Below are positions 1 to 64,000 of a stretch of DNA of 64,000 nt, one piece after another. This DNA comes from Acidimicrobiales bacterium (GTDB taxonomy: Bacteria; Actinomycetota; Acidimicrobiia; Acidimicrobiales; SZUA-35): the NCBI GenBank assembly GCA_041394345.1, contig JAWKIN010000003.1, positions 62,737-126,736 of the forward strand, in the 5' to 3' direction. The translations under genes were made by a program, and so were the position numbers. How positions within the stretch are numbered: the stretch's first letter is position 1; each line of letters begins with the position of its first letter. Under the pieces are notes generated by a model. The model did not search any database. It was not told where the DNA came from and was given only the letters and a program-made list of their open reading frames with translations.

Positions 1-236
1 TCGGGTGAGTGCTTGTCGTAGCCGAGATGTTCTTCCATCTCGACCTCGAGGCCAGCTTCGAGGACCTGTTTGGTCAGTTTGCCGAGCAGGCCCCCAGGGC
101 CGACCAGATCGACCCCGTCGGCACGGGCTTGTTCGACGAGCTGCTCGGCGATCGATGGATCAACCTGCCTTGGCAGCTCCAGTTCGGTTTCATCATTCAT
201 CTTCGGTGCCATCACGGCACCATCATCATTCATCAT
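1..236 (-). CDS. IS256-family (Mutator-type) transposase, first 78 codons; gene runs off the left edge of the window
   Basis: My reverse translation from ATG at 236 gives MMNDDGAVMAPKMNDETELELPRQVDPSIAEQLVEQARADGVDLVGPGGLLGKLTKQVLEAGLEVEMEEHLGYDKHSP. The GPGGLL..LTK.VLE..LE.EM..HLGYDKH block is the conserved N-terminal region of IS256/Mutator transposases. It is absent from the ORF track because it is open at the edge. The plus-strand ORFs at 5..360 are antisense artefacts. Confidence 0.75.
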   Translation of the reverse strand, partial: MMNDDGAVMAPKMNDETELELPRQVDPSIAEQLVEQARADGVDLVGPGGLLGKLTKQVLEAGLEVEMEEHLGYDKHSP

Positions 237-263
237 CAGAAAGTCCTTCCGGCGAGCCTCAGC

Positions 264-1204
264 TCAACCAGTCAGACCAGACCAGATACACCGTTTTCCT
301 GACAGTCCCAGCCGCCGCGTCGTGATGAGTGGAAAGGTGGTTGATGAACCCGGTTGCTGACTGCAACGACGCCACATAGGTATCACGATCGGTCTCGGTT
401 TCGACGCATAGGCCGGGTTCGGTTGGTTCTGATGCCCACACCACGCAATGAGGGAAGGTCGGATCGATTGGTGTTGCCGGCCCTGCGGGGTTGTGCGCAA
501 CACGACGGGGATGTGAGCAACTTGGATTGGGACGCCCACACCGAATGGGTCCTGGGCGCATGGCCGGGTGACGGTGCCGTCGGCTGCTTCGAAACGGATG
601 TTCTCGAGTGTGACGCGGGCGCCTTCGTTTCCGCTGATACTGACTTGGGTGAGTTTCTCGAGCCTGATGAAGAAATCGGTGCCTGGTCCGTTGTTGGTGT
701 AGACGAGGGCGTCTGCTCGTCGTTGTTCGAGCACGGTGGGTCGGTATGGGGTTGACCAGCCGTGGGAATCGAGGCTGGCGCTGACGGTGCCGTCAGTGTT
801 CGCCCGGTAGAGATCAAAAAGAAGCAGCAAACCTTCATCCTTGGCTACCTCCATGTCGTTTGCCATGTCTTTGCCGAGCTGTTCGTAGTCGATGGATACA
901 TACGGGCTGAGCCAGCCCGGCACCAGGCCTTCAATCCTGACGCCCATATCGTCAAGTAAGTCCTCGGCGTAGGCAGCCAGGCTGTCCCATTGCCCCAGGT
1001 AGTGCTCATCGAAGTTGTCGAGTGCTTCTTCGTTTTCTGTGCCGACGATCTGAGCCCAGTGAGCGAACGCTGGGCCGTGCAGCGTGAGCCCGATAGCGAT
1101 GCGTGAGATCGTCCTGATGCTCTCATACTCATGCGGTTCGAAGGCTCCGAAGTGTTCATAGTCATGTATTGCCCATTCCTCTGCGTCTGGTTGTTTGGAT
1201 GCTC
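264..1204 (-). pseudogene. ardA: ArdA-family antirestriction protein homologue with its 5' end displaced by the IS3 element and an unassigned ~180-aa C-terminal extension
   Basis: This is ORF 264..1235 (-). Residues ~14-145 (KQPDAEEWAIHDYEHFGAF...FDEHYLGQWDSLAAYAEDLLDDMG...YVSIDYEQLGKDMANDMEVAKDEGLLLLFDLY) match the ArdA signature (EEWAIHDYE.F, YIDYE..G.D). The first ~10 codons of the called ORF (MRCHLHVQQT) are encoded by the IS3 left inverted repeat. The distal ~180 codons have no family I recognise and run toward the IS256 end. Confidence 0.55.
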
Positions 1205-1272
1205 GGGTCTGCTGCACGTGTAGGTGACATCTCACATGACTTGCCTGCGGGCTTGTCTGGAAGGATGTTCAC

Positions 1273-1566
1273 ATGCCCAAGCCCTATCCCCGCGAGTTCC
1301 GCGACGACGTGATCCGAGTCGCCCGCAACCGCGACGACGGTGTCACCCTCGAGCAGGTCGCCAAGGACTTCGGGATCCATCCGATGACCTTGTCGAATTG
1401 GATCAGCAAAGACTCGATCGATAACGGCACCAAGCCGGGTGTCACGTCGTCGGAGTCGGTGGAGAACCGTGAGCTTCGCCGGCGGGTGAAGCTCCTCGAA
1501 CAAGAGAACGAAGTGTTGCGCCGTGCCGCCGCTTATCTGTCCCAGGCGAACCTGCCGGGAAAATGA
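1273..1566 (+). CDS. IS3-family transposase OrfA (HTH plus leucine-zipper-like C-terminus)
   Basis: The 97-aa ORF reads MPKPYPREFRDDVIRVARNR...LEQVAKDFGIHPMTLSNWI...ENRELRRRVKLLEQENEVLRRAAAYL, which is the typical IS3 OrfA architecture. Confidence 0.9.
   Translation: MPKPYPREFRDDVIRVARNRDDGVTLEQVAKDFGIHPMTLSNWISKDSIDNGTKPGVTSSESVENRELRRRVKLLEQENEVLRRAAAYLSQANLPGK
1557..1563 (+). promoter_or_regulatory. Programmed -1 ribosomal frameshift heptamer G GGA AAA joining orfA to orfB
   Basis: In the orfA frame the sequence reads CCG GGA AAA TGA. The heptamer G_GGA_AAA fits X_XXY_YYZ. After a -1 slip the next codon is ATG at 1563, which is the orfB frame. Confidence 0.7.
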
Positions 1567-2438
1567 TGTTCCCGCTCGTCCGCGAGCTTGCCGCCGACGG
1601 GATCCCCGTCGCGGTGACGTGCCGGGTTCTCGATCTTTGCCGCCAGCAGTACTACCGGTGGCTGACCGCACCGGTCACCGACCAAGAACTCGACCACGCC
1701 CATCTCACCAACGCGCTCTTCGACGCCCATCGTGACGACCCCGAGTTCGGCTACCGGTTCCTCGCCGACGAGGCCCGCCAGGCCGGCCACGATGCGTGTG
1801 ACCGGACGGTGTGGCGGATCTGCGCGGACAACGGCTGGTGGTCGGTGTTCGGCAAGAAGAAGAACCGGAAGAAGTCAACGCCGGGAACACCGGCCCATGA
1901 CGATCTGGTGCGCCGCGTGTTCACCGCCGAACGGCCGAACGAACTGTGGCTCACCGATTTGACCGAGCATCGCACCGACGAAGGAAAGCTCTACCTGTGT
2001 GCGATCAAGGACGTGTTCTCGAACCGGATCGTCGGCTATTCGATCGACGATCGGATGAAGGCACGACTCGCTGTCACCGCGCTCGACAACGCCGTCGCCC
2101 GCCGCGGCGATGTCGCGGGTTGTGTCCTGCATTCGGATCGAGGGTCGCAATTTCGTGCACGGAAACTGCATCGTGCGCTCGCCCGTCATGAGATGGTCGG
2201 CTCGATGGGCCAGGTTGGTTCGGCCGGTGACAACGCAGCAATGGAATCGTTTTTCTCACTGCTGCAGAAGAACGTTCTCAACCGACGGCGCTGGGCCACA
2301 CGCGAGGAGCTGCGGATCGCGATCGTGACCTGGATCGAGCGGACCTACCACCGACGCCGCCGGCAAGCACGCCTCGGCCGATTGACCCCCATCGAATACG
2401 AAACCATCATGAACCCTCAGACAGCAATCGCTGCCTGA
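1563..2438 (+). CDS. IS3-family transposase OrfB (DDE/rve integrase core)
   Basis: The 291-aa ORF carries a DDE triad context: LWLTDLTEH, VLHSDRGSQF, NAAMESFFSLLQKN. It overlaps the orfA stop by 4 nt in the -1 frame. Confidence 0.9.
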   Translation: MMFPLVRELAADGIPVAVTCRVLDLCRQQYYRWLTAPVTDQELDHAHLTNALFDAHRDDPEFGYRFLADEARQAGHDACDRTVWRICADNGWWSVFGKKKNRKKSTPGTPAHDDLVRRVFTAERPNELWLTDLTEHRTDEGKLYLCAIKDVFSNRIVGYSIDDRMKARLAVTALDNAVARRGDVAGCVLHSDRGSQFRARKLHRALARHEMVGSMGQVGSAGDNAAMESFFSLLQKNVLNRRRWATREELRIAIVTWIERTYHRRRRQARLGRLTPIEYETIMNPQTAIAA

Positions 2439-2481
2439 TCAACCTGTCACCTGATCGTGCAGCAGACCCCAGCCCTATTCA

Positions 2482-2837
2482 ATGCGGATCAAGTCTGAGG
2501 ACAACCCCTTCAACATCGGTTTGGCGATCACCTGGCGGGTTCAGGACCCAGACAGTGATGAGCACCTGTAGCGGGTCTGGATCGCCTGTCACTTCGACGA
2601 ACCGGTACGTACCGGGATCGTCATCGGGCCGTGGTGTCTCGACCCCCACCCCAACGCAATCACGGCGTCACGCGACAAAGCAAACAAATTGACAGCCGCC
2701 GACCGAACCGAACTCGAAGAACTCGAGTTCCTCATGAACAACCCGATCAACTTGTCGCGGGAGACGACTGGCTCAAAGAACCCGTTTCGATCGTCGACCC
2801 ACGAAACTTCGTGTATCCAGACACAACGAAAGACTAA
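2482..2837 (+). pseudogene. Small hypothetical gene (in-frame TAG at 2569 and a frame change near 2745)
   Basis: It starts at ATG 2482: MRIKSEDNPFNIGLAITWRVQDPDSDEHL*RVWIACHFDEP...KLTAADRTELEELEFLMNNP. After a shift it continues DQLVAGDDWLKEPVSIVDPRNFVYPDTTKD. Its TAA (2835-2837) overlaps the ATG of the next ORF (TAATG), which suggests translational coupling. I recognise no family. Confidence 0.3.
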
Positions 2838-3019
2838 TGGCCGGGCTCCACCTCCAAGAACTCCTCATCGTCGTAGTGATAGTGTTGGCTGTCCCCTTCA
2901 CGCTCGCAGCCCTCATCATCATCTGCAGCCGCAAGAACCATCACCAACAAACTGACCCGCCAACAGACCAAGCAGTTACCCCAACCCACAGCGACGGCGA
3001 CACGACTATGAGCGCTTGA
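2837..3019 (+). CDS. Small predicted single-pass membrane protein (60 aa)
   Basis: The ORF has one hydrophobic span (LLIVVVIVLAVPFTLAALIIICS). Its start overlaps the stop of the upstream ORF. Confidence 0.35.
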   Translation: MAGLHLQELLIVVVIVLAVPFTLAALIIICSRKNHHQQTDPPTDQAVTPTHSDGDTTMSA

Positions 3020-3026
3020 TTGAATT

Positions 3027-3257
3027 GTGCTCACGGACGAGATGAGAGCCGTAGCGAAACTGAAAACCGCACAAGCAGCCGACCTCACGGTCTTGCAAGC
3101 CCAGATGTTGAAGCGTGTGCGGAACGGCAGAGACGATCGAGCGATTGACCCGCACGCAACAAAGGGCAATGGCATCCCTCGTCGAACTCGGGTACTCGAG
3201 ACAGGGCCTAGTGGCAATCTGATCGTCACACCCACAATCGCCGAGGTGCTGCAGTAG
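3027..3257 (+). CDS. Hypothetical 76-aa protein
   Basis: The ORF begins 8 nt after the preceding stop and has plausible composition (MLTDEMRAVAKLKTAQAADLTVLQAQMLKRVRNGRDD...). I recognise no family. Confidence 0.3.
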   Translation: MLTDEMRAVAKLKTAQAADLTVLQAQMLKRVRNGRDDRAIDPHATKGNGIPRRTRVLETGPSGNLIVTPTIAEVLQ

Positions 3258-3289
3258 CGCGGTCCCACGCCTTGGGTGGGCGGCACCCA

Positions 3290-3634
3290 CCTTGGCAGGG
3301 TCGTGATGTCTGGGAGGATCAGTGACCTCCCCAACACAAGCCCCCACATGAAATAGTCTTCGACCGTCATCGGCAACTCGCCGGTGATTTTTCGACGTAG
3401 ATAAACCACAGGTGCATTCAACGCTTCAGCGAAATCTGGCGTTGTCCATTCGAGCTCGACGAATAGTCTTCGCACCTCGATCACGGCTCGGTGCTGTTGG
3501 AAGGCCGCCATCGAGCGTGCCTTCTCCACACGATCTGCTTGCTCGTCCCAGAGCGCGGCAGAATCCCGCCCGAACAGGGCGGGATTCTTCATGTAGGTCC
3601 TTGGTTCAAATCGTGACCGTGTCATGCGTGACAT
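3290..3634 (-). CDS. XRE-like helix-turn-helix protein; 3' boundary undefined
   Basis: This is the N-terminal ~115 codons of ORF 2834..3634 (-). The segment IEVRRLFVELEWTTPDFAEALNAPVVYLRRKITGELPMTVEDYFMWGLVLG fits an HTH_XRE layout. The remaining ~150 codons are Cys/Trp-rich, overlap the plus-strand cassette and look non-coding, so a lost stop or frameshift is likely. A strong hairpin (3561-3587) lies inside the first 25 codons, so the true start may be a downstream Met. Confidence 0.4.
3561..3587. terminator. Strong GC hairpin (11-bp stem, 5-nt loop), possible nrdJ / cassette terminator
   Basis: The hairpin is GAATCCCGCCC-gaaca-GGGCGGGATTC. It lies about 130 nt downstream of the nrdJ stop on the minus strand. 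The T-tract is weak (TTC on the plus strand). Confidence 0.35.
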
Positions 3635-3697
3635 CCGTGACCGGATTTGGACATCGCGTGACCGGATTCTGACATTCAGTGACCAGAACCCGGTGAC
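3613..3697 (+). repeat. Array of six same-orientation GTGAC-core repeats, including a 19-bp direct repeat with 21-bp phasing
   Basis: GTGAC occurs at 3613, 3628, 3637, 3658, 3679 and 3693. CGTGACCGGATTTGGACAT (3636-3654) and CGTGACCGGATTCTGACAT (3657-3675) share 17/19 positions. The array sits in the intergenic gap between the nrdJ stop (3716) and the XRE-like gene start (3634). Confidence 0.65.
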
Positions 3698-3715
3698 ACG
3701 AGATGACCGTTCACA

Positions 3716-6521
3716 CTAGCTACAGCCGCTGGTGTTGCCGCAGTCGGGGCACGCATGACAGGACCCAGCACGCTGCATCTTGATGCCGCACTGCATGCAG
3801 ATCGGTGCATGCGGGTCACTGACGGGCGCTGAGCTGTGCCCGGTTGCCGCTTCCTTGGCGACGAGGTCAATCATCGCCGCCGGCGACTCGATCGACGGCT
3901 TGTCGACCGGCAGCTCACTACCTTGCACCGTGGAGGCCTCTTCGACGCCCGGCAGGGTCTGCTGGGTGCGCTCGGAGGTGGTGAAAATACCAAGGTCGGC
4001 GCGCTCTTCGTAGGGGATGTAGAGCACGGCAAGCTTGCGGAACAGGTAGTCGATGATCGAGGTCGCGATACGAATATCAGGATCATCGGTCATGCCAGCT
4101 GGCTCGAACCGCATGCCAGTGAACGTCTCGACGAAGTTGCGCAAGGGCACGCCGTACTGAAGGCCATGGCTCAGAGAAATAGCAAGCGCATCCATGATGC
4201 CCGCCAACGTTGAACCCTGCTTGGAGACCCGAAGGAAGACCTCGCCGGGGCGCCCGTCCTCGTATTCGCCAACCGTGACGAACCCTTTGCAGTCGGCGAC
4301 GCGGAACTCGAAGGTTCGCGACGAACGGTTGCGAGGGAGGCGCTCACGAACGGGCTTGTAGACAACCTTCTCAAGTACCTCGGTGACCTTGATCGCCGCA
4401 TCGGCGACACCAGCGGCCGCCGCTGGCGTAGCGTCGTCCTTCTTGGCCGTCGAGAGAGGCTGGCCGACCTTGCAGTTGTCGCGATAGATGGCGACGGCCT
4501 TGACACCCATGCGCCACGCATCCATGTGGAGTTGCTCGACGTCTTCGACGGTTGCGTCCTCTGGCATGTTGACCGTCTTGGAGATGGCGCCCGAGATGAA
4601 CGGCTGCACGGCAGCCATCATCTTGACGTGGCCGAGGTAGTGGATCGTGTTGTCGCCCATTGAGCAGGCGAACACGTCAACGTGCTCAGGCTTGAGGTGT
4701 GGCGCACCCATGATCGACTTATTGAGGTCGAGGTAGGCCGCAATCTCAACGATCTGACTATCGCTGTAGCCCAAGCGTCGCAAGGCACGCGGCACCGACT
4801 GATTGACAATGGTCATCGTGCCGCCGCCGACCAACTTCTTCATCTTCATGAGGCCGAGGTCGGGCTCGATGCCCGTCGTGTCGCAGTCCATCAGCAGACC
4901 GATGGTGCCCGTTGGGGCCAGCACCGTCGCCTGGGCGTTGCGCACACCGACCTGGAGGCGCCAGCTCACAGGTTGCGTCCCATGCTTCTTGGGCCGCACC
5001 GAGGATGTCGACCGGGGCGAGCCTTTCGTCGATATCGGCGGTGGCCGAACGGTGCTGTTCGAGCACTCGCAACATCGGCTCACGGTTGACTCATAGGCCG
5101 GCATGGACCCATGCGAGCAGCCGTCTTGACGGAGGTGGGAGATAGGCGTGGCCCGTCAGCCGTGGAGCGTGGGCGGGCGTAGGCGCGGCCCGCTTCGGAG
5201 TCGTAGGCCAAATGAGGTTCATCAGCAAGGCGCCGATGTTGGCATATTGAGGCCGAGTTGACGGAATTGGCGAGAGGTCTCACCGTGATGCCTTCTGTCG
5301 GGTAGTCGGCTCGGCCAACGAGGATCTCCTGAGCAGAAGAAATGCTCGATCGCCACCTTGTAGCCCTCAACGTTGAACGTGTCGTCGTCGTTGGTGAAGC
5401 CCATGAGGTTGAGGCTGGCGAGATTGCACGCCGAGTTGTCGAGGTGCATGTATTCGCTGCACGGGTTGGAGCCGTTGATCTTGCCGGTCACCGCCGAGGT
5501 GTGCCAGCGGTTGATCGTCGAGTCGAACTGCATGCCCGGATCAGCACATTCCCAGCTGGCCTGGGAGATCTGGCGTGATCAGCTCACGGGCCTTGACGAC
5601 TCGGACAACGTCGCCCGTCGTACGGGCGATGAGTTTCCAGTCGCCATCGGCTTCGACGGCTTCCATGAATTCGTCGGTGACCCGGATGGAGTTGTTGGCG
5701 TTTTGATATTGGATCGAGTGGCTGTCGGCGCCATCATCCATGTCGAAACCGGCGTCGCCGAGGACGCGGGCCTTGCGTTCCTTCAATGGCCTTGCACCAG
5801 AGGAACTTTCGATTGGAAACGATCGACGTCGAGCATGACCATCTTGGCAGCCCGACGTGTCTTTCCGCCGTCTACGGTGCCGAGCCGACGAGTCGGCGCC
5901 ACGCATGAAGCTGACGGGCCCCGACGCAGTGCCACCACCCTTGAGCAGTTCGTAGCTCGAGCGGGATCTTCGAAAGGTTGACACCAGCACCGAGCCACCC
6001 TTAAAGATGGAAGCCTTCCTCGACGTACCAGTTGAGAATTGCGTCCATCTTGTCGTCGACGGCCAGATGAAACAGGCGGAGTGCTTGCTGGGGCACGCCC
6101 TCGACGCCGATGTTGAACCAGACGGGTGAGTTGAACGCACCCTTTGGTGGATGATGAGGTACTTCAACTCGTCGGAGCAGATCTGGGCCTCGTCCTCGCT
6201 CACTGTGAAGTAGCCGCCCTCACGGCCCCACGCAGTGATGGTGTCGACAACCCGGTCGGCCACGGTCTTGAGTGACGACTCGCGCTCTGGAGTTCCTGGA
6301 TTACCACGGAAGTACTTCTGGGCGAGGATGTTGGTGGCGTTTACCGACCAAGTTGACGGGACCTCGACGCCCAACTGTTCGAAGGCCACCTCGCCCGTCT
6401 TCCAATTGGAGATGCGAGCGTCACGCTTCTCCCAGATCACGGTGTCGTACGGATGGATGCCTTCGGTGGTGAAGTGGCGGCGGAGGACCAATACCGGTCT
6501 GCTTTCGGGGGCAAGTGTCAT
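3716..6521 (-). pseudogene. nrdJ: Class II (adenosylcobalamin-dependent) ribonucleotide reductase NrdJ, at least 4 frame changes as sequenced
   Basis: ORF 3716..5104 ends ...[30 protein letters not shown] 5222..5533 carries the active-site motif NPCSEYMHLDNSACNLASLNL. ORF 5783..5998 carries GGKTRRAAKMVMLDVD. ORF 5541..6908 carries the N-terminus from ATG 6521 (MTLAPESRPVLVLRRHFTTEGIHPYD..ILAQKYFRG..SACFI..IFKGGS..LKGGGTASGPVSFMRGAD..QYQNANNSIRVTDEFM). GGAAG lies 8 nt upstream of the ATG. Confidence 0.9.
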
Positions 6522-6649
6522 TACAACTTCCTGGAATGAGTCCTGAGGGACTCGATATGTGAGGGAAGGTAGCGCCACCGGGCCACGTCGTTGTGGCTGC
6601 GATGTCGATACCAATGATGTCGCTTCCGGACAAGGTGTCCGGCTGGGGG

Positions 6650-6713
6650 GTGACGTGGAAAAGTGACGTGTCGGAAAGTGACGTGTCGGGCTGGTAGTGA
6701 CGGAGGACGTCAC
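6650..6713 (+). repeat. GTGACG/ACGTCAC repeat cluster in the nrdJ 5' leader
   Basis: GTGACG occurs at 6650, 6663, 6678 and 6697, with inverted CGTCAC at 6708. There is a perfect tandem AAGTGACGTGTCGG at 6661-6674 and 6676-6689 (15-bp period). GTGACG-gagga-CGTCAC forms a 6-bp hairpin at 6697-6713. Confidence 0.65.
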
Positions 6714-6822
6714 AACACACGAGGTCGCAGTCGAACAGGTCGCGGAGGGTGCTGATCCGGTGAGGGAGGGGACACAATCTGCAGATGACTTGTTCTTCGG
6801 CGGGGACAGAAAGAGAGCGAGC

Positions 6823-6861
6823 GGTGAAACGAAACATGCAGCTACCGGAGGTGGCTGCATG
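6823..6861 (-). terminator. Hairpin plus T-tract in the nrdJ leader (candidate attenuator)
   Basis: The minus strand reads CATGCAGC-cacctccggta-GCTGCATG followed by TTTCGTTTC. It has an 8-bp stem and lies about 50-90 nt downstream of the NrdR box and about 300 nt upstream of the nrdJ ATG. Confidence 0.35.
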
Positions 6862-6912
6862 TGGCCAAGACTGAACGTTCGATTCTTTCGCCGGGGGGAC
6901 GAAAGCACTGAA

Positions 6913-6928
6913 ACACTACATCTTGTGT
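6913..6928. promoter_or_regulatory. NrdR box
   Basis: ACACTACATCTTGTGT matches 14/16 positions of the published NrdR consensus acaCwAtATaTwgtgt. It lies upstream of nrdJ, and nrdR itself is encoded at 13999..14469. A second, poor candidate (ACACTAGATGGAGTAG, 6954-6969) is not convincing. Confidence 0.55.
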
Positions 6929-7594
6929 TTCTCAGGTCCTCGGAGAGAACGACACACTAGATGGAGTAGACATACAACACTGAAATTACATCGCTGTCAA
7001 CGACTGTGAACAAGATACTCAGGGGGTCTGACAGTGTTCGGGGCAAGTCCTGCTTGGCTTGCTGTGAGGATGACCACACACCGTGTTTTGGTCAGGAAAG
7101 AAACTTTTTCCGATCTGGTCGACATCCATCCGAACCGCTCAGATTCGACTCGCTTCAGGTTGAAAAAGAACATGACCGGCGAGACCGGTCAGCTGAGCGG
7201 GTCGAGGTTGGCAACCGCAAGGCATCCGATGCCCGCTGCGTCCACCCAAGGGCAACGTACGTGCGCCCGGCCATACCGCTACACCGGACCGCCTGACTGG
7301 TCGTTCAAAACCATAGGGTCTCGCTCCTGTGGATCGTGTGTGGACGACCCTGTGTATTCATGTGAATTCGCGAAGAATTTGTGGACACCACGCTTGGCGA
7401 GTCGCACCGCCCGGAGAGAACAAAACCCGTCAGATACTCGGCTTTGGCCCGAGTGGCGTAGCTTCTGACGCCACTCGAGCGATTCGCCGGGCCGACTGGA
7501 GCTAAGACTTCTTACCCAGAACGCCCCGCTGGCACTGATTCGATGGCACAATTTCGGGCCGCAGATCGACTGTTGCGGAACAGTCGTGCGGTCC

Positions 7595-10435
7595 ATGAGC
7601 AGCGTTTGGCAGACGCTGCGACGATCACAAAGGCCCTTAATGCGACGGATATCCCAATTCTTTCTCTCACTCATGCTGCTCGCTGGCGTCGTCGTCGGCG
7701 TCGCAGCCTCAAGTCTCGCCGTGGTCAATGACTGGGAGATCTACGCACCGTGGGGCGTCACCGCTCGCCACCGATCGTCAGACACGAAACAACATCTACG
7801 TCTACGAGATCGAAAACATCAACGGCATCGTGTACGTCGGCGGAGCTCTTCAACAGGTCGTCCATCGCGACTCGCCTGACCAACCGATCGACCAACCCTT
7901 TATCGCGGCGTTCGACGCCGCCAGCGGTGACCCGGTCGCCACCTTCCGCCCTGTCCTCGACCATCCGGTGTATGCCATCACCGAACACCCAACGACCGGT
8001 GCCATCATCGTCGGCGGTGAATTCACCATGGTGAATGGTCAGCCCCAAACAGGACTCGTCGCCCTCGACCCTCTCACGGGAGCAACCGATACGTCCTATG
8101 ACGTCGACATCGTCCTTGGCGGCAGTTGGCGAGCAACCGTGTGGGCCCGACTCCGACGGCGCCTCGATCTACATCGGCGGCGGCTTCGACCGAGCAATCG
8201 GCACCAACGGCGGCTTCAATCGATCCAACCTCGTCAAGACCGACCTCCAGGGCGCCATCGACCCAACCTGGGATCCCGCCGTCAGCGGCGGTGGCGTGTG
8301 GACGATAGCTCTGACGACCGACCAACAACGCCTCGTCTTCGGCGGTCGTTTCAACCTGGTTGACGGGGCGTATCGACCCGGCATTGACAGATGGTCGAGA
8401 GCACGGGTAGCGGCACCCTGACCAATACGTTCACGCGGTGGGAGCAAGTCGCCCCCTACTGCTATGGCGGCTATCCCGGCTGCATCTTCGTGTACGACCT
8501 CGACGTCGCCGACGGCAAGATCCTGATCAGCGCAGCGGAACACTTCTCGGCACTCCACGACACAACAGCCCGCATCAAGCTCTGAGAGCGAGTCCAACGA
8601 CACCCAAGCCGGGCCTCTACAACGGGCTCGCTTGGACGACCCGGACACGGAGGCGACAACGGCATCGGCTTGTATTACGCCTACAACCTCCAGACCATGG
8701 CGCGAGAGGTCACGACCAGTGGACGACTCAGCACCGGGGCTGGCGGCTTCGCCTATGAAGCCGGACCGAACGGGTGCGTCTGGTTTGGTGGCGCCATCGG
8801 TGGCATGGATCTGGCCGACGTGCCAGGCAACAGCAAAGTAGCTGCGCAGTTCAATCTCGGCTTCATGTGCCCACCCGGCACGCCGGTCCCAGCGTCTTCA
8901 CTCGACATCACCAACTGGCAAACTCCATCGGGCTTGCTTGTCCGCGGGCTTCGCACCACCGACGTCGGCTACACCTATGCCGTCTTCGCCTACACCCCAG
9001 CAGCCGACGCAGTTCGCCACGACGTTCTGGTCGATGGTGTCATCGTCGGCAACGACAACGACGGCTCATTTGCGTTGAGCGACCTCCGACCGGGCCGTGA
9101 CGGCCGACGCCTTCGTCCGATCGGTGAACGCCGCTGGCGAGACGGGGACCGCGCTCATCCGGGTTACGGCCAACTCAGCCACCGGCGATCGCCCGACAAC
9201 AAGCCAGGCGTTAGCGTGCGGCAGATCACCGACTACTCGGCCTCGTACCCCGCCAGCAACGCAAACGACGACAACATCGCCAACACGTCAATCACGGGCT
9301 ACGGATTCCAGCGTTGGTGGGAGATCGACCTCGGCTCCTCCCAAGACCTCTCACAGCTGGAGATCTATGCCCGAGCTGGCGCACCCCAGCAGACATCGAA
9401 CTCACTTCCTTGTCTCGGCAACGCTCACCTCTGACTCACTTGCGGTCAACCAGGCGCTCGCCTCGACCGACGTCTACATCGCCGGCAACATGGGCTACCC
9501 GACGACGGTGGCCCCAAACGACACCGGCCGGTACATCCGCATCCAGACGGACAACAACAACTATCTCTCCATCGGCGAGGTCAACGTCACCGGAGTCGCC
9601 GACGTGGCCGGCGAGGTGGTCCTTGCCAATCCGTTCTCGATTGACCGAACGCCACCAGCGGGCAACCTGACCTGCAGCCTCGCCGTCAACGCCACCAACG
9701 TCACCATCACCTGGACCGGCGACAAGGCGGACGCAATCGGTCGTGTTCCGCACCCCAACCGGCGCCAACACCTCATATGCGTCGTTGACCTCCCCGGCAC
9801 CTCGTTCACCGACACTCAGCAACGGCGTCACCTACAACTACGAAATCCGTGAACGCACCGGCCGTCAACGGCGACCCAATCAACTGCGGCGACGTGTCGC
9901 CACCGGATCCGCCACCAGCGGGCAACCTGACCTGCAGCCTGCCGTCAACGCCACCAACGTCACCATCACCTGGACCGGCGACACCAACGCGGACGCAATC
10001 GTGTTCCGCACCCCAACCGGCGCCAACACCTCATGAAAGGCCGCGTTGACCTCCCCGGCACCTCGTTCACCGACACCCTCAGCAACGGCGTCACCTACAA
10101 CTACGAAATCCGTGAACGCACCGGCCAAGTCAACGGCGACCCAATCAACTGCGGCGACGCGGCCGCCACCGATCCGCCACCAGCGGGCAACCTGACCTGC
10201 AGCCTCGCCGTCAACGCCACCAACGTCACCATCACCTGGACCGGCGACACCAACGCGGACGCAATCATCGTGTTCCGCACCCCAACCGGCGCCAACACCT
10301 CATGGCGCGCACGTGCGACACCTCCCTGGCACCTCGTTCACCGACACCCTCAGCAACGGCGTCACCTACAACTACGAAATCCGTGAACGCACCGGCCAAG
10401 TCAACGGCGACCCAATCAACCGCGGCAACACCTAA
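7595..10435 (+). pseudogene. Large secreted multidomain protein (signal peptide, beta-propeller-like repeats, F5/8 type C discoidin-like domain, three tandem ~87-aa repeats); many frame changes and one in-frame TGA
   Basis: The signal/TM segment is RRISQFFLSLMLLAGVVVGVAASSLA (ORF 7586..). Repeated IVYVGG.L / IIVGGEFTMVNG / IYIGGGFD / LVFGGRFNLVDG blocks appear in ORFs 7728.., 8035.. and 8391... The discoidin-like part reads NANDDNIANTSITGYGFQRWWEIDLGSSQDLSQLEIY ... RYIRIQTDNNNYLSIGEVNV (ORFs 8670.., 9097..). The C-terminal repeats read PPAGNLTCSLAVNATNVTITWTGD..ADAI.VFRTPTGANTS...LPGTSFTDTLSNGVTYNYEIRERTGQVNGDPINCGD. The terminal TAA is at 10433-10435. Confidence 0.7.
9652..10435 (+). repeat. 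Three near-identical tandem coding repeats (~260-265 bp each)
   Basis: The unit start CCACCAGCGGGCAACCTGACCTGCAGCCT recurs at 9652, 9912 and 10177. The copies differ by a few substitutions and 1-3 nt indels. Confidence 0.85.
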
Positions 10436-10500
10436 GACACCATGGCCGCTTCATGGCGCCAACTCGAAATCCAGCGCGGTGCGGTGTAGCGTCGCCCGCA

Positions 10501-11746
10501 TGGATATGAACCTGCCGCCAGAAGCCGACGTCTTCGTTCAAGCATCACCACCTTCCTCGACGAAAACCTCCCCGCCGACTTCCCCGGAATCGGCGCGTAC
10601 GGCGGCGAGGAAAAGCTCGCGTTCTTGAAGGAATGGCGCGCCAAACTCTCGGCTAACCAGTTGCTCGCCTTGAGCTGGCCCGCCGAATACGGTGGCGCTG
10701 GGCTCAGCGCGCTCGAGACGGTCGTTCTCCATCAGGAGTTCGCCAAGCGTGGCGCCCCAACCGGTGGCTCGAACGACGGGTTCAGCATCAACATGGTGGG
10801 CAACACCATCCTCGCCGTCGGAACCGAGGAGCAGAAGAACTACTTCCTCCCCCGCATCCTGTCGGGCGAAGACATCTGGTGCCAGGGCTACTCCGAGCCC
10901 AACGCTGGCTCCGACCTCGCGGGGCTGGGCTGTCGGGCCGAACTCGATGGTGACGAATGGGTCATCAACGGCCAGAAAATCTGGACATCCAGTGGGCACA
11001 ACGCCGATTGGATCTTCGTGCTGGCCAGTACCGATCCAACGGCGCCCAAGCACAAAGGCATTAGCTTCCTTCTGGTACCCATGCGCCAGCCCGGCGTCGA
11101 GGTTCGGTTCATCAAGAACATCGCTGGCCACAACCATTTCAACGAGGTTTTCTTCGACGACGCTCGATGCCCGAAGGAGAACGTACTCGGCGAGGTCAAC
11201 GGCGGCTGGATGGTTGCCAACGTGCTGCTCGGCCACGAGCGCGGCAGCGGCGCCACCGTCACCCCAATCGTCTTCCGGGCCGAACTCGACCGGCTCGTAG
11301 AAATCTGCAAGGCCCGCGGCCTGACCGACGATCCGGCGGTTCGTCAAGGCTTGGCCGATTTCCACACCCAGGTCGAGTTACTCCGCTTTGCCGGCATGCG
11401 CGCGCTGTCGCGTTACCTCGCTGGGCAAGCACCTGGGCCCGAGTCATCACTGTTCAAATTGGCGTGGAGCGAGTATCACCGCCGAGTTTCCGAGGCCGCG
11501 GTCAACTGGCTCGGCGCTGATGCCATCGCTGGTTTCGGTGACTCCACGGCCGACGGCCTAGGCGCCTCCGGCATCGGCGTTAAAAACGATGTGGGCGCCT
11601 GGCTCTACGCCTTCTACATTGCCCGTTCAGGCACGATCTACGCCGGTACGAGCCAGGTCCAGCGAAACATTATCGGCGAGCGGGTCCTCGGCCTTCCTCG
11701 CGAGCCACGAGCCGACGCCGGCCCGTGGAACGAAACGACTCGGTGA
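10501..11746 (+). pseudogene. Acyl-CoA dehydrogenase family protein (one frame change near 10535)
   Basis: ORF 10625..11746 carries WPAEYGGAGLS..GYSEPNAGSDLAGL...DGDEWVINGQKIWTS. The N-terminus from ATG 10501 (MDMNLPPEADVF) joins in frame only if one base is restored (ttcgtt vs expected ttccgt), which gives ...FRSSITTFLDENLPADFPGIGAYGGEEKLAFLKEW. Confidence 0.85.
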
Positions 11747-12498
11747 ACGCAGCCGAGCCCCCAATCGTCGACCTTCTGTCGTGCGATCGGTCGGCCATCG
11801 ACCCCATGGAGGACGTCGCCCGCGAGCGACGCCACCACGACGATGGCCGACCCTGGGTGTTCACCAACATGATTCAGTCGGCCGACGGTGCCACATCGAT
11901 CGACGGGCTCTCGGCCCCGCTGGGATCACCAGCGGATCTGGCGATCCTCCTCGCGCTGCGCGCCGTCGCTGACGTCATCGTGGTTGGCTCGTCAACCGCA
12001 TCCGGTGAGGGGTATCAGCCGCCCAACCCGTCGTCGGCCACCCGTCAAGCCCGCCGCAGCCGCAGTCAATCTGACCGACCGCTCATCGCCGTCGTGACAT
12101 CGTCGCTGTCGATCTCACCATCGGCCCCACTGTTCAGCGACCCAAGCTACCGGCCGCTGATTATCACAACCGACAATGCGCCGGCCGACCGAGCGGCGGC
12201 CCTTGGCTCGGTCGCCGACCTCGTTGTCGCAGGCGACACCCAGGTGTCACTCCCCCAGGCCATCGAGCTCCTGGCCGACCGCGGCCATCGCCACGTGCTG
12301 CTTGAGGGCGGCCCGATTCTCAACGGCCAGTTCGTCGTCGACGATCTGATCGACGAATGGAACATTACGTTCGCCCCGCTGCTGGTCGCCGGAAGCGCAG
12401 CCCGCCGCCCATGGACCGACGCAAAGCCGCGAACACTGACGCTCGCTCGGCTCTGGGAGTCAGGCGGCCTACTGTTCGGACGATATCTCCGGGGCTGA
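11725..12498 (+). CDS. RibD C-terminal domain / pyrimidine reductase family protein
   Basis: The 257-aa ORF carries FTNMIQSADGATSIDG.SAPLGSPADLAILLALRAVADVIVVGSST...HVLLEGGPILNGQFVVDDLIDEWNITFAPLLVAG. It overlaps the ACAD stop by 22 nt. Confidence 0.7.
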   Translation: MERNDSVNAAEPPIVDLLSCDRSAIDPMEDVARERRHHDDGRPWVFTNMIQSADGATSIDGLSAPLGSPADLAILLALRAVADVIVVGSSTASGEGYQPPNPSSATRQARRSRSQSDRPLIAVVTSSLSISPSAPLFSDPSYRPLIITTDNAPADRAAALGSVADLVVAGDTQVSLPQAIELLADRGHRHVLLEGGPILNGQFVVDDLIDEWNITFAPLLVAGSAARRPWTDAKPRTLTLARLWESGGLLFGRYLRG

Positions 12499-12566
12499 GT
12501 CGGGGTTCCCGTCCATCCGGATCGCCAAACGCAACGCTTGCTGGCGGCTCCGACGCCGGATCAGTG

Positions 12567-13904
12567 TCAGGGGTCGGGCCGGCGCTCGGCCCAGCAGCGA
12601 TCAGCGTCCGGCCGGTCGCGACGCCGACCGGAGCGGTGGCGGCGATCGTCACCGGCGTTCCATCGAGCGAGATCGCTCGCCCGTACCTCGCGGCATAGTT
12701 CATCCTCGGTGCCGTAGGCCTGAGACCGGTTGTAACCAAGCAGCGCCGTCCGGAATGCCTCACTGTTGTCCAACCCGCTGTGGCGCCGACAGAGATGATC
12801 GCCAGCAGCCGCAGCCGCGTCATAGAGATTGTGCGGATCGGCCACGCCGTCACCATTGCCGTCGGCCCGGAAGATCGACCAGCTACTGGGAATGAACTGC
12901 ATCGGCCCAACGGCTCGGTCCCATACGGTGTTTCCGTCGAGGGCACCGCCATCGGTGTCGCGGATCGCCGATGAGCGGCTGCCGTCGAGCACGATGCCCA
13001 GAATGTGTGGGACCACTGACCCGTCGGCTTGTACCGAGGAGCCGCCGTACGTGCCGTGCTTCGTCTCGACCTGCCCGATGCCAGCAAGCTGGTTCCAGCC
13101 GACGTTGCAGCTCGGATAGCGCTCGTTGGTCACCAGGGCGGCCCGGTAATACGCGTCGAGCACGACGGCCGGACATCCGACACCGTTGATCTGGGAGAGG
13201 ACCGTCGCCGCTTCGAGGGCCGGGGTCAACCGATCGATGTCGACCACGGCTTCGCGCTTTGCCCGATCAGCGTCCCCCCACCGTGCATCAATGACCGGCA
13301 TGGTCAGCCGAAGCGCCCGTTCGCGGCTACGAAGCTCGACTACCTCCGCATGCGCCTCGGCTTGCGCCGCTTCGGCGTCGATCACCTGTTGATAGAGCGT
13401 GTCTTCGGCCGCCTGATTGAGCCGAAGCATCGGATCAAGATGACCGAGCACCGCATCAAGTTCGAGCTCCTGGGCATCGCCCGAGACGAAGGAGGAAATC
13501 GCTAGGGCAACCAGGCGGTCGGCCGCCGCTTCAGCCTCAGCTTGGCGACTCGCCTCGATGAACGTCCAACGGGCTTGCGACGCGATTGTGGTGCCGAGGG
13601 CCGCGCTCAGCGCAAGACGTTCGCCTTCGGCGGCAACCAGCGCAGCAACCGCCTGATCCCGCCGGTGCACGGCGTCGGTCAGCTGCTGCTTCAGTGTCGC
13701 CACCTCCGCTGTTGCGAAGGGGGCGTAGGCGAGAACATCAGGGTGCAGCGTCGCCGATTCGGCCAGCAAATCGCCGATCGAGGGATCACTGGCCGCAGCT
13801 GTCTGGGCCCCCGCCGACGGTGTCAACGCTCCCGTGCCCACCAGGACTCCGAGCATCGCCAGCGTGGCCCGCGCTATCAATGAAGGTGCCACGAAACGCA
13901 TCAC
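12567..13904 (-). CDS. Secreted lytic murein transglycosylase with N-terminal coiled-coil region
   Basis: There is a signal peptide (MMRFVAPSLIARATLAMLGVLVGTGA). The C-terminal catalytic region reads WNQLAGIGQVETKHGTYGG...ALDGNTVWDRAVGPMQFIPSSWSIFRADGNGDGVADPHNLYDAAAAAGDHLC. The last ~40 codons look out of frame. Confidence 0.75.
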   Translation of the reverse strand: MMRFVAPSLIARATLAMLGVLVGTGALTPSAGAQTAAASDPSIGDLLAESATLHPDVLAYAPFATAEVATLKQQLTDAVHRRDQAVAALVAAEGERLALSAALGTTIASQARWTFIEASRQAEAEAAADRLVALAISSFVSGDAQELELDAVLGHLDPMLRLNQAAEDTLYQQVIDAEAAQAEAHAEVVELRSRERALRLTMPVIDARWGDADRAKREAVVDIDRLTPALEAATVLSQINGVGCPAVVLDAYYRAALVTNERYPSCNVGWNQLAGIGQVETKHGTYGGSSVQADGSVVPHILGIVLDGSRSSAIRDTDGGALDGNTVWDRAVGPMQFIPSSWSIFRADGNGDGVADPHNLYDAAAAAGDHLCRRHSGLDNSEAFRTALLGYNRSQAYGTEDELCREVRASDLARWNAGDDRRHRSGRRRDRPDADRCWAERRPDP

Positions 13905-13998
13905 CGCAACATCGACCCGATCCCCGCGTTGGTGTAGCGAAACTCAGCCCCACACGGTGGAAGGAACAATTAGGGCCATTTGGCCAAGGTCGTTTGGC

Positions 13999-14469
13999 CT
14001 AGGCCAGTTGCTCAGACTGGTCGTCGCGCTTGATCAACGAGAGTTCACGCTCGAAGTCAGACACGTCGGTGAATCCCTTGTAGACACTGGCGAAACGCAG
14101 CGCACCGATGGGGTCGACCGGTCGCAGTAAATCGAGGACTTGCAGACCAACCCATTCCGAGGTGACGTCGCCGTCGACGCCGCGAGCCGCCACTTCTATC
14201 TGGGCCGCGATCTCTTCGAACAGTTCGGGACTACTCGAACGACCCTTCGCCGCCAGATTGAGACCCCGAACAATCGTCTCCCGGGAGAAGGGCTTGCGTT
14301 CACCGGATCGTTTGACCACCATCAACGGAGCGTTTTCATAACGCTCGAACGTGGTGAACCGGGCGCCGCACTTGGAACACTCGCGTCGCCGTCGAATCGA
14401 CGCACCCTCCTCGGACGCACGCGAATCGACCACACGAGTGCCGTCAAAGGTGCAAGAGGGGCAACGCAT
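13999..14469 (-). CDS. nrdR: Transcriptional repressor NrdR (zinc ribbon plus ATP-cone)
   Basis: The 156-aa ORF reads MRCPSCTFDGTRVVDSRASEEGASIRRRRECSKCGARFTTFERYE...LRFASVYKGF and is a full-length NrdR. Confidence 0.95.
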   Translation of the reverse strand: MRCPSCTFDGTRVVDSRASEEGASIRRRRECSKCGARFTTFERYENAPLMVVKRSGERKPFSRETIVRGLNLAAKGRSSSPELFEEIAAQIEVAARGVDGDVTSEWVGLQVLDLLRPVDPIGALRFASVYKGFTDVSDFERELSLIKRDDQSEQLA

Positions 14470-14534
14470 TGCCTCAGGCTAGCGCGCTTCGTCGGTTGAC
14501 TCGATTCAGTTCGCAGGTTGTGACCGAAGGTACA

Positions 14535-15161
14535 TCAATGGAGGTCGCCGGGAATGATGACCTGCTGCCCGGCCATGAGGTCGGCGCCCCCATTTCGGGC
14601 AACGAGCTGCTCGACGATGGGACGAACATCGGCCCCCTGAATCAGCGACGAGGCAATGGCCCAGTAGGTATCGCCCGGTTGGGCCACCACGGTGTATTCG
14701 CCAAGCTGGGCGTCAACCGGCGCGACGGCAACAACTTCGCTTCGAAGGCTGGTGTCAGCGGGCGGGCGGCCTTGCACCGCACTCATGAGGAGAAAGGCTG
14801 CCACCATGGCGCCGAGAACACCGAGCACTCGGCGGTCGAGTTCGCCAACCCAATCGGCGAAGCTACCAAGCGCTGCCACCGGAGTGTCGGGTTGATCGAC
14901 GAACGCCGGCACGCTCGCCAGATGACGATCTGGCCGATGACCCTCGACCCGGGTTGCCGTCCGCGGTGTTATCCGCCGGTCGGGTCGGGGCTGGTGTTGC
15001 CGGGTCTGGTGTTGTCGGGTCTGGGGTGAAGTAGTGCAACCATGAGAATAGTTTCCTCGGGGGGTGTGACGGTCACACCGTGGCGTGGAGGTGACTGTCA
15101 GCGAACAAGGGTTTCTGCCCCACGGGCCCCGCCGACGTATCGGTCGCTCAGTACATGTCAC
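14535..15161 (-). CDS. LysM-domain membrane protein (Rv2719c-like SOS-region gene); start uncertain
   Basis: The C-terminus EYTVVAQPGDTYWAIASSLIQGADVRPIVEQLVARNGGADLMAGQQVIIPG is a LysM domain. It is preceded by a TM segment (VLGVLGAMVAAFLLMSAV) and a basic, Pro-rich N-terminus. It sits between lexA (divergent) and nrdR, as in mycobacteria. The GTG at 15161 is one in-frame candidate start. The ORF track extends to 15356, across the SOS boxes. Confidence 0.7.
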   Translation of the reverse strand: MTCTERPIRRRGPWGRNPCSLTVTSTPRCDRHTPRGNYSHGCTTSPQTRQHQTRQHQPRPDRRITPRTATRVEGHRPDRHLASVPAFVDQPDTPVAALGSFADWVGELDRRVLGVLGAMVAAFLLMSAVQGRPPADTSLRSEVVAVAPVDAQLGEYTVVAQPGDTYWAIASSLIQGADVRPIVEQLVARNGGADLMAGQQVIIPGDLH

Positions 15162-15240
15162 GACTGACACGGTCTCATTCGATTTGGCCCAGGTCTCGCA
15201 GCCAGAGCGAATGAGGTGACGAGGTTTCCGCCCGAGGAAC

Positions 15241-15325
15241 TCGAACCGGTGTTCGATTACCTTATACGAACGCCCGTTCGCTGCCAACTGAAAATCGAAC
15301 AATTGTTTCACGAACAAGCATTCGC
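15241..15325. promoter_or_regulatory. Cluster of four LexA (SOS) boxes in the lexA / LysM-gene divergent region
   Basis: The four boxes are TCGAACcggtGTTCGA (15241-15256, perfect), aCGAACgcccGTTCGc (15266-15281), TCGAACaattGTTTCA (15295-15310) and aCGAACaagcATTCGc (15310-15325). The actinobacterial consensus is TCGAAC-N4-GTTCGA. Confidence 0.85.
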
Positions 15326-15447
15326 TTCTGCCGGAATCTATGGCATACTCACTCACAAGCCGGTTCTTGCCTCATCAGGACCGACCATCCGGTCGAACAC
15401 CTCCACCCGATCCAACACGCCGTGTCCACTACGTAAGGAATGCCCCC

Positions 15448-16089
15448 ATGACTGACCATCGTCTCAGCCGACGACAGCTGGCCATCCTCGAGACAATCGA
15501 GAAGCACATGACCGATCGCGGCTACCCGCCGTCGGTTCGTGAGATCGGCGATGCGGTTGGCCTCTCCTCACCCTCAACGGTGCATTCGCACCTCGGCACG
15601 CTTGAGCGCGAGGGCTACCTTCGGCGCGATCCATCAAAGCCACGCGCCATCGAGGTTCGCTGGGATCCAAACACGGGCGCCCACGACATCGAGCGCCGGC
15701 CGTTCCGCCATGTGCCGCTCGTAGGCTCGGTCGCCGCTGGCACCGACGTGCTTGCCGAACAACACATCGAAGAGACCATCCCGGTCCCCAGCGATCTCAC
15801 CGGCGACGGCGAGTTGTTCATGCTCATCGTTCGGGGCGACTCAATGATCGACGCTGGCATTCTGAGTGGCGACTATGTCGTTGCGAAGGTGCAAAAGACG
15901 GCGAAAGCGGGCGACATCATCGTCGTCGGCATCCCCGGCGAAGAGGCAACCGTCAAGACGTACTCCGGCGAGTCGACCAACAAGGAAATGGTCTTGTTGC
16001 CGTCGAACCCCACCATGGGCCCCATGCATTTCCCCACGACCGATGTCGAAATCTTCGGCAAGGTCGTCACCGTGATGCGGCGGCTCTAG
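15448..16089 (+). CDS. lexA: LexA repressor
   Basis: From ATG 15448 (AAGGAA lies 10 nt upstream) the protein reads MTDHRLSRRQLAILETIEKHMTDRGYPPSVREIGDAVGLSSPSTVHSHLGTLEREGYLRRD...VAAG...RGDSMIDAGI..GD..V. The ORF track starts earlier, at 15340. Confidence 0.95.
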   Translation: MTDHRLSRRQLAILETIEKHMTDRGYPPSVREIGDAVGLSSPSTVHSHLGTLEREGYLRRDPSKPRAIEVRWDPNTGAHDIERRPFRHVPLVGSVAAGTDVLAEQHIEETIPVPSDLTGDGELFMLIVRGDSMIDAGILSGDYVVAKVQKTAKAGDIIVVGIPGEEATVKTYSGESTNKEMVLLPSNPTMGPMHFPTTDVEIFGKVVTVMRRL

Positions 16090-16120
16090 GGCCCCGGGTC
16101 GGCAACGCTTGGCGCACTCC

Positions 16121-17008
16121 CTAGCTTGCTGCTATCGCGTCGCGCTCCTTGGCGTCGCGAGCAGCCTGGGCGATCCGCCGCTGCTCAAGCGATTGGGCGG
16201 CGATCTCGTCAACCTCGCCATCGGTGAAGCCGGCCATTTTACGGAATTGGCGGGCCAGCTTGATCGGTGAGTCGTCTTCCTCGCCCCGGGCGCCGCGGCC
16301 ACTAAAGAGGCCGTCGACGACGCGTTGGAACTCCAGCGCTGCCTTCCGCCGCTCCGGATCGTTTTCGGTCACCGCCCGCAACCAGCGCGACCCCATCTTC
16401 ACATGCGTCACCTCGTCGGCGAGCATGTAGTCCTCGCAATACTCCAGGACGGGGTCGCCAAGGGCGACGCCAAACTCGCGCATCTGGGTAAAGACGTCGA
16501 TGGCAAGCCCTTCGAGCGCACGGTTGACGCCAGCCAGGCGAAACACCGGGTCCTCGTGGCATGCGGCCTCAAACAGGGTCGTCGTCTCGACATACTCGCC
16601 GAGCTCGCCGCCCATATGCTCGGCCAGCTTGATCGAGATCTCGCAGTGGCGCGCCTCGTCCCAGCATTGGCGAGCCATGTCGAGCTTCAGTTCGTAGGGG
16701 ACCTCGTCGGTGCCGAAGTCGAACGCCGTGCGGCCCGCGCCCTCGAGCGCCTGGATCTCGCCGACAAAGATGCCATGCATCCGACGGCGGGAGCGCTCGC
16801 CTGCATCTTCGGCCTCGGGGTCGACGGTTCCCAGTTCGAGCGTGTCACGCTCGTCAAGAAAGCGGGCCTCGCTGTCTTGGCGAGTGAATCGGGCATCGCG
16901 AGCGAGGGCGGATGGTGGAATGTTCTTGCGCACTGGGTCCCCTCCAGGTTCTGGAACAGTGCGCAGCTTAGAACGTTCTCCGGGCTCGACGCCAGGCACG
17001 GGCCCCAA
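16121..17008 (-). CDS. Ferritin-like DUF455 family protein
   Basis: The 295-aa ORF carries FVGEIQALEGAGRTAFDF...LDMARQCWDEARHCEISIKLAEHMGGELGEY...YMLADEVTHVKMGSRWL. Confidence 0.7.
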   Translation of the reverse strand: MGPVPGVEPGERSKLRTVPEPGGDPVRKNIPPSALARDARFTRQDSEARFLDERDTLELGTVDPEAEDAGERSRRRMHGIFVGEIQALEGAGRTAFDFGTDEVPYELKLDMARQCWDEARHCEISIKLAEHMGGELGEYVETTTLFEAACHEDPVFRLAGVNRALEGLAIDVFTQMREFGVALGDPVLEYCEDYMLADEVTHVKMGSRWLRAVTENDPERRKAALEFQRVVDGLFSGRGARGEEDDSPIKLARQFRKMAGFTDGEVDEIAAQSLEQRRIAQAARDAKERDAIAAS

Positions 17009-17030
17009 ACGGGCACACTTAGTGCCGACT

Positions 17031-19432
17031 ATGGGCCCCTATCAACCACTCGGTCTCCCGATCGATGACGTCGCCGACGAGGTGTCCACGGCTATGCGCC
17101 ATGGTGGCGCAGTGATCACCGCCGAGCCGGGAGCGGGAAAATCAACGGTCGTTCCGTTGCTGGCCGCCCAGGCAATCGACGGCACGATCTATCTTTCGGA
17201 GCCTCGCCGAGTCGCCGCTCGGGCAACGGCTCAGCGCTTGGCCGAGCTCGCCGGCACCGAGGTCGGCGATGGGGTCGGACTCATCATGCGGGGCGAGCAC
17301 CGACGCTCGGCGCGCAGCAAGATCGTCGTGATGACTGAGGGCGTGTTGGCCCAGATCATTCGCTCGGAGCCCGACCTTCCTGGGGTAGGCGCCGTCATCT
17401 TCGACGAGTTTCACGAACGCAGCCTGCATGCCGACCTAGGACTAGCGATGAGTGTCGAGGCTCGCGATGCGCTCCGACCCGACCTCGCATTGGTGGTGAT
17501 GTCGGCCACCATCGACGCCATCCCGATTTCGGGCCTACTGGGTGGCGCCCCGATTATTGCGGCTGCTGGTCGAACGTTTCCCGTCGAAACCGTTTGGTCC
17601 AATCGGGTACCTGAAGCGCGGTGGGCCGGTCATGTGGCGCAGCTCACCGCCACCGCAGCCGCCCAGGTTCGCGGCAGTGTCATTGTTTTGTGCCCGGACG
17701 TCGAGGATCAGCGACGTCATCGGCGAGCTGGCGCGGCTCGGTCTGTCCGGCGACGGACTTCATGGCGGTAGCGACGCACCAACCCAACGCCGCCTGCTGG
17801 GCCCGACGACGAGCCAGAGAATCATCGTGGCCACGTCGGTCGCCGAGACCTCGCTCACGATCCCAAACGTCGAGGCCGTCGTCGATGGCGGTCTAGCGAA
17901 GGGCCGCGTACGACCCCCGGACAGGACTCGGCCGACTCGAAACCGGCTTTGTAACGAGGTTCAGCCGACCAGCGGCGGGGCCGAGCCGGCCGACTCTCGC
18001 CGGGGTCTGCTTCGAGCGTGGTCGGAGGAGGATCATCGGCACCTCGACAACGCCATCTCCCGAGGTGCTCAGCGGCGACCCGCTCGAGCTCGGCTTCGCT
18101 CTGGCCCGGTGGGGAGACCCCTACGGCGTGTCGCTTCCTCTACTCGATCACCCGCCAGCGCATCGACTCGATGCGGCGTTTGCCCGCCTCGCCGACCTCG
18201 GACTCACCACCGAGACCGGTGCAGTGACCCCCTTCGGACATGCGGCCGCCACACTCGGGGTCCACCCGCGAGCGGCTGCGCTTCTGCTTCGCGCCGCGCC
18301 GACGCCTTCGCTCGCGACTGCTGCGCTCGCGGCTGCGGTGCTCGACTCCGACCAGTATCCACGGTCAGACGACTTCGAGGCGGAGGTCAGGCTGGCGAGC
18401 AAGACACTTCAGAGAGAAGCCGACCGACTCGCCAAAGCAGCCACATCGAATTCAGAACCTCCCGTCGCACGACGTACCGGTACGAGCGATGCACCAACCG
18501 ATCTAGCCAACCTGGCCGCCGCGGCCTGGCCCGACCGTGTCGCATTGCGACGCGACGAGACCGAGCGCTACCTGCTGGCCACTGGACGCGAAGTAAAGCT
18601 CCGACGCAACAGCCCGCTGCTCGGTTCCGAAGCACTCGTGGTGGTCGATGCTGATGCCGATGCAACCGCAGGGTTTGTGGCCCGAGCGCTCCCCCTGAGT
18701 CGTGGCGACGCAATCAACAGACTCGAGCCTCTCGCCGCAGAGCGAAACGAGGTCAGGTGGGATCAACCTCGCGGCCGGGTCGTGGCCGAGCAGGTCATTG
18801 CCTACGGCTCGCTTGTTTTCCGCCGGCGCCCCGACCCCGAGCCTGCCCCCGGACTCGTTCGCTTGGCGATCCACGACGCAGTCAGACGCAGCAATCTCGA
18901 ACTCCTTCGATGGACCGATGCGGCACTCGCCACACGAGCACGCTTGCAGTGGCTCCACCAACAAGATCCGTCAGGGTGGCCCGACGTGAGCACGTCATGC
19001 CTGGTCGACCGACTCGATGAGTGGCTCGAGGTCGGTGGGAGCCAAAACATCACTGCGATTGGCGAGATCCCTGTTGCCTCGTCATTGCTTCGACTTCTCG
19101 ACTGGAAGCAGCGCGACGAACTGAAGCTCCTCGCCCCCGCTTCACTTGCGACGCCAGACGGGAGAAGTGTCGCTGTGAGCTACGAAAGTGGCGAGCCCGT
19201 GTGGGCGGTTCGTTTGCAGTGGCTCCTCGGCCTCGACACGCACCCGACGGTCGGACCAAGTCGATCGCCGATCACCATCGAATTGCTGTCACCGGCCGGT
19301 CGACCAGTGCAGCGGACCCGTGATCTACCCGGGTTTTGGCGCGGCAGCTATCAGGCGGTTCGGTCCGATCTACGCGGACGGTATCCGAAGCACAATTGGC
19401 CAAGCGATCCGCTCAAGCCCGACGAACGGTAG
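17031..19432 (+). pseudogene. hrpB: ATP-dependent RNA helicase HrpB (DEAH-box), at least 3 frame changes
   Basis: From ATG 17031: ...AVITAEPGAGKSTVVP...VIFDEFHERSLHADLGLA...VVMSATID (ORF 16710..). RIIVATSVAETSLTIPNVEAVVDGGL appears in ORF 17542... The HrpB C-terminal domain is in ORF 18065..19432. Confidence 0.85.
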
Positions 19433-19494
19433 ACATCGGTACGTCTCAATTGCCCGACGCTCCGATGTGAGCCGGCCTGCCGAGAAGGATCGCC

Positions 19495-20571
19495 TTACAG
19501 CAGCTTGCGCAGTGCCTCATAGGTACGCTCAATCGACTCGCGGTGAAGGTGTTCGTGCGGCGTGTGAGCAAGTGTCGGATCGCCGGAGCCGAAGTTGGTC
19601 GCCGGCACGCCGAATTCGGCGAACCGCGCGACGTCGGTCCAACCGAGCTTCGCCTCGACCCGTAGATCGGAGCCATCACGCAACGCCTTGAGCAGTGGGT
19701 GGGTTAGCGACGGCGGGCAGGCCAGTGAGCTGTCGACGACAGTGAAGGTGTCGCCGTCGTCCATATAGGGCCCGACCAAGTCACGAAGGAACGCTTCTGC
19801 CTCGGCAGCGGATCGATCAGGAGCGTAGCGATGGTGAATCCGCAGCCTTACCAGATCGGGAACGACGTTTCCGGCCACGCCACCTTCGACGGTGACCGCC
19901 TGCACTGCTTCTCGGTAGGTGCACCCGTCAATAGTTGGGGTGCGAGCTTCATAGGCCGCCAGTGCATCGAGCAGCGGGCCCAGCCGATGGATGGCGTTTC
20001 GCCCCATCCATGGTCGGGCGGTGTGGGAACGCTTGCCCGCGAGCGCAATCTCGACCCGCATCGCACCCTGACACCCGGCTTCAATGTGGCCGTCGGTCGG
20101 CTCCCCCAGAATGGCGGCGTCGCCATGCAGTAGGTCGGGTCGCTCGGCGTAGATCTCGCGCAACCCATTGTGTTCTTGGGGCACCTCTTCACGGGCGTAG
20201 AACACGAAGGACAGATCGACCTTCGGTTGTGGCACGGTGCGTGCCAAATGCAAGAAGACTGCGAGGCCGCCCTTCATGTCGGCGGACCCAAGCCCCCACA
20301 AGGTGTCTCCCTCAATGCGTGCCTTGGCGTTTGAGCCGCCAGGAAGGTCGTCCGCATAGGCGACGGGAACGGTGTCGGTGTGGCCGCACAGGATGAGCCG
20401 CTGGGCTCGCCCAAGCATCGTGCGAGCGACCAGGTTGTCTCCGACCCGGTCGACGGTGAGATGGTCGTAGCTCCGCAGGTCGGCCTCGAGCCAATCGACA
20501 AAGGCCGTCTCCTCGAAAGAAACCGATGCATGGTCCACTAGTTCAGCGGTGAGCGCGAGAAGATCAGTCAT
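19495..20571 (-). CDS. dapE: Succinyl-diaminopimelate desuccinylase (M20 peptidase)
   Basis: The 358-aa intact ORF carries LILCGHTDTVP, SADMKGGLAV and EPTDGHIEAGCQGAMRVEI. It lies adjacent to a dapC-type aminotransferase. Confidence 0.85.
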   Translation of the reverse strand: MTDLLALTAELVDHASVSFEETAFVDWLEADLRSYDHLTVDRVGDNLVARTMLGRAQRLILCGHTDTVPVAYADDLPGGSNAKARIEGDTLWGLGSADMKGGLAVFLHLARTVPQPKVDLSFVFYAREEVPQEHNGLREIYAERPDLLHGDAAILGEPTDGHIEAGCQGAMRVEIALAGKRSHTARPWMGRNAIHRLGPLLDALAAYEARTPTIDGCTYREAVQAVTVEGGVAGNVVPDLVRLRIHHRYAPDRSAAEAEAFLRDLVGPYMDDGDTFTVVDSSLACPPSLTHPLLKALRDGSDLRVEAKLGWTDVARFAEFGVPATNFGSGDPTLAHTPHEHLHRESIERTYEALRKLL

Positions 20572-21691
20572 CGGTGCCTTCGAGGGAAACGCCGACTCGG
20601 GCGGCTGCGACGCTCACCTGCTCGTCTGGTTGGACGACCGCGATGCGCACATGGCCGGCGCCCGCTTCGCCGTAAAACTCACCTGGGCTGACGAGAATGC
20701 CCGCGTCCTCAGCAAGGCGCTGGGCAAACGCCCACGCATCACCGTCGGGAGCGGGAACCCACAAGTAGAAACCTCCGCCGGGGAGGCTGGCCTCCACACC
20801 AAGCGCAGCAACCAGTTTTTGCATCAGCACCAGCCGATCCCAGTACCGAACTCGCTGTTCGGCGACATGCGTTTGGTCGCCGAAGGCCGCTATCGATGCG
20901 TGTTGGATCGGGCCGGGCATGAGGAAGCCGGCGTGCTGACGCACCTCGCCGAGATAGTTGATGATCTCGGGGTCGCCGGCGTAGAAGCCCGACCGGCCCC
21001 CTGCCAAGTTGGATCGCTTCGAGCGAATGCACTGCGACGACGCCATCGAAGCCGTGCTCAAGGATGGACGCACGGCGGCCCGTCCCACGTGAACTCGATG
21101 TAGCACTCATCGGAGAATACGGGCACGTCGTTGGCGCGGCCCCAGGCGGCCGCAGCTTCGAGATCGTCGAGCCCACCGGCCGGAGTTCCCTGGCGTGTTG
21201 ACCCAGAGGCAAAGGGCTCGGGCGGCGTCGGCCGGGTCGATCGCGGCGAGGTCAATCCTCCAGTGCTCGTCGACGGGTACGGCGACGGCGCGACAGTTCC
21301 CCAGCTGGGCCCCCATGGCATAGCTCGGGTAGCTGATAGCGGGGTAGAGGACCGTGTCTCGTTCGGGCGTCCGGAGACGGAGCCAGTGGGGTAGGCCGGC
21401 GACGAACTCTTTGGTGCCGATCGCGGCCCGCACATCGGCGGCGCCCAGGTCGGTCCCCACGAGCGTGTTGAGCCAGGTGGCTGCGGCCTCTCGGAAGGCC
21501 GGCGTGCCGATCGAGGGTGGGTAGCCGCGCTCGGCGTTTGAGTTGGCCAGTGCCTCGACGACGAGGGGTGGTGGCGGATCGAACGGGGTGCCGATGGAGA
21601 GGTCGACCACCGATCCGTAACGCTCAACGGCGAGCGCCTTCAGCCCGTTGAGCCGGTCATAGGGGTAGGGAGGGGGGACAAATCCAGCCAT
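20564..21691 (-). pseudogene. dapC: Class I/II aminotransferase, succinyldiaminopimelate transaminase-like (2 frame changes)
   Basis: The N-terminal ORF 21107..21691 reads MAGFVPPPYPYDRLNGLKALA...DLSIGTPFDPPP...YPPSIGTPAFREA. The middle piece appears in ORF 21058..21627 (DVPVFSDECYIEF). The C-terminal ORF 20564..21106 carries GGFYLWVPAP...ILVSPGEFYGEAGAGHVRIA. Confidence 0.75.
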
Positions 21692-21719
21692 CCGGCGAGC
21701 CTACCCCCGCCACCCCCTT

Positions 21720-21771
21720 CCGAAGTGGCCACTTCTACGCCCATTTCTGGGCGTAATCGCAACCACTTCGG
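21720..21771. repeat. REP-like palindromic element, copy 1
   Basis: The sequence is CCGAAGTGGCCACTTC-T-ACGCCCATTTCTGGGCGT-aatcgcaa-CCACTTCGG. It contains the 14-bp perfect palindrome GAAGTGGCCACTTC (21722-21735) and the hairpin ACGCCCA-tttc-TGGGCGT (21737-21754). The outer arms CCGAAGTGG / CCACTTCGG also pair. Confidence 0.7.
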
Positions 21772-21795
21772 CGGTTCGCTGGCGCCGGGCGACCA

Positions 21796-22208
21796 CTAGG
21801 AGGTGTAGCTGACGACTTCAAACTCGATTGCGTCGGCATCGTCGAAGTAGAAGCGACGACCGGGTTCGTAGTCGCCGTGGTTGTATGGCTCGAATCCGGC
21901 GGCAATGACCCTGGCCTCCACGGCGTCTAGGTCGTCGACGACAATCCCCAAGTGGTTGAGACTGCCGGGTACGGGTCGGCGCTCATGGCTCCGGCGGTGT
22001 CGTCGTGCGTGTAGACGGCGAGATAGGACTGACCATTGCCCGGCTCACCCACATGAACCGTGTAGCCGCCGGCCAACGACGGACCTGTCCAACGGACTTC
22101 CCATCCAAACAAGTCGCAGAGAAGCGAGGCCGTCTTGTCTGGATCTGACACGGTGACGTTGGCGTGTTCGAGTACTGCTGTCGATTTCTTCTCGTGTTTG
22201 TTGGTCAT
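21796..22208 (-). pseudogene. VOC (glyoxalase/bleomycin-resistance/dioxygenase) family protein, one frame change
   Basis: ORF 21927..22208 reads MTNKHEKKSTAVLEHANVTVSDPDKTASLLCDLFGWEVRWTG.... After a shift it continues ...LNHLGIVVDDLDAVEARVIAAGFEPYNHGDYEPGRRFYFDDADAIEFEVVSYTS, with the stop at 21796. Confidence 0.7.
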
Positions 22209-22215
22209 GGTGATG

Positions 22216-22246
22216 TTGCTAATATCTCAAGCAATGTTGAGGTCAA
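22216..22246 (-). promoter_or_regulatory. SoxR-type promoter: -35 TTGACC, 19-bp spacer containing the SoxR palindrome, -10 TAGCAA; drives the VOC gene
   Basis: The minus strand reads TTGACC-TCAACATTGCTTGAGATAT-TAGCAA-catcacc-ATG. This compares with the E. coli soxS promoter TTTACC-TCAAGTTAACTTGAGGAAT-TATACT. The half-sites are ACCTCAA / CTTGAG. The ATG of the VOC gene is 7 nt after the -10, so the transcript is probably leaderless. Confidence 0.7.
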
Positions 22247-22722
22247 GTGGAAACGCAAGAAAGCCAGCAAAAAGCGACACGTTGAGCATCGGCGATGTCG
22301 CGGCCAGAACAGGCCTGGCCGTGTCGGCGATCCGCTTCTACGAGGACCGAGGGCTCATTCGGGCAATCCGGTCGCCGGCGGGCCATCGCCTCTTTCGCCG
22401 GTCGACGATTCGCCGGTTGTCGTTCATTCGAATCTGCCAACAACTCGGCTACTCGCTCGCCGAGATCGAGTCCCAGCTTGAGCAACTGCCAAACGGCCGC
22501 AACCCGACGGAGGCCGACTGGCAAGGCTCGCGTCGCGCTTCGCTCTCGAACTGGACGAGCGGATCGCTGGCCTAGCGCTGCTTCGAGAAAAGCTCGATGG
22601 CTGCATTGGGTGTGGTTGCCTGATGATGGGCGCCTGCAAGCTCTACAACATCGACGATGGCGCAAAGCGCGTACGGCACCGGTCCCCGCTACCTGCTCGG
22701 CGACTCTCCCCCGCCCCAGTGA
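22234..22722 (+). pseudogene. soxR: Redox-sensitive MerR-family activator SoxR (at least 2 frame changes)
   Basis: The protein reads LSIGDVAARTGLAVSAIRFYEDRGLIRAIRSPAGHRLFRRSTIRRLSFIRICQQLGYSLAEI. The [2Fe-2S] motif CIGCGCLMMGACKLYN appears in a second frame (ORF 22623..). A third frame gives GTGPRYLLGDSPPPQ with its stop at 22720-22722. Confidence 0.85.
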
Positions 22723-22739
22723 GCCCCCGTCCGGGCTCG

Positions 22740-22821
22740 GAAGTGGCCACTAGTACGCCCATTTCTGGGCGCAGAAGTGGCTGCTTTTACGCCCATTTCC
22801 GGGCGCAGAAGTGGCCACTTC
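22740..22821. repeat. REP-like palindromic elements, copies 2-3 (tandem, 34-bp period) plus a terminal palindrome
   Basis: The units are GAAGTGGCCAC-tagt-ACGCCCATTTCTGGGCG-ca, GAAGTGGCTGC-tttt-ACGCCCATTTCCGGGCG-ca and GAAGTGGCCACTTC. These are the same modules as at 21720-21771. They lie in the convergent gap between soxR and dedA. Confidence 0.75.
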
Positions 22822-22836
22822 GCGAGCGGGGTGGTG

Positions 22837-23423
22837 TTAGTGGCGGCGGATGGCCCGCACGACCTCGATGAGACCAGTCATACTCAGCGCCGCCGCAGGC
22901 GCAGTAGGAACGCCGTGGTGTGGTTGAACCGCTGACCGAAAACAAAGCCAGGCCCGCCGCATACGTCGCCCAGATAACGACAGCCACAATGTCCCAACGA
23001 AGAAACCAGCTGCGATACGGCTGCTGGGTCGCCCCACAAGTAAAGGTCAGCGCCGTGCGCCCGCCAGGAATGAAGCGTGCCGTGATCAGCAACACGCCAC
23101 CGCGCTGCTTGATCTGCCTCCCCACCGTTTCAAGTCGCCGCTTACCCTTCTCGCCTCGAAACAGCAGCCGGCCGACCACCCCGGATGCCCGCTGGCCGAG
23201 AAGATGCGCGATCGAATCACCTGCGGCGGCACCAATTACTGCGACGAGCACCACGAGCGCGATCGACAGATTGCCGGTGCCCGCCGCCGTCCCCAAGAAT
23301 CACCATTGTCTCGCTCGGCACAACGGGTAGAACCGAGTCCAGGAGTGCCACACCGAGGATGGCGAGATAGAACCAAGGGCTCGTCGAGATCGTCTCGAGC
23401 GAGTCGAAAAGGGAGTGCATCAC
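22837..23423 (-). pseudogene. DedA/VTT-family membrane protein (frame changes)
   Basis: ORF 23217..23423 reads MMHSLFDSLETISTSPWFYLAILGVALLDSVLPVVPSETMVILG. ORF 22787..23296 carries IGAAAGDSIAHLLGQRASG...LITARFIPGGRTALTFTCGATQ. The likely C-terminus is in ORF 22837..23037 (...AALSMTGLIEVVRAIRRH). Confidence 0.75.
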
Positions 23424-23443
23424 CGGCGCAGCGTAGCGTCGGC

Positions 23444-24917
23444 CTACTCCGGCACGGTGGCGGTCACAAAGTCGCTTAGGCGACTCGCCGACGCCGGCTC
23501 GAGTCGGGCCCGGAGCCGCATGCCGTCGTCTTCGGTCGTCTCGACCAACACCTCGCCTTCCCGGTGCAGGGCAGCGAGCATGTCACCTCGGGCCCACGGG
23601 ATGAAAAGCTCGTAGATACTCGATTGCGCCCGTATCCGATCGCCAATGGCAAGCAGCAGCTTGTCGATGCCTTCGCCGGTCTGAGCCGAGACAGCGACCG
23701 ATCCGTCGTTGTGGCTCAAATGCCATGGCAGATCAGTGGCAATATCGGCCTTATTGAAGACCATGAGCTCGGGAATATCTTTTGCCCCGATCTCAGACAA
23801 CACTTCGCGGACCGCCTCGATATGGCCACCGACGTCGGTGCCGGCGCCGTCGATCACGTGGATCAGCAGATCGGCTTCGGCCGCAACTTCGAGCGTCGAT
23901 TTGAACGCTTCAACCAGTTGGTGAGGGAGTTTCTTGACGAACCCAACGGTGTCGGTAAGCAGGATCGTTTCGCCGCCCGGCAACTGCGCCTGCTTCGTGG
24001 TCGGGTCGACGGTCGCGAATAGCTGGTCTTCCACCTTCACATTTGACCCCGTGAGCGCATTGAGAAGGGTCGACTTACCGGCGTTTGTGTAACCGACGAT
24101 CGACACAACCTTGTAGGGCGATCGAGTACGGGCCTTGCGTTGGTTCGCTCGGCGGTCGGCGATGTTTGCGAGATCTCGCTCAAGTTTGTGGATGCGGCGG
24201 ACGAGCCGGCGCCGGTCGACCTCAAGCTGTGTCTCGCCGGGACCGCGTGTGCCAATGCCACCGGCCTGCTGCGAGAAGTCCTTCTTGCCGCGAAGGCGCG
24301 GCAGTCGATAGCGCAGCTGAGCAAGCTCAACTTGCGCCTTACCTTCGGCTGATGTTGCGTGCTGAGCGAAGATGTCGAGGATGACACCCGTGCGGTCAAG
24401 CGCCGTTCGTTTGAGAATGCGCTCGAGGGTGAACTGTTGGGCGGGCGTGAGCACGTCATCAAAGACGACGGTGTCGACGTCATGGGTCAGACACGCCTCA
24501 AGAATCTCCTGCACCTTGCCCTTGCCGACATAGGTCGACGCATGTGGTGAGTCGCGCTTCTGTGTGATGCGCTCGACGACGTCGGCGCCCGCGGTGTCAA
24601 TGAGCAGCTCGAGTTCGTCGAGCGACTGCTCCATCTGGAGTTCGGTGGTCCGCCCTTGCAGCAACCCGACGACGACAATTCGCTCACGGAAACCGCGATC
24701 AAGGAAACCACCTTCGACCGTTGCACCAAACTCGCCGAAGGCACCGCGGTGGTGTCGTTTGGATCGAGGTGCAGATCGCCGGCCCCGTCGTCGGCCCCGT
24801 CATCGGACCCGGTGAAGATGAACTCATCGCCGTCATCGACGAAATCGCTCGAGTCGAAGCCAACGCCGTCAGGGTTGTCGTCTGGTTCGAGACCCCAGTC
24901 GAGTTTGTCGTAACCAT
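23444..24917 (-). pseudogene. hflX: GTPase HflX (core intact; acidic N-terminal extension needs frame changes)
   Basis: ORF 23444..24664 carries VSIVGYTNAGKSTLLNALTG..DQLFATVDPTT..LTDTVGFV..FNKAD. Upstream, FGATVEGGFLDRGFRERIVVVGLLQGR continues in frame. An acidic segment (GYDKLDWGLEPDDNPDGVGFDSSDFVDDGDEF) sits in another frame, reachable from ATG 24917 if one base is restored. Confidence 0.85.
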
Positions 24918-25717
24918 GGGAAAACCGAGAGCGAAGCGATGTGGTAGGTCGCTGGGCCGGTGAGGTGGACGGTGTCGGTGACCTCAACGACGGCTTCGAC
25001 CTCCAGGCATTTGAACGGTGACCGCTCCATGCGCCAGTCCCCAGTTGGCAGCAGCAACCGCGGCGGCACAAGCGCCCGAGCCACAGGCATCGGTGATTCC
25101 CGACCCTCGTTCCCATACATAGAGCGACAGATGGTCGGGCCGATCAACTTCAATGAAATGCACGTTGATGCCGCTCGATAGCTGGCTTCGACAACGGGCC
25201 TGACAGCAGCCAGATCGACGGCTGCTGGATCATCGACCAGCGCGACGAGGTGGGGATTGCCCATGTCGACGCTGGCCTGGCGGATGGGCGAAACACCAGT
25301 GGAGTCCCATCGGTCGAAGTCGCCAGGACCAGGCTTGGCCGCACCCATGTCCACCCGGACCTGACGGGTGTCGCCCTCCGCTGGCTGGATCTCGAGTTGA
25401 CGAAGACCGGCGTCAGTGGCGATTCGCATCGTCGTCGCACCGAGTCCAGCGTGGTCGGCCAATGCCTGGCCGAGGCAACGAATGCCGTTGCCAGAAATTT
25501 CGGCCCTACTGCCATCGGCGTTGTAGAGCACCATGGACCAGTCGGCCTCGGTGTCGCCTGGGGCTTTTGTCGCCACAATCAGTCCGTCCGCGCCGACACC
25601 CAGATGCCGGTTGCACCAGTGGACAGCGTCATCGGCCGTCAAGGAGATCTCGGGTTCGATGGCAATCAGGAAGTCGTTGCCCAGACCGTGGTGTTTTGTA
25701 AGCGAAATCAAAGTCAA
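24869..25717 (-). pseudogene. dapF: Diaminopimelate epimerase DapF (at least 2 frame changes)
   Basis: ORF 24869..25807 carries LTKHHGLGNDFLIA...GADGLIV...YNADGSRAEISGNGIRCLG...VDMGNPHLV. The C-terminal third is scrambled, but ...VHLTGPATYHIA is recovered. The candidate start is TTG at 25717. Confidence 0.85.
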
Positions 25718-25746
25718 GAAGTGCAGTGTCGCAGCAAATGGGGCTG

Positions 25747-26721
25747 TTAGCTCGAAATTATTGCACCGACCGACCGGTTCACGTCGGCAGGTTCGCCCTT
25801 GGCCCAAATCGCCTGCGCCCGCTCGACCAAATCGGGCGCCGTCGCCGGCAGCCAGTGGATGCGCGGATCGCGCCGGAACCAGCGTTGTTGGCGTCTCGCA
25901 AATCGGTGCGTGCGCCGCTTGGCTTCATCGAGCGCCTCGTCCAGCGTGCAATGACCTTCCAAATGCTTGATGAGCTCGCGATAGCCGAGGGCTTGACGGG
26001 CTGGCCGTGACAGGTCGGTCCTGAGCAGCGCCTCGACTTCGGCGAGGAAGCCGGCCGCCATCTGGTGTTCGTATCGCTCGTCGATTCGGCGATCCATCAG
26101 CTCCCTATCGATCTCCAGGCCGATCTGCACGAAGCGGCTGGGCGGATAGGCATCGACACCGGGACCAAAGCTCGAGAAGGGACGACCGGATCCGACGCAC
26201 ACCTCAAGGGCTCGCATGACCCGGCGCCGGTTGTTCGGTTCCATTTTGGCCGCTGCCATTGGGTCGAGTGCGTGGAGTCGTTGCCACAGTTTCTCGGTGT
26301 GTGGTTCGCTCTCGAGCTCCAGAACAACCTCGGGGTAGGTCCCCGGCAGCTCGAACGCATCGACGATCGAGCGAATGTAAAGCCCAGTGCCGCCGGCGAG
26401 GATAAACGGGGTACTGGTCGCGTCGAGCGACTCGATGACGGGTCGGATCGCATCGTTGTAGGTCGCCACGCCACACTCTTCACTCGCGTCGACAATATCT
26501 ATGCCGTGGTGCACGACGCTGAGTCGCTCGGCCTCTGTCGGCTTCGCCGTTCCGATATCCATCCGGGCATAGACCGCCATGGCGTCGGCTGAAACTATGT
26601 GGGCTTCCGCCGTCGCTTGGGCGAGCGCAAGGGCGAGGCCCGTCTTACCCGAGGCCGTTGGCCCCAGCACGACAAGCGGCGGGCGATTGTCTGGTGTCGT
26701 CGACGCAATCTGCTCGGTCAC
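25747..26721 (-). CDS. miaA: tRNA dimethylallyltransferase MiaA
   Basis: This is the C-terminal 325 codons of ORF 25747..27423: VTEQIASTTPDNRPPLVVLGPTASGKTGLALALA...IVSADAMAVYARMDIGTAKP...ILAGGTGLYIRS...ARRQQRWFRRD. The GTG start at 26721 overlaps the stop of the upstream gene (GTGA). Confidence 0.9.
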   Translation of the reverse strand: MTEQIASTTPDNRPPLVVLGPTASGKTGLALALAQATAEAHIVSADAMAVYARMDIGTAKPTEAERLSVVHHGIDIVDASEECGVATYNDAIRPVIESLDATSTPFILAGGTGLYIRSIVDAFELPGTYPEVVLELESEPHTEKLWQRLHALDPMAAAKMEPNNRRRVMRALEVCVGSGRPFSSFGPGVDAYPPSRFVQIGLEIDRELMDRRIDERYEHQMAAGFLAEVEALLRTDLSRPARQALGYRELIKHLEGHCTLDEALDEAKRRTHRFARRQQRWFRRDPRIHWLPATAPDLVERAQAIWAKGEPADVNRSVGAIISS

Positions 26722-27423
26722 GGGACCAACAGCTCGGCCAGCAGGTAGTGCTCTAAGCGGGCAGGTTTGGATCGCGGCCATAGGCCTCGTAGAAGCGAAC
26801 CGCGTCATTGCCGGATGACGCTGGATGCTTCGATGGCGATCGCCAGGTCGAGGTGCCGGTCGGCGATGATCGTGTGGCGAGGCTCGAGCCAGCCGGTCAC
26901 GACGCCAGCGTCGACGATAAGATTGGCAGTGTGGCCGACCGTGACAGCGCACGGATCGGCAGACGAGGGCCGGCCCTGTGACCACAGCTCGATCAGCCGA
27001 TCGAGTGAGTAGCGGCGGAACGGCTCCGGCAAGGCCGTCGGGTCGATGGTGGTTGCTTCGATTGCGACCGCCAGCTGGTTCAACCATCGACTTCGTCGGC
27101 GGCACCGGTACCGCATGGATTCGCTGCAGCTCACGGCCGGCGAGTTCCGCTAGGCCACCTATCTCACCGTGCCGTTCGGGCCGATCAGCACTGAGGCCCG
27201 CTGGCGCGTCGAGAACGATCCATCGGCCGTCAACTGCGACATCACTCCCCCATGTCGCAGGATCACCGACGATGATGCGGCCGATGCGGCTGGCCTCCTC
27301 GGCGGATGAGCACGGATACGCAATCTGCCGCTCACCGATCCACCGGTTGGTCGCGGCATCGAACTCGAACAGCGCGTCGTCGATGATCGAGGGAAGGTCG
27401 GTCTCGGTGACGGGTTCGGGCAC
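26719..27423 (-). pseudogene. Aminoglycoside/choline-kinase-type phosphotransferase family protein (frame changes)
   Basis: The N-terminus of ORF 25747..27423 reads ...WIVLDAPAGLSADRPERHGEIGGLAELAGRELQRIHAVPV. ORF 26805..27134 carries VTVGHTANLIVDAGVVTGWLEPRHTIIADRHLDLAIAI, the kinase catalytic-loop region (H.D...N expected, H.A..N observed, followed by G..D....D..DLA). The tail DAVRFYEAYGRDPNLP / RLEHYLLAELLVP is in two further frames. Confidence 0.6.
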
Positions 27424-27479
27424 GGGTCCAGGCTAGTGGTCGGTGGCGGCGGGACGGCGGGCGACCCCGCTACCGACGC

Positions 27480-28220
27480 CTACGCTCGACTTCGCGGAAA
27501 CTGCCCGACCAGTTCTACAAGGGCGTCGGTGACGCCAGGGGGATCGACGACCATGTGGAGGTGTTCGCCCCTCACCTCGCCCACCACCCAGCCTTCGGCC
27601 ACCGCACGATCGTGCGAGGGCCGGTACATCTCGCCCATGGCCAAATAGCCGAGGCCAATCGAGGGTGGAAGCCGCGGCGCCGGAATCGGCTGGTCGAAAA
27701 TGGATCGAGGAACACAATGCGCCTCGCTGAAGATGCGTCGTCTCGCCGCCTCGTCGGGCAGCATGTCTTCGACCAGCGACCCCCACCAGCGATACCACGG
27801 CGGCAAATACCCGTCGGGTCGGATCATGGCATCGAGCATCGGCGCGAGCGGAAGATCCTCCTCGACGGGCGAGCGACCGTCGGCGGGAAATCGGCCATTG
27901 ACCAGCACCACGCCGGCCACGTCGGCACCCCGCTCCACGAGCATCGAGGCCACCAGGGGTAGCCGGGGACAGCTCGCCGAGTGGCCGACGATCAGAACGT
28001 TTTGATACTGGTCCTCGGGCAACGCATCTGCCACTTCGCTCGCCCACCGCTCGACGACGTCGGTGTCGTCGATTAGGGTCGGGACGGCACGGCGACCAAG
28101 GCCCTATCGCCTCGGGATTCCAGCACCGTCGCGACATCGATCCAGGTCTCCGGGACCAAACAGGAAGCTCGGTACCAGCAGCCAGGTCCGTGGCGAGGAG
28201 TTGTCGTTAGGTGGCGTCAC
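27480..28220 (-). pseudogene. Alpha/beta-hydrolase fold protein (2 frame changes)
   Basis: ORF 27480..28034 carries NVLIVGHSASCP (nucleophile elbow). The N-terminus from GTG 28220 (VTPPNDNSSPRTWLLVPSFLFGP / ETWIDVATVLESRGDRALVAV / DDTDVVERWASEV) is spread over three frames. Confidence 0.55.
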
Positions 28221-28317
28221 AGGTCACGTTCGGTTGGGGAGCTGAGGCGATGAGCGAGCACGGCGAACCGCTCCTGTGACCCTAGTCACTTTGTCGTGGC
28301 GAAGCTTAAAACTGACG

Positions 28318-28345
28318 GAGGTCGCCAGCGTTCGCTGGCGACCTC
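28318..28345 (-). terminator. Intrinsic terminator-like hairpin downstream of ino1
   Basis: GAGGTCGCCAGCG / CGCTGGCGACCTC are 13-nt complementary arms. On the minus strand they are followed by CGTCAGTTTTAAGC. Confidence 0.5.
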
Positions 28346-28380
28346 GTCGGTGGATTCGAAATGGTTGGCGCCGTTGGCGA

Positions 28381-29683
28381 CTAACCGGCTTCGGAGTGCG
28401 TGACTGGTTCCTCGCCCATCCATTCACGCAGGGTGTTCTTCAGCTTGGTTTGTTGGATGAACAGGTCTTGTTCGGCCGGCTCGACACCAGCTGCCTGCGG
28501 AGCCTTGAGGAAGAAGCTGAGCCACTCCTGCACGCCGGATTGACCGGCGAGCGGCGAGGTCCATGAACAGCGCCAGATCGAGCACGATTGGGGCGGCAAG
28601 GATTGAGTCACGGCAGAGGAAGTCGATCTTGATCTGCATGGGGTAGCCCATCCAGCCATAGATGTCGATGGCGTCCCATCCCTCCTTGTTGTCGCCGCGT
28701 GGTGGGTAGTAGTTGATCCGCACGACGTGGTCGATGTTGCCGTAGAGGTCGGGATAGGTGTCGGGCTGCAGGATGCCATGGAGCACACCGAGCTTCGACT
28801 CTTCCTTGGTCTTGAAGTTGGCCGGATCGTCGAGGACTTCGCCGTCACGGTTGCCAAGAATGTTGGTGGAGAACCAGCCCCGCAGACCGAGCATCCGGGC
28901 CTTGAGGCCAGGGGCGATCATCGTCTTCATCAGCGTTTGGCCGGTCTTGAAGTCTTTGCCCGCGATCGGAACGCCGAGTGCGGCGGAAAGCTCGAGCATG
29001 CAGGGCAGGTCAGTCGAAAGGTTTGGTGCGCCATTGGCGAACGGCACGTGGGACTGAAGGGCGGCGTAGACGTAGATCTGCGATGGGGAGATGTTGTCGT
29101 CGTTGTCCTTGAGACCCTGCTCAAAAGCAGCAACGGTGTCATGGACGGCCGATGGCGTCTGGAAGGCTTCCGTCGAACCACACCAGACCATGACCAGGCG
29201 GTCGCAGCCATTGTCTTCGCGGAACTTCTCGATGTCAGCCATGAGCGCCATGGCTTGGTCCCACTTGTTGTCAAGCTGCTTGACGCGCTTGCCGTCGAGA
29301 CGAGACACCCACTTCTGATCGAACACGGCCTCCATGGCCGTGATGCCCTCGAGCTCGGCCGAGATCGGCGCAAGGTCGCGCTCTTCGAGTACACCGGCGG
29401 CACGTGCGGCCTCAAGTGCGTTGGACGAGATCGGGTCCCAGCCACCGAAGACGATGTCGTCGAGTGAGGCAAGTGGGGCGAAGTCTTTGATGAGCGGGTT
29501 GCGACCTTCGGAACGCTTGCCGAGACGGATGTGGGCCATCTGGCTGATCGAGCCGATTGGGGCGGTCCCCGCGGAACGGGCCTGCAAAACGCCGGCCATG
29601 AAGGTGGACGACACGGCGCCCATGCCGGGCGTCAGGATGCCGAGTTTGCCAGTTGCCGGCGCAATTGTGAGAGATTCAGTCAT
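28381..29683 (-). pseudogene. ino1: myo-Inositol-1-phosphate synthase (one frame change near the 3' end)
   Basis: From ATG 29683: MTESLTIAPATGKLGILTPGMGAVSSTFMAGV...VMVWCGSTE...SQIYVYAAL...NGAPNL...GKDFKTGQTLMKT...WFSTNILGNRDG...DSILAAPIVLDLALFMDLA. The C-terminus GQSGVQEWLSFFLKAP...LREWMGEEPV is in ORF 28381..28857. Confidence 0.9.
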
Positions 29684-29718
29684 GGCGAAGATTCTAAAGC
29701 AACCCGAAACTGATGTAG

Positions 29719-29731
29719 GCTTCACTGAAGC
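29719..29731. promoter_or_regulatory. 13-bp perfect palindrome GCTTCAcTGAAGC in the ino1/LysR divergent region (candidate LysR-type site; contains T-N11-A)
   Basis: This is the only strong dyad in the 74-bp intergenic gap 29684-29757. TTCACTGAAGCAA fits the formal T-N11-A pattern. Confidence 0.35.
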
Positions 29732-29757
29732 AATACTTAACAATTAGGCAAGGTGAC

Positions 29758-30636
29758 ATGGCCTACGATCCGCTCCACCTCCAACTGACGACGCAACATC
29801 TCGACTACTTGGTTGCCGTCGATGATCACCAAACATGGGCCCTCGCGGCGGCGAGCTGCGGAGTGAGCCCGTCGGCGCTGAGTCAGGGACTGTCCGAGCT
29901 CGAACGCCGGCTTGGATTAGCGCTCTTCGACCGGGTCGGGCGAAAGCGAGTGCTCACGGCCAACGCCGCCGAGGTGCTGGCCTATGCCCGTCGGGTGGTG
30001 GCCCAGACCCACGACCTCGAGCGCTGGGCCGACGCGAGCAAGAGCGGCGAAACCGGGGCCCTTCGCGTTGGCATGATCGACGTTGCTGCGGTCGCTCATT
30101 TTCCGGACCAGTTGCACGCCTTCCGAAATCGCTTCCCCGACGTCGACCTCCGACTCTCGGTATCCGGATCAACATCGCTCGTCGACCAGTTGCGCTCAGG
30201 CAACCTTGATGTGGCGATCGTCGTGGAGCCGATCGTGCCGCTGCCCGATCTGACGATGACGCCATTGTTGTCCGAGCCGCTCGCTGTCTACGCGCCGGAG
30301 GGACAGTCGGGTCGCAAGCCAGGCGACTGGGGACCGTGGGTGACGTTCCCGTCGTCGAGCCATAGCCGGCAGTGGATTCGACAGGAGCTCGCTGCGCTTG
30401 GGGCGTCCTTTGAGGTGGTCGCCGAGTCGCATCAGCCCGAAGTACTGCGCGAGATGGTGCGCCTGGGGATCGGCTGGACCGTGCTCCCCGTGTCGCAGGC
30501 TGAGGCTGGGCCGGGCGCAATCACTCGAGCTCGACAGCGGCCGCTGTTCAAACGTCGGTTGGTCATCGCCCGACGGAGTGGTGCGCTCCCCCACCCCGGC
30601 GTAGACCAGTTGATCTCGCTAATCGCCACCACCTAA
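29758..30636 (+). CDS. LysR-family transcriptional regulator
   Basis: The 292-aa intact ORF has an N-terminal HTH (LDYLVAVDDHQTWALAAASCGVSPSALSQGLSELERRLGLALFDRVGRK) and a LysR substrate-binding domain. It is divergent from ino1. Confidence 0.9.
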   Translation: MAYDPLHLQLTTQHLDYLVAVDDHQTWALAAASCGVSPSALSQGLSELERRLGLALFDRVGRKRVLTANAAEVLAYARRVVAQTHDLERWADASKSGETGALRVGMIDVAAVAHFPDQLHAFRNRFPDVDLRLSVSGSTSLVDQLRSGNLDVAIVVEPIVPLPDLTMTPLLSEPLAVYAPEGQSGRKPGDWGPWVTFPSSSHSRQWIRQELAALGASFEVVAESHQPEVLREMVRLGIGWTVLPVSQAEAGPGAITRARQRPLFKRRLVIARRSGALPHPGVDQLISLIATT

Positions 30637-30685
30637 CCGCACCTGGGGTCCGACGCTTCCGTACTTCGTACTCGCCAGCCCCGCA

Positions 30686-30732
30686 GTTCGGCCCACCGTT
30701 CGGCCCACCGTTCGGCCCACCGTTCGGCCGCC
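30686..30732. repeat. 12-bp tandem repeat GTTCGGCCCACC x3 plus one degenerate unit
   Basis: The units lie at 30686-30697, 30698-30709 and 30710-30721, followed by GTTCGGCCGCC. They sit in the convergent intergenic gap between the LysR gene and azlD. Confidence 0.9.
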
Positions 30733-30860
30733 AAACCGACAGACCCACCGGCCGAGCCCGCTACGACATTTTTGACAACGGGTGTTCTGGGCCTGGGCTC
30801 GAAGCGCGAGTCGCTCGTGCACGACGATGGCGCCGTCGAGCCAGATCGACGCTGGGCATA

Positions 30861-31175
30861 TCAGACGATGGCGGCCACGATATAGAGCGTCGCCATGCCA
30901 GCGATCAGCGTGTAGATCAGGTTGCGGCGCCAACGCGCGACAATCCCAGCAACCACGACTGCGGCCGCCTTGTCAACGGTAAGGCCTCCGGCCGTGGGAT
31001 CGGCGGCCAGGGTGACCGACATGGCAGCAAGCACGGCCGCCGGCACCTGGGACAACGCCCGAAGCAGCAAGGGCGGCAGCGCTCGATCGGCAAGCGCCAG
31101 AATCATGCCGGCTCGCATGGCATAGGTACCAAGGCCGACCACCCCAACGACGAACAGCCCGAGCCAGGTACTCAT
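30861..31175 (-). CDS. azlD: Branched-chain amino acid transport protein AzlD
   Basis: This is a 104-aa hydrophobic protein, MSTWLGLFVVGVVGLGTYAMRAGMILALADR..., directly downstream of azlC (4-nt overlap). Confidence 0.8.
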   Translation of the reverse strand: MSTWLGLFVVGVVGLGTYAMRAGMILALADRALPPLLLRALSQVPAAVLAAMSVTLAADPTAGGLTVDKAAAVVVAGIVARWRRNLIYTLIAGMATLYIVAAIV

Positions 31176-31859
31176 GCGTCGAACCGATCGGCCAACGTAC
31201 CTGCGATTACCCCCGCCACTCCCCCAACGACGATGCTGAGCTTGTTGGGCAGCCCGAGCGTTGCGTAGCAGGCGACCGACCCGACAGCGATGGCGACCAG
31301 GTGGGAGCGCTTAGCCACGCCCATGGCGACGAGGCCGACAAACATGACCGCGGGGCGAACCCAAGACGCCACGACGCCGGCACGGAGCCACCAAACGCCA
31401 CGCCAAGGGCCACGGAGATGTTCCATCCGATGAAGAACACACCGCGGTCGTGAGGTAGTAGCGCGCCGGAACTCGTCAGGCTCGTCGTCGGTTCGCAGCG
31501 TCATCATTGCGAACACCTGGTCGATAAGAAAGTGGGGTGCAAACCACCGCATCCACCGTGGCTGGTGCTTGAGCACCGGGCGCCATGGCGAGCGAATACA
31601 TGACGTGGCGGGAGTTGATAACCAGACCGGCCACAATGGCGGCCCACCAGGACGTCGCCCCGGCAATGGTGATAACGGCCAACTGCGACGCGCCGGCGAA
31701 CATAAGCGGGGCCGACAACCACCCGGCCACAAGTGGAAGCTCGGCGTTGGCCGCCGCCAGCCCAACAATGAAGCCAAACGGAATGGCCGGACTGAACAAA
31801 ACAAGCGCCGAGGTCAACGCTTCGGGGTGGGGGCGCAGCCGAGATACGACACTCGTCAT
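31172..31859 (-). pseudogene. azlC: AzlC-family branched-chain amino acid permease subunit (at least 2 frame changes)
   Basis: ORF 31476..31859 reads ...FSPAIPFGFIVGLAAANAELPLVAGWLSAPLMFAGASQLAVI...LVINSRHVMYSLA. The C-terminal TM segments are in ORF 31172..31804 (...AVGSVACYATLGLPNKLSIVVGGVAGVIAGTL). Confidence 0.75.
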
Positions 31860-32215
31860 GGCGCACCGAACTCTCGGTGGAGGGTCGATCGAGCCTGCCC
31901 CTCGATTCTGCCGCCTGCGAGTGCAAGCAGGGGTCCAGCAAGGCCGAAGAAGCCCTTGCCGCGAAGGTCCAAGGTGATCACCAACGAAGACCCCGGTACC
32001 CGTCGCTGAAGCTCGACCGACCCTTTGGCCTTGAATGTGCCGCCCTCGACCTGGAGCAGCCAGAGATCGCCGCTCGGCGTCACGGTGGCCCGAACGTCGT
32101 CATCGGTTGTGAACCAGCCAACGACCTCCTCGGGCCGCTCTGCTGCTTCATTGAGCCGGCGCCGAACGAGGTGTTCCTCGGCCGCGACGTCGACCGTGAA
32201 ATGTTGATGGGACAC
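31856..32215 (-). CDS. Hypothetical 119-aa protein
   Basis: This is an intact ORF with a GTG start overlapping the miaB stop. I could assign no family with confidence. Confidence 0.4.
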   Translation of the reverse strand: MSHQHFTVDVAAEEHLVRRRLNEAAERPEEVVGWFTTDDDVRATVTPSGDLWLLQVEGGTFKAKGSVELQRRVPGSSLVITLDLRGKGFFGLAGPLLALAGGRIEGQARSTLHREFGAP

Positions 32216-33660
32216 TATGACGCCGCAGTCACGGACGCCGCACTCACGGATGCCGCAGTCACGGGGATACGAGTGATGTGCTTGGCCCGGTCGACGACCT
32301 CGACGAGTTCGCCAACCAGGAAGCGCGTGGTTGCGCCGGTGACCTTCACGTTGACGTAGGTACCGGGCTTGATCGGGTCTGACGGGAAGTGAACCAGCTG
32401 GTTTTCTCTGGTTCGGCCGTTGAGAATCGCGGGGTCGCGCTTTGAAGGACCTTCAACCAGGAGCTCTTCGATACGGCCAATCTTGGCCTCATGCTTTCGG
32501 ATGGACGAGCGCTGGACAACTGCCGCGAGCCGCTCGTATCGCTCCTTGGTCACCTCAGGTTCGACAAAGGCGTCGGTCATCTCGGCTGCCTCGGTGCCGG
32601 GCCGCGGCGAATAAATGAAGGTGAAGGCCGCATCAAACTCGGCTTCGGCCGCGACGGCGAGCGTTCGCTGGAAGTCTTCCTCAGTCTCGCCCGGGAACCC
32701 GATGATGATGTCGGTCGTGATGGACACCCCAGGGAGCGTCGCCCGGGCCGCGGCGACCTTTTCGAGGAATCGCTCGCTGGTATAACCGCGATGCATCGAC
32801 GCGAGTATGCGGTTTGACCCGGACTGCAACGGGAAATGCAGGTGGGGCATGACGGCCTCGGTCTCGGCCATGGCATCGAAGACGTCTTGTGTCATGTCCT
32901 TTGGGTGCGGGCTGATGTAACGGACCCGGCGAATGCCATCGACGGCCCCGACAGCGCGAAGCAGATTGTCGAACTGGGGCCGGAGGCGGACGTCCTGGCC
33001 AGCCTTGCGAGCCGCCACTGCGAGGTCGCGGCCGTAGGAATTGACGTTCTGGCCGAGCAACGTGATCTCCGTGACGCCCCGCTTGGCCAGACGGGCCACC
33101 TCGTCGACGATCTCGTCGAACGGCCGGGAGATCTCCTTACCTCTGACGGCAGGCACGATGCAGAATGCGCAGTTGTTGTCGCAGCCGATTTGAATCGTCA
33201 CCCAGGCGGCGTAGTCGGTTTCACGCCGAACCGGCAAAGCGGAGGGGAAAAGCGTCTGCTCGTCGAGCACGGTCTCTTCCCAGATCTCGAGCACCGGCCC
33301 GTTCTCGCGGGCTTCAGCCATTAACTCGGTTGCCCGATGAACGTTGTGTGTCCCGAGCACTACATCGACGTGGCCGGCGCGCTGCTGGATCTGCTCCCGG
33401 TCCTTCTGCGCAAGGCATCCGCCAACAACAATTTGAAGGTCAGGCTTCGCCTCTTTGAGCACTTTCAGGTTGCCGAGGGCACCGTAGAGCTTGTTGTCCG
33501 CGTTCTCCCGAATGCAGCAGGTGTTGAGCACAACCACATCTGCCTCGTCGACCTGATCGGTCGCTTCGTAGCCATCGGCTTCAAGCAATCCCGCTAGTCG
33601 CTCGGAATCGTGCTCGTTCATCTGACAACCGTAGGTGCGGACCAGGTAGCGCTTGCTCAC
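32215..33660 (-). CDS. miaB: tRNA-i6A37 methylthiotransferase MiaB (radical SAM)
   Basis: The 481-aa intact ORF reads MSKRYLVRTYGCQMNEHDSERLAG...VVLNTCCIRENA...IQIGCDNNCAFCIVP. Confidence 0.95.
   Translation of the reverse strand: MSKRYLVRTYGCQMNEHDSERLAGLLEADGYEATDQVDEADVVVLNTCCIRENADNKLYGALGNLKVLKEAKPDLQIVVGGCLAQKDREQIQQRAGHVDVVLGTHNVHRATELMAEARENGPVLEIWEETVLDEQTLFPSALPVRRETDYAAWVTIQIGCDNNCAFCIVPAVRGKEISRPFDEIVDEVARLAKRGVTEITLLGQNVNSYGRDLAVAARKAGQDVRLRPQFDNLLRAVGAVDGIRRVRYISPHPKDMTQDVFDAMAETEAVMPHLHFPLQSGSNRILASMHRGYTSERFLEKVAAARATLPGVSITTDIIIGFPGETEEDFQRTLAVAAEAEFDAAFTFIYSPRPGTEAAEMTDAFVEPEVTKERYERLAAVVQRSSIRKHEAKIGRIEELLVEGPSKRDPAILNGRTRENQLVHFPSDPIKPGTYVNVKVTGATTRFLVGELVEVVDRAKHITRIPVTAASVSAASVTAAS
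32219..32263. repeat. 15-bp tandem repeat x3 encoding the MiaB C-terminal tail (VTAAS-type pentapeptides)
   Basis: The units are GACGCCGCAGTCACG, GACGCCGCACTCACG and GATGCCGCAGTCACG. They translate on the minus strand to ...PVTAASVSAASVTAAS-stop. Confidence 0.85.
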
Positions 33661-33742
33661 CCAGACAGACTAGAGCTGAGAGCGCCGTCGCGCTCCAGTC
33701 AAGCGTCACCACTTCCTGGCGACGCGGTGGCACGATGGGTCG

Positions 33743-34719
33743 ATGCCATTGCCCAACTCCACATCCGGCCGGGAAACTGCTGCCAACCTGGTGACGTCGC
33801 TCTGCTGGCTCGTGCTGCTCGGAGGGTGTCTCACACTGGGTCTGCGGATGAGCGACCTCGGCCGTCCGGCGCTACTCGCGTTGGGGGGCCTCAACCCGGT
33901 TGCCGCCCTCCTCGGGATTGGTGTGGTGGTTTGGGCTGTGGTGGCGCGGCGCGGCGCACTACTTCTCGCGGCTGCCCTGTTAGGGGCCACCCAGATCTGG
34001 GTCAACACGCCGCTTGACGCAATGACCGGTTGTGGCAATGATCAGGCCGATGGCGATCTTGTCGTCCTTGCGTCCAATGTCTACTTTCAGGGGGCAACGG
34101 CCGATCAGGCCGCGCTGATGATCATCCGCTCCGGCGCCGACGTTGTCGCACTGAGCGAAGTCCAGCCGCATTTCTTTGATCAGCTTGTCGCCATCGACGA
34201 GATCAGCGCCGCCTACCCGTATCGGTTCGCTCGCCCCGACCCGTCGCCGTCTGGCATTGCGCTGCTGAGCCGCTACCCAATCTCCGAGGAGGAGGTGGTC
34301 GGCCGCTACGCGCTCCGCGTCGTAGTCGATTCTCCCTCCGGGCCTTTTGTCTTTGAGGCGATCCACGCCATGGCTCCGGTGGGCGCGGAAAGATCGAAAC
34401 GTGGCGCAGCCAACTCGACGACCTCACCTCGCTGGCCACAACCGAGACTCGGCCCCTCGTGCTCGCAGGCGACTTCAACGCCACGGAAGACCACGTGGCG
34501 TTTCGGAAGGTGCTTGGCGTTACCACTGACGGAGCCGATGTTGCCTCGTGCGGTTGGAATGCCACCTGGCCGGAGGGTCGGGCCTACCCGCCGGTCTATC
34601 GACTCGATCATGTGCTCGTCAACGACGCGGTCGACATCATCGACGTGGACAATGTCGTTCTCGAAGCGAGCGATCACCAGGCCGTACGGGCCGTGATCCG
34701 CCTCGCCCCCAACAACTAA
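33743..34719 (+). pseudogene. Membrane-anchored endonuclease/exonuclease/phosphatase (EEP) family protein (one frame change)
   Basis: ORF 33743..34696 has N-terminal TM segments followed by VVLASNVYFQG..ADVVALSEV...IALLSRYP. ORF 34459..34719 supplies LAGDFNATEDHVAFR...YRLDHVLVN...SDHQAVRAVIRL. Confidence 0.75.
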
Positions 34720-34741
34720 CCTGCAACCTGGCCTCCCCATG

Positions 34742-34778
34742 GCTTAACTTCGTTTAGTCGGACCAAGCGAAGTTAAGC
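34742..34778. promoter_or_regulatory. AT-rich 11-bp perfect inverted repeat GCTTAACTTCG-N15-CGAAGTTAAGC
   Basis: It lies between the EEP stop (34719) and the methyltransferase start (~34798). It could be an operator or a terminator. Confidence 0.35.
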
Positions 34779-34797
34779 GAGGGTGGGGTTGATGAGA

Positions 34798-35603
34798 TGG
34801 CGCAACGTAATTCCTGCGAGCGGCTCGCCTGTGTCAAGGGTACGTCGATGGACCCCTCCGACCACACAGCCTGGCCCGATCAACATCTCAATCCTGCCAT
34901 CGCGGCGAGCTACGACCGAGCGCTGGAAGAGTCGCGACGGTGACGCCATCGACCAGACCGTCGCGGTCCTCGCCGCCCTCGCCGGCGATGGCACGGCGGT
35001 TGAATTCGCGGTCGGGGACCGGCCGGATTGCTCCCGCTCGCTCGAACCGGCGTCCGCGTGCTCGGCATCGACTTCTCGCAACCAATGCTCGACGTGCTCC
35101 GCCAGAAGGACGGGGCCGACCAGGTTGCGGTGACGCACGGCGACATGACAACGACGATCGTTTGCGACGACGCCTCACTCGTCTACCTCGTCTTCAATAC
35201 GATCGGCAATCTGCGCTCCCAAGCACAACAAGTTGCGTGTTTCCGCAACGCCGCCGCTCACCTGAGGCCGGGTGGCCGGTTCGTCATCGAGACAAACGTG
35301 CCCAAGCTGCATCACCTGTCACCGGGCGAGACGATTCACCCATTCGATGTCTCACCGACCCACCTGGGTTTTGACGAATACGTCGATCGAGTGCAACAGA
35401 TACTCATCTCACACCACTACTTCATCAGCGGCGACCGCGTCCGTACCGTGTCGGGGGCTTTTCGCTACGTCTGGCCATCGAACTCGATCTCATGGCCCAG
35501 CTCGCAGGCATGACGCTGGAGTCTCGTTGGGCCAGGTGGGACCGCCAACCGTTCACGGCCGACTCCCCGTCGCACGCCATCAGCCTGGCTCTGGCGCGGG
35601 TAG
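34798..35603 (+). pseudogene. Class I SAM-dependent methyltransferase (frame changes; ends uncertain)
   Basis: AVEFAVGTGRIALPLARTGVRVLGIDFSQPMLDVL is reconstructed across ORFs 34783.. and 35028... It continues ...LVFNTIGNL...LRPGGRFVIE...ELDLMAQLAGMTLESRWARWDRQPFTADSPSH. Confidence 0.7.
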
Positions 35604-36313
35604 CCGGCCGAAACGCTCGGGAAGTTAGACGACGCGAGTCTGGCGGCGTCGTCGGCGACGACTATTGCACGTTCCTGGGAGATGCGTCCGGCCGGAATCG
35701 TGACATCACCAGCCACCAGGCGCTCAACCATCGACGCTTGGCTTCGCCGGTGGCGAGCCATATGACTCGTCGACTTGCACTGATCAGATCGCGTAAGCGT
35801 CAGCCGCCGGGCTCCGTTGTACGCAATCGACTGACCAACGAGTCCGCCAGATTGTTCGACCAGCGGGTCGCCGGGCACGAGCGACGCCGTATGCCCATCA
35901 AGACCCAACCCGAGCTGGGCCACATCGATCGGGTTTCCCGCCAGCAATTCGGCCAGCTCCGACTCGTACTGGGTCAAGGCCGCTGCCGGTACCACGCCGG
36001 TTTCATCGGCCGCGTCGACTGGTAGCGGGAGCCAGCGCAACCGATTGTCGGAAAACGCCTGCTGTTGCGCCGTTAAGTTGCGCTCAGGCGACCCAAGTGG
36101 TGCTAGTCGCTCGTCGATCTGAATGATGATGATCTTGTTCCATGGGAACTGCCGTCGAGCCAGCTCGGCAAACACCGGTTGAGGTGTGGCCGACCCGCTT
36201 AGCGCAAGGACGCACCGGCCCCTCGCCACGATCGCATTCGTCACCGCCGTCGCGATGACATCAGCGCCCCGCGACGCCCACCGATTCGCATCAACAAATT
36301 CTGTTCTGAGCAT
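35465..36313 (-). pseudogene. pgl: 6-Phosphogluconolactonase (probable compensating frame changes; true stop probably near 35625)
   Basis: From ATG 36313: MLRTEFVDANRWASRGADVIATAV...CVLALSGSATPQPVFAEL...IIQIDERL...QLGLGLDGHTASLVPGDP. A short scrambled segment follows, then ASMVERLVAGDVTIPAGRI..AIVVADDAA. Confidence 0.8.
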
Positions 36314-36345
36314 CTGCCATTCCTCGGGTCGTTTGGTGACGGAGG

Positions 36346-37233
36346 CTAGGTGCCACGCCCCATAGCTTGCCACCATCCGGCCGCACCCGCTAGGGCGGCG
36401 TCGTCGCCGAGTGATGCGGTCACGATCTCGACCGCCTGGATCTGTGGTCCATGGTCGTCGAGCACCCGCCGCAGAATCGGTAGCGACAGATCGTGATTCA
36501 TACCGACGCCGCCGCCCACAACTACCACCTCGGGTGTGGCGACCCAGCAGAGGTTGACGATGCCGATGCCGACCGCCTCCATCGCTCGCTCCCAGATGAT
36601 GGTCGCCGTCGGATCGCCGGCGCGAACCAGGTCGGCGAACGCTGCACCGGTCGCCTCGATGCCCGATCGCTTCGCCTCACGCACGATGGCCGTACCCGAC
36701 CCGATGTCTTCGACGGTGCAAGGGCGGCCGTTCTTGGCGGCAACGAGGTCGATAACGCAGTGGCCGATCTCGGCTCCCGAGTGGCGGCCGCCGACCAGAC
36801 GACGCCCAAGCACCATGCCCGCACCAACGCCGGTCGAGATAGTGACATAGACCGTGTCACCAAACGACGCGCCGGCACCAAAGGCGGATTCACCAACGGC
36901 GGCCAGGTCGGCGTCATTGGCCAAGCTCACCGACAACCCCGTGCGAGCAGCAAACCAATCGGCGGTCAGGTAGCCCAGCCAGCTCGGCGGCAGATTGGCG
37001 CCGGTCTCGATCTGCTGCAGCTCGTTGTCGACGATGCCGGGAACGCCAATCACGATCCTGGTTGCGTCGGATTCAACTTTCATCTCGTTGATCAAGTTGG
37101 CCAGGGCCGTTGGCTCTGGGTCGGCCACCGGCGTTTCGATACGGAGGCGACGCACAATCGAGCCGTCCATGGCGACCCGTGCCACTCGGGTATGGGTGCC
37201 GCCAAGGTCGAGCGCAAGGATTTCGGATGCCAT
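36346..37233 (-). CDS. ROK-family sugar kinase (glucokinase-like)
   Basis: The 295-aa intact ORF carries LALDLGGTHTRVARV...GVPGIVD...ANDADLAAVGE...GVGAGMVLGRRLVGGRHSGAEIGH. Its ATG overlaps the zwf stop (TAATG). Confidence 0.85.
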   Translation of the reverse strand: MASEILALDLGGTHTRVARVAMDGSIVRRLRIETPVADPEPTALANLINEMKVESDATRIVIGVPGIVDNELQQIETGANLPPSWLGYLTADWFAARTGLSVSLANDADLAAVGESAFGAGASFGDTVYVTISTGVGAGMVLGRRLVGGRHSGAEIGHCVIDLVAAKNGRPCTVEDIGSGTAIVREAKRSGIEATGAAFADLVRAGDPTATIIWERAMEAVGIGIVNLCWVATPEVVVVGGGVGMNHDLSLPILRRVLDDHGPQIQAVEIVTASLGDDAALAGAAGWWQAMGRGT

Positions 37234-38577
37234 TACGACACCGACCCGACTCGGGGCTCGAAGCCCTCAGCCCCGTACTCGTATCGTTCGATCGGCGCCG
37301 GACTATCGAGTAATGGCTGGACGATTCGCCACGCTTCGTCGACCTGATCGCCTCGAGCGAAGAGACGTCTGTCGCCGGTCAACGCATCGCCGAGGAGCCG
37401 GTGATAGGGACTCGGACCGTCTTCGAGACCATGGTGATCAACCTGAAGGGTCACGCACTCGCTGACAAGGTCAGAGCCGGGTCGTTTCGCCTGCATCTCG
37501 AGCAGGATGAGATCGTTGGGCTTCATCACGAACGTGAGGCGATTCGGGCCCGGTGACATGTCGGAGAACATGGCCTTCGGCGGAGGAATGAACTCGATGA
37601 CCGCCTGAGTGATCGTCTCGTTCATCGCCTTCCCCGACTGGATGTACCAGGGCACGCCAGCCCAACGCCAGTTATCGATTTCGCCGACGACCGAAATCAT
37701 CGTCTCGGTGTCCGAACCCTCAGCCACCCCAGGCTCGTCGAGGTAGCCCTCGTACTGCCCGCGCCTCGACTTCGTCGGATCGAGGCTTCGCATCGATGAC
37801 AGGACTTTCGAGGCTTCGTCCTGCATGGCCACCGCCGAGTCAGACACGGGCGGCTCCATCGCCAACAACGCCACGATTTGTAGCAAGTGGTTTTGCACCA
37901 CGTCACGCAGCGTTCCGACCTCGTCATAGAACTTGCCCCGACCCTCGACACCGAAGCTTTCGTGCATCGTAAGCGTGACGCTCTTGATGTGTTTGCGGTT
38001 CCACAACGGTTCGAGGATGGCGTTGGCGAAACGGAACACCAGGATGTTGAGCACGGGCTCTTTGCCGAGAAAATGGTCGATGCGGTAGACCTGCGCCTCG
38101 TCGTAGCTCGCGCGGATGTGGGCGTCGAGATCGCGGGCTGACTGCAGGTGCGGCCAAACGGCTTTTCGAGCACGACTCGGCTCGATTCCAGTCCGGTACA
38201 GCCAAGTCCGGCCGCCACGACCTCAAAGAGGAACGGCGGGATCGCCAAGTAGCAGACCGGACAGACGGCATCGCCGACGAGTTCGCTCACACGATCGAAC
38301 GTCGCATCGTCGCGGTAGTCGCCCGACACGTAATCAAGTCGGTCGGCAAATCGATTCCACACGGCTTCGTCAATGGCGATACCAGAATCGACCAGCGCCT
38401 GGTGGGCATTGTCACGCAGCTCATTGATCGACCAATTGGACGAGGCCACACACCAGAAGTAACGCAGCAATCAGCTCGCCGGCCTGTCGAGCGTGTAGAG
38501 GGCAGAGAACAGTTTCTTCTTTGCGAGGTCGCCCGTGATGCCAAAGAGCACAAAAGCGCATCGGCCATCGTTTCCAT
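37233..38577 (-). pseudogene. zwf: Glucose-6-phosphate 1-dehydrogenase (at least 3 frame changes)
   Basis: The gene starts at ATG 38577 (METMADA), then FVLFGITGDLAKKKLF in another frame. ORF 37697..38470 carries [23 protein letters not shown] 37233..38054 carries [50 protein letters not shown]. The ATG overlaps the gnd stop (TGATG). Confidence 0.9.
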
Positions 38578-38580
38578 CAG

Positions 38581-39590
38581 TCAGCCTTCTTTTCGTGGTG
38601 ACCACCGAACTGGGACCGCATTGCCGACGGGACCTTGTTGCCAAAGTCGGCATTACCCGCGACGCAAAGCGGCTGAAGAGCGCATCTGCGATCGTAGGGA
38701 CGGGAGCACCAGCTTCAACCGCAGCCAAGACGGTCCAGCGTCCTTCACCCGAATCGGAGACCCGCCCCTCAAACGCTTCGAGCGCAGGATCAGCGTGGAG
38801 GGCCGCCGCCGTAAGGTCGAGCAACCAGGAGCCAATGACCGACCCACGACGCCAAACCTCTCGGTCACTGCGGCGATGTCGATGTCGTACTGGAAATGAA
38901 AGCGGGTCGCCGAGGGGCGCTGTCTCCGCGTCGGCCGACCGCTCCTGGGCGCCAACATTGGCCCGCTCAAGTAACCCAAGGCCTTCGGAGTAGGCAGCCA
39001 TTATCGCGTACTCGATACCGTTGTGAACCATCTTGACGAAGTGTCCAGCGCCAGCAGGCCACGGTAATTATCCCGCCAACCGCGCCAACCTCGCCCGTCA
39101 GACCCTCTGTTCGCGGCGTCGCGTCAGGCGGTGAGAGCGCTTGCCATACCGGAGTCAGACGTTCGACTGCGTTGTGTCGCCGCCGATCATCAGGCAGTAG
39201 CCGCGCTCAAGACCAAAGACGCCGCCTGAGGTACCCACATCTAGATAGTGGATTCCCTGGGCCCCGAGTCGGTCGGCTCGTTCGATGTCTTGGATGTAAT
39301 GACTGTTACCACCGTCGATCACGATGTCGTCGGCGTTAAGGAACGTAGCCACGTCGGCCACGACACCTCCGGCGTAGGCCACCCGGCACCATCACCCAGA
39401 CCGCCCTCGGCCCTTCCCGAGCTTGTACAAGGTCGTGTACCGATGACGCACCGGTCGCAGCGCCTTCGGCAACCAGCGTGTCGATTGCCTCTTGGTGAAC
39501 GTCATAAACGACTGGCTCGACCCCCGCGTGGTGCAGACGCCGGGCGATGTTGGCACCCATACGGCCGAGGCCAATGATTCCGAGTTGCAC
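38581..39590 (-). pseudogene. gnd: 6-Phosphogluconate dehydrogenase, decarboxylating (short Gnd/YqeC type; at least 3 frame changes)
   Basis: ORF 39336..39590 reads MQLGIIGLGRMGANIARRL. ORF 39155..39382 carries [11 protein letters not shown].....[28 protein letters not shown] 38471..39031 carries MVHNGIEYAIMAAYSEG...WRRGSVIGSWLLDL...SDSGEGRWT. The tail RGNADFGNKV.SAMRSQFGGHHEKKAD is in another frame. Confidence 0.85.
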
Positions 39591-39666
39591 GTTTCAGCTC
39601 CGTGTCTCTGTCGCTCGTCCAGCAACAGTCGGCCTCAACGTTAGTGGGCACGCAGCCGACCAGCGC

Positions 39667-40772
39667 TCAGCTGACGGCAAACACCTGCCCGTCGTCCGCG
39701 AACGCCTTGAACTCAAGCGCGTTACCGGCCAGGTCGGTCACAAAGCAGGTGTGCTGCTCGCCTGCCATCCCAGCAAGACAGGTGTATGGCTCGATGATGA
39801 AGGGCACCTTGGCTGCCTCGAAGGCCGGGCCACGAGTGTCCGCCAGGCTGATGGGTGGAGGAGCAGGCCGAAGTGATGACAGGTACTTGTTTTGCCGTCG
39901 ACCGGATTATGGGAGACGGTCGAGTCGTGCGACGCGTCGAGATGGGCCACGATCTGATGACCCCAGAGGTCGAAATCGACCCACGTATCGGCCGAGCGTC
40001 CCTCGCGACAGTTGAGAACGCCGCCGTAGAAGGCCCTTGCAGCGGCGAGGTCGTCGACTCCAAAGGCCAGGTGGAATCGGGGTCGAGAGACCGACGGTGT
40101 TGGGGTTCCCGCGTTGAGCGTCGCGAGGATCGACGCATCGAATTCGTCGAGCGAGTCGAGGACCAGGTCAGCGAACGAAAACTGTCCCGATCCGCGCATC
40201 GCTGCGTCGGGAACCGCTACCACCTTCATGCCCGCCGCCTTGCCCGACACGCACCCGCTGAGGGAGTCTTCGAAAACGAGACACTCGTGGGGCGTCACAC
40301 CAAGCGTGGCTGCCGTCGCCAGGTAGGGCTGGGGGTGCGGTTTGCCGTGCTCGTCGGTTTCGGCCGAATGGACGACGTCGAAGACATCTTCGAGATCGAG
40401 CGCCTTCAGGGTCGCGTCGATGAGCGTCATATCAGACGATGAACAAAGGGCGAGCCGGATGCCAGCGTTGGCCAGAAACGCGAGACACGCTTCGACACCA
40501 GGCAGGGGCTGGGCCTCGACTCCAAGCTCGATGACACGATCAATGACCTGCGTCGCTACCTCGTCGGGCGTCGGGCCCTCCCAGGGATGCCACTCGAACC
40601 AGCGTTGGGCGACATCACGCATCCGCACGCCCATGGTTAACTCAAAATCGGCATCGGTGAGCGGGATTCCCAGCCGGGCCACTGCCTCGCGCTCCGCGAT
40701 TCGCCAACGCGACTCCGACTCGGTGAGCAGACCATCCATATCAAAGATCGCCGTGGTAATCATCGTTGCCAC
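39667..40772 (-). pseudogene. HAD-superfamily phosphatase fused to a VOC/glyoxalase-like domain (one frame change in the VOC part)
   Basis: ORF 39738..40772 carries AIFDMDGLLTESE...LALCSSS...HGKPHPQPYL...VFEDSLSGCVSGKAAGMKVVAV (HAD motifs I-IV). With no intervening stop it continues RPRFHLAFGVDDLAAARAFYGGVLNCREGRSADTWVDFDLWGHQIVAHL (VOC). The tail ...EFKAFADDGQVFAVS is in a second frame, with the stop at 39667. Confidence 0.65.
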
Positions 40773-41846
40773 TCAGCTCGTGGCGTGGGGCGAGTTTTCG
40801 CGCACACCGATAGGGGTCACCCGGATGAACTCGGCCTTTTCCCAGAACTCCTCGATGGTGCGAGCATCGCTATAGCTCATCCCACTGCGCACACCGGCAA
40901 GCAGTTGATTGGTGAGCTTCACGGCCGAGCCCCGGTAGGGCACGACGCCTTCGACGCCCTCCGCCGCGCGTTGTTCGAAGTATTCGGCGTCGATCTCTTT
41001 CTCTCGCGCACCGCCCGGCCTCATCGCTTCGAACGAGCTACACCCCTGGACCCGCTTCACCAGGCCCCGGCTCGTCCGTTCAACCTCGCCCGGCGACTCG
41101 TTGGTGCCGGCGAAAAGGCTGCCGATCATGACACATTGGCTCCGGCGCCGAGCGCCTTCGCGATATCGCCCGAGGTTCTTGATGCCGCCGTCGGCACGAC
41201 CGGGACACGCTCGCCGCCAGCGTCTCGGAGGTCCGCACAATCGTTGACGGCAGTGAGCTGAGGAACCCCTGACACCAGCAACGAGGCGTGTGGTACACAC
41301 ACCGCCCGTCCGACGCTGCCGACTTGGACTGCGCCAGCAATCGGCGGCGACGAGGTCTTGTGCCCCACGCCGGGCCGGTGACGTTGCCTGCGATGATGTC
41401 GACGCTGGGGAAGGCCGCTTTCGTCTGGGCGACGACCGGAGGGCATGGTCGGCGTGGCCGTGTGCGATATCGACACCAACACGTCGACGCCGGCCTCGAC
41501 GAGGGCGGCCGTTCGCGCAACGGCATCGTGATCGGTACCGATGGCTGCACCAAACGAGATACTCGCCGGCGTCTTCTTTGACCCGCCGGACCATCGCCGC
41601 TTGGGCTTGCGTTGTGAGGAAGCGGTGCAGGATCCCGGATGCCACCGATCTTGGCTACGGCAATCGCCATCAAAAGCCTTCGGCAGATTTGGTGTCCATG
41701 TTGGCGGCGATAATCGGCGCTGATCGTGATGTTGCGAGTCAGCTGCGTCGTCAGCGAGACATCGGATCGGGACCGATCCCCGAGCGTTGGGGAACGAGCA
41801 ACACGTCATCGAAGGTCAATCCGACACGCAACTTATCGAGACTCAT
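40773..41846 (-). pseudogene. IMP dehydrogenase/GMP reductase family protein without CBS pair (GuaB3-like; at least 3 frame changes)
   Basis: From ATG 41846 (AGGAG upstream): MSLDKLRVGLTFDDVLLVPQRS.... The middle part is in ORF 41126..41809 (GAAIGTDHDAVARTAALVEAGVDVLV...GVPQLTAVNDCA). The C-terminus in ORF 40773..41645 reads VMIGSLFAGTNESPGE...EGVEGVVPYRGSAVKLTNQLLAGVRSGMSYSDARTIEE. Confidence 0.7.
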
Positions 41847-41971
41847 AGCAACTCCTGGGTAAAACGCCGAAAGGCTCACCACGGCGCAGTCACGCTAGCG
41901 CCATAGTGAGTCCTTTCAGAATCCCGTGAGTCCTCTGGGGCGCCGCTGACCTGATTGGGCAGCGTGCCGGA

Positions 41972-43012
41972 CTAGTCGAGACTAATTGGTTCGTCGATGT
42001 CGAGGAGCGCCTCGACCTCGTCGGTCTTGATGAGACCAACCGCCTTGAGCACACGATCTTGAATCTCGACAACGAGTTCGGATTCTCCAGCAAGTACTTC
42101 TTGACGTTCTTCGCGACCTTGCCCGAGCTGGTCGCCTTCGTAGGTGTACCACGCCCCCGATTTCTTCACGATCTCTTCGTCGACCGCGATATCGAGAATT
42201 GACGCCTCACGGCTAATGCCCTTGCCGCACATGATGTCGAACTCGGCCTGACGGAACGGGTGGCGCCACCTTGTTCTTTACCACCTTGACTCTCGTCCGG
42301 TTGCCAACGACCCGACCCTGTCTTTCAGCGATTCGATGCGCGAATGTCGAGGCGGACCGACGAATAGAACTTCTGAGTGCACGACCACCTGGTGTTGTCT
42401 CTTCGGCGAGCTGAACATGACGCCGATCTTCTCTCGCAACTGGTTGATGAAGATGCAGATGGTGTCGGTCTTGTTGAGGTTGCCGGTGATCTTGCGAAGC
42501 GCTCAGGACATGAGTCGAGCCTGGAGGCCGACGTGGGTGTCTCCCATCTCGCCTTCGATCTCGGCTCGAGGGGTGAGGGCAGCAACCGAGTCGATGACGA
42601 CAACGTCGATCGAGCCGGAACGAACGAGAATGTCGCAGATCTCAAGCGCTTGTTCGCCCGTGTCTGGCTGGGAAATAAGCAATTCGTCGACGTCAACCTC
42701 GATGGCGGTGGCGTAGATCGATCCATCGCTCGGCATCGATGTAGGCGCAGATGCCGCCGGTGCGCCGAAGCAGCTTCGGCCACGATGTGCATGGCGAGTG
42801 TTGATCTCATCTGAGGATTCCGGGCCGAAGATCTCGACCACGCGCCCCTGGGCAGTCCGCGCCAACACTGAGCGCACATCGAGCGCGAGCGCCCCCGCGG
42901 GGACCACGCCGATGGCCAGCGTTGTCTTCTCGCCCATCAGCATGACGGAGCCCTTGCCGAATTGCTTGTCGATCTGGCCGAGAGCCATCTCTAGCGCCTT
43001 GTTCTTCTCCAC
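41972..43012 (-). pseudogene. recA: Recombinase RecA (at least 4 frame changes)
   Basis: From GTG 43012 (AGAGGAG upstream): [28 protein letters not shown]...[11 protein letters not shown]...[60 protein letters not shown] (ORF 42503..). [13 protein letters not shown] is in ORF 42325... The C-terminus [38 protein letters not shown] is in ORF 41972..42232. Confidence 0.95.
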
Positions 43013-43123
43013 TAGTACTACTCCTCTTAACGTTCTTTGTTGGCTGCAGTGCCGATCGCCGTCTGCCCTGATCCATCTGGGAATGAGTTCCCATTTGGGA
43101 ATAACTGAACCTACGCAGGGGGT

Positions 43124-43759
43124 GTGACAGTGGATCGTACGGAACCGGGGAGGAGCCGTCGTGTCCGGGTGCCACGGCCGGATCACATGAGCGTAATTGC
43201 GAACGCCTGTTCGGACAACTCTTGCGAAACTTTGTTTGGTTTCTCGTACGAAACCCCCACTATAGAACCGAGGTACGACGCACCGGATGGGGTTCACCCT
43301 GGGCTACCATCGCGCCGGTGCCTGCCAATCCACGCCTGTGCAAAATTTCTCAAAGATTTTTCTGAGCACTCGCCAGCGCTGGCTTGGCGTGGCGATTGTG
43401 GCGGTTTCTCGACGGCCGCCGTCGCCTGCAGCAAGCCGCCGGTCGAACCAACCGTCGCCGAACAGCTGGCCGCCATTGAAGGACGCGAACTTACGCCAGC
43501 CGAGGTGGCCGAAAAGGAAGTGGCAGCGTTCCTTTGCGGGGTCGACGACCAGGTCCTCACGGATTTGTGGCGAGGCATGACCCGATCACAACTTGAATTT
43601 CAAGATTGGGTCTTTGGCCAGGTTTGTCGCGAGCGCAGCGACGTGTATGCCAATGCGACCGGCCGCTTCTCGAACGGCGACACAACTAGCTCGAGCAGCG
43701 CCAACCCGGCGAACGGCGACGAGTCTGGCGTCGGTGGCACCGTCACCAGCGAGCCGTAA
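43124..43759 (+). CDS. Hypothetical protein (only the C-terminal ~100 codons look coding)
   Basis: This is ORF 43124..43759. The 5' third overlaps the recA promoter and SOS box. The distal part reads ...[57 protein letters not shown].... I recognise no family. Confidence 0.25.
43199..43214. promoter_or_regulatory. LexA (SOS) box upstream of recA
   Basis: gCGAACgcctGTTCGg has a perfect CGAAC-N4-GTTCG core. It lies about 190 nt upstream of the recA start. Confidence 0.7.
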
Positions 43760-43776
43760 GCGGTCGATAGCGCCGG

Positions 43777-44367
43777 TCAGCCGAAGCTCACCCACCGGCG
43801 AATCATGCCCCGCAATCGATCAACACCATCGCCCTTGGTGGCACTGACCCACACGACGTCGGCGGGCTCGAGTTGGCACTTCAGCTGCCACTCTTCTTGC
43901 GCTTGTCACGAAGCGATGGCTTGACCTTGTCGTGCTTCGTGGCGATGACCGTGTGCGGCAGGTCGACCGGAGCGAAGCCAGTCGAGCATCTGGAGGTCGA
44001 GCTTGGTTGGCCCAACGGCCCCATCGACGAGCACAAGCACCATGACCAGCGTGTCCCGCTCAAGCAGATATTCTTCGATCATGCGCTGCCACGACCCACG
44101 CATCTGGGCAGGCGCTGGCGAACCCATAGCCCGGCAGATCCATCAGGCCGCCTGGCGCCGGGTCGAACGCGAACAGGTTAAGGAGCCGAGTCCGACCGGG
44201 CGTGTTTGACACGTGAGCGAGCTTCTTGCGATTGCTCACCGCATTGATTGCTGACGACTTGCCGACGTTGGAACGACCGACAAAGCAAACCTCTGGGCCG
44301 ACATCCGGGAGCTTCGCCGGACATCATCGCCAGAAAGCACAAACTGCAGTTTGATCGGTCCAGCCAT
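43777..44367 (-). pseudogene. engB: Ribosome-biogenesis GTPase EngB/YsxC (at least 3 frame changes)
   Basis: From ATG 44367 (AGGAG upstream): [15 protein letters not shown].... My own translation of another frame gives [24 protein letters not shown] 43906..44127 carries [42 protein letters not shown] 43881..44063 carries VIATKHDKV. Confidence 0.75.
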
Positions 44368-44460
44368 AGATACTCCTGCCAAGCAGCGTTGGTCGCCCGG
44401 CGATGAGCGATCGGTCAAGCATAGACCTGACCCGTCGCCGCTAGCGCCCGACCGCCGTCG

Positions 44461-45696
44461 CTACATGGCCGTCAGGTTGTCGAACAGCCGCACCTCGATG
44501 GTTCCTCGGAGCGTGGCGTGGGCGATGGCCGGAACCAGCGGAGGCGAAACGCTCGGGTGTGCCGTTCCCACCACGGCGGCTCGGGCTGGCACCGTTGGCC
44601 ACTCGCCGTCGATCATCGACCCCCACCACAGATTCGCGCCGCTGCCGCTCCCGCTCGTGATCGGGATACCGGGTCGGCGTAGCGGGCAATAGTGTCGAGC
44701 AGCGACTCGTCGCCGTCGGGCCCGTACTGCGGCGTTGACCATGGATGAGGTCATGAGCTCGAGGTCAAGTAGCCGGCGGACGACCTCGCCGCCTCGTCGA
44801 TCGGCGACGCGGCGGTGGTAGGTTTCCACAACCGCTTCCTGGAGGGTGGACTGCCGTACCTCGCTGCGACCGCTCGAGCAAGTAACTGGCCAAACCAAAC
44901 AAGGACGCTCAGGCCGAAGCACATTGGCCACCGTGGCGAGCGATGGCCCGTCGGTCTCACCCTCGAACCGCTTCGTTGTTTCTGGGTTGGTCGCCGAGCC
45001 AAGCAGCCGACCGGTATCACGGGGGCGGTGCCACTGGGAGCCGGACACAATGGTCGCCAACGACTGGGTTGCCGCCCGGAGACCAGCGGCCAACGGAGCG
45101 TCGGCGGGCCGCGCTACTTTCGAGCTCAAGCGCGACGAAGGCCGCAGATTCGGCCCGGTCGAGACACTGCCAAATCGGGTAACCCTCAGGACGAGGACCT
45201 CGTCGCTGAAGCTGGGTGCCGACCGCCCCAGACCAGTTCCAGAACTCGTCGTGGAAACCGACGCGATGAGGAACGTGTCGACTCCGTGATCCTCGGCGAT
45301 CGCCGCGACGTAGGCGTAGAACGCAGCATCATTCTCGGTGTCGAGAAGCACAGCATTGTCGGGGATTCGACCACCGTGCGGGAGAAGCAGTGCGCCGAGC
45401 AAGAGGAGTCCGCCACCCACCATGGTCCCGACGATCGAAAACCAGGTGGCCCAAATCAGATAGGCGCCGAAGGTAGCAACGCGGGCCGCAACAGTCCCGT
45501 GGACGAGCAGGCCAAGGGCAAACCGGGCGGCGAACGACAGTGGCTTGGCCGCGCCTGCTTGTTGACTAGCGATGCGGGCCGTCGTCCCATCGGGGTCGAC
45601 GTTGTAGTCACAGGTAGCGCACCACGTGACAAACGAAGGATCGTCGGGATTGACCGCACCGCAGTGCGGGCAGGTGAAGGTCGTGCCGTCGCTCAT
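44461..45696 (-). CDS. Zinc-ribbon membrane protein of unknown function (internal frame errors possible)
   Basis: The 411-aa ORF begins MSDGTTFTCPHCGAVNPDDPSFVTWCATCDYNV (CxxC...CxxC), followed by two or three TM segments. The remainder is unassigned. Its ATG overlaps the cinA stop (ATGA). Confidence 0.45.
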   Translation of the reverse strand: MSDGTTFTCPHCGAVNPDDPSFVTWCATCDYNVDPDGTTARIASQQAGAAKPLSFAARFALGLLVHGTVAARVATFGAYLIWATWFSIVGTMVGGGLLLLGALLLPHGGRIPDNAVLLDTENDAAFYAYVAAIAEDHGVDTFLIASVSTTSSGTGLGRSAPSFSDEVLVLRVTRFGSVSTGPNLRPSSRLSSKVARPADAPLAAGLRAATQSLATIVSGSQWHRPRDTGRLLGSATNPETTKRFEGETDGPSLATVANVLRPERPCLVWPVTCSSGRSEVRQSTLQEAVVETYHRRVADRRGGEVVRRLLDLELMTSSMVNAAVRARRRRVAARHYCPLRRPGIPITSGSGSGANLWWGSMIDGEWPTVPARAAVVGTAHPSVSPPLVPAIAHATLRGTIEVRLFDNLTAM

Positions 45697-46957
45697 GCCT
45701 CAAGCAGGGTTCGACGCAGGAGGTCGAGCAGCGTGATGGTGGAGAACTGACGGATCCGCTCGGATCCCCCGGCAGTCGAACGGTGGTCGCAATGGCGCCG
45801 TCGGCTGAGGCGACGGCCAGACACACCGTGCCAACGGGTTTACCTTCGGACTCATCGGGGCCGGCAACACCCGTGGTCGCCAGTCCAATGTCGGCCTTCA
45901 TGATGCTGCGCACACCCTCCGCCATCGCCACGGCGGCCTCCTCCGTGACGACCGGTCCGTCGGGAACCCCAAGGGAGCGACTGCTTGAGATCGGCGTGGT
46001 AGGCCGTCAACGTTGCTGCGAACGACTCGCTTTGCTCCTGCACCGAACATAACCGCCCCGACACGTACCCCTGCGGTCAGCGACTCAGCGACGGCCACCG
46101 TAAGACCGGGCGATCTCCCAACAGCGCCATCACGGTCGACTCCATGTTGTTGCCTTCGTCGCCGGTGGAATCGACGGCAAAACACGACATGGCCGATGAG
46201 GGTCCGCAGCACCGCTTCTTCGGCGTCGAGCATCGCCTCTGCGGTTTGGTCGTCGACCGCTTTGGCGGTAATTCGACCTTGAGCCTCAACGCCGCTGGCG
46301 AGGAAGGCGATGGTTGGATTGCCAAGCACGTCGAGTTCGTCGATCCGGCCGCAAGAATTTCTGCCAATCCCGACTCGGAGACCTCCCCCACGTTCGCAGA
46401 ACCCGGCTGCGGATAACGGCGGGCTCGCCCGAGCGCGCAACCAGATCGGGAAGCACGGTGCCCGTGACCATCTCTTTCATCTCATACGGCACGCCGGGGA
46501 CCGCGTAGATCACCTTCTCGACACCATCGATGGTGACCGGACACACGAGTCCCGGCGCCGTGCCAGGTTGCTGGGCCATTGTGGCCGCTCCGACGGGGAC
46601 GAGCGCCTGGCGAAGATTGTTTTGCGGCATCTCGCGGCCACGTGCCGAGAACATGGCCCGAATACGCTCGGCAACGACATCGTCTGGCACGAGTTCGACG
46701 CCCATTACCTTGGCAATGATGTCGCGCGTGATGTCGTCTTGGGTCGGGCCAAGGCCACCACAGCAGATCACCGCATCGGACCGTTGCAGCGCTTGTGAGA
46801 TAACGGCCTCGATGCGAGCGGCGTTGTCGCCGACCTTGGTTTGGTAGAACGAGTCAAGCCCCACCATGGCCAGCTGTTCGCCGATCCACGATGAGTTGGT
46901 GTCGACAATTTGGCCGAGCAATAGCTCGGTTCCCACGGCAACAACTTCGACGCGCAT
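45693..46957 (-). pseudogene. cinA: Competence/damage-inducible protein CinA (MoCF-binding plus nicotinamide-nucleotide amidase domains; at least 2 frame changes)
   Basis: ORF 46286..46957 reads MRVEVVAVGTELLLGQIVDTNSSWIGEQL...VICCGGLGPTQDDITRD...GVPYEM. ORF 45608..45931 carries MAMAEGVRSIMKADIGLATTGVAGPDESEGKPVGTVCLAV. Confidence 0.85.
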
Positions 46958-47023
46958 TGTGCGACTCCTTGTGATTCCCGGTTGGTGGTTGTGCGGAACG
47001 GTCGTGTTACTCGGGCGGCCGGA

Positions 47024-47610
47024 CTAGCGCTGGCCGTTGGTTCGCAGGGCGCTACGACCATCGAGAAGATACTGGATGCCGCTCCACCAGGTGAAAGCAA
47101 CCGCGAGCCACAGCAGGCCGTCGGCGACCCAGAGGGCACTGTCGAGCAGGGGGAACATGGCTGGTGGAGACGGCGATTCCCTGCACGAAGTTGTTCCGTA
47201 TTTGCCCGACTTCCGGGCGGGGATTGCGAGTCCCTGCTTGGACCAACAGGAGCGATATCCTGGATGCCAACCTCACGAATAGCAATGAGCACGATTGGCA
47301 GCTCCGGGGAATCGACCGATGTCGACCAGGGCCCAGCCAGCGAGCAGAATTACGAGCTTGTCGGCGAGCGGATCGACGAAGGCACCAAACTTGGTGGGAG
47401 TGGCCGCCTGCCGAGCGAGCTTGCTGTCGACGAAGTCGGTGGCACTCCAGATCCACCCCAACGTAAATGCGATCCACGATGGGTTGTTTTGGCAGGATGA
47501 TACGCAAGCACCGGACTGGCGAGCGGCAGACTCACGGTCATCGCATTGGCGGCCAACGCATAGCGTGAACTGCCGATGAGATCGAAACGCTGCTCGGTCG
47601 CGGCGCTCAC
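47024..47610 (-). pseudogene. pgsA: CDP-diacylglycerol--glycerol-3-phosphate 3-phosphatidyltransferase (at least 2 frame changes)
   Basis: ORF 47273..47461 carries TDFVDSKLARQAATPTKFGAFVDPLADKLV (CDP-alcohol phosphatidyltransferase motif). The N-terminus is in ORF 47350..47610, and the start overlaps the rimO stop. Confidence 0.8.
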
Positions 47611-48875
47611 GGGGCGGTCACCGATTCGCCAACGAGATCAGGACCCTCGGCGCTAACGACGACGACGTCATGGAATTGGCCGACGGCGAGTGTGTCGGGT
47701 ACCCGGACAATGCCATCGATTTCCGGGGCCTCTCGATAGGTTCGCCCTTCGCCGATCCGATCGACGAGGACGGTGACCGTCTCGCCGATGAGCGCATCTC
47801 GGGACTCCGCGGTTATCCGGTCTTGCATCTCGCTCAGCTCCGCCATGCGCTCGCTGACCAGCGACGCGGGGACCTCGCCGTCGAGATCGGCAGCATAGGT
47901 GCCGTCCTCTTTCGAGTAGGAGAAGAAGCCGCACCAGTCGAGGCGGACGTCTTCGACAAAGCGGAGCAGCGCATCGTGGTCGGCTTCGGTTTCGCCCGGG
48001 TAGCCGACGATGAAGTTCGACCGGAAGGTTGCGCCTGGTTCGAGCCGGCGGATGTCGTTGATCCGGTCGGCGAAAATCTCGCCGGAGCCCCAGCGGCGCA
48101 TACGACGAACAAGCGGTCGTGACACATGCTGGAGCGAGAGGTCGAAGTAGGGAACACCCGTCGCCAGGATGGTCTCGATGAGCTCGTCGGTCAGATCGCT
48201 CGGATAGAGGTAGAGGAGCCGAACCCAGTCGGCGATCTGGGCGACCGACGACACGAGCGGAACGATGGATCGCTCACCAACGCCCTGATCCCGGCCGAAG
48301 GCGGCCAGGTCTTGGGCAATCAGCACGACTTCTCGGGTTTGGAGCGACCGCACTTCGCCCAGGATCGAGTCGATCGTGCGGCTTCGTTGCTTGCCCCGGA
48401 AGCTTGGAATGGCGCAGAAGCCGCAGTTGCGGTCGCACCCCTCTGCCACCTTGACGTAGGCCCACGGCGCATCGGCGGCCGGACGGGGCAACTCAAGCAA
48501 GTCAAAGGCGGGCACGCCGCCTGCTCGTTTCGTCGCCCCCAGTGTCACTGGCACACCGAAGCCGGCGACCTGGTCGACCTCGGGCAGGGCGTCGGCTAGT
48601 TCCGACCCGTACCGCTCGGCCATGCAGCCGGTCACGATCAGTTCGGCACCGGCCTTCTTTATTTCTTCGAGCGACAGGATCGTGTCGATCGACTCTTGCC
48701 GGGCCTCCCCGATGAACGCACACGTATTGACGACGACGACGTCGGCGCTGCTCGCGTCGGGGGCCGCAATCAAGCCATCGGCCAGGAGTGTCCCCACCAG
48801 TTTGTCGGAGTCGACCTGGTTCTTCGGGCATCCCAGCGTCTCTATGAAAAACCGGCGTGGGGCGACTGAGGACAT
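47607..48875 (-). CDS. rimO: Ribosomal protein S12 methylthiotransferase RimO (radical SAM)
   Basis: The 422-aa intact ORF carries FFIETLGCPKNQVDSDKL...VVVNTCAFIGEA...VKVAEGCDRNCGFCAIP. Confidence 0.9.
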   Translation of the reverse strand: MSSVAPRRFFIETLGCPKNQVDSDKLVGTLLADGLIAAPDASSADVVVVNTCAFIGEARQESIDTILSLEEIKKAGAELIVTGCMAERYGSELADALPEVDQVAGFGVPVTLGATKRAGGVPAFDLLELPRPAADAPWAYVKVAEGCDRNCGFCAIPSFRGKQRSRTIDSILGEVRSLQTREVVLIAQDLAAFGRDQGVGERSIVPLVSSVAQIADWVRLLYLYPSDLTDELIETILATGVPYFDLSLQHVSRPLVRRMRRWGSGEIFADRINDIRRLEPGATFRSNFIVGYPGETEADHDALLRFVEDVRLDWCGFFSYSKEDGTYAADLDGEVPASLVSERMAELSEMQDRITAESRDALIGETVTVLVDRIGEGRTYREAPEIDGIVRVPDTLAVGQFHDVVVVSAEGPDLVGESVTAP

Positions 48876-48927
48876 GGGCGGCTCATCCTAGTCATCCGCC
48901 GGTCAGTTCGCGGCTCGGGCAACCGGC

Positions 48928-49467
48928 CTACGGGGCCTCGAGGCGTCGCAGTCGCCGCCATTTCGCCAGCACAAGGCCCGCTCCAGCGACGAGCACCACA
49001 ACGGCGACGAGCGCAACAACGCTCTGACGCCGGTCGGTGTCGACCAGAACGACGGTTGTGCCTACGACCGGGAGGGCCGGGGCGGCGCCGGCCTCGTACC
49101 GGAAGGCGAGGAATCCTGCGGTGTTGTCGGAATCGACGAGTGAGGTCAACGTGTAGTCAAGCCGGTACGGGCCTTCGGTCGGCCCGGCATCGAGATCGAT
49201 CAACACGACGTAGGCCGCTGGTTGGCGAACGGTGATGGGGACGTCGCCGTCCGGTCCCACCAGGACGACGTCTCGGACCTGCACGTCCTCGCTCAGCACG
49301 AGTTCGATGACCGAAAGATCGCCGCCGACGGTCTGGCCGGCGAACGGGGAACTCGCGATGAGGTCACCGTGGGCGAACGCCCGCGCTGGTGCCAGGGCGA
49401 CGAGCGCGGCGACGGCTACAACGACCAATCGCCTCACGGTGGCACCATCACGATGTGAGCGATACAT
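48928..49467 (-). CDS. CopC-domain copper-resistance protein with C-terminal membrane anchor
   Basis: There is a signal peptide, then AHGDLIASSPFAGQTVGGDLSVIELVLSEDV (CopC N-terminal His motif), and a C-terminal TM segment (VVALVAVVVLVAGAGLVLA). Confidence 0.75.
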   Translation of the reverse strand: MYRSHRDGATVRRLVVVAVAALVALAPARAFAHGDLIASSPFAGQTVGGDLSVIELVLSEDVQVRDVVLVGPDGDVPITVRQPAAYVVLIDLDAGPTEGPYRLDYTLTSLVDSDNTAGFLAFRYEAGAAPALPVVGTTVVLVDTDRRQSVVALVAVVVLVAGAGLVLAKWRRLRRLEAP

Positions 49468-50090
49468 CGCCCGCCAGCGTCGACACCCGTGCCCCGAGTC
49501 CGGCCCCGCTGCTATCGGCGACCTCCTGCACCACGACGTCGATGCCGAGTCGGTCGTAGAGGCCCATCAAAAACGCACGGCGAGCGTGGCGGATCGTGAG
49601 CGTCATCAAGCGCGACTGGTGCGCCAATGACCGGGCCGGATGTGGTGTGGCGGCGCCCCACTCGATGAGGAACGGCACCGCGCCACCAAAATCGTGAACC
49701 GGCAACGACAAACGCCACGAAAGGAGGTCACCGCGGCGTCAGGCGTTCCATCGGAAATGGTTCAGTGGTCGCTACGCCTGCTGCCTCATAGGTCGCCCGG
49801 GCGGCATCGAGATCATCGACGGCCACGGCGAAGGTAAGCAGTACGGGCTGGCTATCGACTAGTTGATCGACCCCAAAAGACCGCGGACCGACGTGGTCGA
49901 CCTGAGCCGGGTCGGGGCCGATGAGCTCGAGATACGTGGTGGGACCAAGGCCGACAAGGGCGTTTCGGGTGCCCCGACCAACGTGGGCTCCCCCCGGCTC
50001 GGCGGCTTCGCCGGCGACCTCTTTCCACCAGGCCTCAAGGCCATCCAGATCGTTAGACCCAACGACAAGATGATCGATCGATGACAACAC
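49448..50090 (-). pseudogene. Glyoxalase-like (VOC) domain protein (one frame change near 49720)
   Basis: ORF 49728..50090 reads MLSSIDHLVVGSNDLDGLEAWW...GTRNALVGLGPTTYLELIGPDP. ORF 49448..49711 continues with ...GAVPFLIEWG.... Confidence 0.6.
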
Positions 50091-50126
50091 GAAAGCTCCT
50101 GCGACTATGACCTCGGGTGGCGCAAC

Positions 50127-51107
50127 TCAGCGGCGGGTGAGCGCCGCAAACGCCGCGTCCTGCGGCTCTCCAACGTAGGCCAACATCAAGAACAGTACGA
50201 AGACGCCGATGAAGAGCGCTCCCTCGACCCGGGTGAAGGTGCCGCGGGTCCGCATGGCGATAACCGATCCAATAGCGACGACCAACATGAAGACCAGATC
50301 GAGGCCCACAAGCGAGCTGTCGGCGACGGTCCCATCACCAAGCAACCCCACGAGTCCGCCAACGGCGAGCGCATTGAACAGGTTGGATCCAAGCAGATTG
50401 CCGACGATGAGTTCGTCTTCGCCCTTGCGAGCCGCAGCAATAGCCGTCACGAGCTCGGGCAGCGACGTACCAATCGCGACGAGCGTGACGCCGATGAATC
50501 CGCCGCTCACCCCGGCCCGGTCGGCGAGGTCGAGCGCACCCCAAACGAGGACCCAGGCGCCACCAACGGTCAGTGCCAAACCCACAAAGGTCCGGATCAT
50601 TTCGGTCAAGGGGACGATCTCGACGCCCTGGGTGAGTTCGGCGACGTCCTCGCTGAGTTCTTCGTTGTCGGACGTTCGCAGCAGCAACGCCAACGCAGCT
50701 GCCAACGCCACAAACAAAATGACGCCTTCAACGGTGCCAAGGCCGCTTCGCAACAAGACGGCGAACAAGACCGCTGCTCCCGCAGCCAATGGCGCCTCCC
50801 GCTTGAGCACGCCTGACCCGATCGAAATCGGGATCACCAATGCCGCGGCACCAAGGATCAGCGACAGGTTCGCAATATTGGACCCAATGATGTTGCCGAT
50901 GCCAACGTCGTTGTCGCCCCCGGCTGCCGCAATCGCCGACACCAGCATCTCGGGCGCCGAGGTGCCAAACCCGATGATGACGGCGCCAACCACGATCGGC
51001 GACAACTCGAACACCACGGCCAGGCGCGCCGCTCCGGTCACAAACTCATCGGCCGCACGCCACAAGATCGCAATGCCAAGGCCAACCGCGATAATCGCCA
51101 ACAACAT
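50127..51107 (-). CDS. Ca2+/Na+ antiporter (CaCA family, YrbG-like)
   Basis: The 326-aa intact ORF has two alpha-repeats: GFGTSAPEMLVS..GNIIGSNIANLSL and AIGTSLPELVTAIAAARKGEDELIVGNLLGSNLFN. Confidence 0.85.
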   Translation of the reverse strand: MLLAIIAVGLGIAILWRAADEFVTGAARLAVVFELSPIVVGAVIIGFGTSAPEMLVSAIAAAGGDNDVGIGNIIGSNIANLSLILGAAALVIPISIGSGVLKREAPLAAGAAVLFAVLLRSGLGTVEGVILFVALAAALALLLRTSDNEELSEDVAELTQGVEIVPLTEMIRTFVGLALTVGGAWVLVWGALDLADRAGVSGGFIGVTLVAIGTSLPELVTAIAAARKGEDELIVGNLLGSNLFNALAVGGLVGLLGDGTVADSSLVGLDLVFMLVVAIGSVIAMRTRGTFTRVEGALFIGVFVLFLMLAYVGEPQDAAFAALTRR

Positions 51108-51131
51108 GGAATCCCCATCAAGCGTCAGCGA

Positions 51132-53959
51132 CTAGTCCGGCATCCGGTAGCCGGGCGGCGGGGCCAAGGCTGGGTCGAACTCGTCGTCGGCGAACTCATC
51201 GTCGACACCAATCGAGAGATCACTCACCTGGTCGTCGCTCGTGCGTTGGTGGCGCTCGGCCGTCTCATGCTCGACGGCGTCGATGTCGAAGACCGACGTG
51301 GGCGCCGGCCGATCGAGGTCGATGTCGTCAGACGCGCTCTCGAACGGCTCGTCGTCGGGGACACCCCGTTGGGACGGGGCGACGGCGGGCGATTTCAGAA
51401 CCTGAGATACGTTGAGCGCGAGTTGATCGTTGACGAGGTCGGCCGTGCTCAAGGCGGCGATCGACGGGTTTGGCACCACGGTCGTTTGCTGCATCGCTCG
51501 CATTTTGGCTGGCCAGCGTCCGTTGTCGAGGTCTTCGGGGGTCATGAGCACGTCTCGCGCCTTCGACCCGATCGACGGACCAACGACCCCACGTTCTTCG
51601 AGCAAGTCCATCAGGCGTCCGGCACGGGCAAAGCCAACGCGAAGCTTGCGCTGAAGCATCGAGGTCGACCCAAGTTGAGACCGGACGATGAGCTCCATGG
51701 CCTGCATCATGAGATCGTCGTCGTCCTCGTCGCCGCTCGTTCCACCCGGGATAATCGCCGCTCCCTCGGCCTGCTCTTCGCCGAGAACACGTGAGTCGTA
51801 GGCGACGGCCGGTGCCTGGCCTTTCCAATGGGCCGCAATTTCCGACACTTCCTCTTCGGTGACCCAAGCACCTTGGAAACGAGTTGGGGTGCTGGTCGAG
51901 CCATCGAGTAGGAGGCCGTCGCCCCGCCCAACCAGGCGTTCGGCGCCCTGCTGATCGAGCACAACCCGGCTGTCGGTGAGCGACGACACGGCGAACGCGA
52001 GGCGTGCGGGAACGTTGGCCTTGATGAGACCGGTGATCACATTGGTCGACGGCCGCTGGGTTGCGATCACGAGGTGAATACCGACCGCACGAGCCTTCTG
52101 GGCGATGCGGCAAATCGACTCTTCAACGTCTCGAGCCGCAACCATCATGAGGTCGGCGAGCTCGTCGAGAATGATGACGATGTAGCTCAGCTTCGCGTAG
52201 TCGACGTGCTGGCCATCGGCCGTTGGCCGAGGGGCAAAACGGCCTTCGTCGACCGCGGAGTTATACCCGTCGAGATCTCGCACGCCGACCTCGGAGAGCA
52301 GGTCGTATCGCCGCTCCATCTCGCGCACGGCCCAGGCCAGCGCATTGGCGGCCTTCTTCGGGTCGGTCACCACTTCGGTCAGCAGGTGGGGCAAGCCGGC
52401 GTATTGGGTGAGTTCGACCCGCTTCGGATCGACCAGGATGAGCCGAACCTCGTCGGGAGTCGAGCGCATCAGTAGTGAGGTGAGCATCGAATTGATGCAG
52501 CTCGACTTACCAGAGCCGGTTTGGCCGGCGACCAGAAGGTGAGGCATCTTGGCCAGATTGGCCATGACGGTCTTGCCCGTGATGTCTCGACCGAGCGTTA
52601 CTTCGAGCGGATGCTTGGCTGCTTTCGCCTCATCGGACCAGAGCAGGTCGCCAACACTGATGATTTGACGGTCAACGTTTGGCACCTCGACGCCAATCGC
52701 TTGCTTCCCCGGAATGGGGGCAAGGATACGAACGTCGGGGGTCGCCATGGCGTAGGCGATGTCCTTGTTGAGACTGGTAACTCGGGCCACCTTGACGCCG
52801 GGGCCAAGCTCGAGTTCGAACCGGCTAACCGTCGGTCCAACGACAACGCCAACAAGACGAGTCTCGACACCATGCTCGGCCAACGCGCTCGAGCTGGCGA
52901 CCACGCTTGACCGCCCCCGATCGACATCGTGCGACTCGGACCGCACGAGAATGTCCATCGATGGCAGGGTCCAATCGCCCTTGATAGGCGCAGGCCCGAA
53001 TGAGGCAGCGGCGTATCCATGACCTGAGCCGACGGCACCTCGATGATGGGTTGGGGTCCCGTACCGTCTGACCACGACATATCAGCGCCGACCGGGCCGT
53101 CGTCGGCGTCGAAGTCGTAGGGGCCAGTCGGGGCCTCGACCGCGGGCTCATAGTCATCGGACGGGTCGTGGGTTGCGTCAAACCTGTTGCCACGTAGATC
53201 GATGTATAGCTCGTCGTCCTCTGGTCGGCCGCTCAGCGGGGCCGTCTGCTCAAGATCGAGCAACGGTTCCTGAATGCCGCGCTGGGCGTCGACCCTGGTT
53301 TGGGGTTCGGCGCGCGCAAAACGCTCCCGCAGGTCATCGATCCATGCGCCGAGCTTGCTCGAAAACTCGCCGCCGTGACCGTGGAGCCGGTCGGCGATCG
53401 GGGCGACCGACATGCCGGTCAACAAGATGCCGGCGATGAGGGCAAGCACCAGCGTCCAGAGCACTTCGCCCCAGCTCCCGAGCACAAACTCCATGGCGGC
53501 CCCGATGCGAATGCCGATATGGCCGCCTGCCTTCGATACCTCGTCGACCGAGGCGCTGTTTGTTGGGCGCCCGCCAATCATGTCGAGTGTCGCAAAGGCC
53601 ACGATCACCATGGCGGCGTAGGCCGCAATCTCGCCCAGGCCAGGCGCTTCACGTTGCTTCTTGGTTTTCTTGACCGGCGAGCGGAGCCGATTCCAGCCAA
53701 GCGCGAGGAGTCCGAGGGGCAGCAGGTAGCGGAGGCGGCCAATGAAGTAGCCAGTGAGATCGGCGAGACCGTTTCCGACAACGCCCATCGTGGGGGTGTA
53801 GAGGCCAAGCGCCAGGGTCAGGCCCAACGCGATGAGCACGATTCCTTGCACCTCGCGCCGGTTCTGAGCGCGCTTCTTTTTTCCCGCCACCGAGGTGCGG
53901 GAAGGCGTTCGTCCGCCCGCGGCGCCCCGACCGGCTGTTGTCCGATTCGATGTAGCCAC
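51132..53959 (-). pseudogene. ftsK: DNA translocase FtsK/SpoIIIE (one frame change near 53030)
   Basis: ORF 52598..53959 is the N-terminal membrane domain. ORF 51132..53075 carries the motor domain LLVAGQTGSGKSSCINSML..VIILDELADLMM..IATQRPS and the gamma wHTH domain (MELIVRSQLGSTSMLQRKLRVGFARAGRLMDLLEERGVVGP). Confidence 0.95.
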
Positions 53960-54015
53960 AGTTTGGCCACACTAGCCGGTTATTCAGCCACTCAGCGGGA
54001 CGCCCACCGATTCTG

Positions 54016-55233
54016 CTAGGCGGAAGCTAGCGACGTCATGTTTCGACCCGACCGTTTGGCCGTATACAGCGCCACATCTGCCCGGTCGATGGCCGACTCC
54101 GAGTGACTCGCCCTCGGCCACCTCGCAGATGCCAGCAGAGAAGGTCACGTCGGCATGGTGACCAGACCAGATCTCGCGAATGCGTGCCGTCAGCGTCTCG
54201 GCCAACGGGAGATCACAGCTGAGGATCATGCAAAACTCCTCGCCGCCATAACGGACGAGAAGATCATCGGCCCGGATACAGCTCGCCAAGACCGCCGAGA
54301 AGTCGACGAGCAACTCGTCACCAGCGCGGTGGCCATGGAGATCGTTGTAGGCCTTGAAGTGGTCGAGGTCGACCATCACTGCGGTCGTCGACTCCTGGCT
54401 CCCTTGGCGACGGCCCGCCAGGATTCGCCGGTTGCCGAGGCCGGTCAGCGGATCGGTGGTCGACTCTTCTTGGAGTTGGTTCACGACCAACTGTCGGGCC
54501 TCGAGCATTTGAAAGAGGTTGCCGATGGTCGCAGTTCGTTCCGGGTCAGGCGCCCCGGTGAAGATCAACCTCCGACCCGTCGACGTGAAGAGGATCTCGT
54601 CGAACTCCGGGCCGTGGTTGTCGAAATCTCGTCCGGTTCGAGAAGCCGGACATCGGCCGCTTCGGTGAGGCCAGGATGTCTTTCTTGGCCACGGCCATGG
54701 CGTCCGATGAGGACGAAGCGTTCGCCACGACGCCCGCGATGCGGGCAAACGCGTGAGCAATCGAGGCCGTCCGTCGGGCCTCGCCAACCAGGAAGGCAAC
54801 CAGCAGGTAGAGGATCAGCGTGAAACCCATGACGTGCCAGGTATCGCCAAGCACGAAGCCGAGGCGCGTCCCGACGTAGAGGCTTCCGCCGAGGTAACCG
54901 CCAGCGCCGAGGACCAAAGGAATGGCGAAACGGGCCCCCGACGAATCACCGCCTCGTAGATAATCGGCACCGAGAACAACAGAACTGCGGGGTTGTTGGA
55001 ATAGCCACGCTCGATGTAGACCGCCGTGATCGCGGTATAGGCGAGCATTGCTGAAGTACCCGACGGAGATTGAGATGGTCCTCAACCGACAGCCGGCTCG
55101 TCGTCGCCAACGACACCGGTGGCAACGAACGCCGCCAACGCCATCACAACAAGCTGACGTCGAAGAAGTGAGGCGCGGCAAGAACGACACCAATAATCCA
55201 GATGAATCCGAGGATCATCAACCGCTTGGTCAT
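54016..55233 (-). pseudogene. Membrane-bound diguanylate cyclase (GGDEF), at least 3 frame changes
   Basis: From ATG 55233 the N-terminus is hydrophobic (ORFs 54546.., 54815..). ORF 53984..54799 carries DPLTGLGNRR...VMVDLDHFKAYNDLHGHRAGDELL...RYGGEEF. The tail ALYTAKRSGRNM is in another frame. Confidence 0.8.
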
Positions 55234-55292
55234 GCCTTCGATATCCGGACGCCGAGTTCTTCGTCGTAGTCAGTGAGCGTCATCCCCAGTAT

Positions 55293-56201
55293 TTACGACG
55301 TCTTGCGGCTAACTAAAGTCCGCCTTGACGTTCCAGCGCAGGCGGCGAGACAAACTCGAAACGCCTGGCATAGGTAGGCCGAGTCGGGTGGCCCGGCGCT
55401 AAGCGCAGCCGGAGATCGAGTGGGACACCAGCTTGCTGGCCAGTGCACAGTGTGACTCTGGTCTCGATCTCGGGGTCGAGCCGGCCCCAGCTGAAGCATC
55501 ATCAGGGCGAAGTCGGCTCGAGACAGTGGGTCACGACCAGCGATGTTGAGCACGCCGTGCACGTCGGGCCGCTCGACAAGGCCGGCAAGCGCAGCGGCCA
55601 ACGCGGTAATCTCCATCGGTTGGCGAAGGACGTCCTGCCATAGCGTGATCAGTTCGCCAGCATCGAGGCGGTCCGCCAGTCCAGCCGTGCCCCGATCAAT
55701 TGACGCCAGGCCATAGATCAGCGACGTGCGAACGATGACGGCGGCTGGGTTCGAGGCCAGGATCTGCTGCTCACCCTGAGCTTTCGATTGACCGTAGGGC
55801 GTCATCGGCGTAGGCGAAGCGTCGTCGGCGTAGGGACCGGAACGGCCGTCGTGCACCATGTCGCTCGACAGGGCCACCAAGCGAGCGCCATTTTCTGCAC
55901 ACCAGCTCGCCAACGTCCCGGCCGCCTCGGCATTTACTCGACGCAAGTCGTCATCTGAGAGCACCTGCTTGCGCGGCCGCACAATGCACGATGCCCTCGG
56001 CGCCAGGTCGTCGAGCAGGCGCCTGGTCTGCGCCGAATCCCGAAGATCGAGCTCGGCCCGCGCCCGCCCACACGCCCGCACCCGCACCCGCACCCGACGG
56101 ACGAGGCACGACACACCCACCGTGCCGCCGTTCCACGCCTGGCAGAGATGCGACCCCAGGTAGCCCGAGGCACCGGTGACAAGCAACGGCCCCTGCCGCA
56201 T
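55293..56201 (-). pseudogene. NAD(P)-dependent sugar-nucleotide reductase/epimerase (RmlD-like), 3' end probably frameshifted
   Basis: From ATG 56201: MRQGPLLVTGASGYLGSHL...ELDLRDS...LVALSSDMVHDG....PYGQSKAQGEQ. It contains a low-complexity RVRVRVR insert encoded by a (CGCACC)n repeat. Confidence 0.65.
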
Positions 56202-56269
56202 TGCGTTGTTGGTGTCGCTCTCGTGGGCACCGAGCGACGGGCACGATGATCGGGCGGAGCCGGGTGCGG

Positions 56270-57888
56270 TTACTGACAAACGCCCAAGCGTGCGACGAGT
56301 GATCTTCTCGAGCTGGCCCGCGAACGGACCCCGTCAGCGATGGCCTTTTCCACTGCGTCACGCACCGATTGAGAAGCTGCGTCCTTACGGAGTTGGTCGC
56401 CTTCAGGGCCATCGACCCATCCGCGGCTAACGATCTGGGGCAAGCCGACGAGTTCGGCGTTGGCCCCCTTGATGACGAGCGCAACGACGGCCGACACAAA
56501 CCCATCGGTGCCAAGGGTTCGCCGCTCGACCACGACACTGTGGTCGAGGTCGCCGACGGAGCCATCGACGTAGATGTATTCGGCCGGGAAGCTTTCGCCT
56601 CTGGTGATGCCGTCGTCACCGAGCACGATGCTCTCACCCGTCTTGGCAGATGAGGATCTTGTCGGCCTTGGTGCCCATGCGAGTTGCCAGACGGGCGTGC
56701 TCAACGAGGTGGCGATATTCACCATGGACAGGAACGAACCACTCGGGCTGCACGATCGAGTGCATCACTCGGAGTTCTTCGGCCTTGGCGTGACCAGTGG
56801 CGTGCACCCGAGCCGTTCCCGAGTGGACGACTTCGACGCCACGGCGGATGAGCCCATCGATAACGCAGGACACGCTCGACTCGTTTCCGGGGATAGGGTG
56901 AGACGACAAGATGACACAGTCGCCATCTTTCATCGAAAGGAACCGGTTGTCGCCGGTTGCCATGCGACCAGTGCCGACATCGGTTCGCCTGTGAGCCGGT
57001 GCAGATGACGCACAGCTTCTCGTCGGGAATGTCGCCGACGTCAGCGATATCGCGCAGGTGCGTGTCAGGGATTCGCAGCAGCCCCATCTGGCGGGCCAAG
57101 GCGACGTTGTTGTTCATCGAACGGCCAAGCGTGGCCACGATGCGACCATTCGCGATGGCCGCGTCGGCGACCTGCTGGACGCGGTGGATATGTGACGCAA
57201 AACAGGCCACGACGATGCGTCGCCCTTCGCGCTGCATGAAGAGGTCGCTGATCGATTGTCCGATTGAGGTTTCTGAGTCGGAGAAGCCGGGTGATTCGAC
57301 GTTGGTCGAATCACACAAGAACAAGCGGATGCCGTCGTCCTTGGCCAGGTGGCCGATGCCAGCGAGGTCGGTCAGGCGGCCGTCGACCGGTGTCATGTCG
57401 AGCTTGAAGTCGCCACTGTGGAGAATCACACCCTGCGGTGTGTGGAACGCGGTGGCAAACCCATGCGGGACCGAGTGGGTTACCGGAAAGAACTCCAGAT
57501 CGAACGGGCCGACCTTGATGCGATCGTTGTCACTGACCTCGATGAACTCGGCCTGCTTGAGCAGACCCTTCTCGCCGATGCGGTTCTTGGCCAGTCCGAT
57601 AGTGAGGGGCGAGCCGATGATCTTGAGCGGCATCTCTTCGAGCAGGAACGACAGCGCGCCAATGTGGTCTTCGTGACCATGCGTGGCCACGACGCCTTCC
57701 ACCCGGTGCTTGTTTTCCTTCAACCAGGTGAAGTCAGGCAGGACGAGGTCGATGCCGGCCATGTCGTCATCGGGAAACATAAGGCCACAGTCGATGAGCA
57801 TGATGCGCCCGTCGACTTCGACTGCCGCACAGTTACGACCGATTTCGCCGAGGCCACCAAGGAAGGAGACGCGAACTTGGGAGGGCAT
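56270..57888 (-). pseudogene. rnj: Ribonuclease J (2 frame changes)
   Basis: ORF 56719..57888 carries VSFLGGLGEIGRNCAAV...VVATHGHEDHIGAL...HSGDFKLD. ORF 56634..56963 carries ...VHATGHAKAEEL...PVHGEYRHL. ORF 56270..56725 is the C-terminal domain. Confidence 0.95.
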
Positions 57889-58779
57889 CAGAGTGACCGC
57901 CCGAGTCCGGTGAGCACCGACGTGGCCCGCTCATTGAGCGAGTCTGGTGCGGGACCCATGGGCGATCGGCAAGTGCCAACGTCGAGACCGAGCAAGTTCA
58001 TAAGTACCTTTGATGGAACGGGATTTGGTGCGTCGTCTGATGTCTCGAATTGGTAACTCGGGATCATCAAGGCGTTGAGGCGACGAGCCTCAGCAACATC
58101 GCCGCGTGCGAATGCGTCAAACATGGCCGACATCTCACGGCCGGCCCAGTGGGTGGCAACGCCGATGACGCCGATGGCGCCCACCGCGAGCAGAGGCAGC
58201 GTCAGCTTGTCTTCGCCGGAATAGACCATGCCTGATCCATCGAGCTTGGCGATGAGTTGGGCCGTTTCAGCGACATCGCCCGCCGCATCAGCAGCCCCGA
58301 CGATGATGTTGTCGACTTCGAAGAGCGACAGCAGAGTATCGAGGCTGATCTTGCGTCCCGAGCGGACGGGAATGTCGTAGAGGACGACCGGCTTTTCGGT
58401 CGCCGCGGCGACGGCGGTGAAATGGGCGTGCAGGCCACTTGTGATGGGCGGTTGTAATAGGGCGTAGCGCCAGAATGGCGTCGGCACCAGCGGCGTCGGC
58501 CATTTCGGTGAGTTCGACCGCCGCTTTGGTGTCGTTGCTCCCGGCGCCTGCGATGACGACGTGATCGGGAATGGCCCCCGCGGACTGCCGTGATGAGGTC
58601 GACCTGCTCGCGGTGGGTCAGCGTGGCCGATTCACCGGTCGTACCAGCGACGACAACACCATCATTGCCGTGCTCAACGAGATAGCGGGCGAGCTGTTGG
58701 GCCCCGTCGAGGGTTGAGGGACCCGTCGGCCCCAAACGGGAGTCACCATGGCGGTGAGAACCGTGCCGAATTGTGGCAT
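57888..58779 (-). pseudogene. dapA: 4-Hydroxy-tetrahydrodipicolinate synthase (at least 2 frame changes)
   Basis: From ATG 58779, [15 protein letters not shown] is my own translation. ORF 58202..58948 carries [39 protein letters not shown] 57888..58487 carries [13 protein letters not shown].... Confidence 0.9.
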
Positions 58780-59321
58780 TAGTGCGCTTTCTCTGAGGCC
58801 CGGTCGATGCCGAGAGATGCCAACAAATCTTCATGCATCTCGAACCAGACCGTGTGGTACGACTCCATGATCCCGGCTTGGTGAACCATTCGGTCTCGCC
58901 CGCTCGGACCTTTTCGAGCGCCGAGGTGGCTTGAAACGTGGATCGCAAATCGGCTGAGCTGCTCGCCGGGTGGCACAGATCGGCTGGACTTTGGCGTCAA
59001 TGGCAGCAAGCTCGGCGACAACGCGGCGTCGTAGTCGGCGTCGGCGTGGTCGTTGAGTTCGTTTTCGCCCTTCACCTGCCAGTCGGTGCAGACCTGGAGC
59101 ATTGCTCCATTGAGCGGAAGGAAGTCGTCAGTAACACTGCTGCACGACAGCTCAGGCCTGGCGTCGAGTTCTTCTCGCAACAGGCGCTCGTTTTCGGCAC
59201 GCCCCTCAGCGGTCATCGTCCAGCCCGTTGCGGCGTCCGTCGCGATGGGGTGGAATACGCTTCGGCCGCTTTGACGAGCGCAGCGTCGGTCGTCGACACT
59301 CCAGGCCTTGAAGTTCGGCAA
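58779..59321 (-). pseudogene. Hypothetical protein, possibly winged-helix N-terminus; frameshifted; not ThyX
   Basis: ORF 58779..59321, with pieces in other frames, carries ...TAEGRAENERLLREELDA...NGAMLQVCTDWQVKGENELNDHADADYDAA...[17 protein letters not shown]...[21 protein letters not shown]. Its TAA overlaps the dapA ATG (TAATG). It lacks the ThyX RHR..S motif. Confidence 0.3.
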
Positions 59322-59416
59322 TAGTGTCAGCGCCGGTGAAGCCCTTGAGGCGAAGATAACAGGTGCCAGCAGTTCGATCGAGGAGTCGTTAGCCGCAAGC
59401 GCCCACCCTACCAGTG

Positions 59417-60180
59417 TCAGTCGGTGGAGTCCGAGGCGATCTCAGACGATCGCTGCCGGACAAGCTTGCGAAGGAGGTGAAGGTAGGCGCCAGCTCCAAG
59501 AATGGTGAAGGTGAGTCGTGCGCGGCGTACGAGAAGTAGGTGCCATTCGTCAAGGGGGGTAGCTCAAGCGCCTCAGGCACCACGTCGGCCGCGCCCACCT
59601 CAGGGAGCGGCACCTCGGTCGGCTCAAACTGGACCCACGCCGAAACGGCATTGATGCCAAATCGGTCGGCGAGCAGTGCCACGTCCGGGCGAGGAACCCG
59701 CTCACCGGTTCCCGTATCGGTCGCACCAGGCGCCATCCTTCACGCCTCGATATCCGCCACGGAACCAGCCGTCGAGATGTGTGGGATCAAGTGGCGGGCA
59801 GTCACCTCGTCGCGCAGGATGAAGCCACGGTTGACGAGAACATCCTCGCCATCGTCGGTCACGAAATGCGCCCACGACCAGTCGCCAGCGACGCCGTCGA
59901 GCGAACGGTTGGCCACTCGGGTCAGCTCGTCCTCGACATAGTGACCAGTGTCGGACACCGGCTGGAAGGCGATCTCGTCTGGCGCCAGGTCATGAATCTC
60001 ACTGATCGGCACCGGCGCCAGCTGTGCTCGGGCCTCAACGAGCGCATTCGGCGTCTTTTTCTCGTCGAGCCGGCGGAGCTGCCAAACGGCCCAAACGAAC
60101 GCAATAGCGCCAACAAACAAATGAGACAACAACCATTTCGGCCGGAGGAGGAAACGCCAGTCGCCAATCACAACGGCCAA
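59417..60180 (-). pseudogene. SURF1-family cytochrome oxidase assembly protein (in-frame TGA at 59740 plus a 3' frame change)
   Basis: ORF 59740..60180 carries RPKWLLSHLFVGAIAFVWAVWQLRRLDEKK...DVLVNRGFI. ORF 59389..59736 continues in the same frame (...VALLADRFGINAVSAWVQFEP...LPPL). The tail ...LSYA-like/TM segment and the stop at 59417 are in another frame. Confidence 0.7.
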
Positions 60181-60294
60181 GGCTAGTGGCCGGGAGCAGA
60201 CTTAGCGTGTCGAGGCGGCGCACTCGCATGTGCCAGGGTCAACAGTCACGTGGCGCCAACCCGCTGACCACAATTCGCCGTACCCTACTCCCCT

Positions 60295-60897
60295 ATGAAA
60301 CTCGAGTATCAGGTCGACCCGCCATCCTGGCTCGGGCGTCTCGTCGTCGGTCTCATCGCGGTGTCATTCGTGGCCGCGTGGGCCAGCAGTCTGCTACTCG
60401 CCAACTTCATCGACCAGCACCCGCTCGCCCTGATTGGTCTGGGACCAAGCGATCGCAACCTTGCGCTGACCGTCAACGAGGTCGACCGGGTCTGGTACTA
60501 CGTGGTTGGGCTCACCCGCCACCTGTCGACCGACCCGTTATTTTATCTCGTTGGCTATTGGTACGGCGACAATGCGGTGGCGTGGGTGGCCAAGCGAAGC
60601 AAGTCGTTTGGTGAGTCCGCCGACGAGATCATCCCCCAGTTTCGGAGGTGGTCCTGGGCAGCCGTCTTCCTCATGCCGTTCAACATTGTTTGCCTGCTGG
60701 CCGGGGCCGCTGGCTTGCGCTTCCGCACGTTCCTCGCCGTCAACATCACTTGACGCCTGACCCGCTTGTTTGTGATCTCGCAGTTTGCGTCGTTTTTCGA
60801 CGGCCAGATCTCGGGCGTCGGTGAGTTCATCATCGAAACCGTGTGCCCGTGTTCGTGGTCAGTCTTGTGCTTGTCGGCTGGACCATCTATGGGGTAG
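60295..60897 (+). pseudogene. VTT/DedA-like (SNARE-associated) membrane protein (in-frame TGA at 60751; 3' end uncertain)
   Basis: ORF 60295..60753 carries ...LIGLGPSDRNLALTV...DPLFYLVGYWYGDNAVAWV...VFLMPFNIVCLLAGAAGLRFRTFLAVNIT. Reading through the TGA gives RLTRLFVISQFASFFDGQI.... Confidence 0.5.
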
Positions 60898-60964
60898 CAC
60901 CGATAGATCCCAGCTCAAGAGCTCGGCGACCTGTCAAACGAGGACGGCACCCACAACCGCCGCT

Positions 60965-61012
60965 CGGGGTCAGACCCCGCGCTGCGATATGCGCGTACGG
61001 GGTCTGACCCCG
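60965..61012. terminator. 15-bp perfect inverted repeat CGGGGTCAGACCCCG-N18-CGGGGTCTGACCCCG (bidirectional terminator candidate)
   Basis: The arms are at 60965-60979 and 60998-61012. Each arm is itself a near-palindrome. It lies between convergent genes. Confidence 0.5.
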
Positions 61013-61021
61013 AAGCGCGGT

Positions 61022-62174
61022 TTAGGACAGGGCTTGGGCGAAATCGGCGATGATGTCGGCGGTCTCTTCGAGCCCGCACGACACGCGGATCGTGCCGGGC
61101 CCGATAAGCGCTTCGGCCTGCTCGTCAGGGTCGAGCGCCGCGTGGTGGTGGACGCCGGGTGTGTAACCAGCGTCTCCGGACCGCCAAGCGAGGTGGCATG
61201 GCGCGCCAGCGCGAGGCCTTCGACAAGCGTTCGCCAGCGGCGGCTTCGCCGCCGGCAAGATCGAAGGTAACAAGCCCGCCAAACGACGTTAGCTGACGCT
61301 TGGCCAACTCGTGCTGAGGATGGCTTGGCAGGCCGGGATAGCACGTCGCCGACACCTCGGGTCGGGCCGACAAGAACTCGGCCAGCGCGGCTGCGGTGGC
61401 CGATTGCTGTAGCCGAACCGGCAGGGTCCGCAATCCACGGAGGCCGCTGGTGGCATCGTGCCACCGGCGATGCGGTTGCCCAGCGCAGCACCGTCCCGAT
61501 ATCAATCGATGGTCGCGCGCTCACCCGTCACCACGCCGAGCTTCGCCGTCATTGTGCCCCGCTATCGCCTTCGTGGCCGCACGTCGGATGACGAGATCAA
61601 TGCCCGTGCCGGTGTGGCTGCTGGCCGAGCGGTGTCGCCAACGTCCCGAGTCGAGCACCTTGAACGGCCTTACGATTGAGCCGAGTTCGTCGAGGTCGAC
61701 CAGATCGAGACGGGGTTTGCTGGGCTCTCGGCCAGAATGACGTTGGTCCGGCCCGGTATCACCGCCCGAGCGTCGCACCTGGTTCGGTGCCGTCGACCCA
61801 CGTCACGTCGATACCAAATCGGGCACACGGCCCCTGCAACAGCTGCCGTGTACCGCCGAGATCTGTCGTGTGGCGACCACATGGCCGCCCGTTGAGCACA
61901 GCGCCAGCACCACGGCAGAAATGGCTCCCATCCAGGAACCAAAACGCCCGGGCAGACTCAGCGCCTTCGAGTTCGGCCATCGCGTCTTCAGATGCCGCCA
62001 CGCTGGGACTGCCGTATCGACTATAGAAGCGTTCCGACCGGGGCGAGAGCGCCATCTTGCGGGCGCTTGCGATTGACGGCTGCTCGTAGGTTGTCGAGTT
62101 CAGGATAGCGCCAGCTGGTCATCCGCTCAGCTGCGCCAACTCGTGATGGCAACGGTTGCCTGGCTCAGCGCCAT
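61022..62174 (-). pseudogene. Cys/Met-metabolism PLP-dependent enzyme (cystathionine gamma-synthase / O-acylhomoserine sulfhydrylase family; at least 4 frame changes)
   Basis: From ATG 62174: MALSQATVAI..., then ILNSTTYEQPS...FYSRYGSPSVAASEDAMAELEGAESA (ORF 61759..). YPGLPSHPQHELAKRQLTSFGGLVTFDLAGG is in ORF 61125... The C-terminus GTIRVSCGLEETADIIADFAQALS is in ORF 61022... Confidence 0.75.
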
Positions 62175-62289
62175 AGTGCCAGCGGCGGCCGCTTCAGGTG
62201 TTGACCTTTGGTCTGATTGCTGGGAATCCTCGATTACTGGACACCCAGAACGAACCTTGTTTGCTGATAAGCCAGCCGCATCGCTCAGC

Positions 62290-62365
62290 AAGTCCGAGCC
62301 TGGCACCTTGGGTGTCCGTCCTAGGTTGCCGGACCTCAGGAGAGAGTCACTCTGAATGCTTGCAC
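62290..62365 (-). ncRNA. Candidate SAM-I-clan (SAM-I / SAM-IV-like) riboswitch core in the leader of the Cys/Met PLP enzyme gene
   Basis: The minus strand reads ...CAUUCAGAGUG-ACUCUCUCCUGAGGU-CCGGCAACC-UAGGACGGACACCC-AAGGUGCCAGG-CUCGGACUUGCUGAGCG-AUGC.... It has the GAGUG / CCGGCAACC / AAGGUGCC elements in the order seen in SAM-I and SAM-IV aptamers. It lies 120-190 nt upstream of the ATG. I could not build a convincing P1. Confidence 0.4.
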
Positions 62366-62805
62366 GGCATCGTAGCGCCCAGGCGGACGGACGCAACCCA
62401 AACCTCGCGCGTGGTTTAGCAGCACCCGAATCGCTGACCGCCCTGCCGGCGGTTGGGGTGGCGATGGCGGCAATGGTGGCGGCGCGCCGCCACGGTCGGA
62501 TCGGGGCGTGGTTCGAGGATCGCGGCCACGACCGCGGCCAAGCTGACGCAGTAGTCACGGCCTACCGCGTCGAACCGACGGCGGACGTTGACCTGCCGCA
62601 ATGCCGTCGAGGTTTGATCGAGTGTCTTCTCGACCGATGCCACCGACGAGTGGTAGACGCCACGACTCGTGAGCAGGCCCGCTCAAGCACAACGGGAAGA
62701 CCGATTAGCACGAGTGGACTGACGTGCGGCCACCGCCGACACGGCTATCGCCCCACCGGCACCAACTGCTCCTCCGCCAAGCCAGGGCGTTCCGGCGTCG
62801 GTCGC

Positions 62806-63293
62806 TTACGTCAACGACCAGACAGATCGCGCCATCGCCGACATCGACCACGGCGCCGCGGACCGCCTTCGCCTTGCCCAGTCCACCCAGCCCTTGGACC
62901 GAGCGCAGCCCTCGACCAAGCTTGCCGACAACGTCGGTTCGGCGATCGGCGACATAGAGACCGTCGCCCGCTCGTCGAGCACGAAGGCCATTGGCCCGAC
63001 TCCAGCCAGTCCGAGGAGCTGTGCTTCAAGCTCGACCTCATCCTCGTGCCACTCGATTGCCAACAAGCTCCGATGGCCCGATAAGTCGATCGAGGATGTT
63101 TCGATCCTGATCGACTCGTGCCGTCTTTCGGCCAGCGCCAGCGCCAATGCGTCAAGCGGTAGACCGACCTCGTTCGCTATCTCGGCGAGTTCGGTGTCCG
63201 GAAGCCGGTGCTCATAGGCCAATGGGGTGCCGCGGCCGCCAGCTCGAACGCGCGCCGAAGCACCTGTTCGTTGGCCGAGGCACCGTCAGCCAT
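62806..63293 (-). pseudogene. Hypothetical protein (frame change near 63225; 3' part unclear)
   Basis: ATG 63293 opens MADGASANEQVLRRAFELA... and joins ORF 62806..63222 (YEHRLPDTELAEIANEVGLPLDALALALAERRHESIRIETSSIDLSGHRSLLAIEWHEDEVELEAQLLG...). I recognise no family. Confidence 0.3.
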
Positions 63294-63329
63294 TAGATAC
63301 CCATGACCTGATCGAGTCCGACCGGTAAG

Positions 63330-64000
63330 CTACGGCGTATCACCAATGCGCTTCGCCGCCAGCAGGACACCCGGCATGAACGAGTCACGGTCGATCGAGT
63401 CGTGCTTGATCGTGAGCGTCTGTCCCGCCGTGCCGAGGACCACGACCTGATGCGCTACTGCGCCCCGCATGCGCACCGAATGAATCGGAATACCAGCTGG
63501 CCCGTCCGCTCCCCTGGCTCCGTCAATCGTAAAGGACTCGGTCGGATCGGCGGCCCAATCGCTTGAGGCCAACGCCATCCGTTCGGCGGTGGCCACAGCC
63601 GTTCCAGACGGGGCGTCTACTTTCGCGTCGTGATGGGTCTCGATGATTTCTGCCGTATCGAAGAACGGCGCAGCGAGCTCGACGAAACGCATCATGAGCA
63701 CGGCACCGATCGCGAAGTTTGGCTTGTGATCAGGCAGTTGGAGCCAGTGAACTGCTTGGCGATCGCCGCGTGATCGGACTCGACGAAGCCCGAGGTACCG
63801 ACGACGAGGTGAATGTTGTTGGCTGCGCAGAACTCGATGTTTTCGCGCGTGGCCGCAATATGGGTGAAGTCGATAACGACGTCGACCTCGGCCCCGCCCT
63901 AAACGCGTCCTTCAGACGCTGGACACCCGCAAAGCTGCAGTCGACCACCCCGGTACCTCGCAGATATCGATGCCATCAAACGTTGGGTCGACGGCGGCGA
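63330..64000 (-). pseudogene. dapB: 4-Hydroxy-tetrahydrodipicolinate reductase DapB (partial at window edge; frame changes)
   Basis: ORF 63330..63701 carries ...EIIETHHDAKVDAPSGTAVATAERMA...IHSVRMRGAVAHQVVVLGTAGQTLTIKHDSIDRDSFMPGVLLA. Upstream frames give VVIDFTHIAATRENIEFCAANNIHLVVGTSGF and AAVDP.... Confidence 0.9.

Follow-up and report, generated by a model that had tools for sequence, protein, structure and literature searches.

Patchy frame disruption in an Acidimicrobiales metagenome contig and its probable origin in uncorrected sequencing or assembly error

We studied a 64,000-nucleotide stretch of DNA from an Acidimicrobiales bacterium, hereafter the window, in which conserved proteins can often be recovered only by changing reading frame. 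A first-pass annotation, made from the sequence alone, had reported that more than half of all recognisable genes were disrupted in this way, essential ones included. This raised the question of whether these genes are broken in the organism or only in its deposited sequence.

Extent of frame disruption

Frame changes were called with a dynamic programme that tolerates frame shifts, by aligning proteins from Acidimicrobiales contigs with the window DNA, and a call was counted as supported when at least two references agreed. The aligned coding sequence came to 37,847 nt and held 123 supported frame changes, that is, 3.25 per kb. About 27 of the 37 aligned genes were frame-changed, and once Pfam checks and the reading of frame translations were added, disruption reached ~31 of ~41 recognisable genes, which bears out the initial estimate. 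With the identical pipeline, three control contigs (L003, L002, and L082) gave 0–1 supported calls per 11–16 kb each, single-reference alignments of <40% identity being left out, and the surviving calls sat where adjacent genes meet. On a further control, L001, 8.7 kb yielded two calls, of which one is a genuine single frameshift in its nrdJ gene. Since the controls were near zero, the signal in the window far exceeds the noise of the method. Incidentally, the split nrdJ of L001 was considered as a sign of a natural split or of a shared error site, and this was rejected, its single frameshift lying ~20 codons from the nearest event in the window.

Plain tblastn chaining was replaced by this procedure, as high-scoring pairs span short compensated frame excursions and so mask most lesions; recA, for instance, appeared as one in-frame match. 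A GC3 frame plot was dropped, third-position GC being only ~75%, too weak for calling frames without references. Four regions with low-identity or antisense reference matches only, at 14014-14859, 24999-25717, 33337-34707, and 46735-47916 (+ strand), were left out of the counts. No same-species sequence was found in the collections searched, and because the closest relatives are just 70–79% identical at the protein level, lesions were placed with a precision of a few codons, the tandem repeat excepted. The top protein identity in a scan of GTDB representatives was 70%. In a metagenome scan, the best segment of L082 was listed at 96% identity, yet identity at the DNA level came to only 68–80%. 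RNA genes were also considered as an error probe; the window contained no tRNAs and one riboswitch just above threshold.

The disrupted genes and the main clean stretches are listed in Table 1. Most of the genes named by the first-pass annotation were indeed frameshifted, namely nrdJ, recA, ftsK, rnj, dapA, dapB, zwf, gnd, ino1, cinA, hrpB, engB, soxR, and the PLP enzyme. The exceptions were pgsA, which was not located in the window, and dapF, whose only sign of a frameshift was a tblastn match divided between two frames near 25150; the frameshift-aware alignments there were of low identity and were excluded from the count. The PLP enzyme had 12 frame changes, dapA itself 6–7, dapB 3, pgl 2, and ino1 and miaA 1 each. 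Pfam searches of frame translations revealed a frameshift in an EEP (endonuclease/exonuclease/phosphatase) family gene, and reading of the frame translations revealed others in a methyltransferase, engB, soxR, and a glyoxalase_3 protein. In the acyl-CoA dehydrogenase, the N-terminal MDMNLPPEADVF and the Pfam domains were found in different frames, in agreement with a frameshift previously placed near 10535. The conserved motifs quoted earlier were likewise in place in recA (42638-42685, minus strand), nrdJ (5405-5467, minus strand), and ftsK (52503-52526, minus strand). Among the genes said to be intact, miaB, rimO, dapE, lexA, nrdR, and the IS3 element were confirmed as such, and a further intact gene at 36352-37218 is probably the ROK kinase of the same list. 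The two frames of the IS3 element reflect programmed -1 frameshifting, which is normal for such an element, and do not enter the lesion count.

Table 1. Coordinates of disrupted and clean features in the window
Feature	Position	Strand	Observation
IS3-family element	1273..2438	+	orfA and orfB intact, in the usual two frames (frame translations read)
nrdJ, lesion-free C-terminal part	3719..4963	-	1,245 nt
nrdJ, error-dense patch, N-terminal and central	4964..6141	-	15–17 frame changes, ~84 nt apart
Tandem repeat in large repeat protein	9650..10426	+	271 nt unit, 2.9 copies
Acyl-CoA dehydrogenase	10490..11746	+	Three Pfam domains share one frame from ~10526
lexA	15340-16089		Clean
DUF455	16124-16933		Clean
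hrpB helicase	16710..19432	+	Spread over frames 3 (DEAD domain), 1 (helicase-C motif), and 2 (connector, HrpB_C)
dapE	19495-20571		Clean
dapC-like class I/II aminotransferase	21023..21184	-	3 frame changes in 162 nt; remainder clean
miaB	32215..33660	-	Fully intact, 0 events with 4–6 references
zwf, neighbour of gnd-like gene	38149		Single frame change
6-Phosphogluconate dehydrogenase-like gene (gnd-like)	38659..39383	-	6 frame changes
GMP-reductase/IMPDH-family gene	40779-41852	-	14 events
Largest dense patch	41134..42808	-	24 frame changes, ~73 nt apart
recA	41993-43012	-	At least 10 frame changes and an in-frame TAG
cinA	45763..46382	-	7 frame changes
rimO	47607-48875		Clean
Na/Ca exchanger	50127-51107		Clean
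ftsK	51135-53968	-	3 frame changes within 128 nt (52887..53014); other 2.7 kb clean, motor domain included
GGDEF-domain gene and start of NAD-epimerase-like gene	54630..55491	-	9 frame changes
rnj (RNase J), C-terminal half	56235..56991	-	6 frame changes
dapA and two genes after it	58438..59797	-	12 frame changes
DedA-like gene, PLP-dependent Met-pathway enzyme (61025-62362), hypothetical gene, and dapB (63296-63898)	60838..63920	-	~25 frame changes
nrdR			Clean

Distribution and type of the lesions

Lesions were concentrated in dense patches, with one lesion per 65–150 nt, which alternated with clean stretches of 1–4.6 kb, the longest being 4.6 kb. The median spacing was 83 nt, and the variance-to-mean ratio in 500-nt bins was 3.2, a value reached by none of 5000 permutations (p<2e-4). 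Density averaged ~3 per kb and rose to ~12 per kb within patches, so that the first-pass figure of about one lesion per kb was too low, and its view that intact genes had escaped by chance does not hold for lesions clustered to this degree. Two possible causes of the patches were also considered: GC content was rejected (63.3% in dense and 62.9% in clean stretches), and sequence conservation, acting through cross-mapping reads, is unlikely since highly conserved segments were free of lesions.

Four genes (nrdJ, ftsK, rnj, and the GMP-reductase-like gene) were cut by patch edges, and one patch extended over two genes. In nrdJ, 15 events lay within 1,178 nt and none in the remaining 1,245 nt (p=0.004 versus uniform placement), and this confinement to one part shows that a patch border lies within the gene. 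The largest patch started 355 nt inside the GMP-reductase/IMPDH-family gene, crossed the intergenic gap, and covered recA. The N-terminal 900 nt of RNase J (57000-57915) were lesion-free. Essential and accessory genes were struck alike, as expected of a long-read error, which is blind to function and to gene borders. Catalytic motifs were not spared either. The Walker A motif (P-loop) of recA was destroyed, GPESSGKT reading GPESSD/RST with loss of the P-loop Lys, and a TAG stood in frame at 42505 where relatives have Gln. The nrdJ patch also held compensated micro-excursions, for example, ALRLFH in place of SACFIL, a Cys-containing segment conserved in both aligned references.

Deletions (D1, 56; D2, 17) and insertions (I1, 42; I2, 15) were nearly equal in number, 73 versus 57. 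Hence, the earlier description of localisable lesions as losses of 1–2 nt does not apply as a general rule. At most 4 in-frame stops were supported against the 123 frameshifts, a ratio of at least 30 frameshifts to one stop. With a substitution:indel ratio of 10, 35 stops would be expected (P=3e-11), and with one of 3, 10.7 (P=0.02), which indicated that the ratio here is ~1–2 or less. Small indels thus predominate and substitutions are similar or rarer, as in long-read-type error; nanopore reads have been reported to carry 1.6% substitutions versus 4% indels (proovframe preprint, 10.1101/2021.08.23.457338). The tandem repeat provided a view within the window itself: its copies differed by ~8 small indels (1–4 nt) versus ~6 substitutions if one variable stretch is set aside, with breaks in the reading frame from copy to copy. 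The examples given earlier for this repeat were exact: copy 2 reads cctgcc against cctcgcc in copies 1 and 3, and copy 1 reads gacactc against gacaccctc in the others.

Mismatches at invariant residues amounted to 5–8.5% within 90 nt of events versus 1–1.9% farther away, and leave-one-out references showed 1–3%, comparable to the window away from events. The claim that frame disruption came without missense decay is therefore not sustained, given this local missense noise in patches and the in-frame TAG of recA. Taken alone, the 5–8.5% would also be expected from decay, and to that extent it speaks against an artefact.

We also asked whether events were linked to homopolymers, a check that the first-pass annotation had proposed. 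With positions known to a few codons, a run of at least 3 lay within 4 nt of 46% of events versus 34% of nearby random sites, and a run of at least 5 at 4% versus 1%. The outcome was weakly positive, with no strong enrichment, and the longest homopolymer in the window was 6 nt. The classic nanopore mark, deletions in long homopolymers, is weak here, which is a point against an artefact.

Origin of the lesions

We consider, with a probability of roughly 93%, that the lesions are uncorrected sequencing or assembly error in the deposited metagenome-assembled genome (MAG), the consensus having been built from error-prone long reads and corrected only locally. The first-pass annotation had preferred assembly indel error, and it is favoured here by the destroyed motifs, the few stops, the patch borders within genes, and the weak homopolymer link. 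In particular, essential chemistry is lost (the recA P-loop Lys and the nrdJ Cys segment) and residues between lesions are conserved as in functional orthologues, a combination that supports an artefact. Most likely, the genes are intact in the living organism.

The window lies on a 170-kb MAG contig deposited for an uncultured member of the Acidimicrobiales, and its long-read consensus would have been corrected only in part. Correction would be effective only with enough read depth, with short-read polishing, or with an accurate short-read contig as source in a hybrid assembly. Stretches corrected in this way would be essentially perfect, and the uncorrected ones would still carry frameshifting indels in both directions at ~1.2%, substitutions at a comparable level, and short scrambled spots, after which gene callers would cut the genes into fragments. 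The lesions themselves are observed, as are their spectrum, their patchiness, their disregard of gene borders and function, and their occurrence in the public record; the type of sequencing used and what exactly made the errors patchy are inferred. The pattern agrees with a long-read or hybrid assembly of low coverage, rather than with natural mutation, and points to stretches with little or no consensus correction rather than to classic homopolymer-deletion error. That the contig runs through the IS3 element and the 271-nt tandem repeat suggests long reads, and so, indirectly, does its length of 170 kb, given that the organism's proteins looked up, five in all, were singletons. The IS3 element is multi-copy and error-free, as expected from the extra read depth on such an element.

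Genes fragmented by frameshifts are well documented in low-coverage long-read MAGs (Sereika et al. 2022, PMC9262707; proovframe preprint, 10.1101/2021.08.23.457338), bins below 40x require polishing (PMC9262707), and low-abundance MAGs are the typical victims. Like the window, long-read MAGs (Nanopore or PacBio CLR) short of depth or polishing show small-indel lesions blind to function and fragmented gene calls on a contiguous contig. Their errors are usually homopolymer-linked, whereas those of the window take the form of sharp patches with ~1.2% indels beside error-free stretches. Such sharpness suggests that short-read polishing was patchy, that long reads filled gaps between short-read contigs, or that only one or two reads covered some stretches.

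A different artefact would arise if reads of co-occurring related strains or species had been mis-mapped to conserved segments during polishing or assembly, or if strains had been collapsed into one sequence. Samples of this kind commonly contain related Acidimicrobiales, conserved genes (recA, the nrdJ core, rnj, and dapA) hold several of the dense patches, and local scrambles occur instead of clean single-base indels. Yet, segments that are equally or more conserved were clean (the ftsK motor domain, miaB, rimO, the nrdJ C-terminal domain, and the rnj N-terminus), and poorly conserved genes were struck as well (the GGDEF protein, the hypothetical gene at 62.5–63.5 kb, and the repeat protein). 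Moreover, a collapse should yield mainly substitution mosaics, not ~1.2% indels. We regard strain mixing as improbable, though it fares slightly better than any reading in which the lesions are real.

Reductive genomes, such as that of Mycobacterium leprae and those of recently host-restricted pathogens or symbionts, have many disrupted genes with several lesions each beside intact neighbours. The window shares these three features, and a recent mass pseudogenisation of this type, leaving densely hit genes dead and clean ones functional, would account for lesions concentrated in certain genes with none in others, for the raised mismatches near lesions, for the one clear nonsense codon, in recA, and for mobile elements at the left end of the window. 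Unlike in such genomes, however, clusters ignore gene borders, beginning and ending within genes (nrdJ, p=0.004; ftsK, 3 events in 128 nt), and the broken genes showed neither large deletions nor IS insertions. Decay should also strike genes along their whole length and spare the indispensable ones, whereas the recA P-loop, ftsK, engB, dapA, and dapB were all hit, and no free-living cell could survive the joint loss of ftsK, engB, the dap pathway, and the one RNR that was seen in the window. Nonsense counts comparable to frameshifts and a gene-wide rise in non-synonymous change would be expected too; nonsense was nearly absent, with ≤4 stops for 123 frameshifts, and beyond 90 nt from events invariant residues were kept as in functional orthologues (1–1.9% mismatch). 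Finally, the spectrum differs from that of natural mutation. In mutation accumulation lines of the actinobacterium Mycobacterium smegmatis, small indels made up 15% of mutations and 79% of these lay in simple repeats (PMC4938668); the substitution:indel ratio is ~5.5–10 for natural mutation versus ~1–2 or less here, and only 46% of events in the window were near even a 3-nt run. We therefore give this explanation very little credence.

Were the indels nonetheless real, they would describe an Acidimicrobiales population with tracts of ~0.1–1.7 kb bearing small indels of both signs at ~1% per base, essential genes included. They could stem from a local error-prone process of repair or recombination in a lineage whose recA is broken; alternatively, the contig could derive from a genome copy that is redundant, decaying, or non-viable, as might occur in a polyploid cell. 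We hold this to be just as doubtful as mass pseudogenisation.

Slippage rescue in endosymbionts needs runs of ~9 or more. That the frameshifts are real and tolerated through programmed ribosomal frameshifting, transcriptional slippage, or RNA editing is extremely improbable, and nothing specific speaks for it. The IS3 transposase does have a normal programmed -1 frameshift, but this is a single conserved, site-specific event in the true two-frame gene of a mobile element and has no connection with the 123 scattered lesions. The latter have both signs and four size classes, are ~80 nt apart, share no slippery motif and have a weak link to runs, the longest of which (6 nt) is below the need of slippage rescue, and they replace catalytic residues rather than just shift them.

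The deposited record

As an uncorrected error, the pattern holds no biologically new content and is a data-quality warning. The deposited MAG contig carries ~3 frameshifts per kb of coding sequence, and gene fragments from it are now listed as proteins in public databases, so that analyses of gene content, completeness, or pseudogenes using this genome would go astray. With patchy errors, averaged quality scores and counts of intact genes can both mislead. The nrdJ fragment of the window was 100% identical to NCBI MEZ5340534, a 417-aa fragment annotated as "hypothetical protein" on a MAG contig of 169,971 bp, and the RNase J fragment matched MEZ5340602, a "ribonuclease J" of 389 aa that ends in ~90 out-of-frame residues. 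These matches show that the lesions exist in the GenBank record. Five proteins looked up in a collection of 15 billion proteins were singleton clusters at 90% identity.

Density and distribution of frame changes

In an ORF listing around recA and nrdJ (B12-dependent ribonucleotide reductase, RNR), conserved segments switched back and forth between frames. Plain tblastn chaining found too few lesions, its matches spanning short compensated excursions. Because of this underestimate, we wrote our own frameshift-aware aligner, a local protein-to-DNA alignment permitting gain or loss of 1 or 2 nt. Query proteins were translated from related Acidimicrobiales contigs, namely L001 around nrdJ, L002-L037 around miaB, and L082-L126 around rnj (RNase J). 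Events were kept with at least two supporting references, or one where the region had only one reference, and regions below 45% identity were discarded whole. Over the 37,847 nt of coding sequence that could be aligned, 123 frame changes remained, a mean of 3.25 per kb. With low-identity single-reference alignments set aside, controls L003, L002, and L082 yielded 0-1 supported calls per 11-16 kb in the same pipeline, and those remaining sat at junctions of adjacent genes. Control L001 yielded two calls in 8.7 kb, one being a true single frameshift in its nrdJ. The frame disruptions in the window are far above method noise.

The first-pass annotation had reported disrupted frames in more than half of the recognizable genes. 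The disruptions are indeed present, and more numerous than it stated. About 27 of the 37 aligned genes carry frame changes. A Pfam scan of frame translations added hrpB, an endonuclease/exonuclease/phosphatase (EEP) family gene, and acyl-CoA dehydrogenase (ACAD), whose N-terminus near 10535 lies in another frame, as had been claimed. Reading the translations by eye added a methyltransferase, engB, soxR, and a glyoxalase_3 protein, and the repeat alignment added a repeat protein, bringing the tally to roughly 31 broken genes versus about 10 intact. A split tblastn match suggests that dapF is disrupted, and pgsA, also listed earlier, was not located in the window. Pfam on intact relatives put names to the remaining genes of the census: zwf, a gnd-like gene, pgl, cinA, a GMP-reductase/IMPDH-family protein, and a class I/II aminotransferase. 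The motifs quoted for recA, nrdJ, and ftsK were all three found in place.

The earlier estimate of roughly one lesion per kb was too low, all the more so inside patches (dense runs of events), where spacing is 65-150 nt (84 nt in nrdJ, 73 nt across the GMP-reductase-like gene and recA). Counts in 500-nt bins were far from Poisson, with a variance/mean of 3.2, reached in 0 of 5000 permutations, and 38 empty bins against 15 expected; event-free stretches extended up to 4.6 kb of aligned sequence. Thus, intact miaB, rimO, dapE, and others are not the chance escapes they had been taken for. Nor are lesions confined to 1-2 nt losses: one nucleotide was missing in 56 events and two in 17, while one was extra in 42 and two in 15. 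Further short excursions that regain frame went uncalled (recA 42850-42874; nrdJ 'ALRLFH' for 'SACFIL').

Sequencing error against gene decay

Judged from sequence comparison, the most probable source of the disruptions is sequencing or assembly error that was left uncorrected in patches of a public MAG. This is the reading the first-pass annotation preferred, and five lines of evidence point to it: patch borders, lost motifs, mutational spectrum, conservation, and repeat copies. Near-perfect sequence alternates abruptly with stretches of about 1.2% frameshifting indels, in which we infer substitutions at a similar level. This alternation suggests partial correction of the consensus. Dense stretches might be backed by one or few long reads from a low-abundance population; short-read polishing might have covered parts of the contig only; or, in a hybrid assembly, accurate short-read contigs might have been bridged by filling the gaps with long reads. 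A depth effect would fit the multi-copy IS3, which is error-free. A consensus corrupted by mixed strains or species, itself a variant of artefact, appears improbable. Neither biased base composition nor cross-mapped reads from relatives explain the patches well, since G+C is equal in dense and clean parts and very conserved segments are frequently clean.

True mass pseudogenisation is slightly less probable still, failing on lesion distribution within genes, mutational spectrum, and conservation. Patch borders ignore gene borders. In nrdJ, a clean stretch of 1,245 nt gives way to 1,178 nt that hold 15 events (p=0.004, uniform placement); the only three events of the 2.8-kb ftsK fall within 128 nt; RNase J has 900 clean nt, then six events; and the largest patch, which opens 355 nt into one gene, continues across an intergenic gap into recA. 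Lesions remove the recA P-loop lysine and the conserved Cys-containing nrdJ segment, chemistry indispensable to any functional protein. They also strike RNR, ftsK, engB, and the dap pathway, a set whose simultaneous loss is not expected in a cell abundant enough to yield a 170-kb contig.

The mutational spectrum is also wrong for natural decay. As a random substitution has a 2.9% chance of creating a stop in the window's codon usage, 123 indels predict 35 in-frame stops at a substitution:indel ratio of 10 and 10.7 at a ratio of 3. At most four were supported (P=3e-11 and 0.02, respectively), and some of these may be where genes naturally end. In mutation-accumulation lines of M. smegmatis, an actinobacterium, small indels are 15% of mutations (~5.5 substitutions per indel), with 79% of these indels falling in homopolymer runs or other simple repeats (PMC4938668). 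In the window, whose longest homopolymer is 6 nt, the homopolymer enrichment raised earlier was weak, with 46% of events within 4 nt of a run of at least 3 nt versus 34% of nearby random positions. The lesion mixture matches that reported for nanopore reads (1.6% substitutions, 1.5% insertions, 2.5% deletions; proovframe preprint).

Away from events, mismatches at invariant residues were 1-1.9%, versus 1-3% in leave-one-out controls on functional relatives, and lesion-rich rnj (0.4%) and ftsK (0.6%) showed no general decay of such residues. The earlier claim of no missense decay stands there; it fails within 90 nt of events, where mismatches reach 5-8.5%. In recA, an in-frame TAG at 42505 replaces a Gln present in all four references. 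At base-level resolution, tandem-repeat copies differ mainly by 1-4-nt indels, and the examples cited earlier in the 271-nt unit are exactly as described. The shifts go in mixed directions, are densely spaced, and lack slippery sites, which in practice rules out recoding; IS3 orfA/orfB is the sole genuine two-frame arrangement in the window.

The deposited record and its relatives

The lesions belong to the GenBank record, since a window ORF matches a deposited protein at 100% identity and other window proteins come from the same contig. MEZ5340534, a 417-aa nrdJ fragment, is labelled 'MAG: hypothetical protein R2706_03540 [Acidimicrobiales bacterium]' on a contig of 169,971 bp, which also carries miaB (MEZ5340570), rimO (MEZ5340591), dapE (MEZ5340552), and the truncated RNase J. 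Frameshift fragments are now in public databases as ordinary proteins.

All five window proteins looked up were singleton clusters at 90% identity (~15 billion proteins), the best relatives showing 70-79% protein identity. The species was not among 185,579 GTDB species representatives scanned, and neither that scan nor the protein clusters provided a same-species sequence as a base-level reference. The lineage is known from one error-laden assembly alone, and its nearest relatives are mostly marine or coastal metagenome records. L082, syntenic with window 47.6-64 kb, shares just 68-80% DNA identity. In L001 (ENA ERZ25039499 contig_30066), the closest long contig (NrdJ identity 76%), one extra base at 9932 splits nrdJ into 518-aa and 421-aa ORFs. 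Many of the nrdJ homologues found on long public contigs measure just 380-650 aa. Splitting of genes by frameshifts thus seems common in long-read MAG collections.

Such fragmentation is already well documented in low-depth long-read MAGs. The depth needed for consensus polishing is out of reach for rare community members (proovframe preprint), and Nanopore bins below about 40x require short-read polishing against fragmented gene calls (PMC9262707). Biological interest is low, and the use of our observation is as a quality flag on a public MAG.

Other features of the window

Features located in the window
Feature	Position	Strand	Remark
IS256-like transposase N-terminus, at window edge	about 1-230	-	frame translations read
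ArdA-like antirestriction ORF	264-1235	-	frame translations read
Intact IS3-family element, orfA + orfB	about 1273-2438	+	frame translations read
nrdJ C-terminal part, 462-aa ORF	3716-5104	-	100% identical to NCBI MEZ5340534
Large Thr/Pro-rich secreted-type protein	7728-10430	+	repeat at 9650-10426
Inverted repeats, 61 nt, 79% complementary	21713-21773 and 22770-22830		flank frameshifted soxR-like gene
MEZ5340602 'ribonuclease J', 389 aa	56719-57888	-	final ~90 residues out-of-frame
SAM-I/IV riboswitch (predicted)	62247-62364	-	45.7 bits vs gathering score 41.1

Overall G+C is 63%. Positions 1-3700 resemble a mobile-element region, and G+C over 1-8000 (59.7%) is below the rest; the IS256-like, ArdA-like, and IS3 identities come from reading frame translations, not from a family search. 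The Thr/Pro-rich protein closes with a tandem repeat, 2.9 copies of the 271-nt (about 90-aa) unit 'PPAGNLTCSLAVNATNVTITWTGD...', and matched no Pfam family in any frame at E<1e-4. Between 21.65 and 23.0 kb there are 3-4 occurrences of short palindromic units related to the inverted repeats (translation '...EVATSTPISGR...'), suggestive of a family of REP- or MITE-like elements. The riboswitch, with two non-standard pairs, lies within an error-dense patch directly upstream of a PLP-dependent enzyme gene (61025-62240), which, given this position, probably acts in methionine or cysteine metabolism.

Follow-up and report, generated by a model that had tools for sequence, protein, structure and literature searches.

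The window analysed here is a 64-kb stretch of an Acidimicrobiales contig, and its first 3.7 kb lie downstream of nrdJ, the fixed landmark of the locus. Two insertion sequences (IS) bracket 895 bp: on one side an IS256-family element of which the window shows the end (outer end at 309), on the other an IS3-family element present in full. Between them, a fragment of an ArdA antirestriction gene runs into a piece of an unrelated gene; an orphan stretch with small open reading frames (ORFs) and a small helix-turn-helix (HTH) gene fill the interval between IS3 and nrdJ (Table 1). All items listed in the original prediction were found at about the coordinates it gave, refined in places. Its description of the region as mobile-element-rich, compositionally atypical and without integrase, relaxase or replication genes was also borne out: none of these genes was found in 1-3716, nor was a tRNA gene found, and GC content is 59.3% in the 3.7-kb region vs 63.2% in the rest of the window. 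Individual parts range from 54.8 to 58.1% GC, and two of them, the ArdA fragment at 54.8% and the orphan stretch at 56.6%, fall under the 5th percentile of 800-nt windows taken from the rest of the window. The pieces are genuine, yet they form no single recognisable element.

Table 1 Features of the region downstream of nrdJ (window coordinates)
Feature	Position	Strand	Evidence or remarks
IS256-family IS end	1..309	-	blastn, terminal repeat, PHROG; remainder left of window
Chimeric ORF MEZ5340530.1, 317 aa, NCBI name "antirestriction protein ArdA"	264..1217	-	P0001 100% identical
Unrelated gene fragment, in frame with ArdA 3' end	310..812	-	HMMER, BLASTP, GC by codon position
ArdA antirestriction gene fragment	813..1202	-	Pfam PF07275, alignment with 8 homologues, tblastn of five homologues
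Complete IS3-family IS	1205..2473 (end 2469/2473)	+	NCBIfam, Pfam, inverted repeats, blast identity
Orphan stretch with small ORFs	2474..3250	+	translations, GC frame plot
Small ORF 1	2631-2837	+	open reading frame
Small ORF 2	2837-3019	+	open reading frame; one predicted membrane helix
Small ORF 3, MEZ5340533.1, hypothetical, 71 aa	3027/3042-3257	+	annotated at 3042-3257
Small XRE/Cro-fold HTH gene, unclassified family	3270..3634	-	~45 homologues, AlphaFold, Foldseek
nrdJ-stop-to-XRE spacer (81 nt) and first XRE codons	3612..3715	-	repeats
nrdJ, class II B12-dependent ribonucleotide reductase	3716..6521	-	PDB matches 7b9p, 1xje

Only the first 309 bp of the IS256 copy fall inside the window, including the transposase start codon at 236 and the first 78 codons (236 to 3, minus strand); the terminal inverted repeat lies at about 282-309. 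This frame is 70-72% identical by blastn (E 6e-12) to annotated IS256-family transposase genes on actinobacterial plasmids, matches a PHROG transposase family (E 3.9e-5) and has a weak match to positions 13-51 of Pfam Transposase_mut (E 0.13). Both the N-terminus of the Mutator-type transposase (...GLLGKLTKQVLEAGLEVEMEEHLGYDKH) and the terminal repeat GGGACTGTCAG..ACGGTGTA.CTGG match annotated IS256 copies, and the outer repeat GGGACTGTCAGGAAAACGGTGTATCTGG agrees with those of the copies L171 and L172.

The IS3 element scores 263.6 bits against NCBIfam transpos_IS3 (NF033516; cut-off 160) and matches Pfam HTH_Tnp_1 and rve. Its 29-nt inverted repeats are 86% complementary (IRL 1205-1229, IRR 2445-2470, with complementarity reaching 2473) and enclose orfA (1273-1566) and orfB (1563-2438), with a -1 slippery heptamer, G GGA AAA, at 1557-1563 that is conserved in four relatives. 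In length, orfA/orfB layout, rve (DDE) domain, terminal repeats of the form GGG(A/T)CTGCTGCACG... and GGGAAAA heptamer it resembles ~1.27-kb actinobacterial copies from Rhodococcus, Nocardioides, Nocardia, Kocuria and Micrococcus plasmids, and nucleotide identity with the Rhodococcus, Nocardioides, Kocuria and Micrococcus plasmid copies is 76% end to end. It differs from them as a new sequence variant (the nearest copy, in L006, has 74% amino-acid identity) and in having no recognisable target-site duplication; under the end definition used, none was definable in three of the four relatives either, so that the argument for a deletion comes solely from the missing ArdA 5' end. With orfA and orfB intact, the frameshift site present and both inverted repeats in place, IS3 is likely the only part of the region still active as a mobile element.

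ArdA antirestriction proteins, exemplified by ORF18 of Tn916, are described by Pfam PF07275. The ArdA homology noted in the original prediction is real (E 1.3e-22, 81.6 bits) but covers only profile positions 39-146 of 155, and the stretch from 1202 to 813 corresponds to the C-terminal ~130 of ~185 residues, or two-thirds of the protein. The natural C-terminus is kept to within 2-3 residues, the gene's own stop codon is missing, and tblastn with five homologues found no trace of the first ~52 codons in 1-8000. IS3 had been described as sitting on the 5' end of the ArdA ORF; this is no simple insertion, because the missing 5' end is absent from the other side of the IS. The annotated ORF is a chimera, with a GTG start at 1217 inside the IS3 left inverted repeat and a stop at 264-266 inside the IS256 terminal repeat region, and ArdA homologues of 177-200 aa align only to its residues ~10-142.

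What had been read as an extension of ArdA is rejected as part of that protein. It comes from inside an unrelated secreted-protein gene: about 555-809 shows homology to a domain from the interior of large secreted proteins, beginning at the codon where ArdA homologues stop. HMMER searches of 1.84 billion proteins matched residues 328-413 of an 824-aa protein (P0119; E 2.5e-6) and the repeats of P0100 (E 1e-13), and BLASTP gave 41% identity over 85 aa to residues 328-412 of the 824-aa protein (E 2e-12). The remainder, 310-555, is without a homologue, and below about 450 the codon-position GC pattern is gradually lost. The in-frame fusion could itself be a homopolymer error, in an assembly with many frame switches in nrdJ: with one more T in the T5 run (about 818-822), a TGA would directly follow ...LLLLF. 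The two fragments would lie side by side even so. We infer that the ArdA relic has no antirestriction function.

On the other side of IS3, the three small plus-strand ORFs of the original prediction exist as reading frames, the first two overlapping in TAATG and the third beginning 8 nt further on. Their description as a cassette is unsupported beyond the open reading frames. None matched Pfam, PHROG or NCBIfam, their sole match among 1.84 billion proteins is the record's own 71-aa annotation, and the orphan stretch has no DNA match in plasmids. In the GC frame plot, a frame running from 2482 on the plus strand looks coding by its GC3, but it meets an in-frame stop at 2569.

The ORF of the HTH gene runs from 3634 to 2834 (266 codons, no earlier stop) and overlaps these plus-strand ORFs; family homology covers its first ~120 codons (3634 to ~3270), and family members are typically 110-150 aa long. 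About 45 homologues were found among 1.84 billion proteins, the best at 50% identity. The AlphaFold model (pLDDT 89) retrieves XRE-type HTH proteins as all of its top Foldseek matches, and these results identify the gene as a member of a real family with a predicted XRE/Cro fold. Its predicted ~60-residue core superimposes at 1.5-2.0 Å on XRE/Cro-C1 regulators (ClgR, DdrO, restriction-modification C-proteins, the lambda cI N-domain and HigA/HipB antitoxins), from which the family differs in a conserved N-terminal extension (RF.PR.Y...P..FGR), a long helix ahead of the HTH, its recurrent position right after nrdJ and the fact that no Pfam HTH model detects the window protein. The gene is convergent with the small ORFs, as originally described, and co-directional with nrdJ, starting 81 nt past the nrdJ stop.

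In at least 15 actinobacterial genomes (loci L001-L019), ArdA belongs to a fixed module in the order Replic_Relax, N6_N4 methylase, DUF6290, ArdA, HTH_3 and large serine recombinase. Integrative elements of this serine-recombinase/Replic_Relax/methylase/ArdA/HTH_3 type are common in Actinomycetota, Acidimicrobiia among them. Full-length ArdA proteins from Acidimicrobiia metagenomes are 45-63% identical to the window fragment, which shares profile positions 39-146 with the module's ArdA but lacks the N-terminal ~52 residues as well as its own start and stop codons, runs into foreign sequence on either side, and has none of the partner genes anywhere in the 64-kb window. The window's non-ArdA, non-IS3 parts do not occur within 10 kb of ArdA in any of 80 genomes. 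The synteny comparison proposed for placing insertion boundaries relative to nrdJ gave no shared gene order on its downstream side among 80 relatives, whereas the upstream side is syntenic.

We think it probable that the 3.7 kb downstream of nrdJ are a variable region of decayed, IS-rearranged, horizontally acquired DNA and not a working mobile element. The ArdA fragment would descend from integrative elements of the serine-recombinase type described above; IS would have inserted there and then, by deletion or recombination between or around them, removed all else. The segment from IS3 to nrdJ would form a separate unit, composed of the XRE-fold regulator gene and then orphan sequence of doubtful coding value. 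Of the two options originally offered, a decayed remnant or the edge of a larger element, the former suits the visible part, from which the 5' third of ArdA and both of its canonical neighbours are gone.

The latter option, in which a larger functional integrative or conjugative element continues to the left and only its cargo end, peppered with IS, is visible, appears quite unlikely. ArdA in relatives always lies within an integrative module that also has Replic_Relax and a serine recombinase, and GC is low across the whole 3.7 kb. The module recombinase lies downstream of ArdA, here leftwards and outside the window, and an integrase or the remaining element could sit left of IS256. The ArdA gene is 5'-truncated, however; HTH_3, which normally overlaps the ArdA stop, is replaced by the unrelated gene fragment and then the IS256 end, the upstream neighbours methylase and Replic_Relax are absent between ArdA and nrdJ, and the nrdJ end has no att-like direct repeat in 1-3600. 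That ORF 264-1217 encodes a new and functional protein, in which a shortened ArdA has gained a C-terminal domain and is expressed from an outward promoter at the IS3 end, is hardly conceivable: the first 38 ArdA profile positions are missing, no promoter-like site facing the ORF was found, the fusion is unique to this contig with no other protein joining both parts, and the tail derives from the interior of a larger protein, after which come ~95 codons without a homologue and of non-coding composition that end in the IS256 repeat, even though the frame is open for 317 codons, is annotated as a gene and keeps its codon-position GC pattern for about 350 nt beyond the ArdA end. Assembly quality is a caveat, as the window comes from a metagenome-assembled genome (MAG) whose consensus may be of uneven quality. 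Three-frame translation and ungapped tblastn with the L144 NrdJ place the 3' 1.2 kb of nrdJ in one frame and reveal at least 10 frame switches within about 1.25 kb of its 5' part, where flanking amino-acid identity stays at 62-88%, a pattern that speaks for indel errors and against an old pseudogene. Further frameshifts are hinted at by other chains of overlapping same-strand ORFs in the window. IS copies and similar repeats are classic misjoin points, and the junctions here sit at IS ends. Nevertheless, a single frame runs through the whole homology of IS3 orfA and orfB, of the ArdA fragment, of the XRE gene and of the final 1.2 kb of nrdJ, so that 1-4950 appears to have a sound consensus. 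The inter-IS fragment, moreover, joins two unrelated gene pieces without a repeat at the join, which misassembly would not yield. That reads of separate loci or strains were joined into a chimera here is very improbable.

A further reading concerns the XRE gene, which follows nrdJ in three contigs (the window, L085 and L174) whose NrdJ proteins are only ~62% identical and whose XRE proteins are 36-50% identical. It is absent from 80 other nrdJ loci, the closest (74% identity) included, and was never near ArdA in 80 ArdA loci. The original grouping of this gene with the ArdA remnant is not upheld: its recurrence right after nrdJ and its absence near ArdA argue for placing it with the nrdJ-proximal border, apart from the ArdA relic. 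The gene and its repeats might even mark the border of islands that insert site-specifically after the nrdJ stop, with the IS, ArdA relic and orphan ORFs as degraded cargo. The DNA beyond the XRE gene does differ in all three contigs, and in L174 it includes a SNIPE/T5orf172 nuclease gene as well as a fragment of an ISL3; other members of the family are located 1 kb past a tmRNA gene, within direct repeats of 485 nt, or adjoin a TnsA-like/TnsB/TniB/DUF4379 module; and the window XRE gene is low in GC. We regard such islands as unlikely all the same, as neither an integrase nor a transposase accompanies the XRE gene in any of the three contigs, no second att copy was found, the XRE region of L174 is not compositionally distinct, and vertical inheritance with losses would explain three occurrences equally well. 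The 12-mer TGTGAACGGTCA directly after the nrdJ stop also occurs at the same position in L165, which has no XRE gene, and fits a conserved nrdJ 3' flank as well as an att core; the literature searched gave no link of nrdJ to an integration site.

A small gene behind tandem repeats is typical of autoregulated repressors, and the XRE gene has this layout. CGGTCACG occurs three times in the spacer region (3612-3619, 3636-3643 and 3657-3664), within which two 21-nt direct repeats occupy 3636-3656 and 3657-3677. Judging from their position and conservation, the GGTCACG-containing repeats are probably operators of the XRE gene, which would regulate itself through them. The spacer is conserved with L085, and it has GATGTCCA..AATC.GGTC motifs in common with L174.

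The 3.7 kb beside nrdJ (1-3716) is made up of components that all belong to known kinds, and the original prediction, which listed an IS256 start, an ArdA-like gene, an intact IS3, a small-ORF cassette and an XRE gene, is confirmed and sharpened as an inventory. Judged from sequence, the ArdA and IS part is a decayed, almost certainly non-functional patchwork made by IS activity.

Features of the region next to nrdJ, with the chimeric ArdA ORF divided into its parts
Feature	Position	Strand	Content or support
IS256-family end	1-309	minus	transposase frame from ATG at 236, 78 codons visible
Chimera part 1			four codons, IS3 repeat
Chimera part 2			ArdA residues ~53-183
Chimera part 3			internal fragment of another gene, then unassignable sequence
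Chimera part 4			fifteen codons, IS256 end
IS3-family element	1205-2473		orfA 1273-1566, orfB 1563-2438; HTH_Tnp_1, rve, transpos_IS3, inverted repeats
Small ORF	2631-2837	plus	ORF only
Small ORF	2837-3019	plus	ORF only; hydrophobic helix
Small ORF	3042-3257	plus	ORF only; annotated MEZ5340533.1
XRE-fold gene	from 3634, ORF open to 2834	minus	266 codons; ~45 homologues, predicted fold

The deposited "antirestriction protein ArdA" MEZ5340530.1, whose record lies on a 169,971-bp contig (with locus tag R2706_03535), is 100% identical to the minus-strand ORF 264-1235. Its ArdA portion is well supported and incomplete: PF07275 matches at E 1.3e-22 (81.6 bits; gathering score 27), with ORF residues 15-130 matching only profile positions 39-146 of 155, and 96 ArdA homologues, each some 177-200 aa long, align to no more than about 40% of the annotated ORF. 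The best ArdA match among GTDB representatives reaches 56%, and a PDB sequence search with the fragment gave no match. In the homologue alignment the window sequence starts at ...SKQPDAEEWAIHDYE, and the N-terminus PRIYAASLADYNxGxLHGxWIDA, conserved in the homologues, is missing. No trace of the first ~52 ArdA residues was detected in 1-8000, including the DNA to the right of the IS3 (tblastn, five homologues). Simple insertion of the IS3, with the rest of ArdA left on its other flank, therefore does not account for this arrangement; a deletion or recombination probably removed the 5' end.

At the other end, ArdA homologues terminate (...HLFEP*) at about window position 813, and here the frame stays open for 181 more codons. 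Homology to a secreted protein begins at the exact codon where ArdA ends. In an exhaustive HMMER scan the first 85 post-ArdA codons proved homologous to residues 328-413 of P0119 (BLASTP, 41% identity, E 2e-12), a secreted protein of 824 aa that carries a NucA/NucB domain at its C-terminus; they also match a repeat of P0100. What had been taken for an ArdA extension is a fragment of another gene. Past these 85 codons no homologue was found, and below about position 450 the GC pattern by codon position becomes faint.

The annotated start, GTG 1217, lies inside the IS3 left repeat and the stop, at 264, inside the IS256 terminal region. Together with the foreign tail, these ends identify MEZ5340530.1, on sequence evidence, as a chimera with four parts. 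A run of five T (about 818-822) follows the ...LLLLF codons, and one extra T there would give TGA, so an error in this homopolymer could account for the in-frame continuity of the ORF; even if that run were miscalled, the ArdA and other-gene pieces would still lie side by side. The consequences are mostly for annotation and do not challenge current understanding: MEZ5340530.1 should be neither counted among ArdA family members nor cited for a longer ArdA architecture.

The IS3 element looks intact and autonomous. Its orfA product matches HTH_Tnp_1 and its orfB product matches rve (Pfam, E 6.4e-22) and NCBIfam NF033516 (transpos_IS3; 263.6 bits, cut-off 160). The two frames stand at -1 relative to each other, and the heptamer G GGA AAA at 1557-1563, which precedes the orfA stop, leads into the orfB frame and is kept at the same place in four IS3 relatives, is predicted to be a -1 frameshift site. 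Terminal inverted repeats with 29-nt arms (1201-1229 and 2445-2473) are 86% complementary, and the whole 1.27 kb is ~76% identical end to end to IS3 copies of actinobacterial plasmids, with coinciding ends. No matching 3-4 bp flanks indicative of a target-site duplication are present here; under the same end definition, one of the four relatives shows such a duplication.

On the far left, the minus-strand frame encodes a probable IS256 transposase N-terminus, MMNDDG...GLLGKLTKQVLEAGLEVEMEEHLGYDKHSP. Profile support is weak because so few codons are visible: Pfam Transposase_mut aligns to positions 13-51 at E 0.13, below threshold, and a PHROG transposase matches at E 3.9e-5. By blastn, 9-153 is 70-72% identical (E 6e-12) to annotated IS256-family transposase genes of Nocardioides, Rhodococcus and Streptomyces plasmids. 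In this family the terminal inverted repeat typically lies some 70-100 bp beyond the start of the transposase gene, and two of those copies (L171 and L172) provided the reference repeats GGGG(T/A)CTGTCAGAT..CGGTGTAACTGG and GGGACTGTC(G/A)GG. The window repeat, GGGACTGTCAGGAAAACGGTGTATCTGG, matches both and ends 73 bp outside the ATG; the IS256 element therefore extends to that point and continues leftwards.

Genome representatives scanned with the ArdA alignment yielded 80 loci that indicate where ArdA normally sits. On an Acidimicrobiaceae chromosome (L002, 6726-14734), the order is Replic_Relax, N6_N4 DNA methylase, DUF6290, ArdA, HTH_3 (overlapping the ArdA stop), an IS and a large serine recombinase. 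In at least 15 loci from actinobacterial genomes and MAGs (L001-L019), which span Acidimicrobiia, Solirubrobacterales, Micrococcales and others, ArdA is surrounded by most or all of these partners in unchanged order, and the module seems to represent a widespread family of integrative elements. As a well-conserved ArdA-carrying module in Acidimicrobiia and other Actinomycetota, it offers a modest lead for cataloguers of mobile elements in uncultured Actinomycetota. None of its partners, including Replic_Relax and the serine recombinase, occurs in the whole 64-kb window, and none of the window parts other than ArdA and the IS3 lies within 10 kb of ArdA across the 80 loci; we therefore take the ArdA piece to be an isolated remnant of an integrative element of this kind. 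Pfam, PHROG and NCBIfam revealed no integrase or recombinase in 1-3716 besides the IS transposases, and 1-3600 holds no att-type repeat of the nrdJ end or spacer, the left boundary lying beyond the window. Furthermore, a family HMM found no relative of the XRE gene in any of the 80 ArdA loci, so this gene is not linked to ArdA. The idea of a mobile-element remnant hence survives for the ArdA and IS part, as a patchwork, and fails for the five pieces as one element.

The XRE gene belongs to a family that is unseen by profile libraries. Its protein has no Pfam (E up to 10), NCBIfam or PHROG match, six of its homologues have no Pfam match at E up to 0.01, and neither a word-indexed search of the full ORF against 5.8 billion proteins nor the plasmid and phage collections returned a match. 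The sole search that found the family was the exhaustive HMMER scan, whose single query joined the XRE N-terminus to the ArdA extension and to five small ORFs; homologues of 110-150 aa align to the first ~120 residues (best 50% identity). The window ORF has no stop where these homologues end. An AlphaFold model built on the homologue alignment (pLDDT 89, pTM 0.81) predicts that the product is a five-helix XRE fold with a helix-turn-helix motif, and the top 50 Foldseek PDB matches are almost all XRE-type (1.5-2.0 Å over about 60 columns, probability 1.0, with modest E of 0.02-0.3), with ClgR, DdrO, C.Esp1396I, lambda cI and HigA among them. The confident model and the XRE/Cro-type matches support the original "XRE-like" call at the level of predicted fold.

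The position of this gene directly after nrdJ recurs. P0099, the closest relative, is encoded on a contig of 1.3 kb (L085), directly after the nrdJ 3' end and on the same strand, with a spacer that aligns to that of the window. In another locus (L174) the more distant P0104 (36% identity) comes after an nrdJ gene whose product has 977 aa; the spacer there has GATGTCCA..AATC.GGTC and GGTCACG motifs in common with the window, and the DNA beyond the XRE-fold gene holds a fragment of an ISL3 transposase gene, two genes of unknown kind and a gene for a SNIPE/T5orf172 nuclease. In the window, CGGTCACG occurs three times within the 81-nt spacer and the first XRE codons, which also hold a pair of 21-nt direct repeats. 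Other family members sit in unremarkable contexts or in the settings described below. This small family, recurrent directly after nrdJ, is a further modest lead for mobile-element cataloguers.

The XRE gene is absent from every one of 80 nrdJ loci from metagenomes, whose NrdJ C-termini are 59-74% identical to that of the window. The upstream side (the nrdR region and neighbours) is syntenic, and the downstream DNA is unrelated at all 80, the closest included. The synteny comparison proposed at the outset therefore allows no insertion boundary to be drawn, and no empty site could be defined among these loci. GC content is 58.1% in the XRE gene and 56.6% in the adjoining orphan stretch (2474-3250), versus 63.2% in the rest of the window. 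We read the XRE gene as the edge, on the nrdJ side, of a variable region that is prone to acquiring DNA. A more specific view, that it belongs to a site-specific island family, seems unlikely to us. The full version of that view, also unlikely, is that islands insert site-specifically after the nrdJ stop, with members of an unclassified XRE-fold family and their tandem repeats of GGTCACG type at the border, and with the tmRNA flank as a possible second target. If true, the gene for the class II ribonucleotide reductase would have at its 3' end a previously unreported integration hotspot in Actinomycetota, and the window would show a decayed example of such an nrdJ-end island. A literature search found nothing specific. 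In one locus (L173), an XRE-gene homologue lies 1 kb after a tmRNA gene (4593-4953), enclosed by 485-nt direct repeats (4951-5435 and 7483-7969) that are 85-94% identical and 2.5 kb apart, the first starting exactly at the tmRNA 3' end; this arrangement could reflect either a small island at the ssrA hotspot or duplication of a segment there.

On two other contigs (L086, 149-6435, and L087, 156-6438; 72% nucleotide identity), a Tn7-like gene set lies 50 bp from a divergent XRE-fold member and encodes a TnsA-like 281-aa protein, a TnsB-like protein (rve and Mu-transpos_C), TniB and a 642-aa DUF4379 protein, with AbiTii flanking on one contig and HsdM on the other. Because two XRE homologues adjoin these genes, the window was searched by tblastn with the TnsA-like protein and TnsB, the only two of the four used as queries, and neither matched; the sole rve protein in 1-3716 is IS3 OrfB. 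A Tn7-like end at the nrdJ stop, which TGTG... plus the repeats might resemble, was rejected given this lack of tns genes and the behaviour of the 12-mer TGTGAACGGTCA. This 12-mer follows the nrdJ stop directly at 3704-3715 and recurs at the same position in L165 (8817-8828), an otherwise unrelated nrdJ locus, as plain spacer: it makes up most of the 14 nt before a convergent LuxR-type response-regulator gene. It has no further occurrence among 170 loci.

The orphan stretch gives no support to a cassette of coding genes. In the exhaustive HMMER scan, the small plus-strand ORFs and the plus-strand frame 2482-2952 found no homologue except themselves; the profile check on the orphan ORFs came back empty in Pfam, PHROGs and NCBIfam alike, and DNA 2474-3716 has no match in the plasmid collection. 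The most coding-like codon-position GC pattern here belongs to the frame of 2482 (2482-2830), which begins MRIKSEDNPFNIGLAITWRVQDPD and is interrupted by a TAG at 2569; the IS3 may have cut a further gene here, of which this frame would be a remnant.

Assembly quality bears on these readings. The nrdJ gene (3716 to about 6521, minus strand) keeps one frame over its last 1.2 kb and has at least 10 frame switches between about 6200 and 4950 (about 1.25 kb), the pieces being 62-88% identical in amino acids to another NrdJ. As identity is kept inside each piece, indel errors are favoured over an old pseudogene, and the switches look like local consensus errors in the MAG. Every stretch of 1-3716 with homologues reads in a single frame, and the sequence was therefore treated as usable, with caution at homopolymers. 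Three overlapping plus-strand ORFs in different frames (16710-17771, 17542-18654 and 18065-19432) suggest more frameshifts in one long gene, as in nrdJ. On the upstream side, about 4.6 kb (6900-11500) separates nrdJ from a RibD_C-domain gene (11725-12498) that lies directly upstream of nrdJ in most relatives; no mobile-element genes were seen in this extra DNA, which holds an acyl-CoA dehydrogenase gene and an apparently frameshifted gene whose product is probably a secreted beta-propeller/galactose-binding protein. Elsewhere in the window, a SAM-I/IV riboswitch lies on the minus strand at 62247-62364 (45.7 bits against an Rfam gathering threshold of 41.1).

Follow-up and report, generated by a model that had tools for sequence, protein, structure and literature searches.

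An array of tandem, asymmetric repeats of about 21 bp lies between the stop codon of nrdJ and the start codon of a small XRE-fold gene. Its repeats are genuine, cannot be put down to chance and have been conserved in evolution, and we tentatively read the array as a candidate tandem operator of the XRE-fold protein, i.e., as a protein-binding control region at the nrdJ/xre junction. It was studied in a 64,000-nt stretch of DNA (the window; all coordinates count from its first letter), together with loci and contigs from other genomes, which carry labels such as L009 where they have to be told apart.

Both nrdJ and the XRE-like gene are encoded on the minus strand, so the cores that read GTGAC on the plus strand read GTCAC in the sense direction. 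On this one transcribed strand, nrdJ comes first, then the array and then the XRE-like gene. It occupies the 81 nt from the nrdJ stop (TAG, 3716-3718) to the ATG of the XRE-like gene at 3634, while its whole span is 3612-3715. The intergenic sense strand reads TAG-TGTGAACGGTCATCTCG-TGTCACCGGGTTCTGGTCAC-TGA-ATGTCAGAATCCGGTCAC-GC-GATGTCCAAATCCGGTCAC-GG-ATG. Here, each 21-bp unit consists of two unlike sub-motifs, (G/A)ATGTC(C/A) and CCGGTCAC, which are 9-12 bp apart. Four units can be delimited, all on the minus strand. Unit A (3679-3698; TGTCACCGGGTTCTGGTCAC) has a long spacer (N9), and N9-spaced units are found at the same position in L009, L258 and L262. Unit B (3658-3675; ATGTCAGAATCCGGTCAC) aligns in register with L009, L257 and L028. 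Unit C (3637-3655; GATGTCCAAATCCGGTCAC) is identical to unit B at 17/19 positions, in agreement with what the original prediction had stated for two of its repeats. Unit D (3612-3636; GGATGTCACGCATGACACGGTCACG) carries the ATG (3634-3632) at which the XRE-like gene begins, embedded in a context common to the window and L257, (G/A)TCACGG-ATG-TC(A/G)-CG. It also contains the palindrome TGTCA-CGCA-TGACA, and its positions 3620-3630 form a perfect 11-nt inverted repeat with 3750-3760 inside nrdJ. Overall, the units are asymmetric direct repeats; their dyad symmetry amounts to a weak pseudo-dyad, TGWCC-N6-GGWCA, with a spacer of N6, N7 or N9 across units and loci.

The six plus-strand GTGAC cores reported within 85 bp were reproduced at their positions (3613, 3628, 3637, 3658, 3679 and 3693). 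The same holds for the exact 21-bp spacing of three of the repeats (3637, 3658, 3679): a repeat finder returned three copies spaced 21 + 21 bp apart (3634/3655/3676; long repeat pair CGTGACCGGATTTGGACATCG / CGTGACCGGATTCTGACATTC), and TRF gave a period of 21 with 2.7 copies at 3630-3684. It had further been claimed that such a pentamer should rarely occur by chance. The pentamer itself is not rare (166 occurrences in the window vs. 191 expected), but its clustering is exceptional and far beyond chance. That is, the array is the densest same-strand GTGAC cluster within the 64 kb, and among 300 dinucleotide-preserving shuffles of the window the best cluster held 2-3 cores in 295 cases, 4 cores in 5 and 6 cores in none. 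A scan restricted to sigma-70-like promoters found none in 3200-3900 on either strand. Readings of the motifs as DnaA box, Rex, CRP, parS, NrdR-box or RecA-independent-promoter elements were dismissed, given that each mismatched at several positions when compared by eye.

Upstream of the array, nrdJ encodes a class II B12-dependent ribonucleotide reductase (3716-6521, minus strand; ATG at 6521), with Pfam matches to Ribonuc_red_lgC and TSCPD on 3716-5104. Its reading frame is interrupted three times, near 5576, 5248 and 4958, and a tblastn search with the 977-aa NrdJ of L258 recovered four collinear segments in frames -3/-1/-3/-1. The nrdJ fragment has a 100% identical counterpart in an NCBI MAG, annotated as 'hypothetical protein R2706_03540 [Acidimicrobiales bacterium]'; the next best NrdJ shows only 77-79% identity. 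The source organism is an uncultured member of the Acidimicrobiales. Exact-product look-ups of the nrdJ fragment (P0001) and of the XRE-like ORF with either start returned no record. The motif TGTGAAC (sense; 3709-3715, minus strand) abuts the nrdJ stop codon. To put this motif into context, we used 80 nrdJ loci from species-representative GTDB genomes: TGT[GA]AA is found within 16 nt past the stop in 9/80 loci, compared to 2/1311 16-nt windows elsewhere in the same flanks. In L257 and L262 the motif takes the form TGTAAA.

On the other side of the array, the conserved part of the XRE-fold gene comprises 118 codons (3281-3634, minus strand); the ORF extends beyond it to 2834 with an unrelated tail. 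An exhaustive HMMER search identified 25 homologues, most of them about 100-160 aa long, whereas Pfam, NCBIfam and a word-indexed protein search with the window protein gave no match. No curated HTH_3 or HTH_31 profile matched the window protein above the family cut-off, and weak Pfam matches were found among 22 family members (HTH_31 in 8/22, HTH_3 in 3/22, HTH_26 in 2/22; best E 0.002). Judged by its homologues, the ORF is a genuine gene of a rare, unnamed family of about 25 clusters. The family alignment starts with M-x-P-R-F-x-P-R-x-Y/F-L-x-x-P-x-x-F-G-R-D-x-x-A-x-W, followed by a helix-turn-helix with the motif L-R-R-K-L-x-G-E; the predicted recognition helix (xLRRKLxGE) is conserved family-wide. 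Two 414-aa proteins encoded near the XRE-like gene in L258 and L265 are unrelated. For the gene product, AlphaFold2 provides a confident model (pLDDT 90.8, pTM 0.83), which together with Foldseek places it in the five-helix Cro/C1-type (XRE/Cro) HTH fold. The leading Foldseek matches in the PDB are all XRE-fold proteins (probability ~1.0, target-normalised TM ~0.6-0.7, with weak E-values of 0.02-0.2); the neighbours include ClgR, HigA, HipB, restriction-modification controller proteins (C.Esp1396I), lambda cI and DdrO.

These homologues also settle where the gene starts. In the window, the N-terminus read from ATG 3634 is MSRMTRSRFEPRTYMKNPALFGRD, i.e., the conserved N-terminus is encoded from this codon, which therefore places the start inside the last repeat unit. 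Thus, the array does precede the XRE ORF, as had been proposed, but its last unit contains the start codon instead of lying upstream of it. The original prediction had furthermore taken a hairpin (11-bp stem, 3561-3587) within the ORF as a reason to question the annotated start. The hairpin is real and lies within codons 16-25 of the XRE-like gene, although its perfect stem is slightly longer, namely 12 bp (3560-3588, minus strand; stem 3560-3571/3577-3588, 5-nt loop, folding energy -24.2 kcal/mol). It encodes K-N-P-A-L-F-G-R-D-S, which holds the most conserved motif of the family (P-A-L-F-G-R-D), and the stem core CCCGCCC/GGGCGGG corresponds to the Pro-Ala and Gly-Arg codons of this motif. 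The same 7-bp hairpin core is found in L257, a 14-bp hairpin at the homologous position in L009, and weaker ones at this position in other family members. Since the hairpin codes for the conserved motif, it is no argument against the ORF. Among homologues, the residues encoded by the hairpin are conserved and so are those ahead of it, which shifts the start in the upstream direction, to 3634. Concerning a role as intrinsic terminator, the GC-rich stem is present, no U-tract follows it, and a terminator scan was negative.

Next, we consider how the array and the gene are distributed over other genomes. Beyond the window, at least six contigs of uncultured and only distantly related Acidimicrobiia have a homologous array, in register, behind the nrdJ stop codon, and in four of them an XRE-like gene is present as well. 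Counting independent contigs, there are four nrdJ-adjoining family members (window, L257, L258, L262/L263), and the array lies between stop codon and gene in 4/4. In the three besides the window, the XRE-like gene directly follows nrdJ on the same strand, with TGTC(C/A) and GGTCA(C) units in between. The family protein of L257 is 51% identical to that of the window, the distance from nrdJ stop to ATG is exactly 81 nt in both, the start context (G/A)TCACGG-ATG-TC is common to the two, and in both the start codon is embedded in the last array unit. The arrays of L258 and L262 likewise separate the nrdJ stop from the XRE-like gene, with about 40-45 nt left to the gene start.

Arrays are also found at nrdJ loci without the gene. 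Among the 80 nrdJ loci, the arrays of L009 and L028 align in register with that of the window, and an array profile retrieves both (E 3e-18 and 1e-14, respectively), the profile alignment having included the two. In L054 the contig breaks off after the first part of such an array. No XRE family member was detectable in L009, L028 or L054. By eye, the L009 array adjoins an apparent decayed remnant of the 5' end of an XRE-like gene; a profile comparison of the downstream ORF with the family gave a probability of 0.1, such that it is a decayed remnant at most. Arrays opening with the same post-stop motif, and with no XRE homologue in the available flank, occur in L028, L071, L073 and L074. The last three use a different, TCACGAAGTGACA-like repeat with period 21-24, and their mutual homology spans nrdJ and the array and ends there. 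In L009, L024, L025 and L071 the array is located between the nrdJ stop and a terminator-like hairpin. The NrdJ proteins of array-bearing genomes are 62-77% identical, and the closest relatives, L001-L008, have no such element after nrdJ. Conversely, family members away from nrdJ (L261, L264, L265-267, L268) have no such array; one of them (L261) resides in an island beside smpB/ssrA. In three nrdJ-unlinked members, CGCG-type palindromes are found in place of the array (the palindrome of L265 is CGCGACATGTCGCG), and CCGCGCCATAGTCGCGG is common to L260 and L268. In sum, no nrdJ-linked copy of the gene is without the array, but the array keeps more strictly to nrdJ than to the gene.

We also evaluated whether the array is read as protein or as structured RNA. 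The array stretch is free of stop codons and shares its open frame with nrdJ as well as with the XRE gene. When the arrays of the window and L257 are compared, however, the substitutions show no preference for any codon position (11, 8 and 12), which argues that the array is not coding, and a coding reading was therefore rejected. A conserved 'DVN' peptide in the +1 frame was discarded as well, given that the peptide ends differ in length. For RNA structure, the window yields a folding z-score for 3545-3720 of -4.5 for the sense vs. -3.3 for the antisense strand, and of -6.1 for the sense strand when the long-range 11-nt stem (3620-3630/3750-3760) is included. Significant z-scores are observed for 3/11 arrays only (window, L258, L262), while values are near zero in L257, L028, L071, L073 and L074 and -1.5 in L009. 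Rfam showed nothing near threshold for the array region. In the consensus fold of L071/L073/L074 the covariation term is zero, and 1/18 predicted pairs is kept through two-sided change. With z-scores inconsistent across loci and no Rfam match, a structured RNA element was rejected as a general explanation.

In the reading that we tentatively favour, the array would act at the DNA level, where nrdJ and the XRE gene meet, through 3-4 asymmetric binding sites of some 21 bp arranged in tandem. Within each site, CCGGTCAC and an ATGTC(C/A) element would lie roughly one turn of the helix apart, and the last site would cover the start codon of the regulator. Presumably, the XRE-fold protein occupies the sites in a cooperative manner; binding would set the regulator's own expression and probably also that of the variable genes behind it. 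It may also gate transcription arriving from nrdJ, which we propose because no terminator is found between the nrdJ stop and the regulator start. The 21-bp period and the alternation of sub-motifs every ~10.5 bp fit a protein placed along one face of the DNA. Strict helical phasing is, however, weakened by the period of 24 in L262 and L074, as opposed to 21 bp in the window, L009, L257 and L073. In favour of an operator, the array adjoins and overlaps the start of the regulator's own gene, and several XRE-fold proteins of the Foldseek list are known to bind tandem operators ahead of their own genes. Against it, arrays persist at nrdJ loci without the gene, and nrdJ-unlinked family members lack the array despite their conserved recognition helix. 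Furthermore, XRE dimers usually bind dyads, whereas the array consists of direct asymmetric repeats with a weak pseudo-dyad of variable spacing, and it overlaps no recognisable promoter. Among the three options named in the original prediction (operator, iterons, attachment or island-boundary site), the operator is thus the best supported, namely by the XRE/Cro-fold neighbour and by the joint occurrence of gene and array in four other contigs, but the link is not a clean one.

Tandem operators are well known for XRE/Cro proteins, e.g., OR1-OR3 of lambda, the four hipBA operators bound by HipB, and the OL/OR C-boxes of restriction-modification controllers. The array resembles them in having multiple 16-21-bp sites, spaced by some two turns of the helix, which directly precede and reach over the start of a small XRE-fold gene with variable 'cargo' genes behind it. 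It differs in that its units are direct repeats of two unlike half-sites without clear dyads, and in that it has no recognisable promoter, abuts the stop codon of the upstream gene and persists where the regulator is missing.

This persistence is what one would expect if the array belonged to nrdJ, i.e., if it were a 3'-flank or intercistronic element of the transcript or the DNA with the XRE gene as a merely frequent neighbour, which we hold to be plausible though unlikely. A host factor would then bind it, e.g., a DNA-binding regulator or an RNA-binding protein that stabilises or processes the 3' end of the mRNA. Consistent with this, the array always begins at the nrdJ stop codon and in one orientation, it would be part of a 3'UTR in the four loci with a terminator-like hairpin behind it, the homology of L071/L073/L074 covers nothing but nrdJ and array, and the window's sense strand folds better than its antisense strand. 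In addition, a second GTGAC/GTCAC cluster is present in the nrdJ 5' leader of the window, but it is absent from the respective leader of L258. The z-scores and the consensus fold given above, together with the lack of an Rfam family, speak against a general RNA structure, and the element, being present at no more than some 10% of nrdJ loci, is not needed for nrdJ function. What lies beyond the array points to yet another explanation. The DNA there is variable and rich in mobile- and defence-type genes: an IS3 element (recognised from its translation and plasmid blastn matches) and an ArdA-like gene (by Pfam) in the window, ISL3 and a weak reverse-transcriptase match in L258, in L262 an ORF whose translation looks HNH-like by eye, an IS1380-like transposase (likewise by eye) and AbiE in L073, and Fic-like and RT-like ORFs in the flanks of L074 and L051 (by eye). 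Together with the patchy distribution and a junction exactly at the stop codon of genes whose proteins are only 62-77% identical, this suggests an insertion hotspot or the end of an element. Accordingly, the array might be the end of a site-specific mobile element that targets the conserved nrdJ 3' end, with the repeats as transposase- or integrase-binding sites and the XRE-fold gene as its first gene; we regard this as improbable. Tn7-type ends carry multiple TnsB sites of about 22 bp and att regions carry arm-type sites. Like these and Mu ends, the array opens with TGT beside the 3' end of a conserved housekeeping gene and offers several direct repeats of ~20 bp within some 90 bp, with variable defence and mobile genes inside; TGTGAAC followed by four units agrees with a terminal 5'-TG plus repeats in architecture only, and the resemblance to Tn7 end sequences is putative. 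The island location of L261 next to smpB/ssrA would fit as well. Unlike such ends, the array comes without transposase, TniQ/TnsD, TnsA/B/C, integrase, inverted second end or target duplication in the available sequence. No flank examined encodes an integrase or Tn7-type transposition genes, no integrase gene was found in 1-3700 of the window, and the apparent integrase-fragment ORF of L009 (by eye from the translation) is 2.7 kb away. Neither the window nor 3-6 kb of L258, L262, L009, L073 and L024 hold a second end, an inverted copy or a duplicated nrdJ 3' end, for which reason the proposed attachment site or island boundary was not borne out. Also, housekeeping-looking genes follow within about 1 kb in L024, L025 and L262 (by eye; a Pyr_redox-type oxidoreductase by Pfam table), array-bearing loci show no unusual similarity at their nrdJ 3' coding ends, protein searches of phage and plasmid collections found no homologue of the XRE-like protein, and plasmid and phage DNA searches with 2400-3720 matched the IS3 end only.

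A further reading is that the repeats and the TGTRAAS post-stop motif form an undescribed cis-element, i.e., a docking or insertion point at the nrdJ 3' flank of Acidimicrobiia. Lineage-specific versions (ATGTCC/CCGGTCAC in the window, TCACGAAGTGACA in L071/L073/L074) would then be read by a matching protein, and small modules for defence, mobility or toxin-antitoxin functions, the XRE-fold gene among them, would collect behind it; we consider this improbable as well. Classical iterons, too, are direct asymmetric units of about this length, and the array shares with plasmid and phage iterons its three to five copies of ~21-bp direct repeats, within the usual 17-22 bp. Still, we give hardly any credence to the proposed plasmid- or ICE-type replication origin. 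In contrast to iterons, the array is fixed to the nrdJ stop codon on chromosomal contigs; no replication initiator, helicase-loader or partition gene was found near the array in any nrdJ locus, no AT-rich stretch (unwinding element) in 3400-3800 and no DnaA-box cluster near the window array. In the vicinity of the latter, Pfam matches are limited to the nrdJ domains and ArdA. Viral and metagenomic contigs (L110, L235, L196) do contain arrays of the same words, within HTH_36/DnaD-like replisome-organiser genes, showing that such words can form iterons, but their likeness is partly one of construction because the search pattern selects tandem repeats, and they are probably unrelated to the nrdJ array. 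The respective pattern scan of a viral collection gave about as many matches as we estimate for chance, and among the matches listed for a metagenome collection there was no nrdJ-linked array. Sites for an OmpR/PhoB-type response regulator such as MtrA are very unlikely in our view. MtrA recognises 6-bp direct repeats 5 bp apart, with the Streptomyces consensus (G/T)T(G/A)ACC-N5-GT(G/T)ACN (PMC5650626). The plus strand of the array reads GTGACC-N5-TGGACA and GTGACC-N5-CTGACA, then 4 bp and the next GTGACC, i.e., a head-to-tail series of GAC-core half-sites with a step of 10-11 bp, the first half-site GTGACC fitting the consensus (PMC5650626). The second half-site is poor and agrees in the GAC core only, the sites are located at the 3' end of a gene without a response regulator gene linked to the array, and the composite motif is not enriched elsewhere in the window (7 matches vs. 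9.5 expected). Finally, a functionless minisatellite that arose by tandem duplication around the gene start would account for a period that is a multiple of three, for the ATG-TC start context within the units and for the differing periods of the loci (21-24), but hardly for in-register conservation at ~70% NrdJ identity that includes the non-repeated post-stop motif; we rate it as highly unlikely.

Taken as a candidate operator, the array belongs to a well-known type of element, in a variant that goes with a regulator family both new and rare. If it is instead owned by nrdJ or part of a site-specific element, it would explain why defence and mobile genes build up past nrdJ and would offer a brief sequence signature by which metagenomes could be searched for such hotspots. 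If it is the operator of the XRE-fold protein, it would define the DNA target of this new, rare regulator family, and it would reveal, in an uncultured class of actinobacteria, a regulator directly coupled to the end of an essential gene of dNTP synthesis.

We studied the junction between nrdJ, the class II B12-dependent ribonucleotide reductase gene, and the XRE-like gene (both on the minus strand), which holds the array of 21-bp GTGAC-core repeats. A perfect 11-nt inverted repeat (3620-3630/3750-3760) pairs the XRE-like start region with the C-H-A-C codons of nrdJ. On the mRNA, this stem would enclose the stop codon as well as the entire array. The stretch from the nrdJ stop to the XRE-like start is free of stop codons and in frame with both genes, not only in the window (3635-3715, 27 codons) but also at the two loci L257 (100-180, 27 codons) and L262 (175-285, 37 codons), where an XRE-like gene likewise follows nrdJ. 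Therefore, read-through of the nrdJ stop would fuse both proteins. For this stretch, no coding constraint is evident from the substitution patterns.

With regard to nrdJ itself (3716-6521, minus strand), the reading frame is interrupted near 5576, 5248 and 4958, which leaves four collinear pieces (frames -3/-1/-3/-1); the last piece is named 'hypothetical protein' in the public record. The broken frame reflects either a pseudogene or indel errors of the assembly. On the other side of the XRE-like gene, the coding signal is weak throughout the 1 kb that separates it from an IS3-family element (1273-2438, plus strand) with the usual orfA/orfB overlap. Adjacent to this element, a gene for an ArdA-type anti-restriction protein is encoded on the minus strand (264-1235).

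The sole other same-strand GTGAC cluster of at least 4 cores in the whole window lies in the nrdJ 5' leader (6633-6713, minus strand). Read on the sense strand, it comprises three copies of CGACACGTCACTTTC that recur at a period of about 15; after these comes the palindrome CCGGACA-CCT-TGTCCGG. Akin CGTCAC(AC) repeats are found in the nrdJ leaders of four comparison loci (L059, L002, L003, L022), while the leader of L258 is without repeats of this type. Two palindromes 5' of nrdJ (about 6915-6990, minus strand; e.g., AACACAAGATGTAGTGTT) resemble NrdR boxes, going by the known consensus only.

The genes nrdR (13999-14469, minus strand) and lexA (15340-16089, plus strand) form, together with a LysM-type gene, the usual actinobacterial cluster (13999-16089). 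Its divergent region holds the SOS-box-like sites TCGAACCGGTGTTCGA and CGAACGCCCGTTCG, as well as GGTGTGACGGTCACACC (15064-15080) and ATGTCACGACTGACACGGTC (15155-15174). The latter is identical to array unit D at 18/20 positions, a likeness that may be due to chance, since its blast E is about 1.

Arrays of CCGGTCA/ATGTCC words occur on viral and metagenomic contigs (L110, 1100-1260; L235, about 1216; L196, about 3903) within HTH_36/DnaD-like replisome organiser genes. These probably represent iterons of an origin that is located inside the initiator gene, as it is in phage lambda.

Another type of post-nrdJ array is observed at three nrdJ loci without an XRE homologue in the available flank (L071, L073, L074). 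It covers roughly the first 100 nt after the stop, also has TGTGAAC at its start, and consists of units resembling TCACGAAGTGACA, which repeat at a period of 21-24; beyond it, the DNA is unrelated from locus to locus.

Among XRE-like family members in other settings, L260 (1-37) and L268 (385-410), for which nrdJ adjacency is not demonstrated, share the palindrome CCGCGCCATAGTCGCGG just 5' of the family gene start, and the family member locus L265 carries CGCGACATGTCGCG. Both sequences are possible operators of other XRE-like family branches.

Follow-up and report, generated by a model that had tools for sequence, protein, structure and literature searches.

A long, fast-evolving leader downstream of a putative NrdR operator at nrdJ in the Acidimicrobiales, with a conserved structured RNA further upstream

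The sequence at 6912–6522 of the window (the whole 64,000-nucleotide stretch of Acidimicrobiales DNA analysed here) is best read as the body of a 5′ UTR of about 440 nt belonging to nrdJ, the gene for a class II, B12-dependent ribonucleotide reductase; NrdR would act at initiation, and the leader would act by its composition. We put the probability of this reading at roughly one-half. Judged from its sequence, the region initially flagged for its elements (6930–6522) thus appears to be a leader that is long and evolves fast, belonging to an nrdJ under ordinary NrdR control. Greater novelty attaches to a conserved structured RNA with a DnaA-box-like promoter element (7388–7162), which lies further upstream.

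The predicted nrdJ promoter and its NrdR boxes

The nrdJ gene, identified by its similarity to homologues, occupies 6521–3716 on the minus strand, as do all the features described below unless otherwise stated, with coordinates running in the direction of transcription. Its ATG is at 6521, its product begins M-T-L-A-P-E, and the Shine-Dalgarno sequence AGGAAG is at 6532–6527; M-(T/A)-L-A is the start common to all the NrdJ homologues. The N-terminal 128 residues are 74–79% identical to B12-dependent ribonucleotide reductases from Acidimicrobiia and Acidimicrobiales MAGs, and no relative nearer than these was found among GTDB representatives or JGI metagenomes, where the NrdJ identity of the nearest relatives is only 79% (it is 80% to the homologue in locus L001). 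The comparisons that follow are based on 160 related Acidimicrobiales nrdJ loci, or 161 upstream regions when the window is counted.

A promoter, P2, is predicted at 7000–6971, with a -35 hexamer, TTGACA, at 7000–6995, the spacer GTAATTTCAGTG, and a -10 hexamer, TGTATG, at 6976–6971, at a spacing of N18. Such a module, of the type TTGACA-N16-19-TGTAAT, precedes nrdJ in 131 of the 161 loci, and it is near-invariant: TTGACA-N5-GTAA(C/T)TACAGTG-N-TGTAAT, with one or two NrdR boxes directly after it. The -10 in the window is one A short of the TGTAAT of the relatives. The P2 spacer, GTAAYTACAGTG, is itself strongly conserved; a reading of it as a third NrdR box was rejected, since its sequence departs from the box pattern.

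The tandem NrdR operator proposed here starts 2 bp past the P2 -10. The positions critical for NrdR are C4, A6, A8, T9, T11, and G13, and the linkers reported as bound by NrdR are of 15–16 and 26–27 bp (PMC13584703). Box 1, CTACTCCATCTAGTGT (6969–6954), keeps five of the six critical positions (C4, A8, T9, T11, and G13, with A6 changed to C), and box 2, ACACAAGATGTAGTGT (ACACTACATCTTGTGT; 6928–6913), keeps all six and matches the consensus at 14 of its 16 positions. Box 1 begins 41 bp upstream of box 2, which leaves a linker of 25 bp (6953–6929). Among the relatives, the start-to-start spacings are 31–32 or 41–42 bp (linkers of 15–16 or 25–26 bp), and these would correspond to the two reported linker classes. 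Two hallmarks of an NrdR operator are present at the locus, namely paired 16-bp boxes and a location at a ribonucleotide reductase promoter, and box 2 is, as judged from its match and position, a genuine NrdR box. The TGTATG hexamer and the linker of 25 rather than 26–27 bp could each weaken the promoter–operator module; another possibility is that they reflect a one-base assembly error.

The initial annotation had recognised one good NrdR box, with a 14/16 match, some 390 nt before the ATG and away from its promoter. The match and the uniqueness of the box are upheld: it is the sole site with at most three mismatches in the 64-kb window, where 0.24 matches would be expected by chance and a single palindromic site, counted on each strand, is present. 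The distance is also right (391 nt from the end of box 2 to the ATG at 6521), but the box is not remote from its promoter, being the second of a tandem operator that abuts P2. Since promoter and operator adjoin, what is unusual would be the long 5′ UTR and not a misplaced operator.

The position of the promoter, which is of the sigma-70 type and conserved, would place the transcription start inside box 1, so that the sequence down to the ATG would be a 5′ UTR of about 440 nt. NrdR, at 6969–6954 and 6928–6913, would then repress nrdJ at initiation in the ordinary manner. A -10-only promoter close to the nrdJ ATG is also possible.

The leader: composition, repeats, and hairpins

Several small structures are predicted by folding the leader. 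A hairpin, CTTTCG-N9-CGAAAG (6905–6885), follows box 2 directly, and the 3′ part of the leader (6642–6527) contains further hairpins at 6642–6626, 6597–6582, and 6553–6538. Pairing is also predicted between CCTTCC (6569–6564) and the Shine-Dalgarno sequence AGGAAG, in this sequence only and at a z of -1.8, which is not significant. The leader was also considered as a degraded nrdR or another small gene; this was rejected, as neither of its two open frames (129 and 138 codons) matches Pfam, and their openness reflects the scarcity of stop codons in C-rich, A/G-poor sequence.

The pyrimidine-rich tracts listed in the initial annotation are indeed present, at 6833–6640, where the 194 bases comprise 80 C, 48 T, 36 G, and 30 A. 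No other 190-nt stretch on either strand of the window is as strongly skewed toward C over G as 6834–6645, and the 80 nt at 6707–6628 (38 C, 11 G) tie for the extreme of the 64 kb. A rut-like site is C-rich, G-poor, and weakly structured over at least about 80 nt of untranslated RNA, and this is what is found at 6707–6628 and 6834–6645. The skew recurs elsewhere: of 20 independent long leaders, 11 have a best 80-nt C/G window that ranks among the top 1% for the locus concerned. Because this figure takes the maximum of many overlapping windows, it is a tail fraction and not a true p-value.

These observations form the basis of the preferred reading, in which what is kept across lineages would be a character rather than a sequence, that of a long, C-rich, G-poor, weakly structured tract. 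We take this to mean that the leader has been selected for being long, C-rich, and unstructured. To judge from its composition, the tract would most likely serve as a rut-like entry site for Rho on untranslated RNA, and the output of nrdJ would then be set by how quickly the leader is cleared and by when the start codon is engaged. The leader itself would be lineage-specific and without a ligand-sensing riboswitch, and would have grown and turned over quickly in this order, partly by tandem duplication; a 15-nt repeat described below would be one example of such growth by duplication or slippage. Pausing or a damping of translation may be added by two elements local to this genome, a hairpin with a U-rich tract (6862–6826) and the predicted interaction of CCUUCC with the ribosome-binding site.

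A simpler explanation, which we consider possible although clearly less probable than the preferred reading, is that the leader is a neutral spacer that expands and contracts by replication slippage, with regulation left to NrdR and to whatever acts at P1, the promoter-like element described in the next section. Consistent with this explanation, and with the preferred reading as well, sequence conservation is absent: blastn (word size 7) against the 160 loci found nothing for 6522–6911, the only similarity being at 7013–6912 and 7372–7326. The leaders of the relatives could not be aligned with that of the window in search of covariation, the closest NrdJ being only 79% identical. Length is hypervariable, with 20 to 704 nt (median 111 nt) between box 2 and the ATG, and at least 300 nt in 12 of 131 loci; the nearest relatives of the window have leaders of 274–614 nt. 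The leader is thus long, as had been noted at the outset, but such length is not rare in this order. Some relatives have leaders of only 20–60 nt; expression of nrdJ hence does not depend on a long leader, which could be largely neutral. The hairpin with the U-rich tract is private to this genome, and the repeat units vary from lineage to lineage with no core in common.

Three observations argue against neutrality. The first is that the C-over-G skew recurs in independent lineages. The second concerns the tandem repeats themselves, which were sought with TRF (period 8–30, score of at least 45) and found in 16 of 77 leaders, compared with 0.5 in shuffles, 0/77 coding controls, and 3/75 upstream controls; they are therefore about five times commoner in leaders than in the adjacent upstream DNA. 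When only clusters without mutual similarity are counted, the figure is 11 of 40 against about 0.25–0.5 in shuffles. The periods lie between 10 and 17 nt and cluster at 13–15 nt, and the repeat regions are poor in G (22%, versus 32% in all leaders). The third is that the whole leader of the window folds better than its shuffles (z = -3.06).

The repeats could have another meaning. In the window, the unit CCGACACGTCACTTT is present at 6689–6650 as two perfect copies (6689–6660) and a partial third (6659–6650). The motif ACGTCAC occurs exactly on the transcribed strand at 6684–6678, 6669–6663, and 6656–6650, and once on the opposite strand at 6707–6713, and there is one near copy, CCGTCAC; an inverted repeat, GTGACG-N5-CGTCAC (6713–6697), is predicted to fold at -7.8 kcal/mol (z = -4.4). 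Most of what the initial annotation had said of this block survives, including the GTGACG/CGTCAC hairpin and the perfect duplication; its repeat unit is of 15 rather than 14 nt, and its five ACGTCAC cores are three exact copies, one on the other strand, and one that is only a near copy. Window-wide, ACGTCAC is found 16 times against 13.9 expected, which is the chance level, so only its clustering is unusual.

A protein might recognise these repeats, and the corresponding ones of relatives, and so add a specific layer of control; it could be an RNA-binding protein or else a transcription factor that works as a roadblock or from a proximal promoter. We consider this unlikely. It is true that four ACGTCAC cores lie within 64 nt, that in the other leaders ACGTCAC is modestly over-represented (6 versus 1.3 expected), as is GTNAC (58 versus 37.5), that TCA, TCAC, and ACG are weakly enriched in the repeat units, and that arrays recur in those 11 of 40 leader clusters. 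However, the units of different lineages share no core, which also counts against the additional control layer proposed in the initial annotation, and unbiased k-mer enrichment over 63 independent leaders recovered the ribosome-binding site AGAAAGAGG alone (the window is without AGAAAGAGG). Moreover, proteins that bind DNA in tandem follow the helical repeat, which a period of 13–15 nt does not fit, and no cognate protein was identified. Two further patterns were compared with the ACGTCAC block and set aside: a CRP-like site (GTGA-N6-TCAC), because the spacing in the window is GTGA-N9-TCAC, and an MtrA-like site (an 11-bp direct repeat), because the period is 15 nt.

The model of the initial annotation, in which the leader is a dedicated attenuator or a novel riboswitch with a regulated terminator at 6862–6826 and with the downstream elements as its sensor, fares worse, and we regard it as very unlikely. 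The hairpin is real enough as a prediction and is larger than the 8-bp stem first described: at 6862–6834, it has 13-nt arms with one mismatch, a 3-nt loop, and an energy of -17.5 kcal/mol (z = -2.97), and it is followed by the U-rich tract TTCGTTTC at 6833–6826, with the tail UUCGUUUC. Its stability, the tract after it, and the better-than-shuffled fold of the whole leader speak for the model. Against it, the U-tract is interrupted, a consensus terminator scan made no call at 6862–6826, and the number of terminator-like sites is about that expected by chance (1 found, 1.4 expected per 1.5 kb). A comparable hairpin with a U-tract was found in none of the 15 other long leaders, and none of the 160 loci has a sequence homologous to the leader, so that an additional control layer in 6930–6522 finds no support in the relatives. 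The Rfam scan that had been proposed gave no family for the leader at E values up to 10 with the most permissive filters, including when the 491-nt stretch 6990–6500 was searched alone, and none at the gathering score in 18 related loci; this agrees with the earlier statement that the leader contains no B12 box or known riboswitch.

The reading that nrdJ is a decaying pseudogene, its leader decaying along with it, is the least probable of all and was rejected: 17 frameshifts and one stop in the gene, an altered -10 in its promoter, the lower GC content of the first 8 kb of the window, and an adjoining transposase and ArdA would favour it, but the identity of NrdJ to its nearest homologue is a uniform 80% inside as well as outside the frameshifted patch, and the 17 single-base indels and the stop are all confined to 1.2 kb (6143–4958), a pattern that is the signature of assembly error and not of decay. 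The indels are, on this evidence, probably assembly errors. The hrpB gene, too, is broken up over three frames; hflX and miaA are intact. The one-base oddities of the P2 -10 and the box linker may be assembly errors as well, and, given the patch in nrdJ, the leader too could carry sequencing errors.

An upstream promoter-like element and its structured RNA

A second input, separate from the NrdR promoter, may lie upstream of P2. A cluster of DnaA-box-like TCCACA motifs is present at 7388–7328, in the same position as in related loci, with exact copies at 7385–7380, 7344–7339, and 7333–7328. DnaA-box regions are characterised by several 9-mers close to TTGTCCACA or TTATCCACA, and the cluster contains, along with its three TCCACA cores, two such sites, GTGTCCACA and TCGTCCACA, each of which matches the actinobacterial DnaA box TTGTCCACA at eight of nine positions. 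Four DnaA-box-like sites with at most one mismatch are found on one strand within 6860–7388; over the whole window, the number is that expected by chance (14 found, 13.5 expected). The last TCCACA forms part of a promoter-like element, P1 (7333–7310), with the pattern TCCACA-N12-TATGGT, in which the -10 is of the TANNNT type. The general pattern, TCCACA-N11-13-TANNNT, is found upstream of nrdJ in 33 of the 161 loci and in none of the reverse-strand or downstream controls. DnaA may bind these repeats, and P1, with the repeats (7388–7310), would drive an RNA whose closing helix competes with a terminator.

This RNA (7297–7169), which sits downstream of P1 and some 250 bases further upstream than the flagged leader, comprises the closing helix, the block GCGGTATGG (7279–7271), a hairpin followed by CCCTTGGGT (7252–7244), and AACCTCGACCCG (7209–7198). 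Its secondary structure is conserved with covariation in 7297–7162. RNAalifold, applied to an unfitted MAFFT alignment of six relatives, gave 35 pairs, of which 7 have compensatory changes. A covariance model built from the six relatives matches the window over its full length at 7297–7169 with 28.3 bits (E of 1.4e-5 to 8.8e-5). In an alignment of eight sequences, which was fitted to the model and hence favours the structure, 95% of cells pair and 12 of the 35 pairs are changed on both sides, compared with 32–55% of cells in slid controls. Independently, nhmmer linked this stretch of the window to loci L082, L001, L081, and L022. Rfam gave no match to the RNA (7140–7340 and 5500–8500, E up to 10).

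At the 3′ end of the RNA, a terminator-like hairpin, TGACCGGTCtcgCCGGTCA, followed by TGTTCTTTTTC, is predicted at 7191–7162 (-13.8 kcal/mol, z = -3.5). The same bases supply the closing helix with its 3′ strand, so that the two structures are mutually exclusive; their energies are similar. A test of cognate against non-cognate duplex energies for the closing helix was supportive but noisy. Such a competing platform does not appear to be conserved across members: a strong terminator follows the RNA in L152 and a U-run in L019, but most members of group F have neither.

In six loci (L019, L006, L058, L072, L129, and L152), nrdJ follows directly on the RNA attributed to P1, without an intervening NrdR promoter, which, together with the terminator in L152, argues for a role in cis. 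In the window, P2 intervenes, and such a role would entail read-through from P1. With the narrow covariance model, R1, no significant match was obtained to the other, more distant RNAs associated with P1 (groups A–E); these groups may belong to the same family as the RNA of the window, as judged from the P1 motif, the closing helix, and short conserved blocks that they share.

Meaning and relation to known systems

The availability of DNA building blocks is governed by ribonucleotide reductase, and no dedicated regulator of this enzyme other than NrdR is widely known. The present locus matters first because its putative NrdR operator forms part of a promoter that is conserved to a very high degree, in a poorly studied and mostly uncultured actinobacterial order, and also because the nrdJ leaders of this order have repeatedly evolved long C-rich tracts with tandem repeats. 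Adjoining nrdJ, moreover, is a structured RNA with no Rfam match and with its own DnaA-box-like promoter element.

We tentatively propose, as an idea with the odds against it, that these parts make up an undescribed, three-part control region for class II ribonucleotide reductase in the Acidimicrobiales, consisting of P1 and its RNA, the NrdR promoter, and the C-rich repeat leader. The first part could be a DnaA-box promoter that drives a new class of structured RNA in which a closing helix is opposed to a terminator, and this RNA could be a riboswitch or a protein-binding switch that ties dNTP supply to the initiation of replication or to a metabolite. The third part could be a tunable entry site for Rho or an array for an RNA-binding factor. 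If the RNA were a switch, it would constitute a new regulatory input to dNTP synthesis; if it is not, nrdJ here would simply be a gene under ordinary NrdR control whose leader is unusually long and evolves fast.

Comparison with known systems brings out both the ordinary and the unusual aspects of the locus. In Streptomyces coelicolor nrdRJ and nrdAB and in the nrd operons of E. coli, two partly palindromic 16-bp boxes likewise lie at the reductase promoter, with the critical C4, A6, A8, T9, T11, and G13 retained and with whole helical turns from one box to the other. Unlike in those promoters, no nrdR is co-transcribed upstream of nrdJ here, the linker in the window is of 25 bp, the promoter spacer is strongly conserved, and a leader of about 390 nt follows the putative operator.

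The RNA of the window resembles the terminator/antiterminator platforms of riboswitches in that the 3′ strand of its closing helix doubles as a terminator-like hairpin; it differs from them in that most relatives have no U-run after the closing helix and in that the NrdR promoter stands between the RNA and nrdJ. Other cis-acting RNAs tied to a reductase or to B12 in the Actinobacteria are the Rfam nrdJ motif (RF03034, from Streptomyces) and the cobalamin riboswitches (RF00174 and variants), and neither the leader nor the upstream RNA matches these families at E values up to 10 with lax filters.

Rho-dependent attenuation is known in long 5′ leaders such as those of Salmonella mgtA and corA and of E. 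coli rho. Unlike in those cases, the link to Rho is read here from composition; like them, the nrdJ leader would be long and untranslated, and it contains a C-rich, G-poor, little-structured tract of at least 80 nt. Finally, the E. coli nrdAB promoter has DnaA boxes upstream of the reductase gene, alongside control by NrdR. The boxes described here, recognised by motif matches, differ from those of nrdAB in belonging to a separate promoter-like element that precedes a structured RNA; they resemble them in that DnaA-box-like 9-mers are clustered upstream of a reductase gene that would also be under the control of NrdR.

Integrity and borders of the nrdJ locus

All the interruptions of the nrdJ reading frame in the window, 17 single-base indels plus an in-frame stop codon, are confined to 1.2 kb (4958-6143, minus strand). 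Because these indels are clustered and the amino-acid identity of NrdJ to its closest homologue stays at 80% all along, this patch included, the interruption looks, from the sequence, like a badly polished stretch of the assembly and not like a pseudogene. Two further frameshifts are implied by the gene for an HrpB-type helicase (16710-19432, plus strand), which runs across three frames that overlap, with its DEAD, Helicase_C, and HrpB_C domains on separate ORFs. Both hflX (23444-24664) and miaA (about 25747-26600) look intact.

Just past the 3' end of nrdJ, the minus strand carries an ArdA antirestriction gene (264-1235) and the plus strand an IS3-family transposase (1563-2438). These neighbours, together with a GC content in the first 8 kb about 4% below that of the remainder of the window, suggest a mobile element at the border of the locus.

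Sites around the NrdR-controlled promoter

The spacer of P2, the NrdR-controlled nrdJ promoter, is near-invariant (6977-6989, minus strand), with GTAA(C/T)TACAGTG ahead of TGTAAT at the corresponding site of about 130 loci, and spacer and -10 combined form an imperfect palindrome. The spacer was considered as an NrdR box, the pattern of which it does not fit. Another factor may bind there, or the spacer may be a sigma-specific element.

Four DnaA-box-like 9-mers occur near nrdJ within 530 nt and on one strand, among them TTGGCCACA (6860-6868, minus strand), which abuts the leader hairpin, and TTGTTCACA (7005-7013, minus strand), just upstream of the P2 -35; the window-wide count of such 9-mers is at chance level.

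The two NrdR boxes (6913-6969) are similar palindromes, so that in the transcript one is predicted to be able to base-pair with the other, a potential likewise present in the relatives. Such pairing would place a stem-loop at the extreme 5' end of the predicted mRNA, where, if formed, it could affect mRNA stability.

Leader and upstream RNAs of other loci

A different leader block, absent from the window, shows sequence conservation across a cluster of some 20 Acidimicrobiaceae-type nrdJ loci (L024, L032, L037, L038, L040, L053, L065, L066, L069, L073, L080, L092, L095, L097, L106, L107, L122, and others). It occupies the first ~95 nt past NrdR box 2 and reads TGAGGCG...CCGGGCGCTGGATCGGGAGAC.CGCCGTGAGACACCGCTCCGCTGGA...GGGGTGACGGCG; a quick RNAalifold run gave a weak consensus of 13 pairs, 3 of the 13 being changed on both sides.

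In 13 loci (L071, L077, L133, L142, L129, L152, L072, L058, L132, L104, L134, L015, and L093), RNAs driven by P1, the upstream promoter-like element, lie between P1 and nrdJ or P2. They escape significant detection by the covariance model derived from the group to which the window's RNA belongs. Their closing helices are long and vary in sequence from locus to locus, and they have in common the blocks GGATGGTGG, CTCGGTGGGTC, CCTTGGGG, and TACCTG. These RNAs and the upstream RNA of the window may be two variants of one kind.
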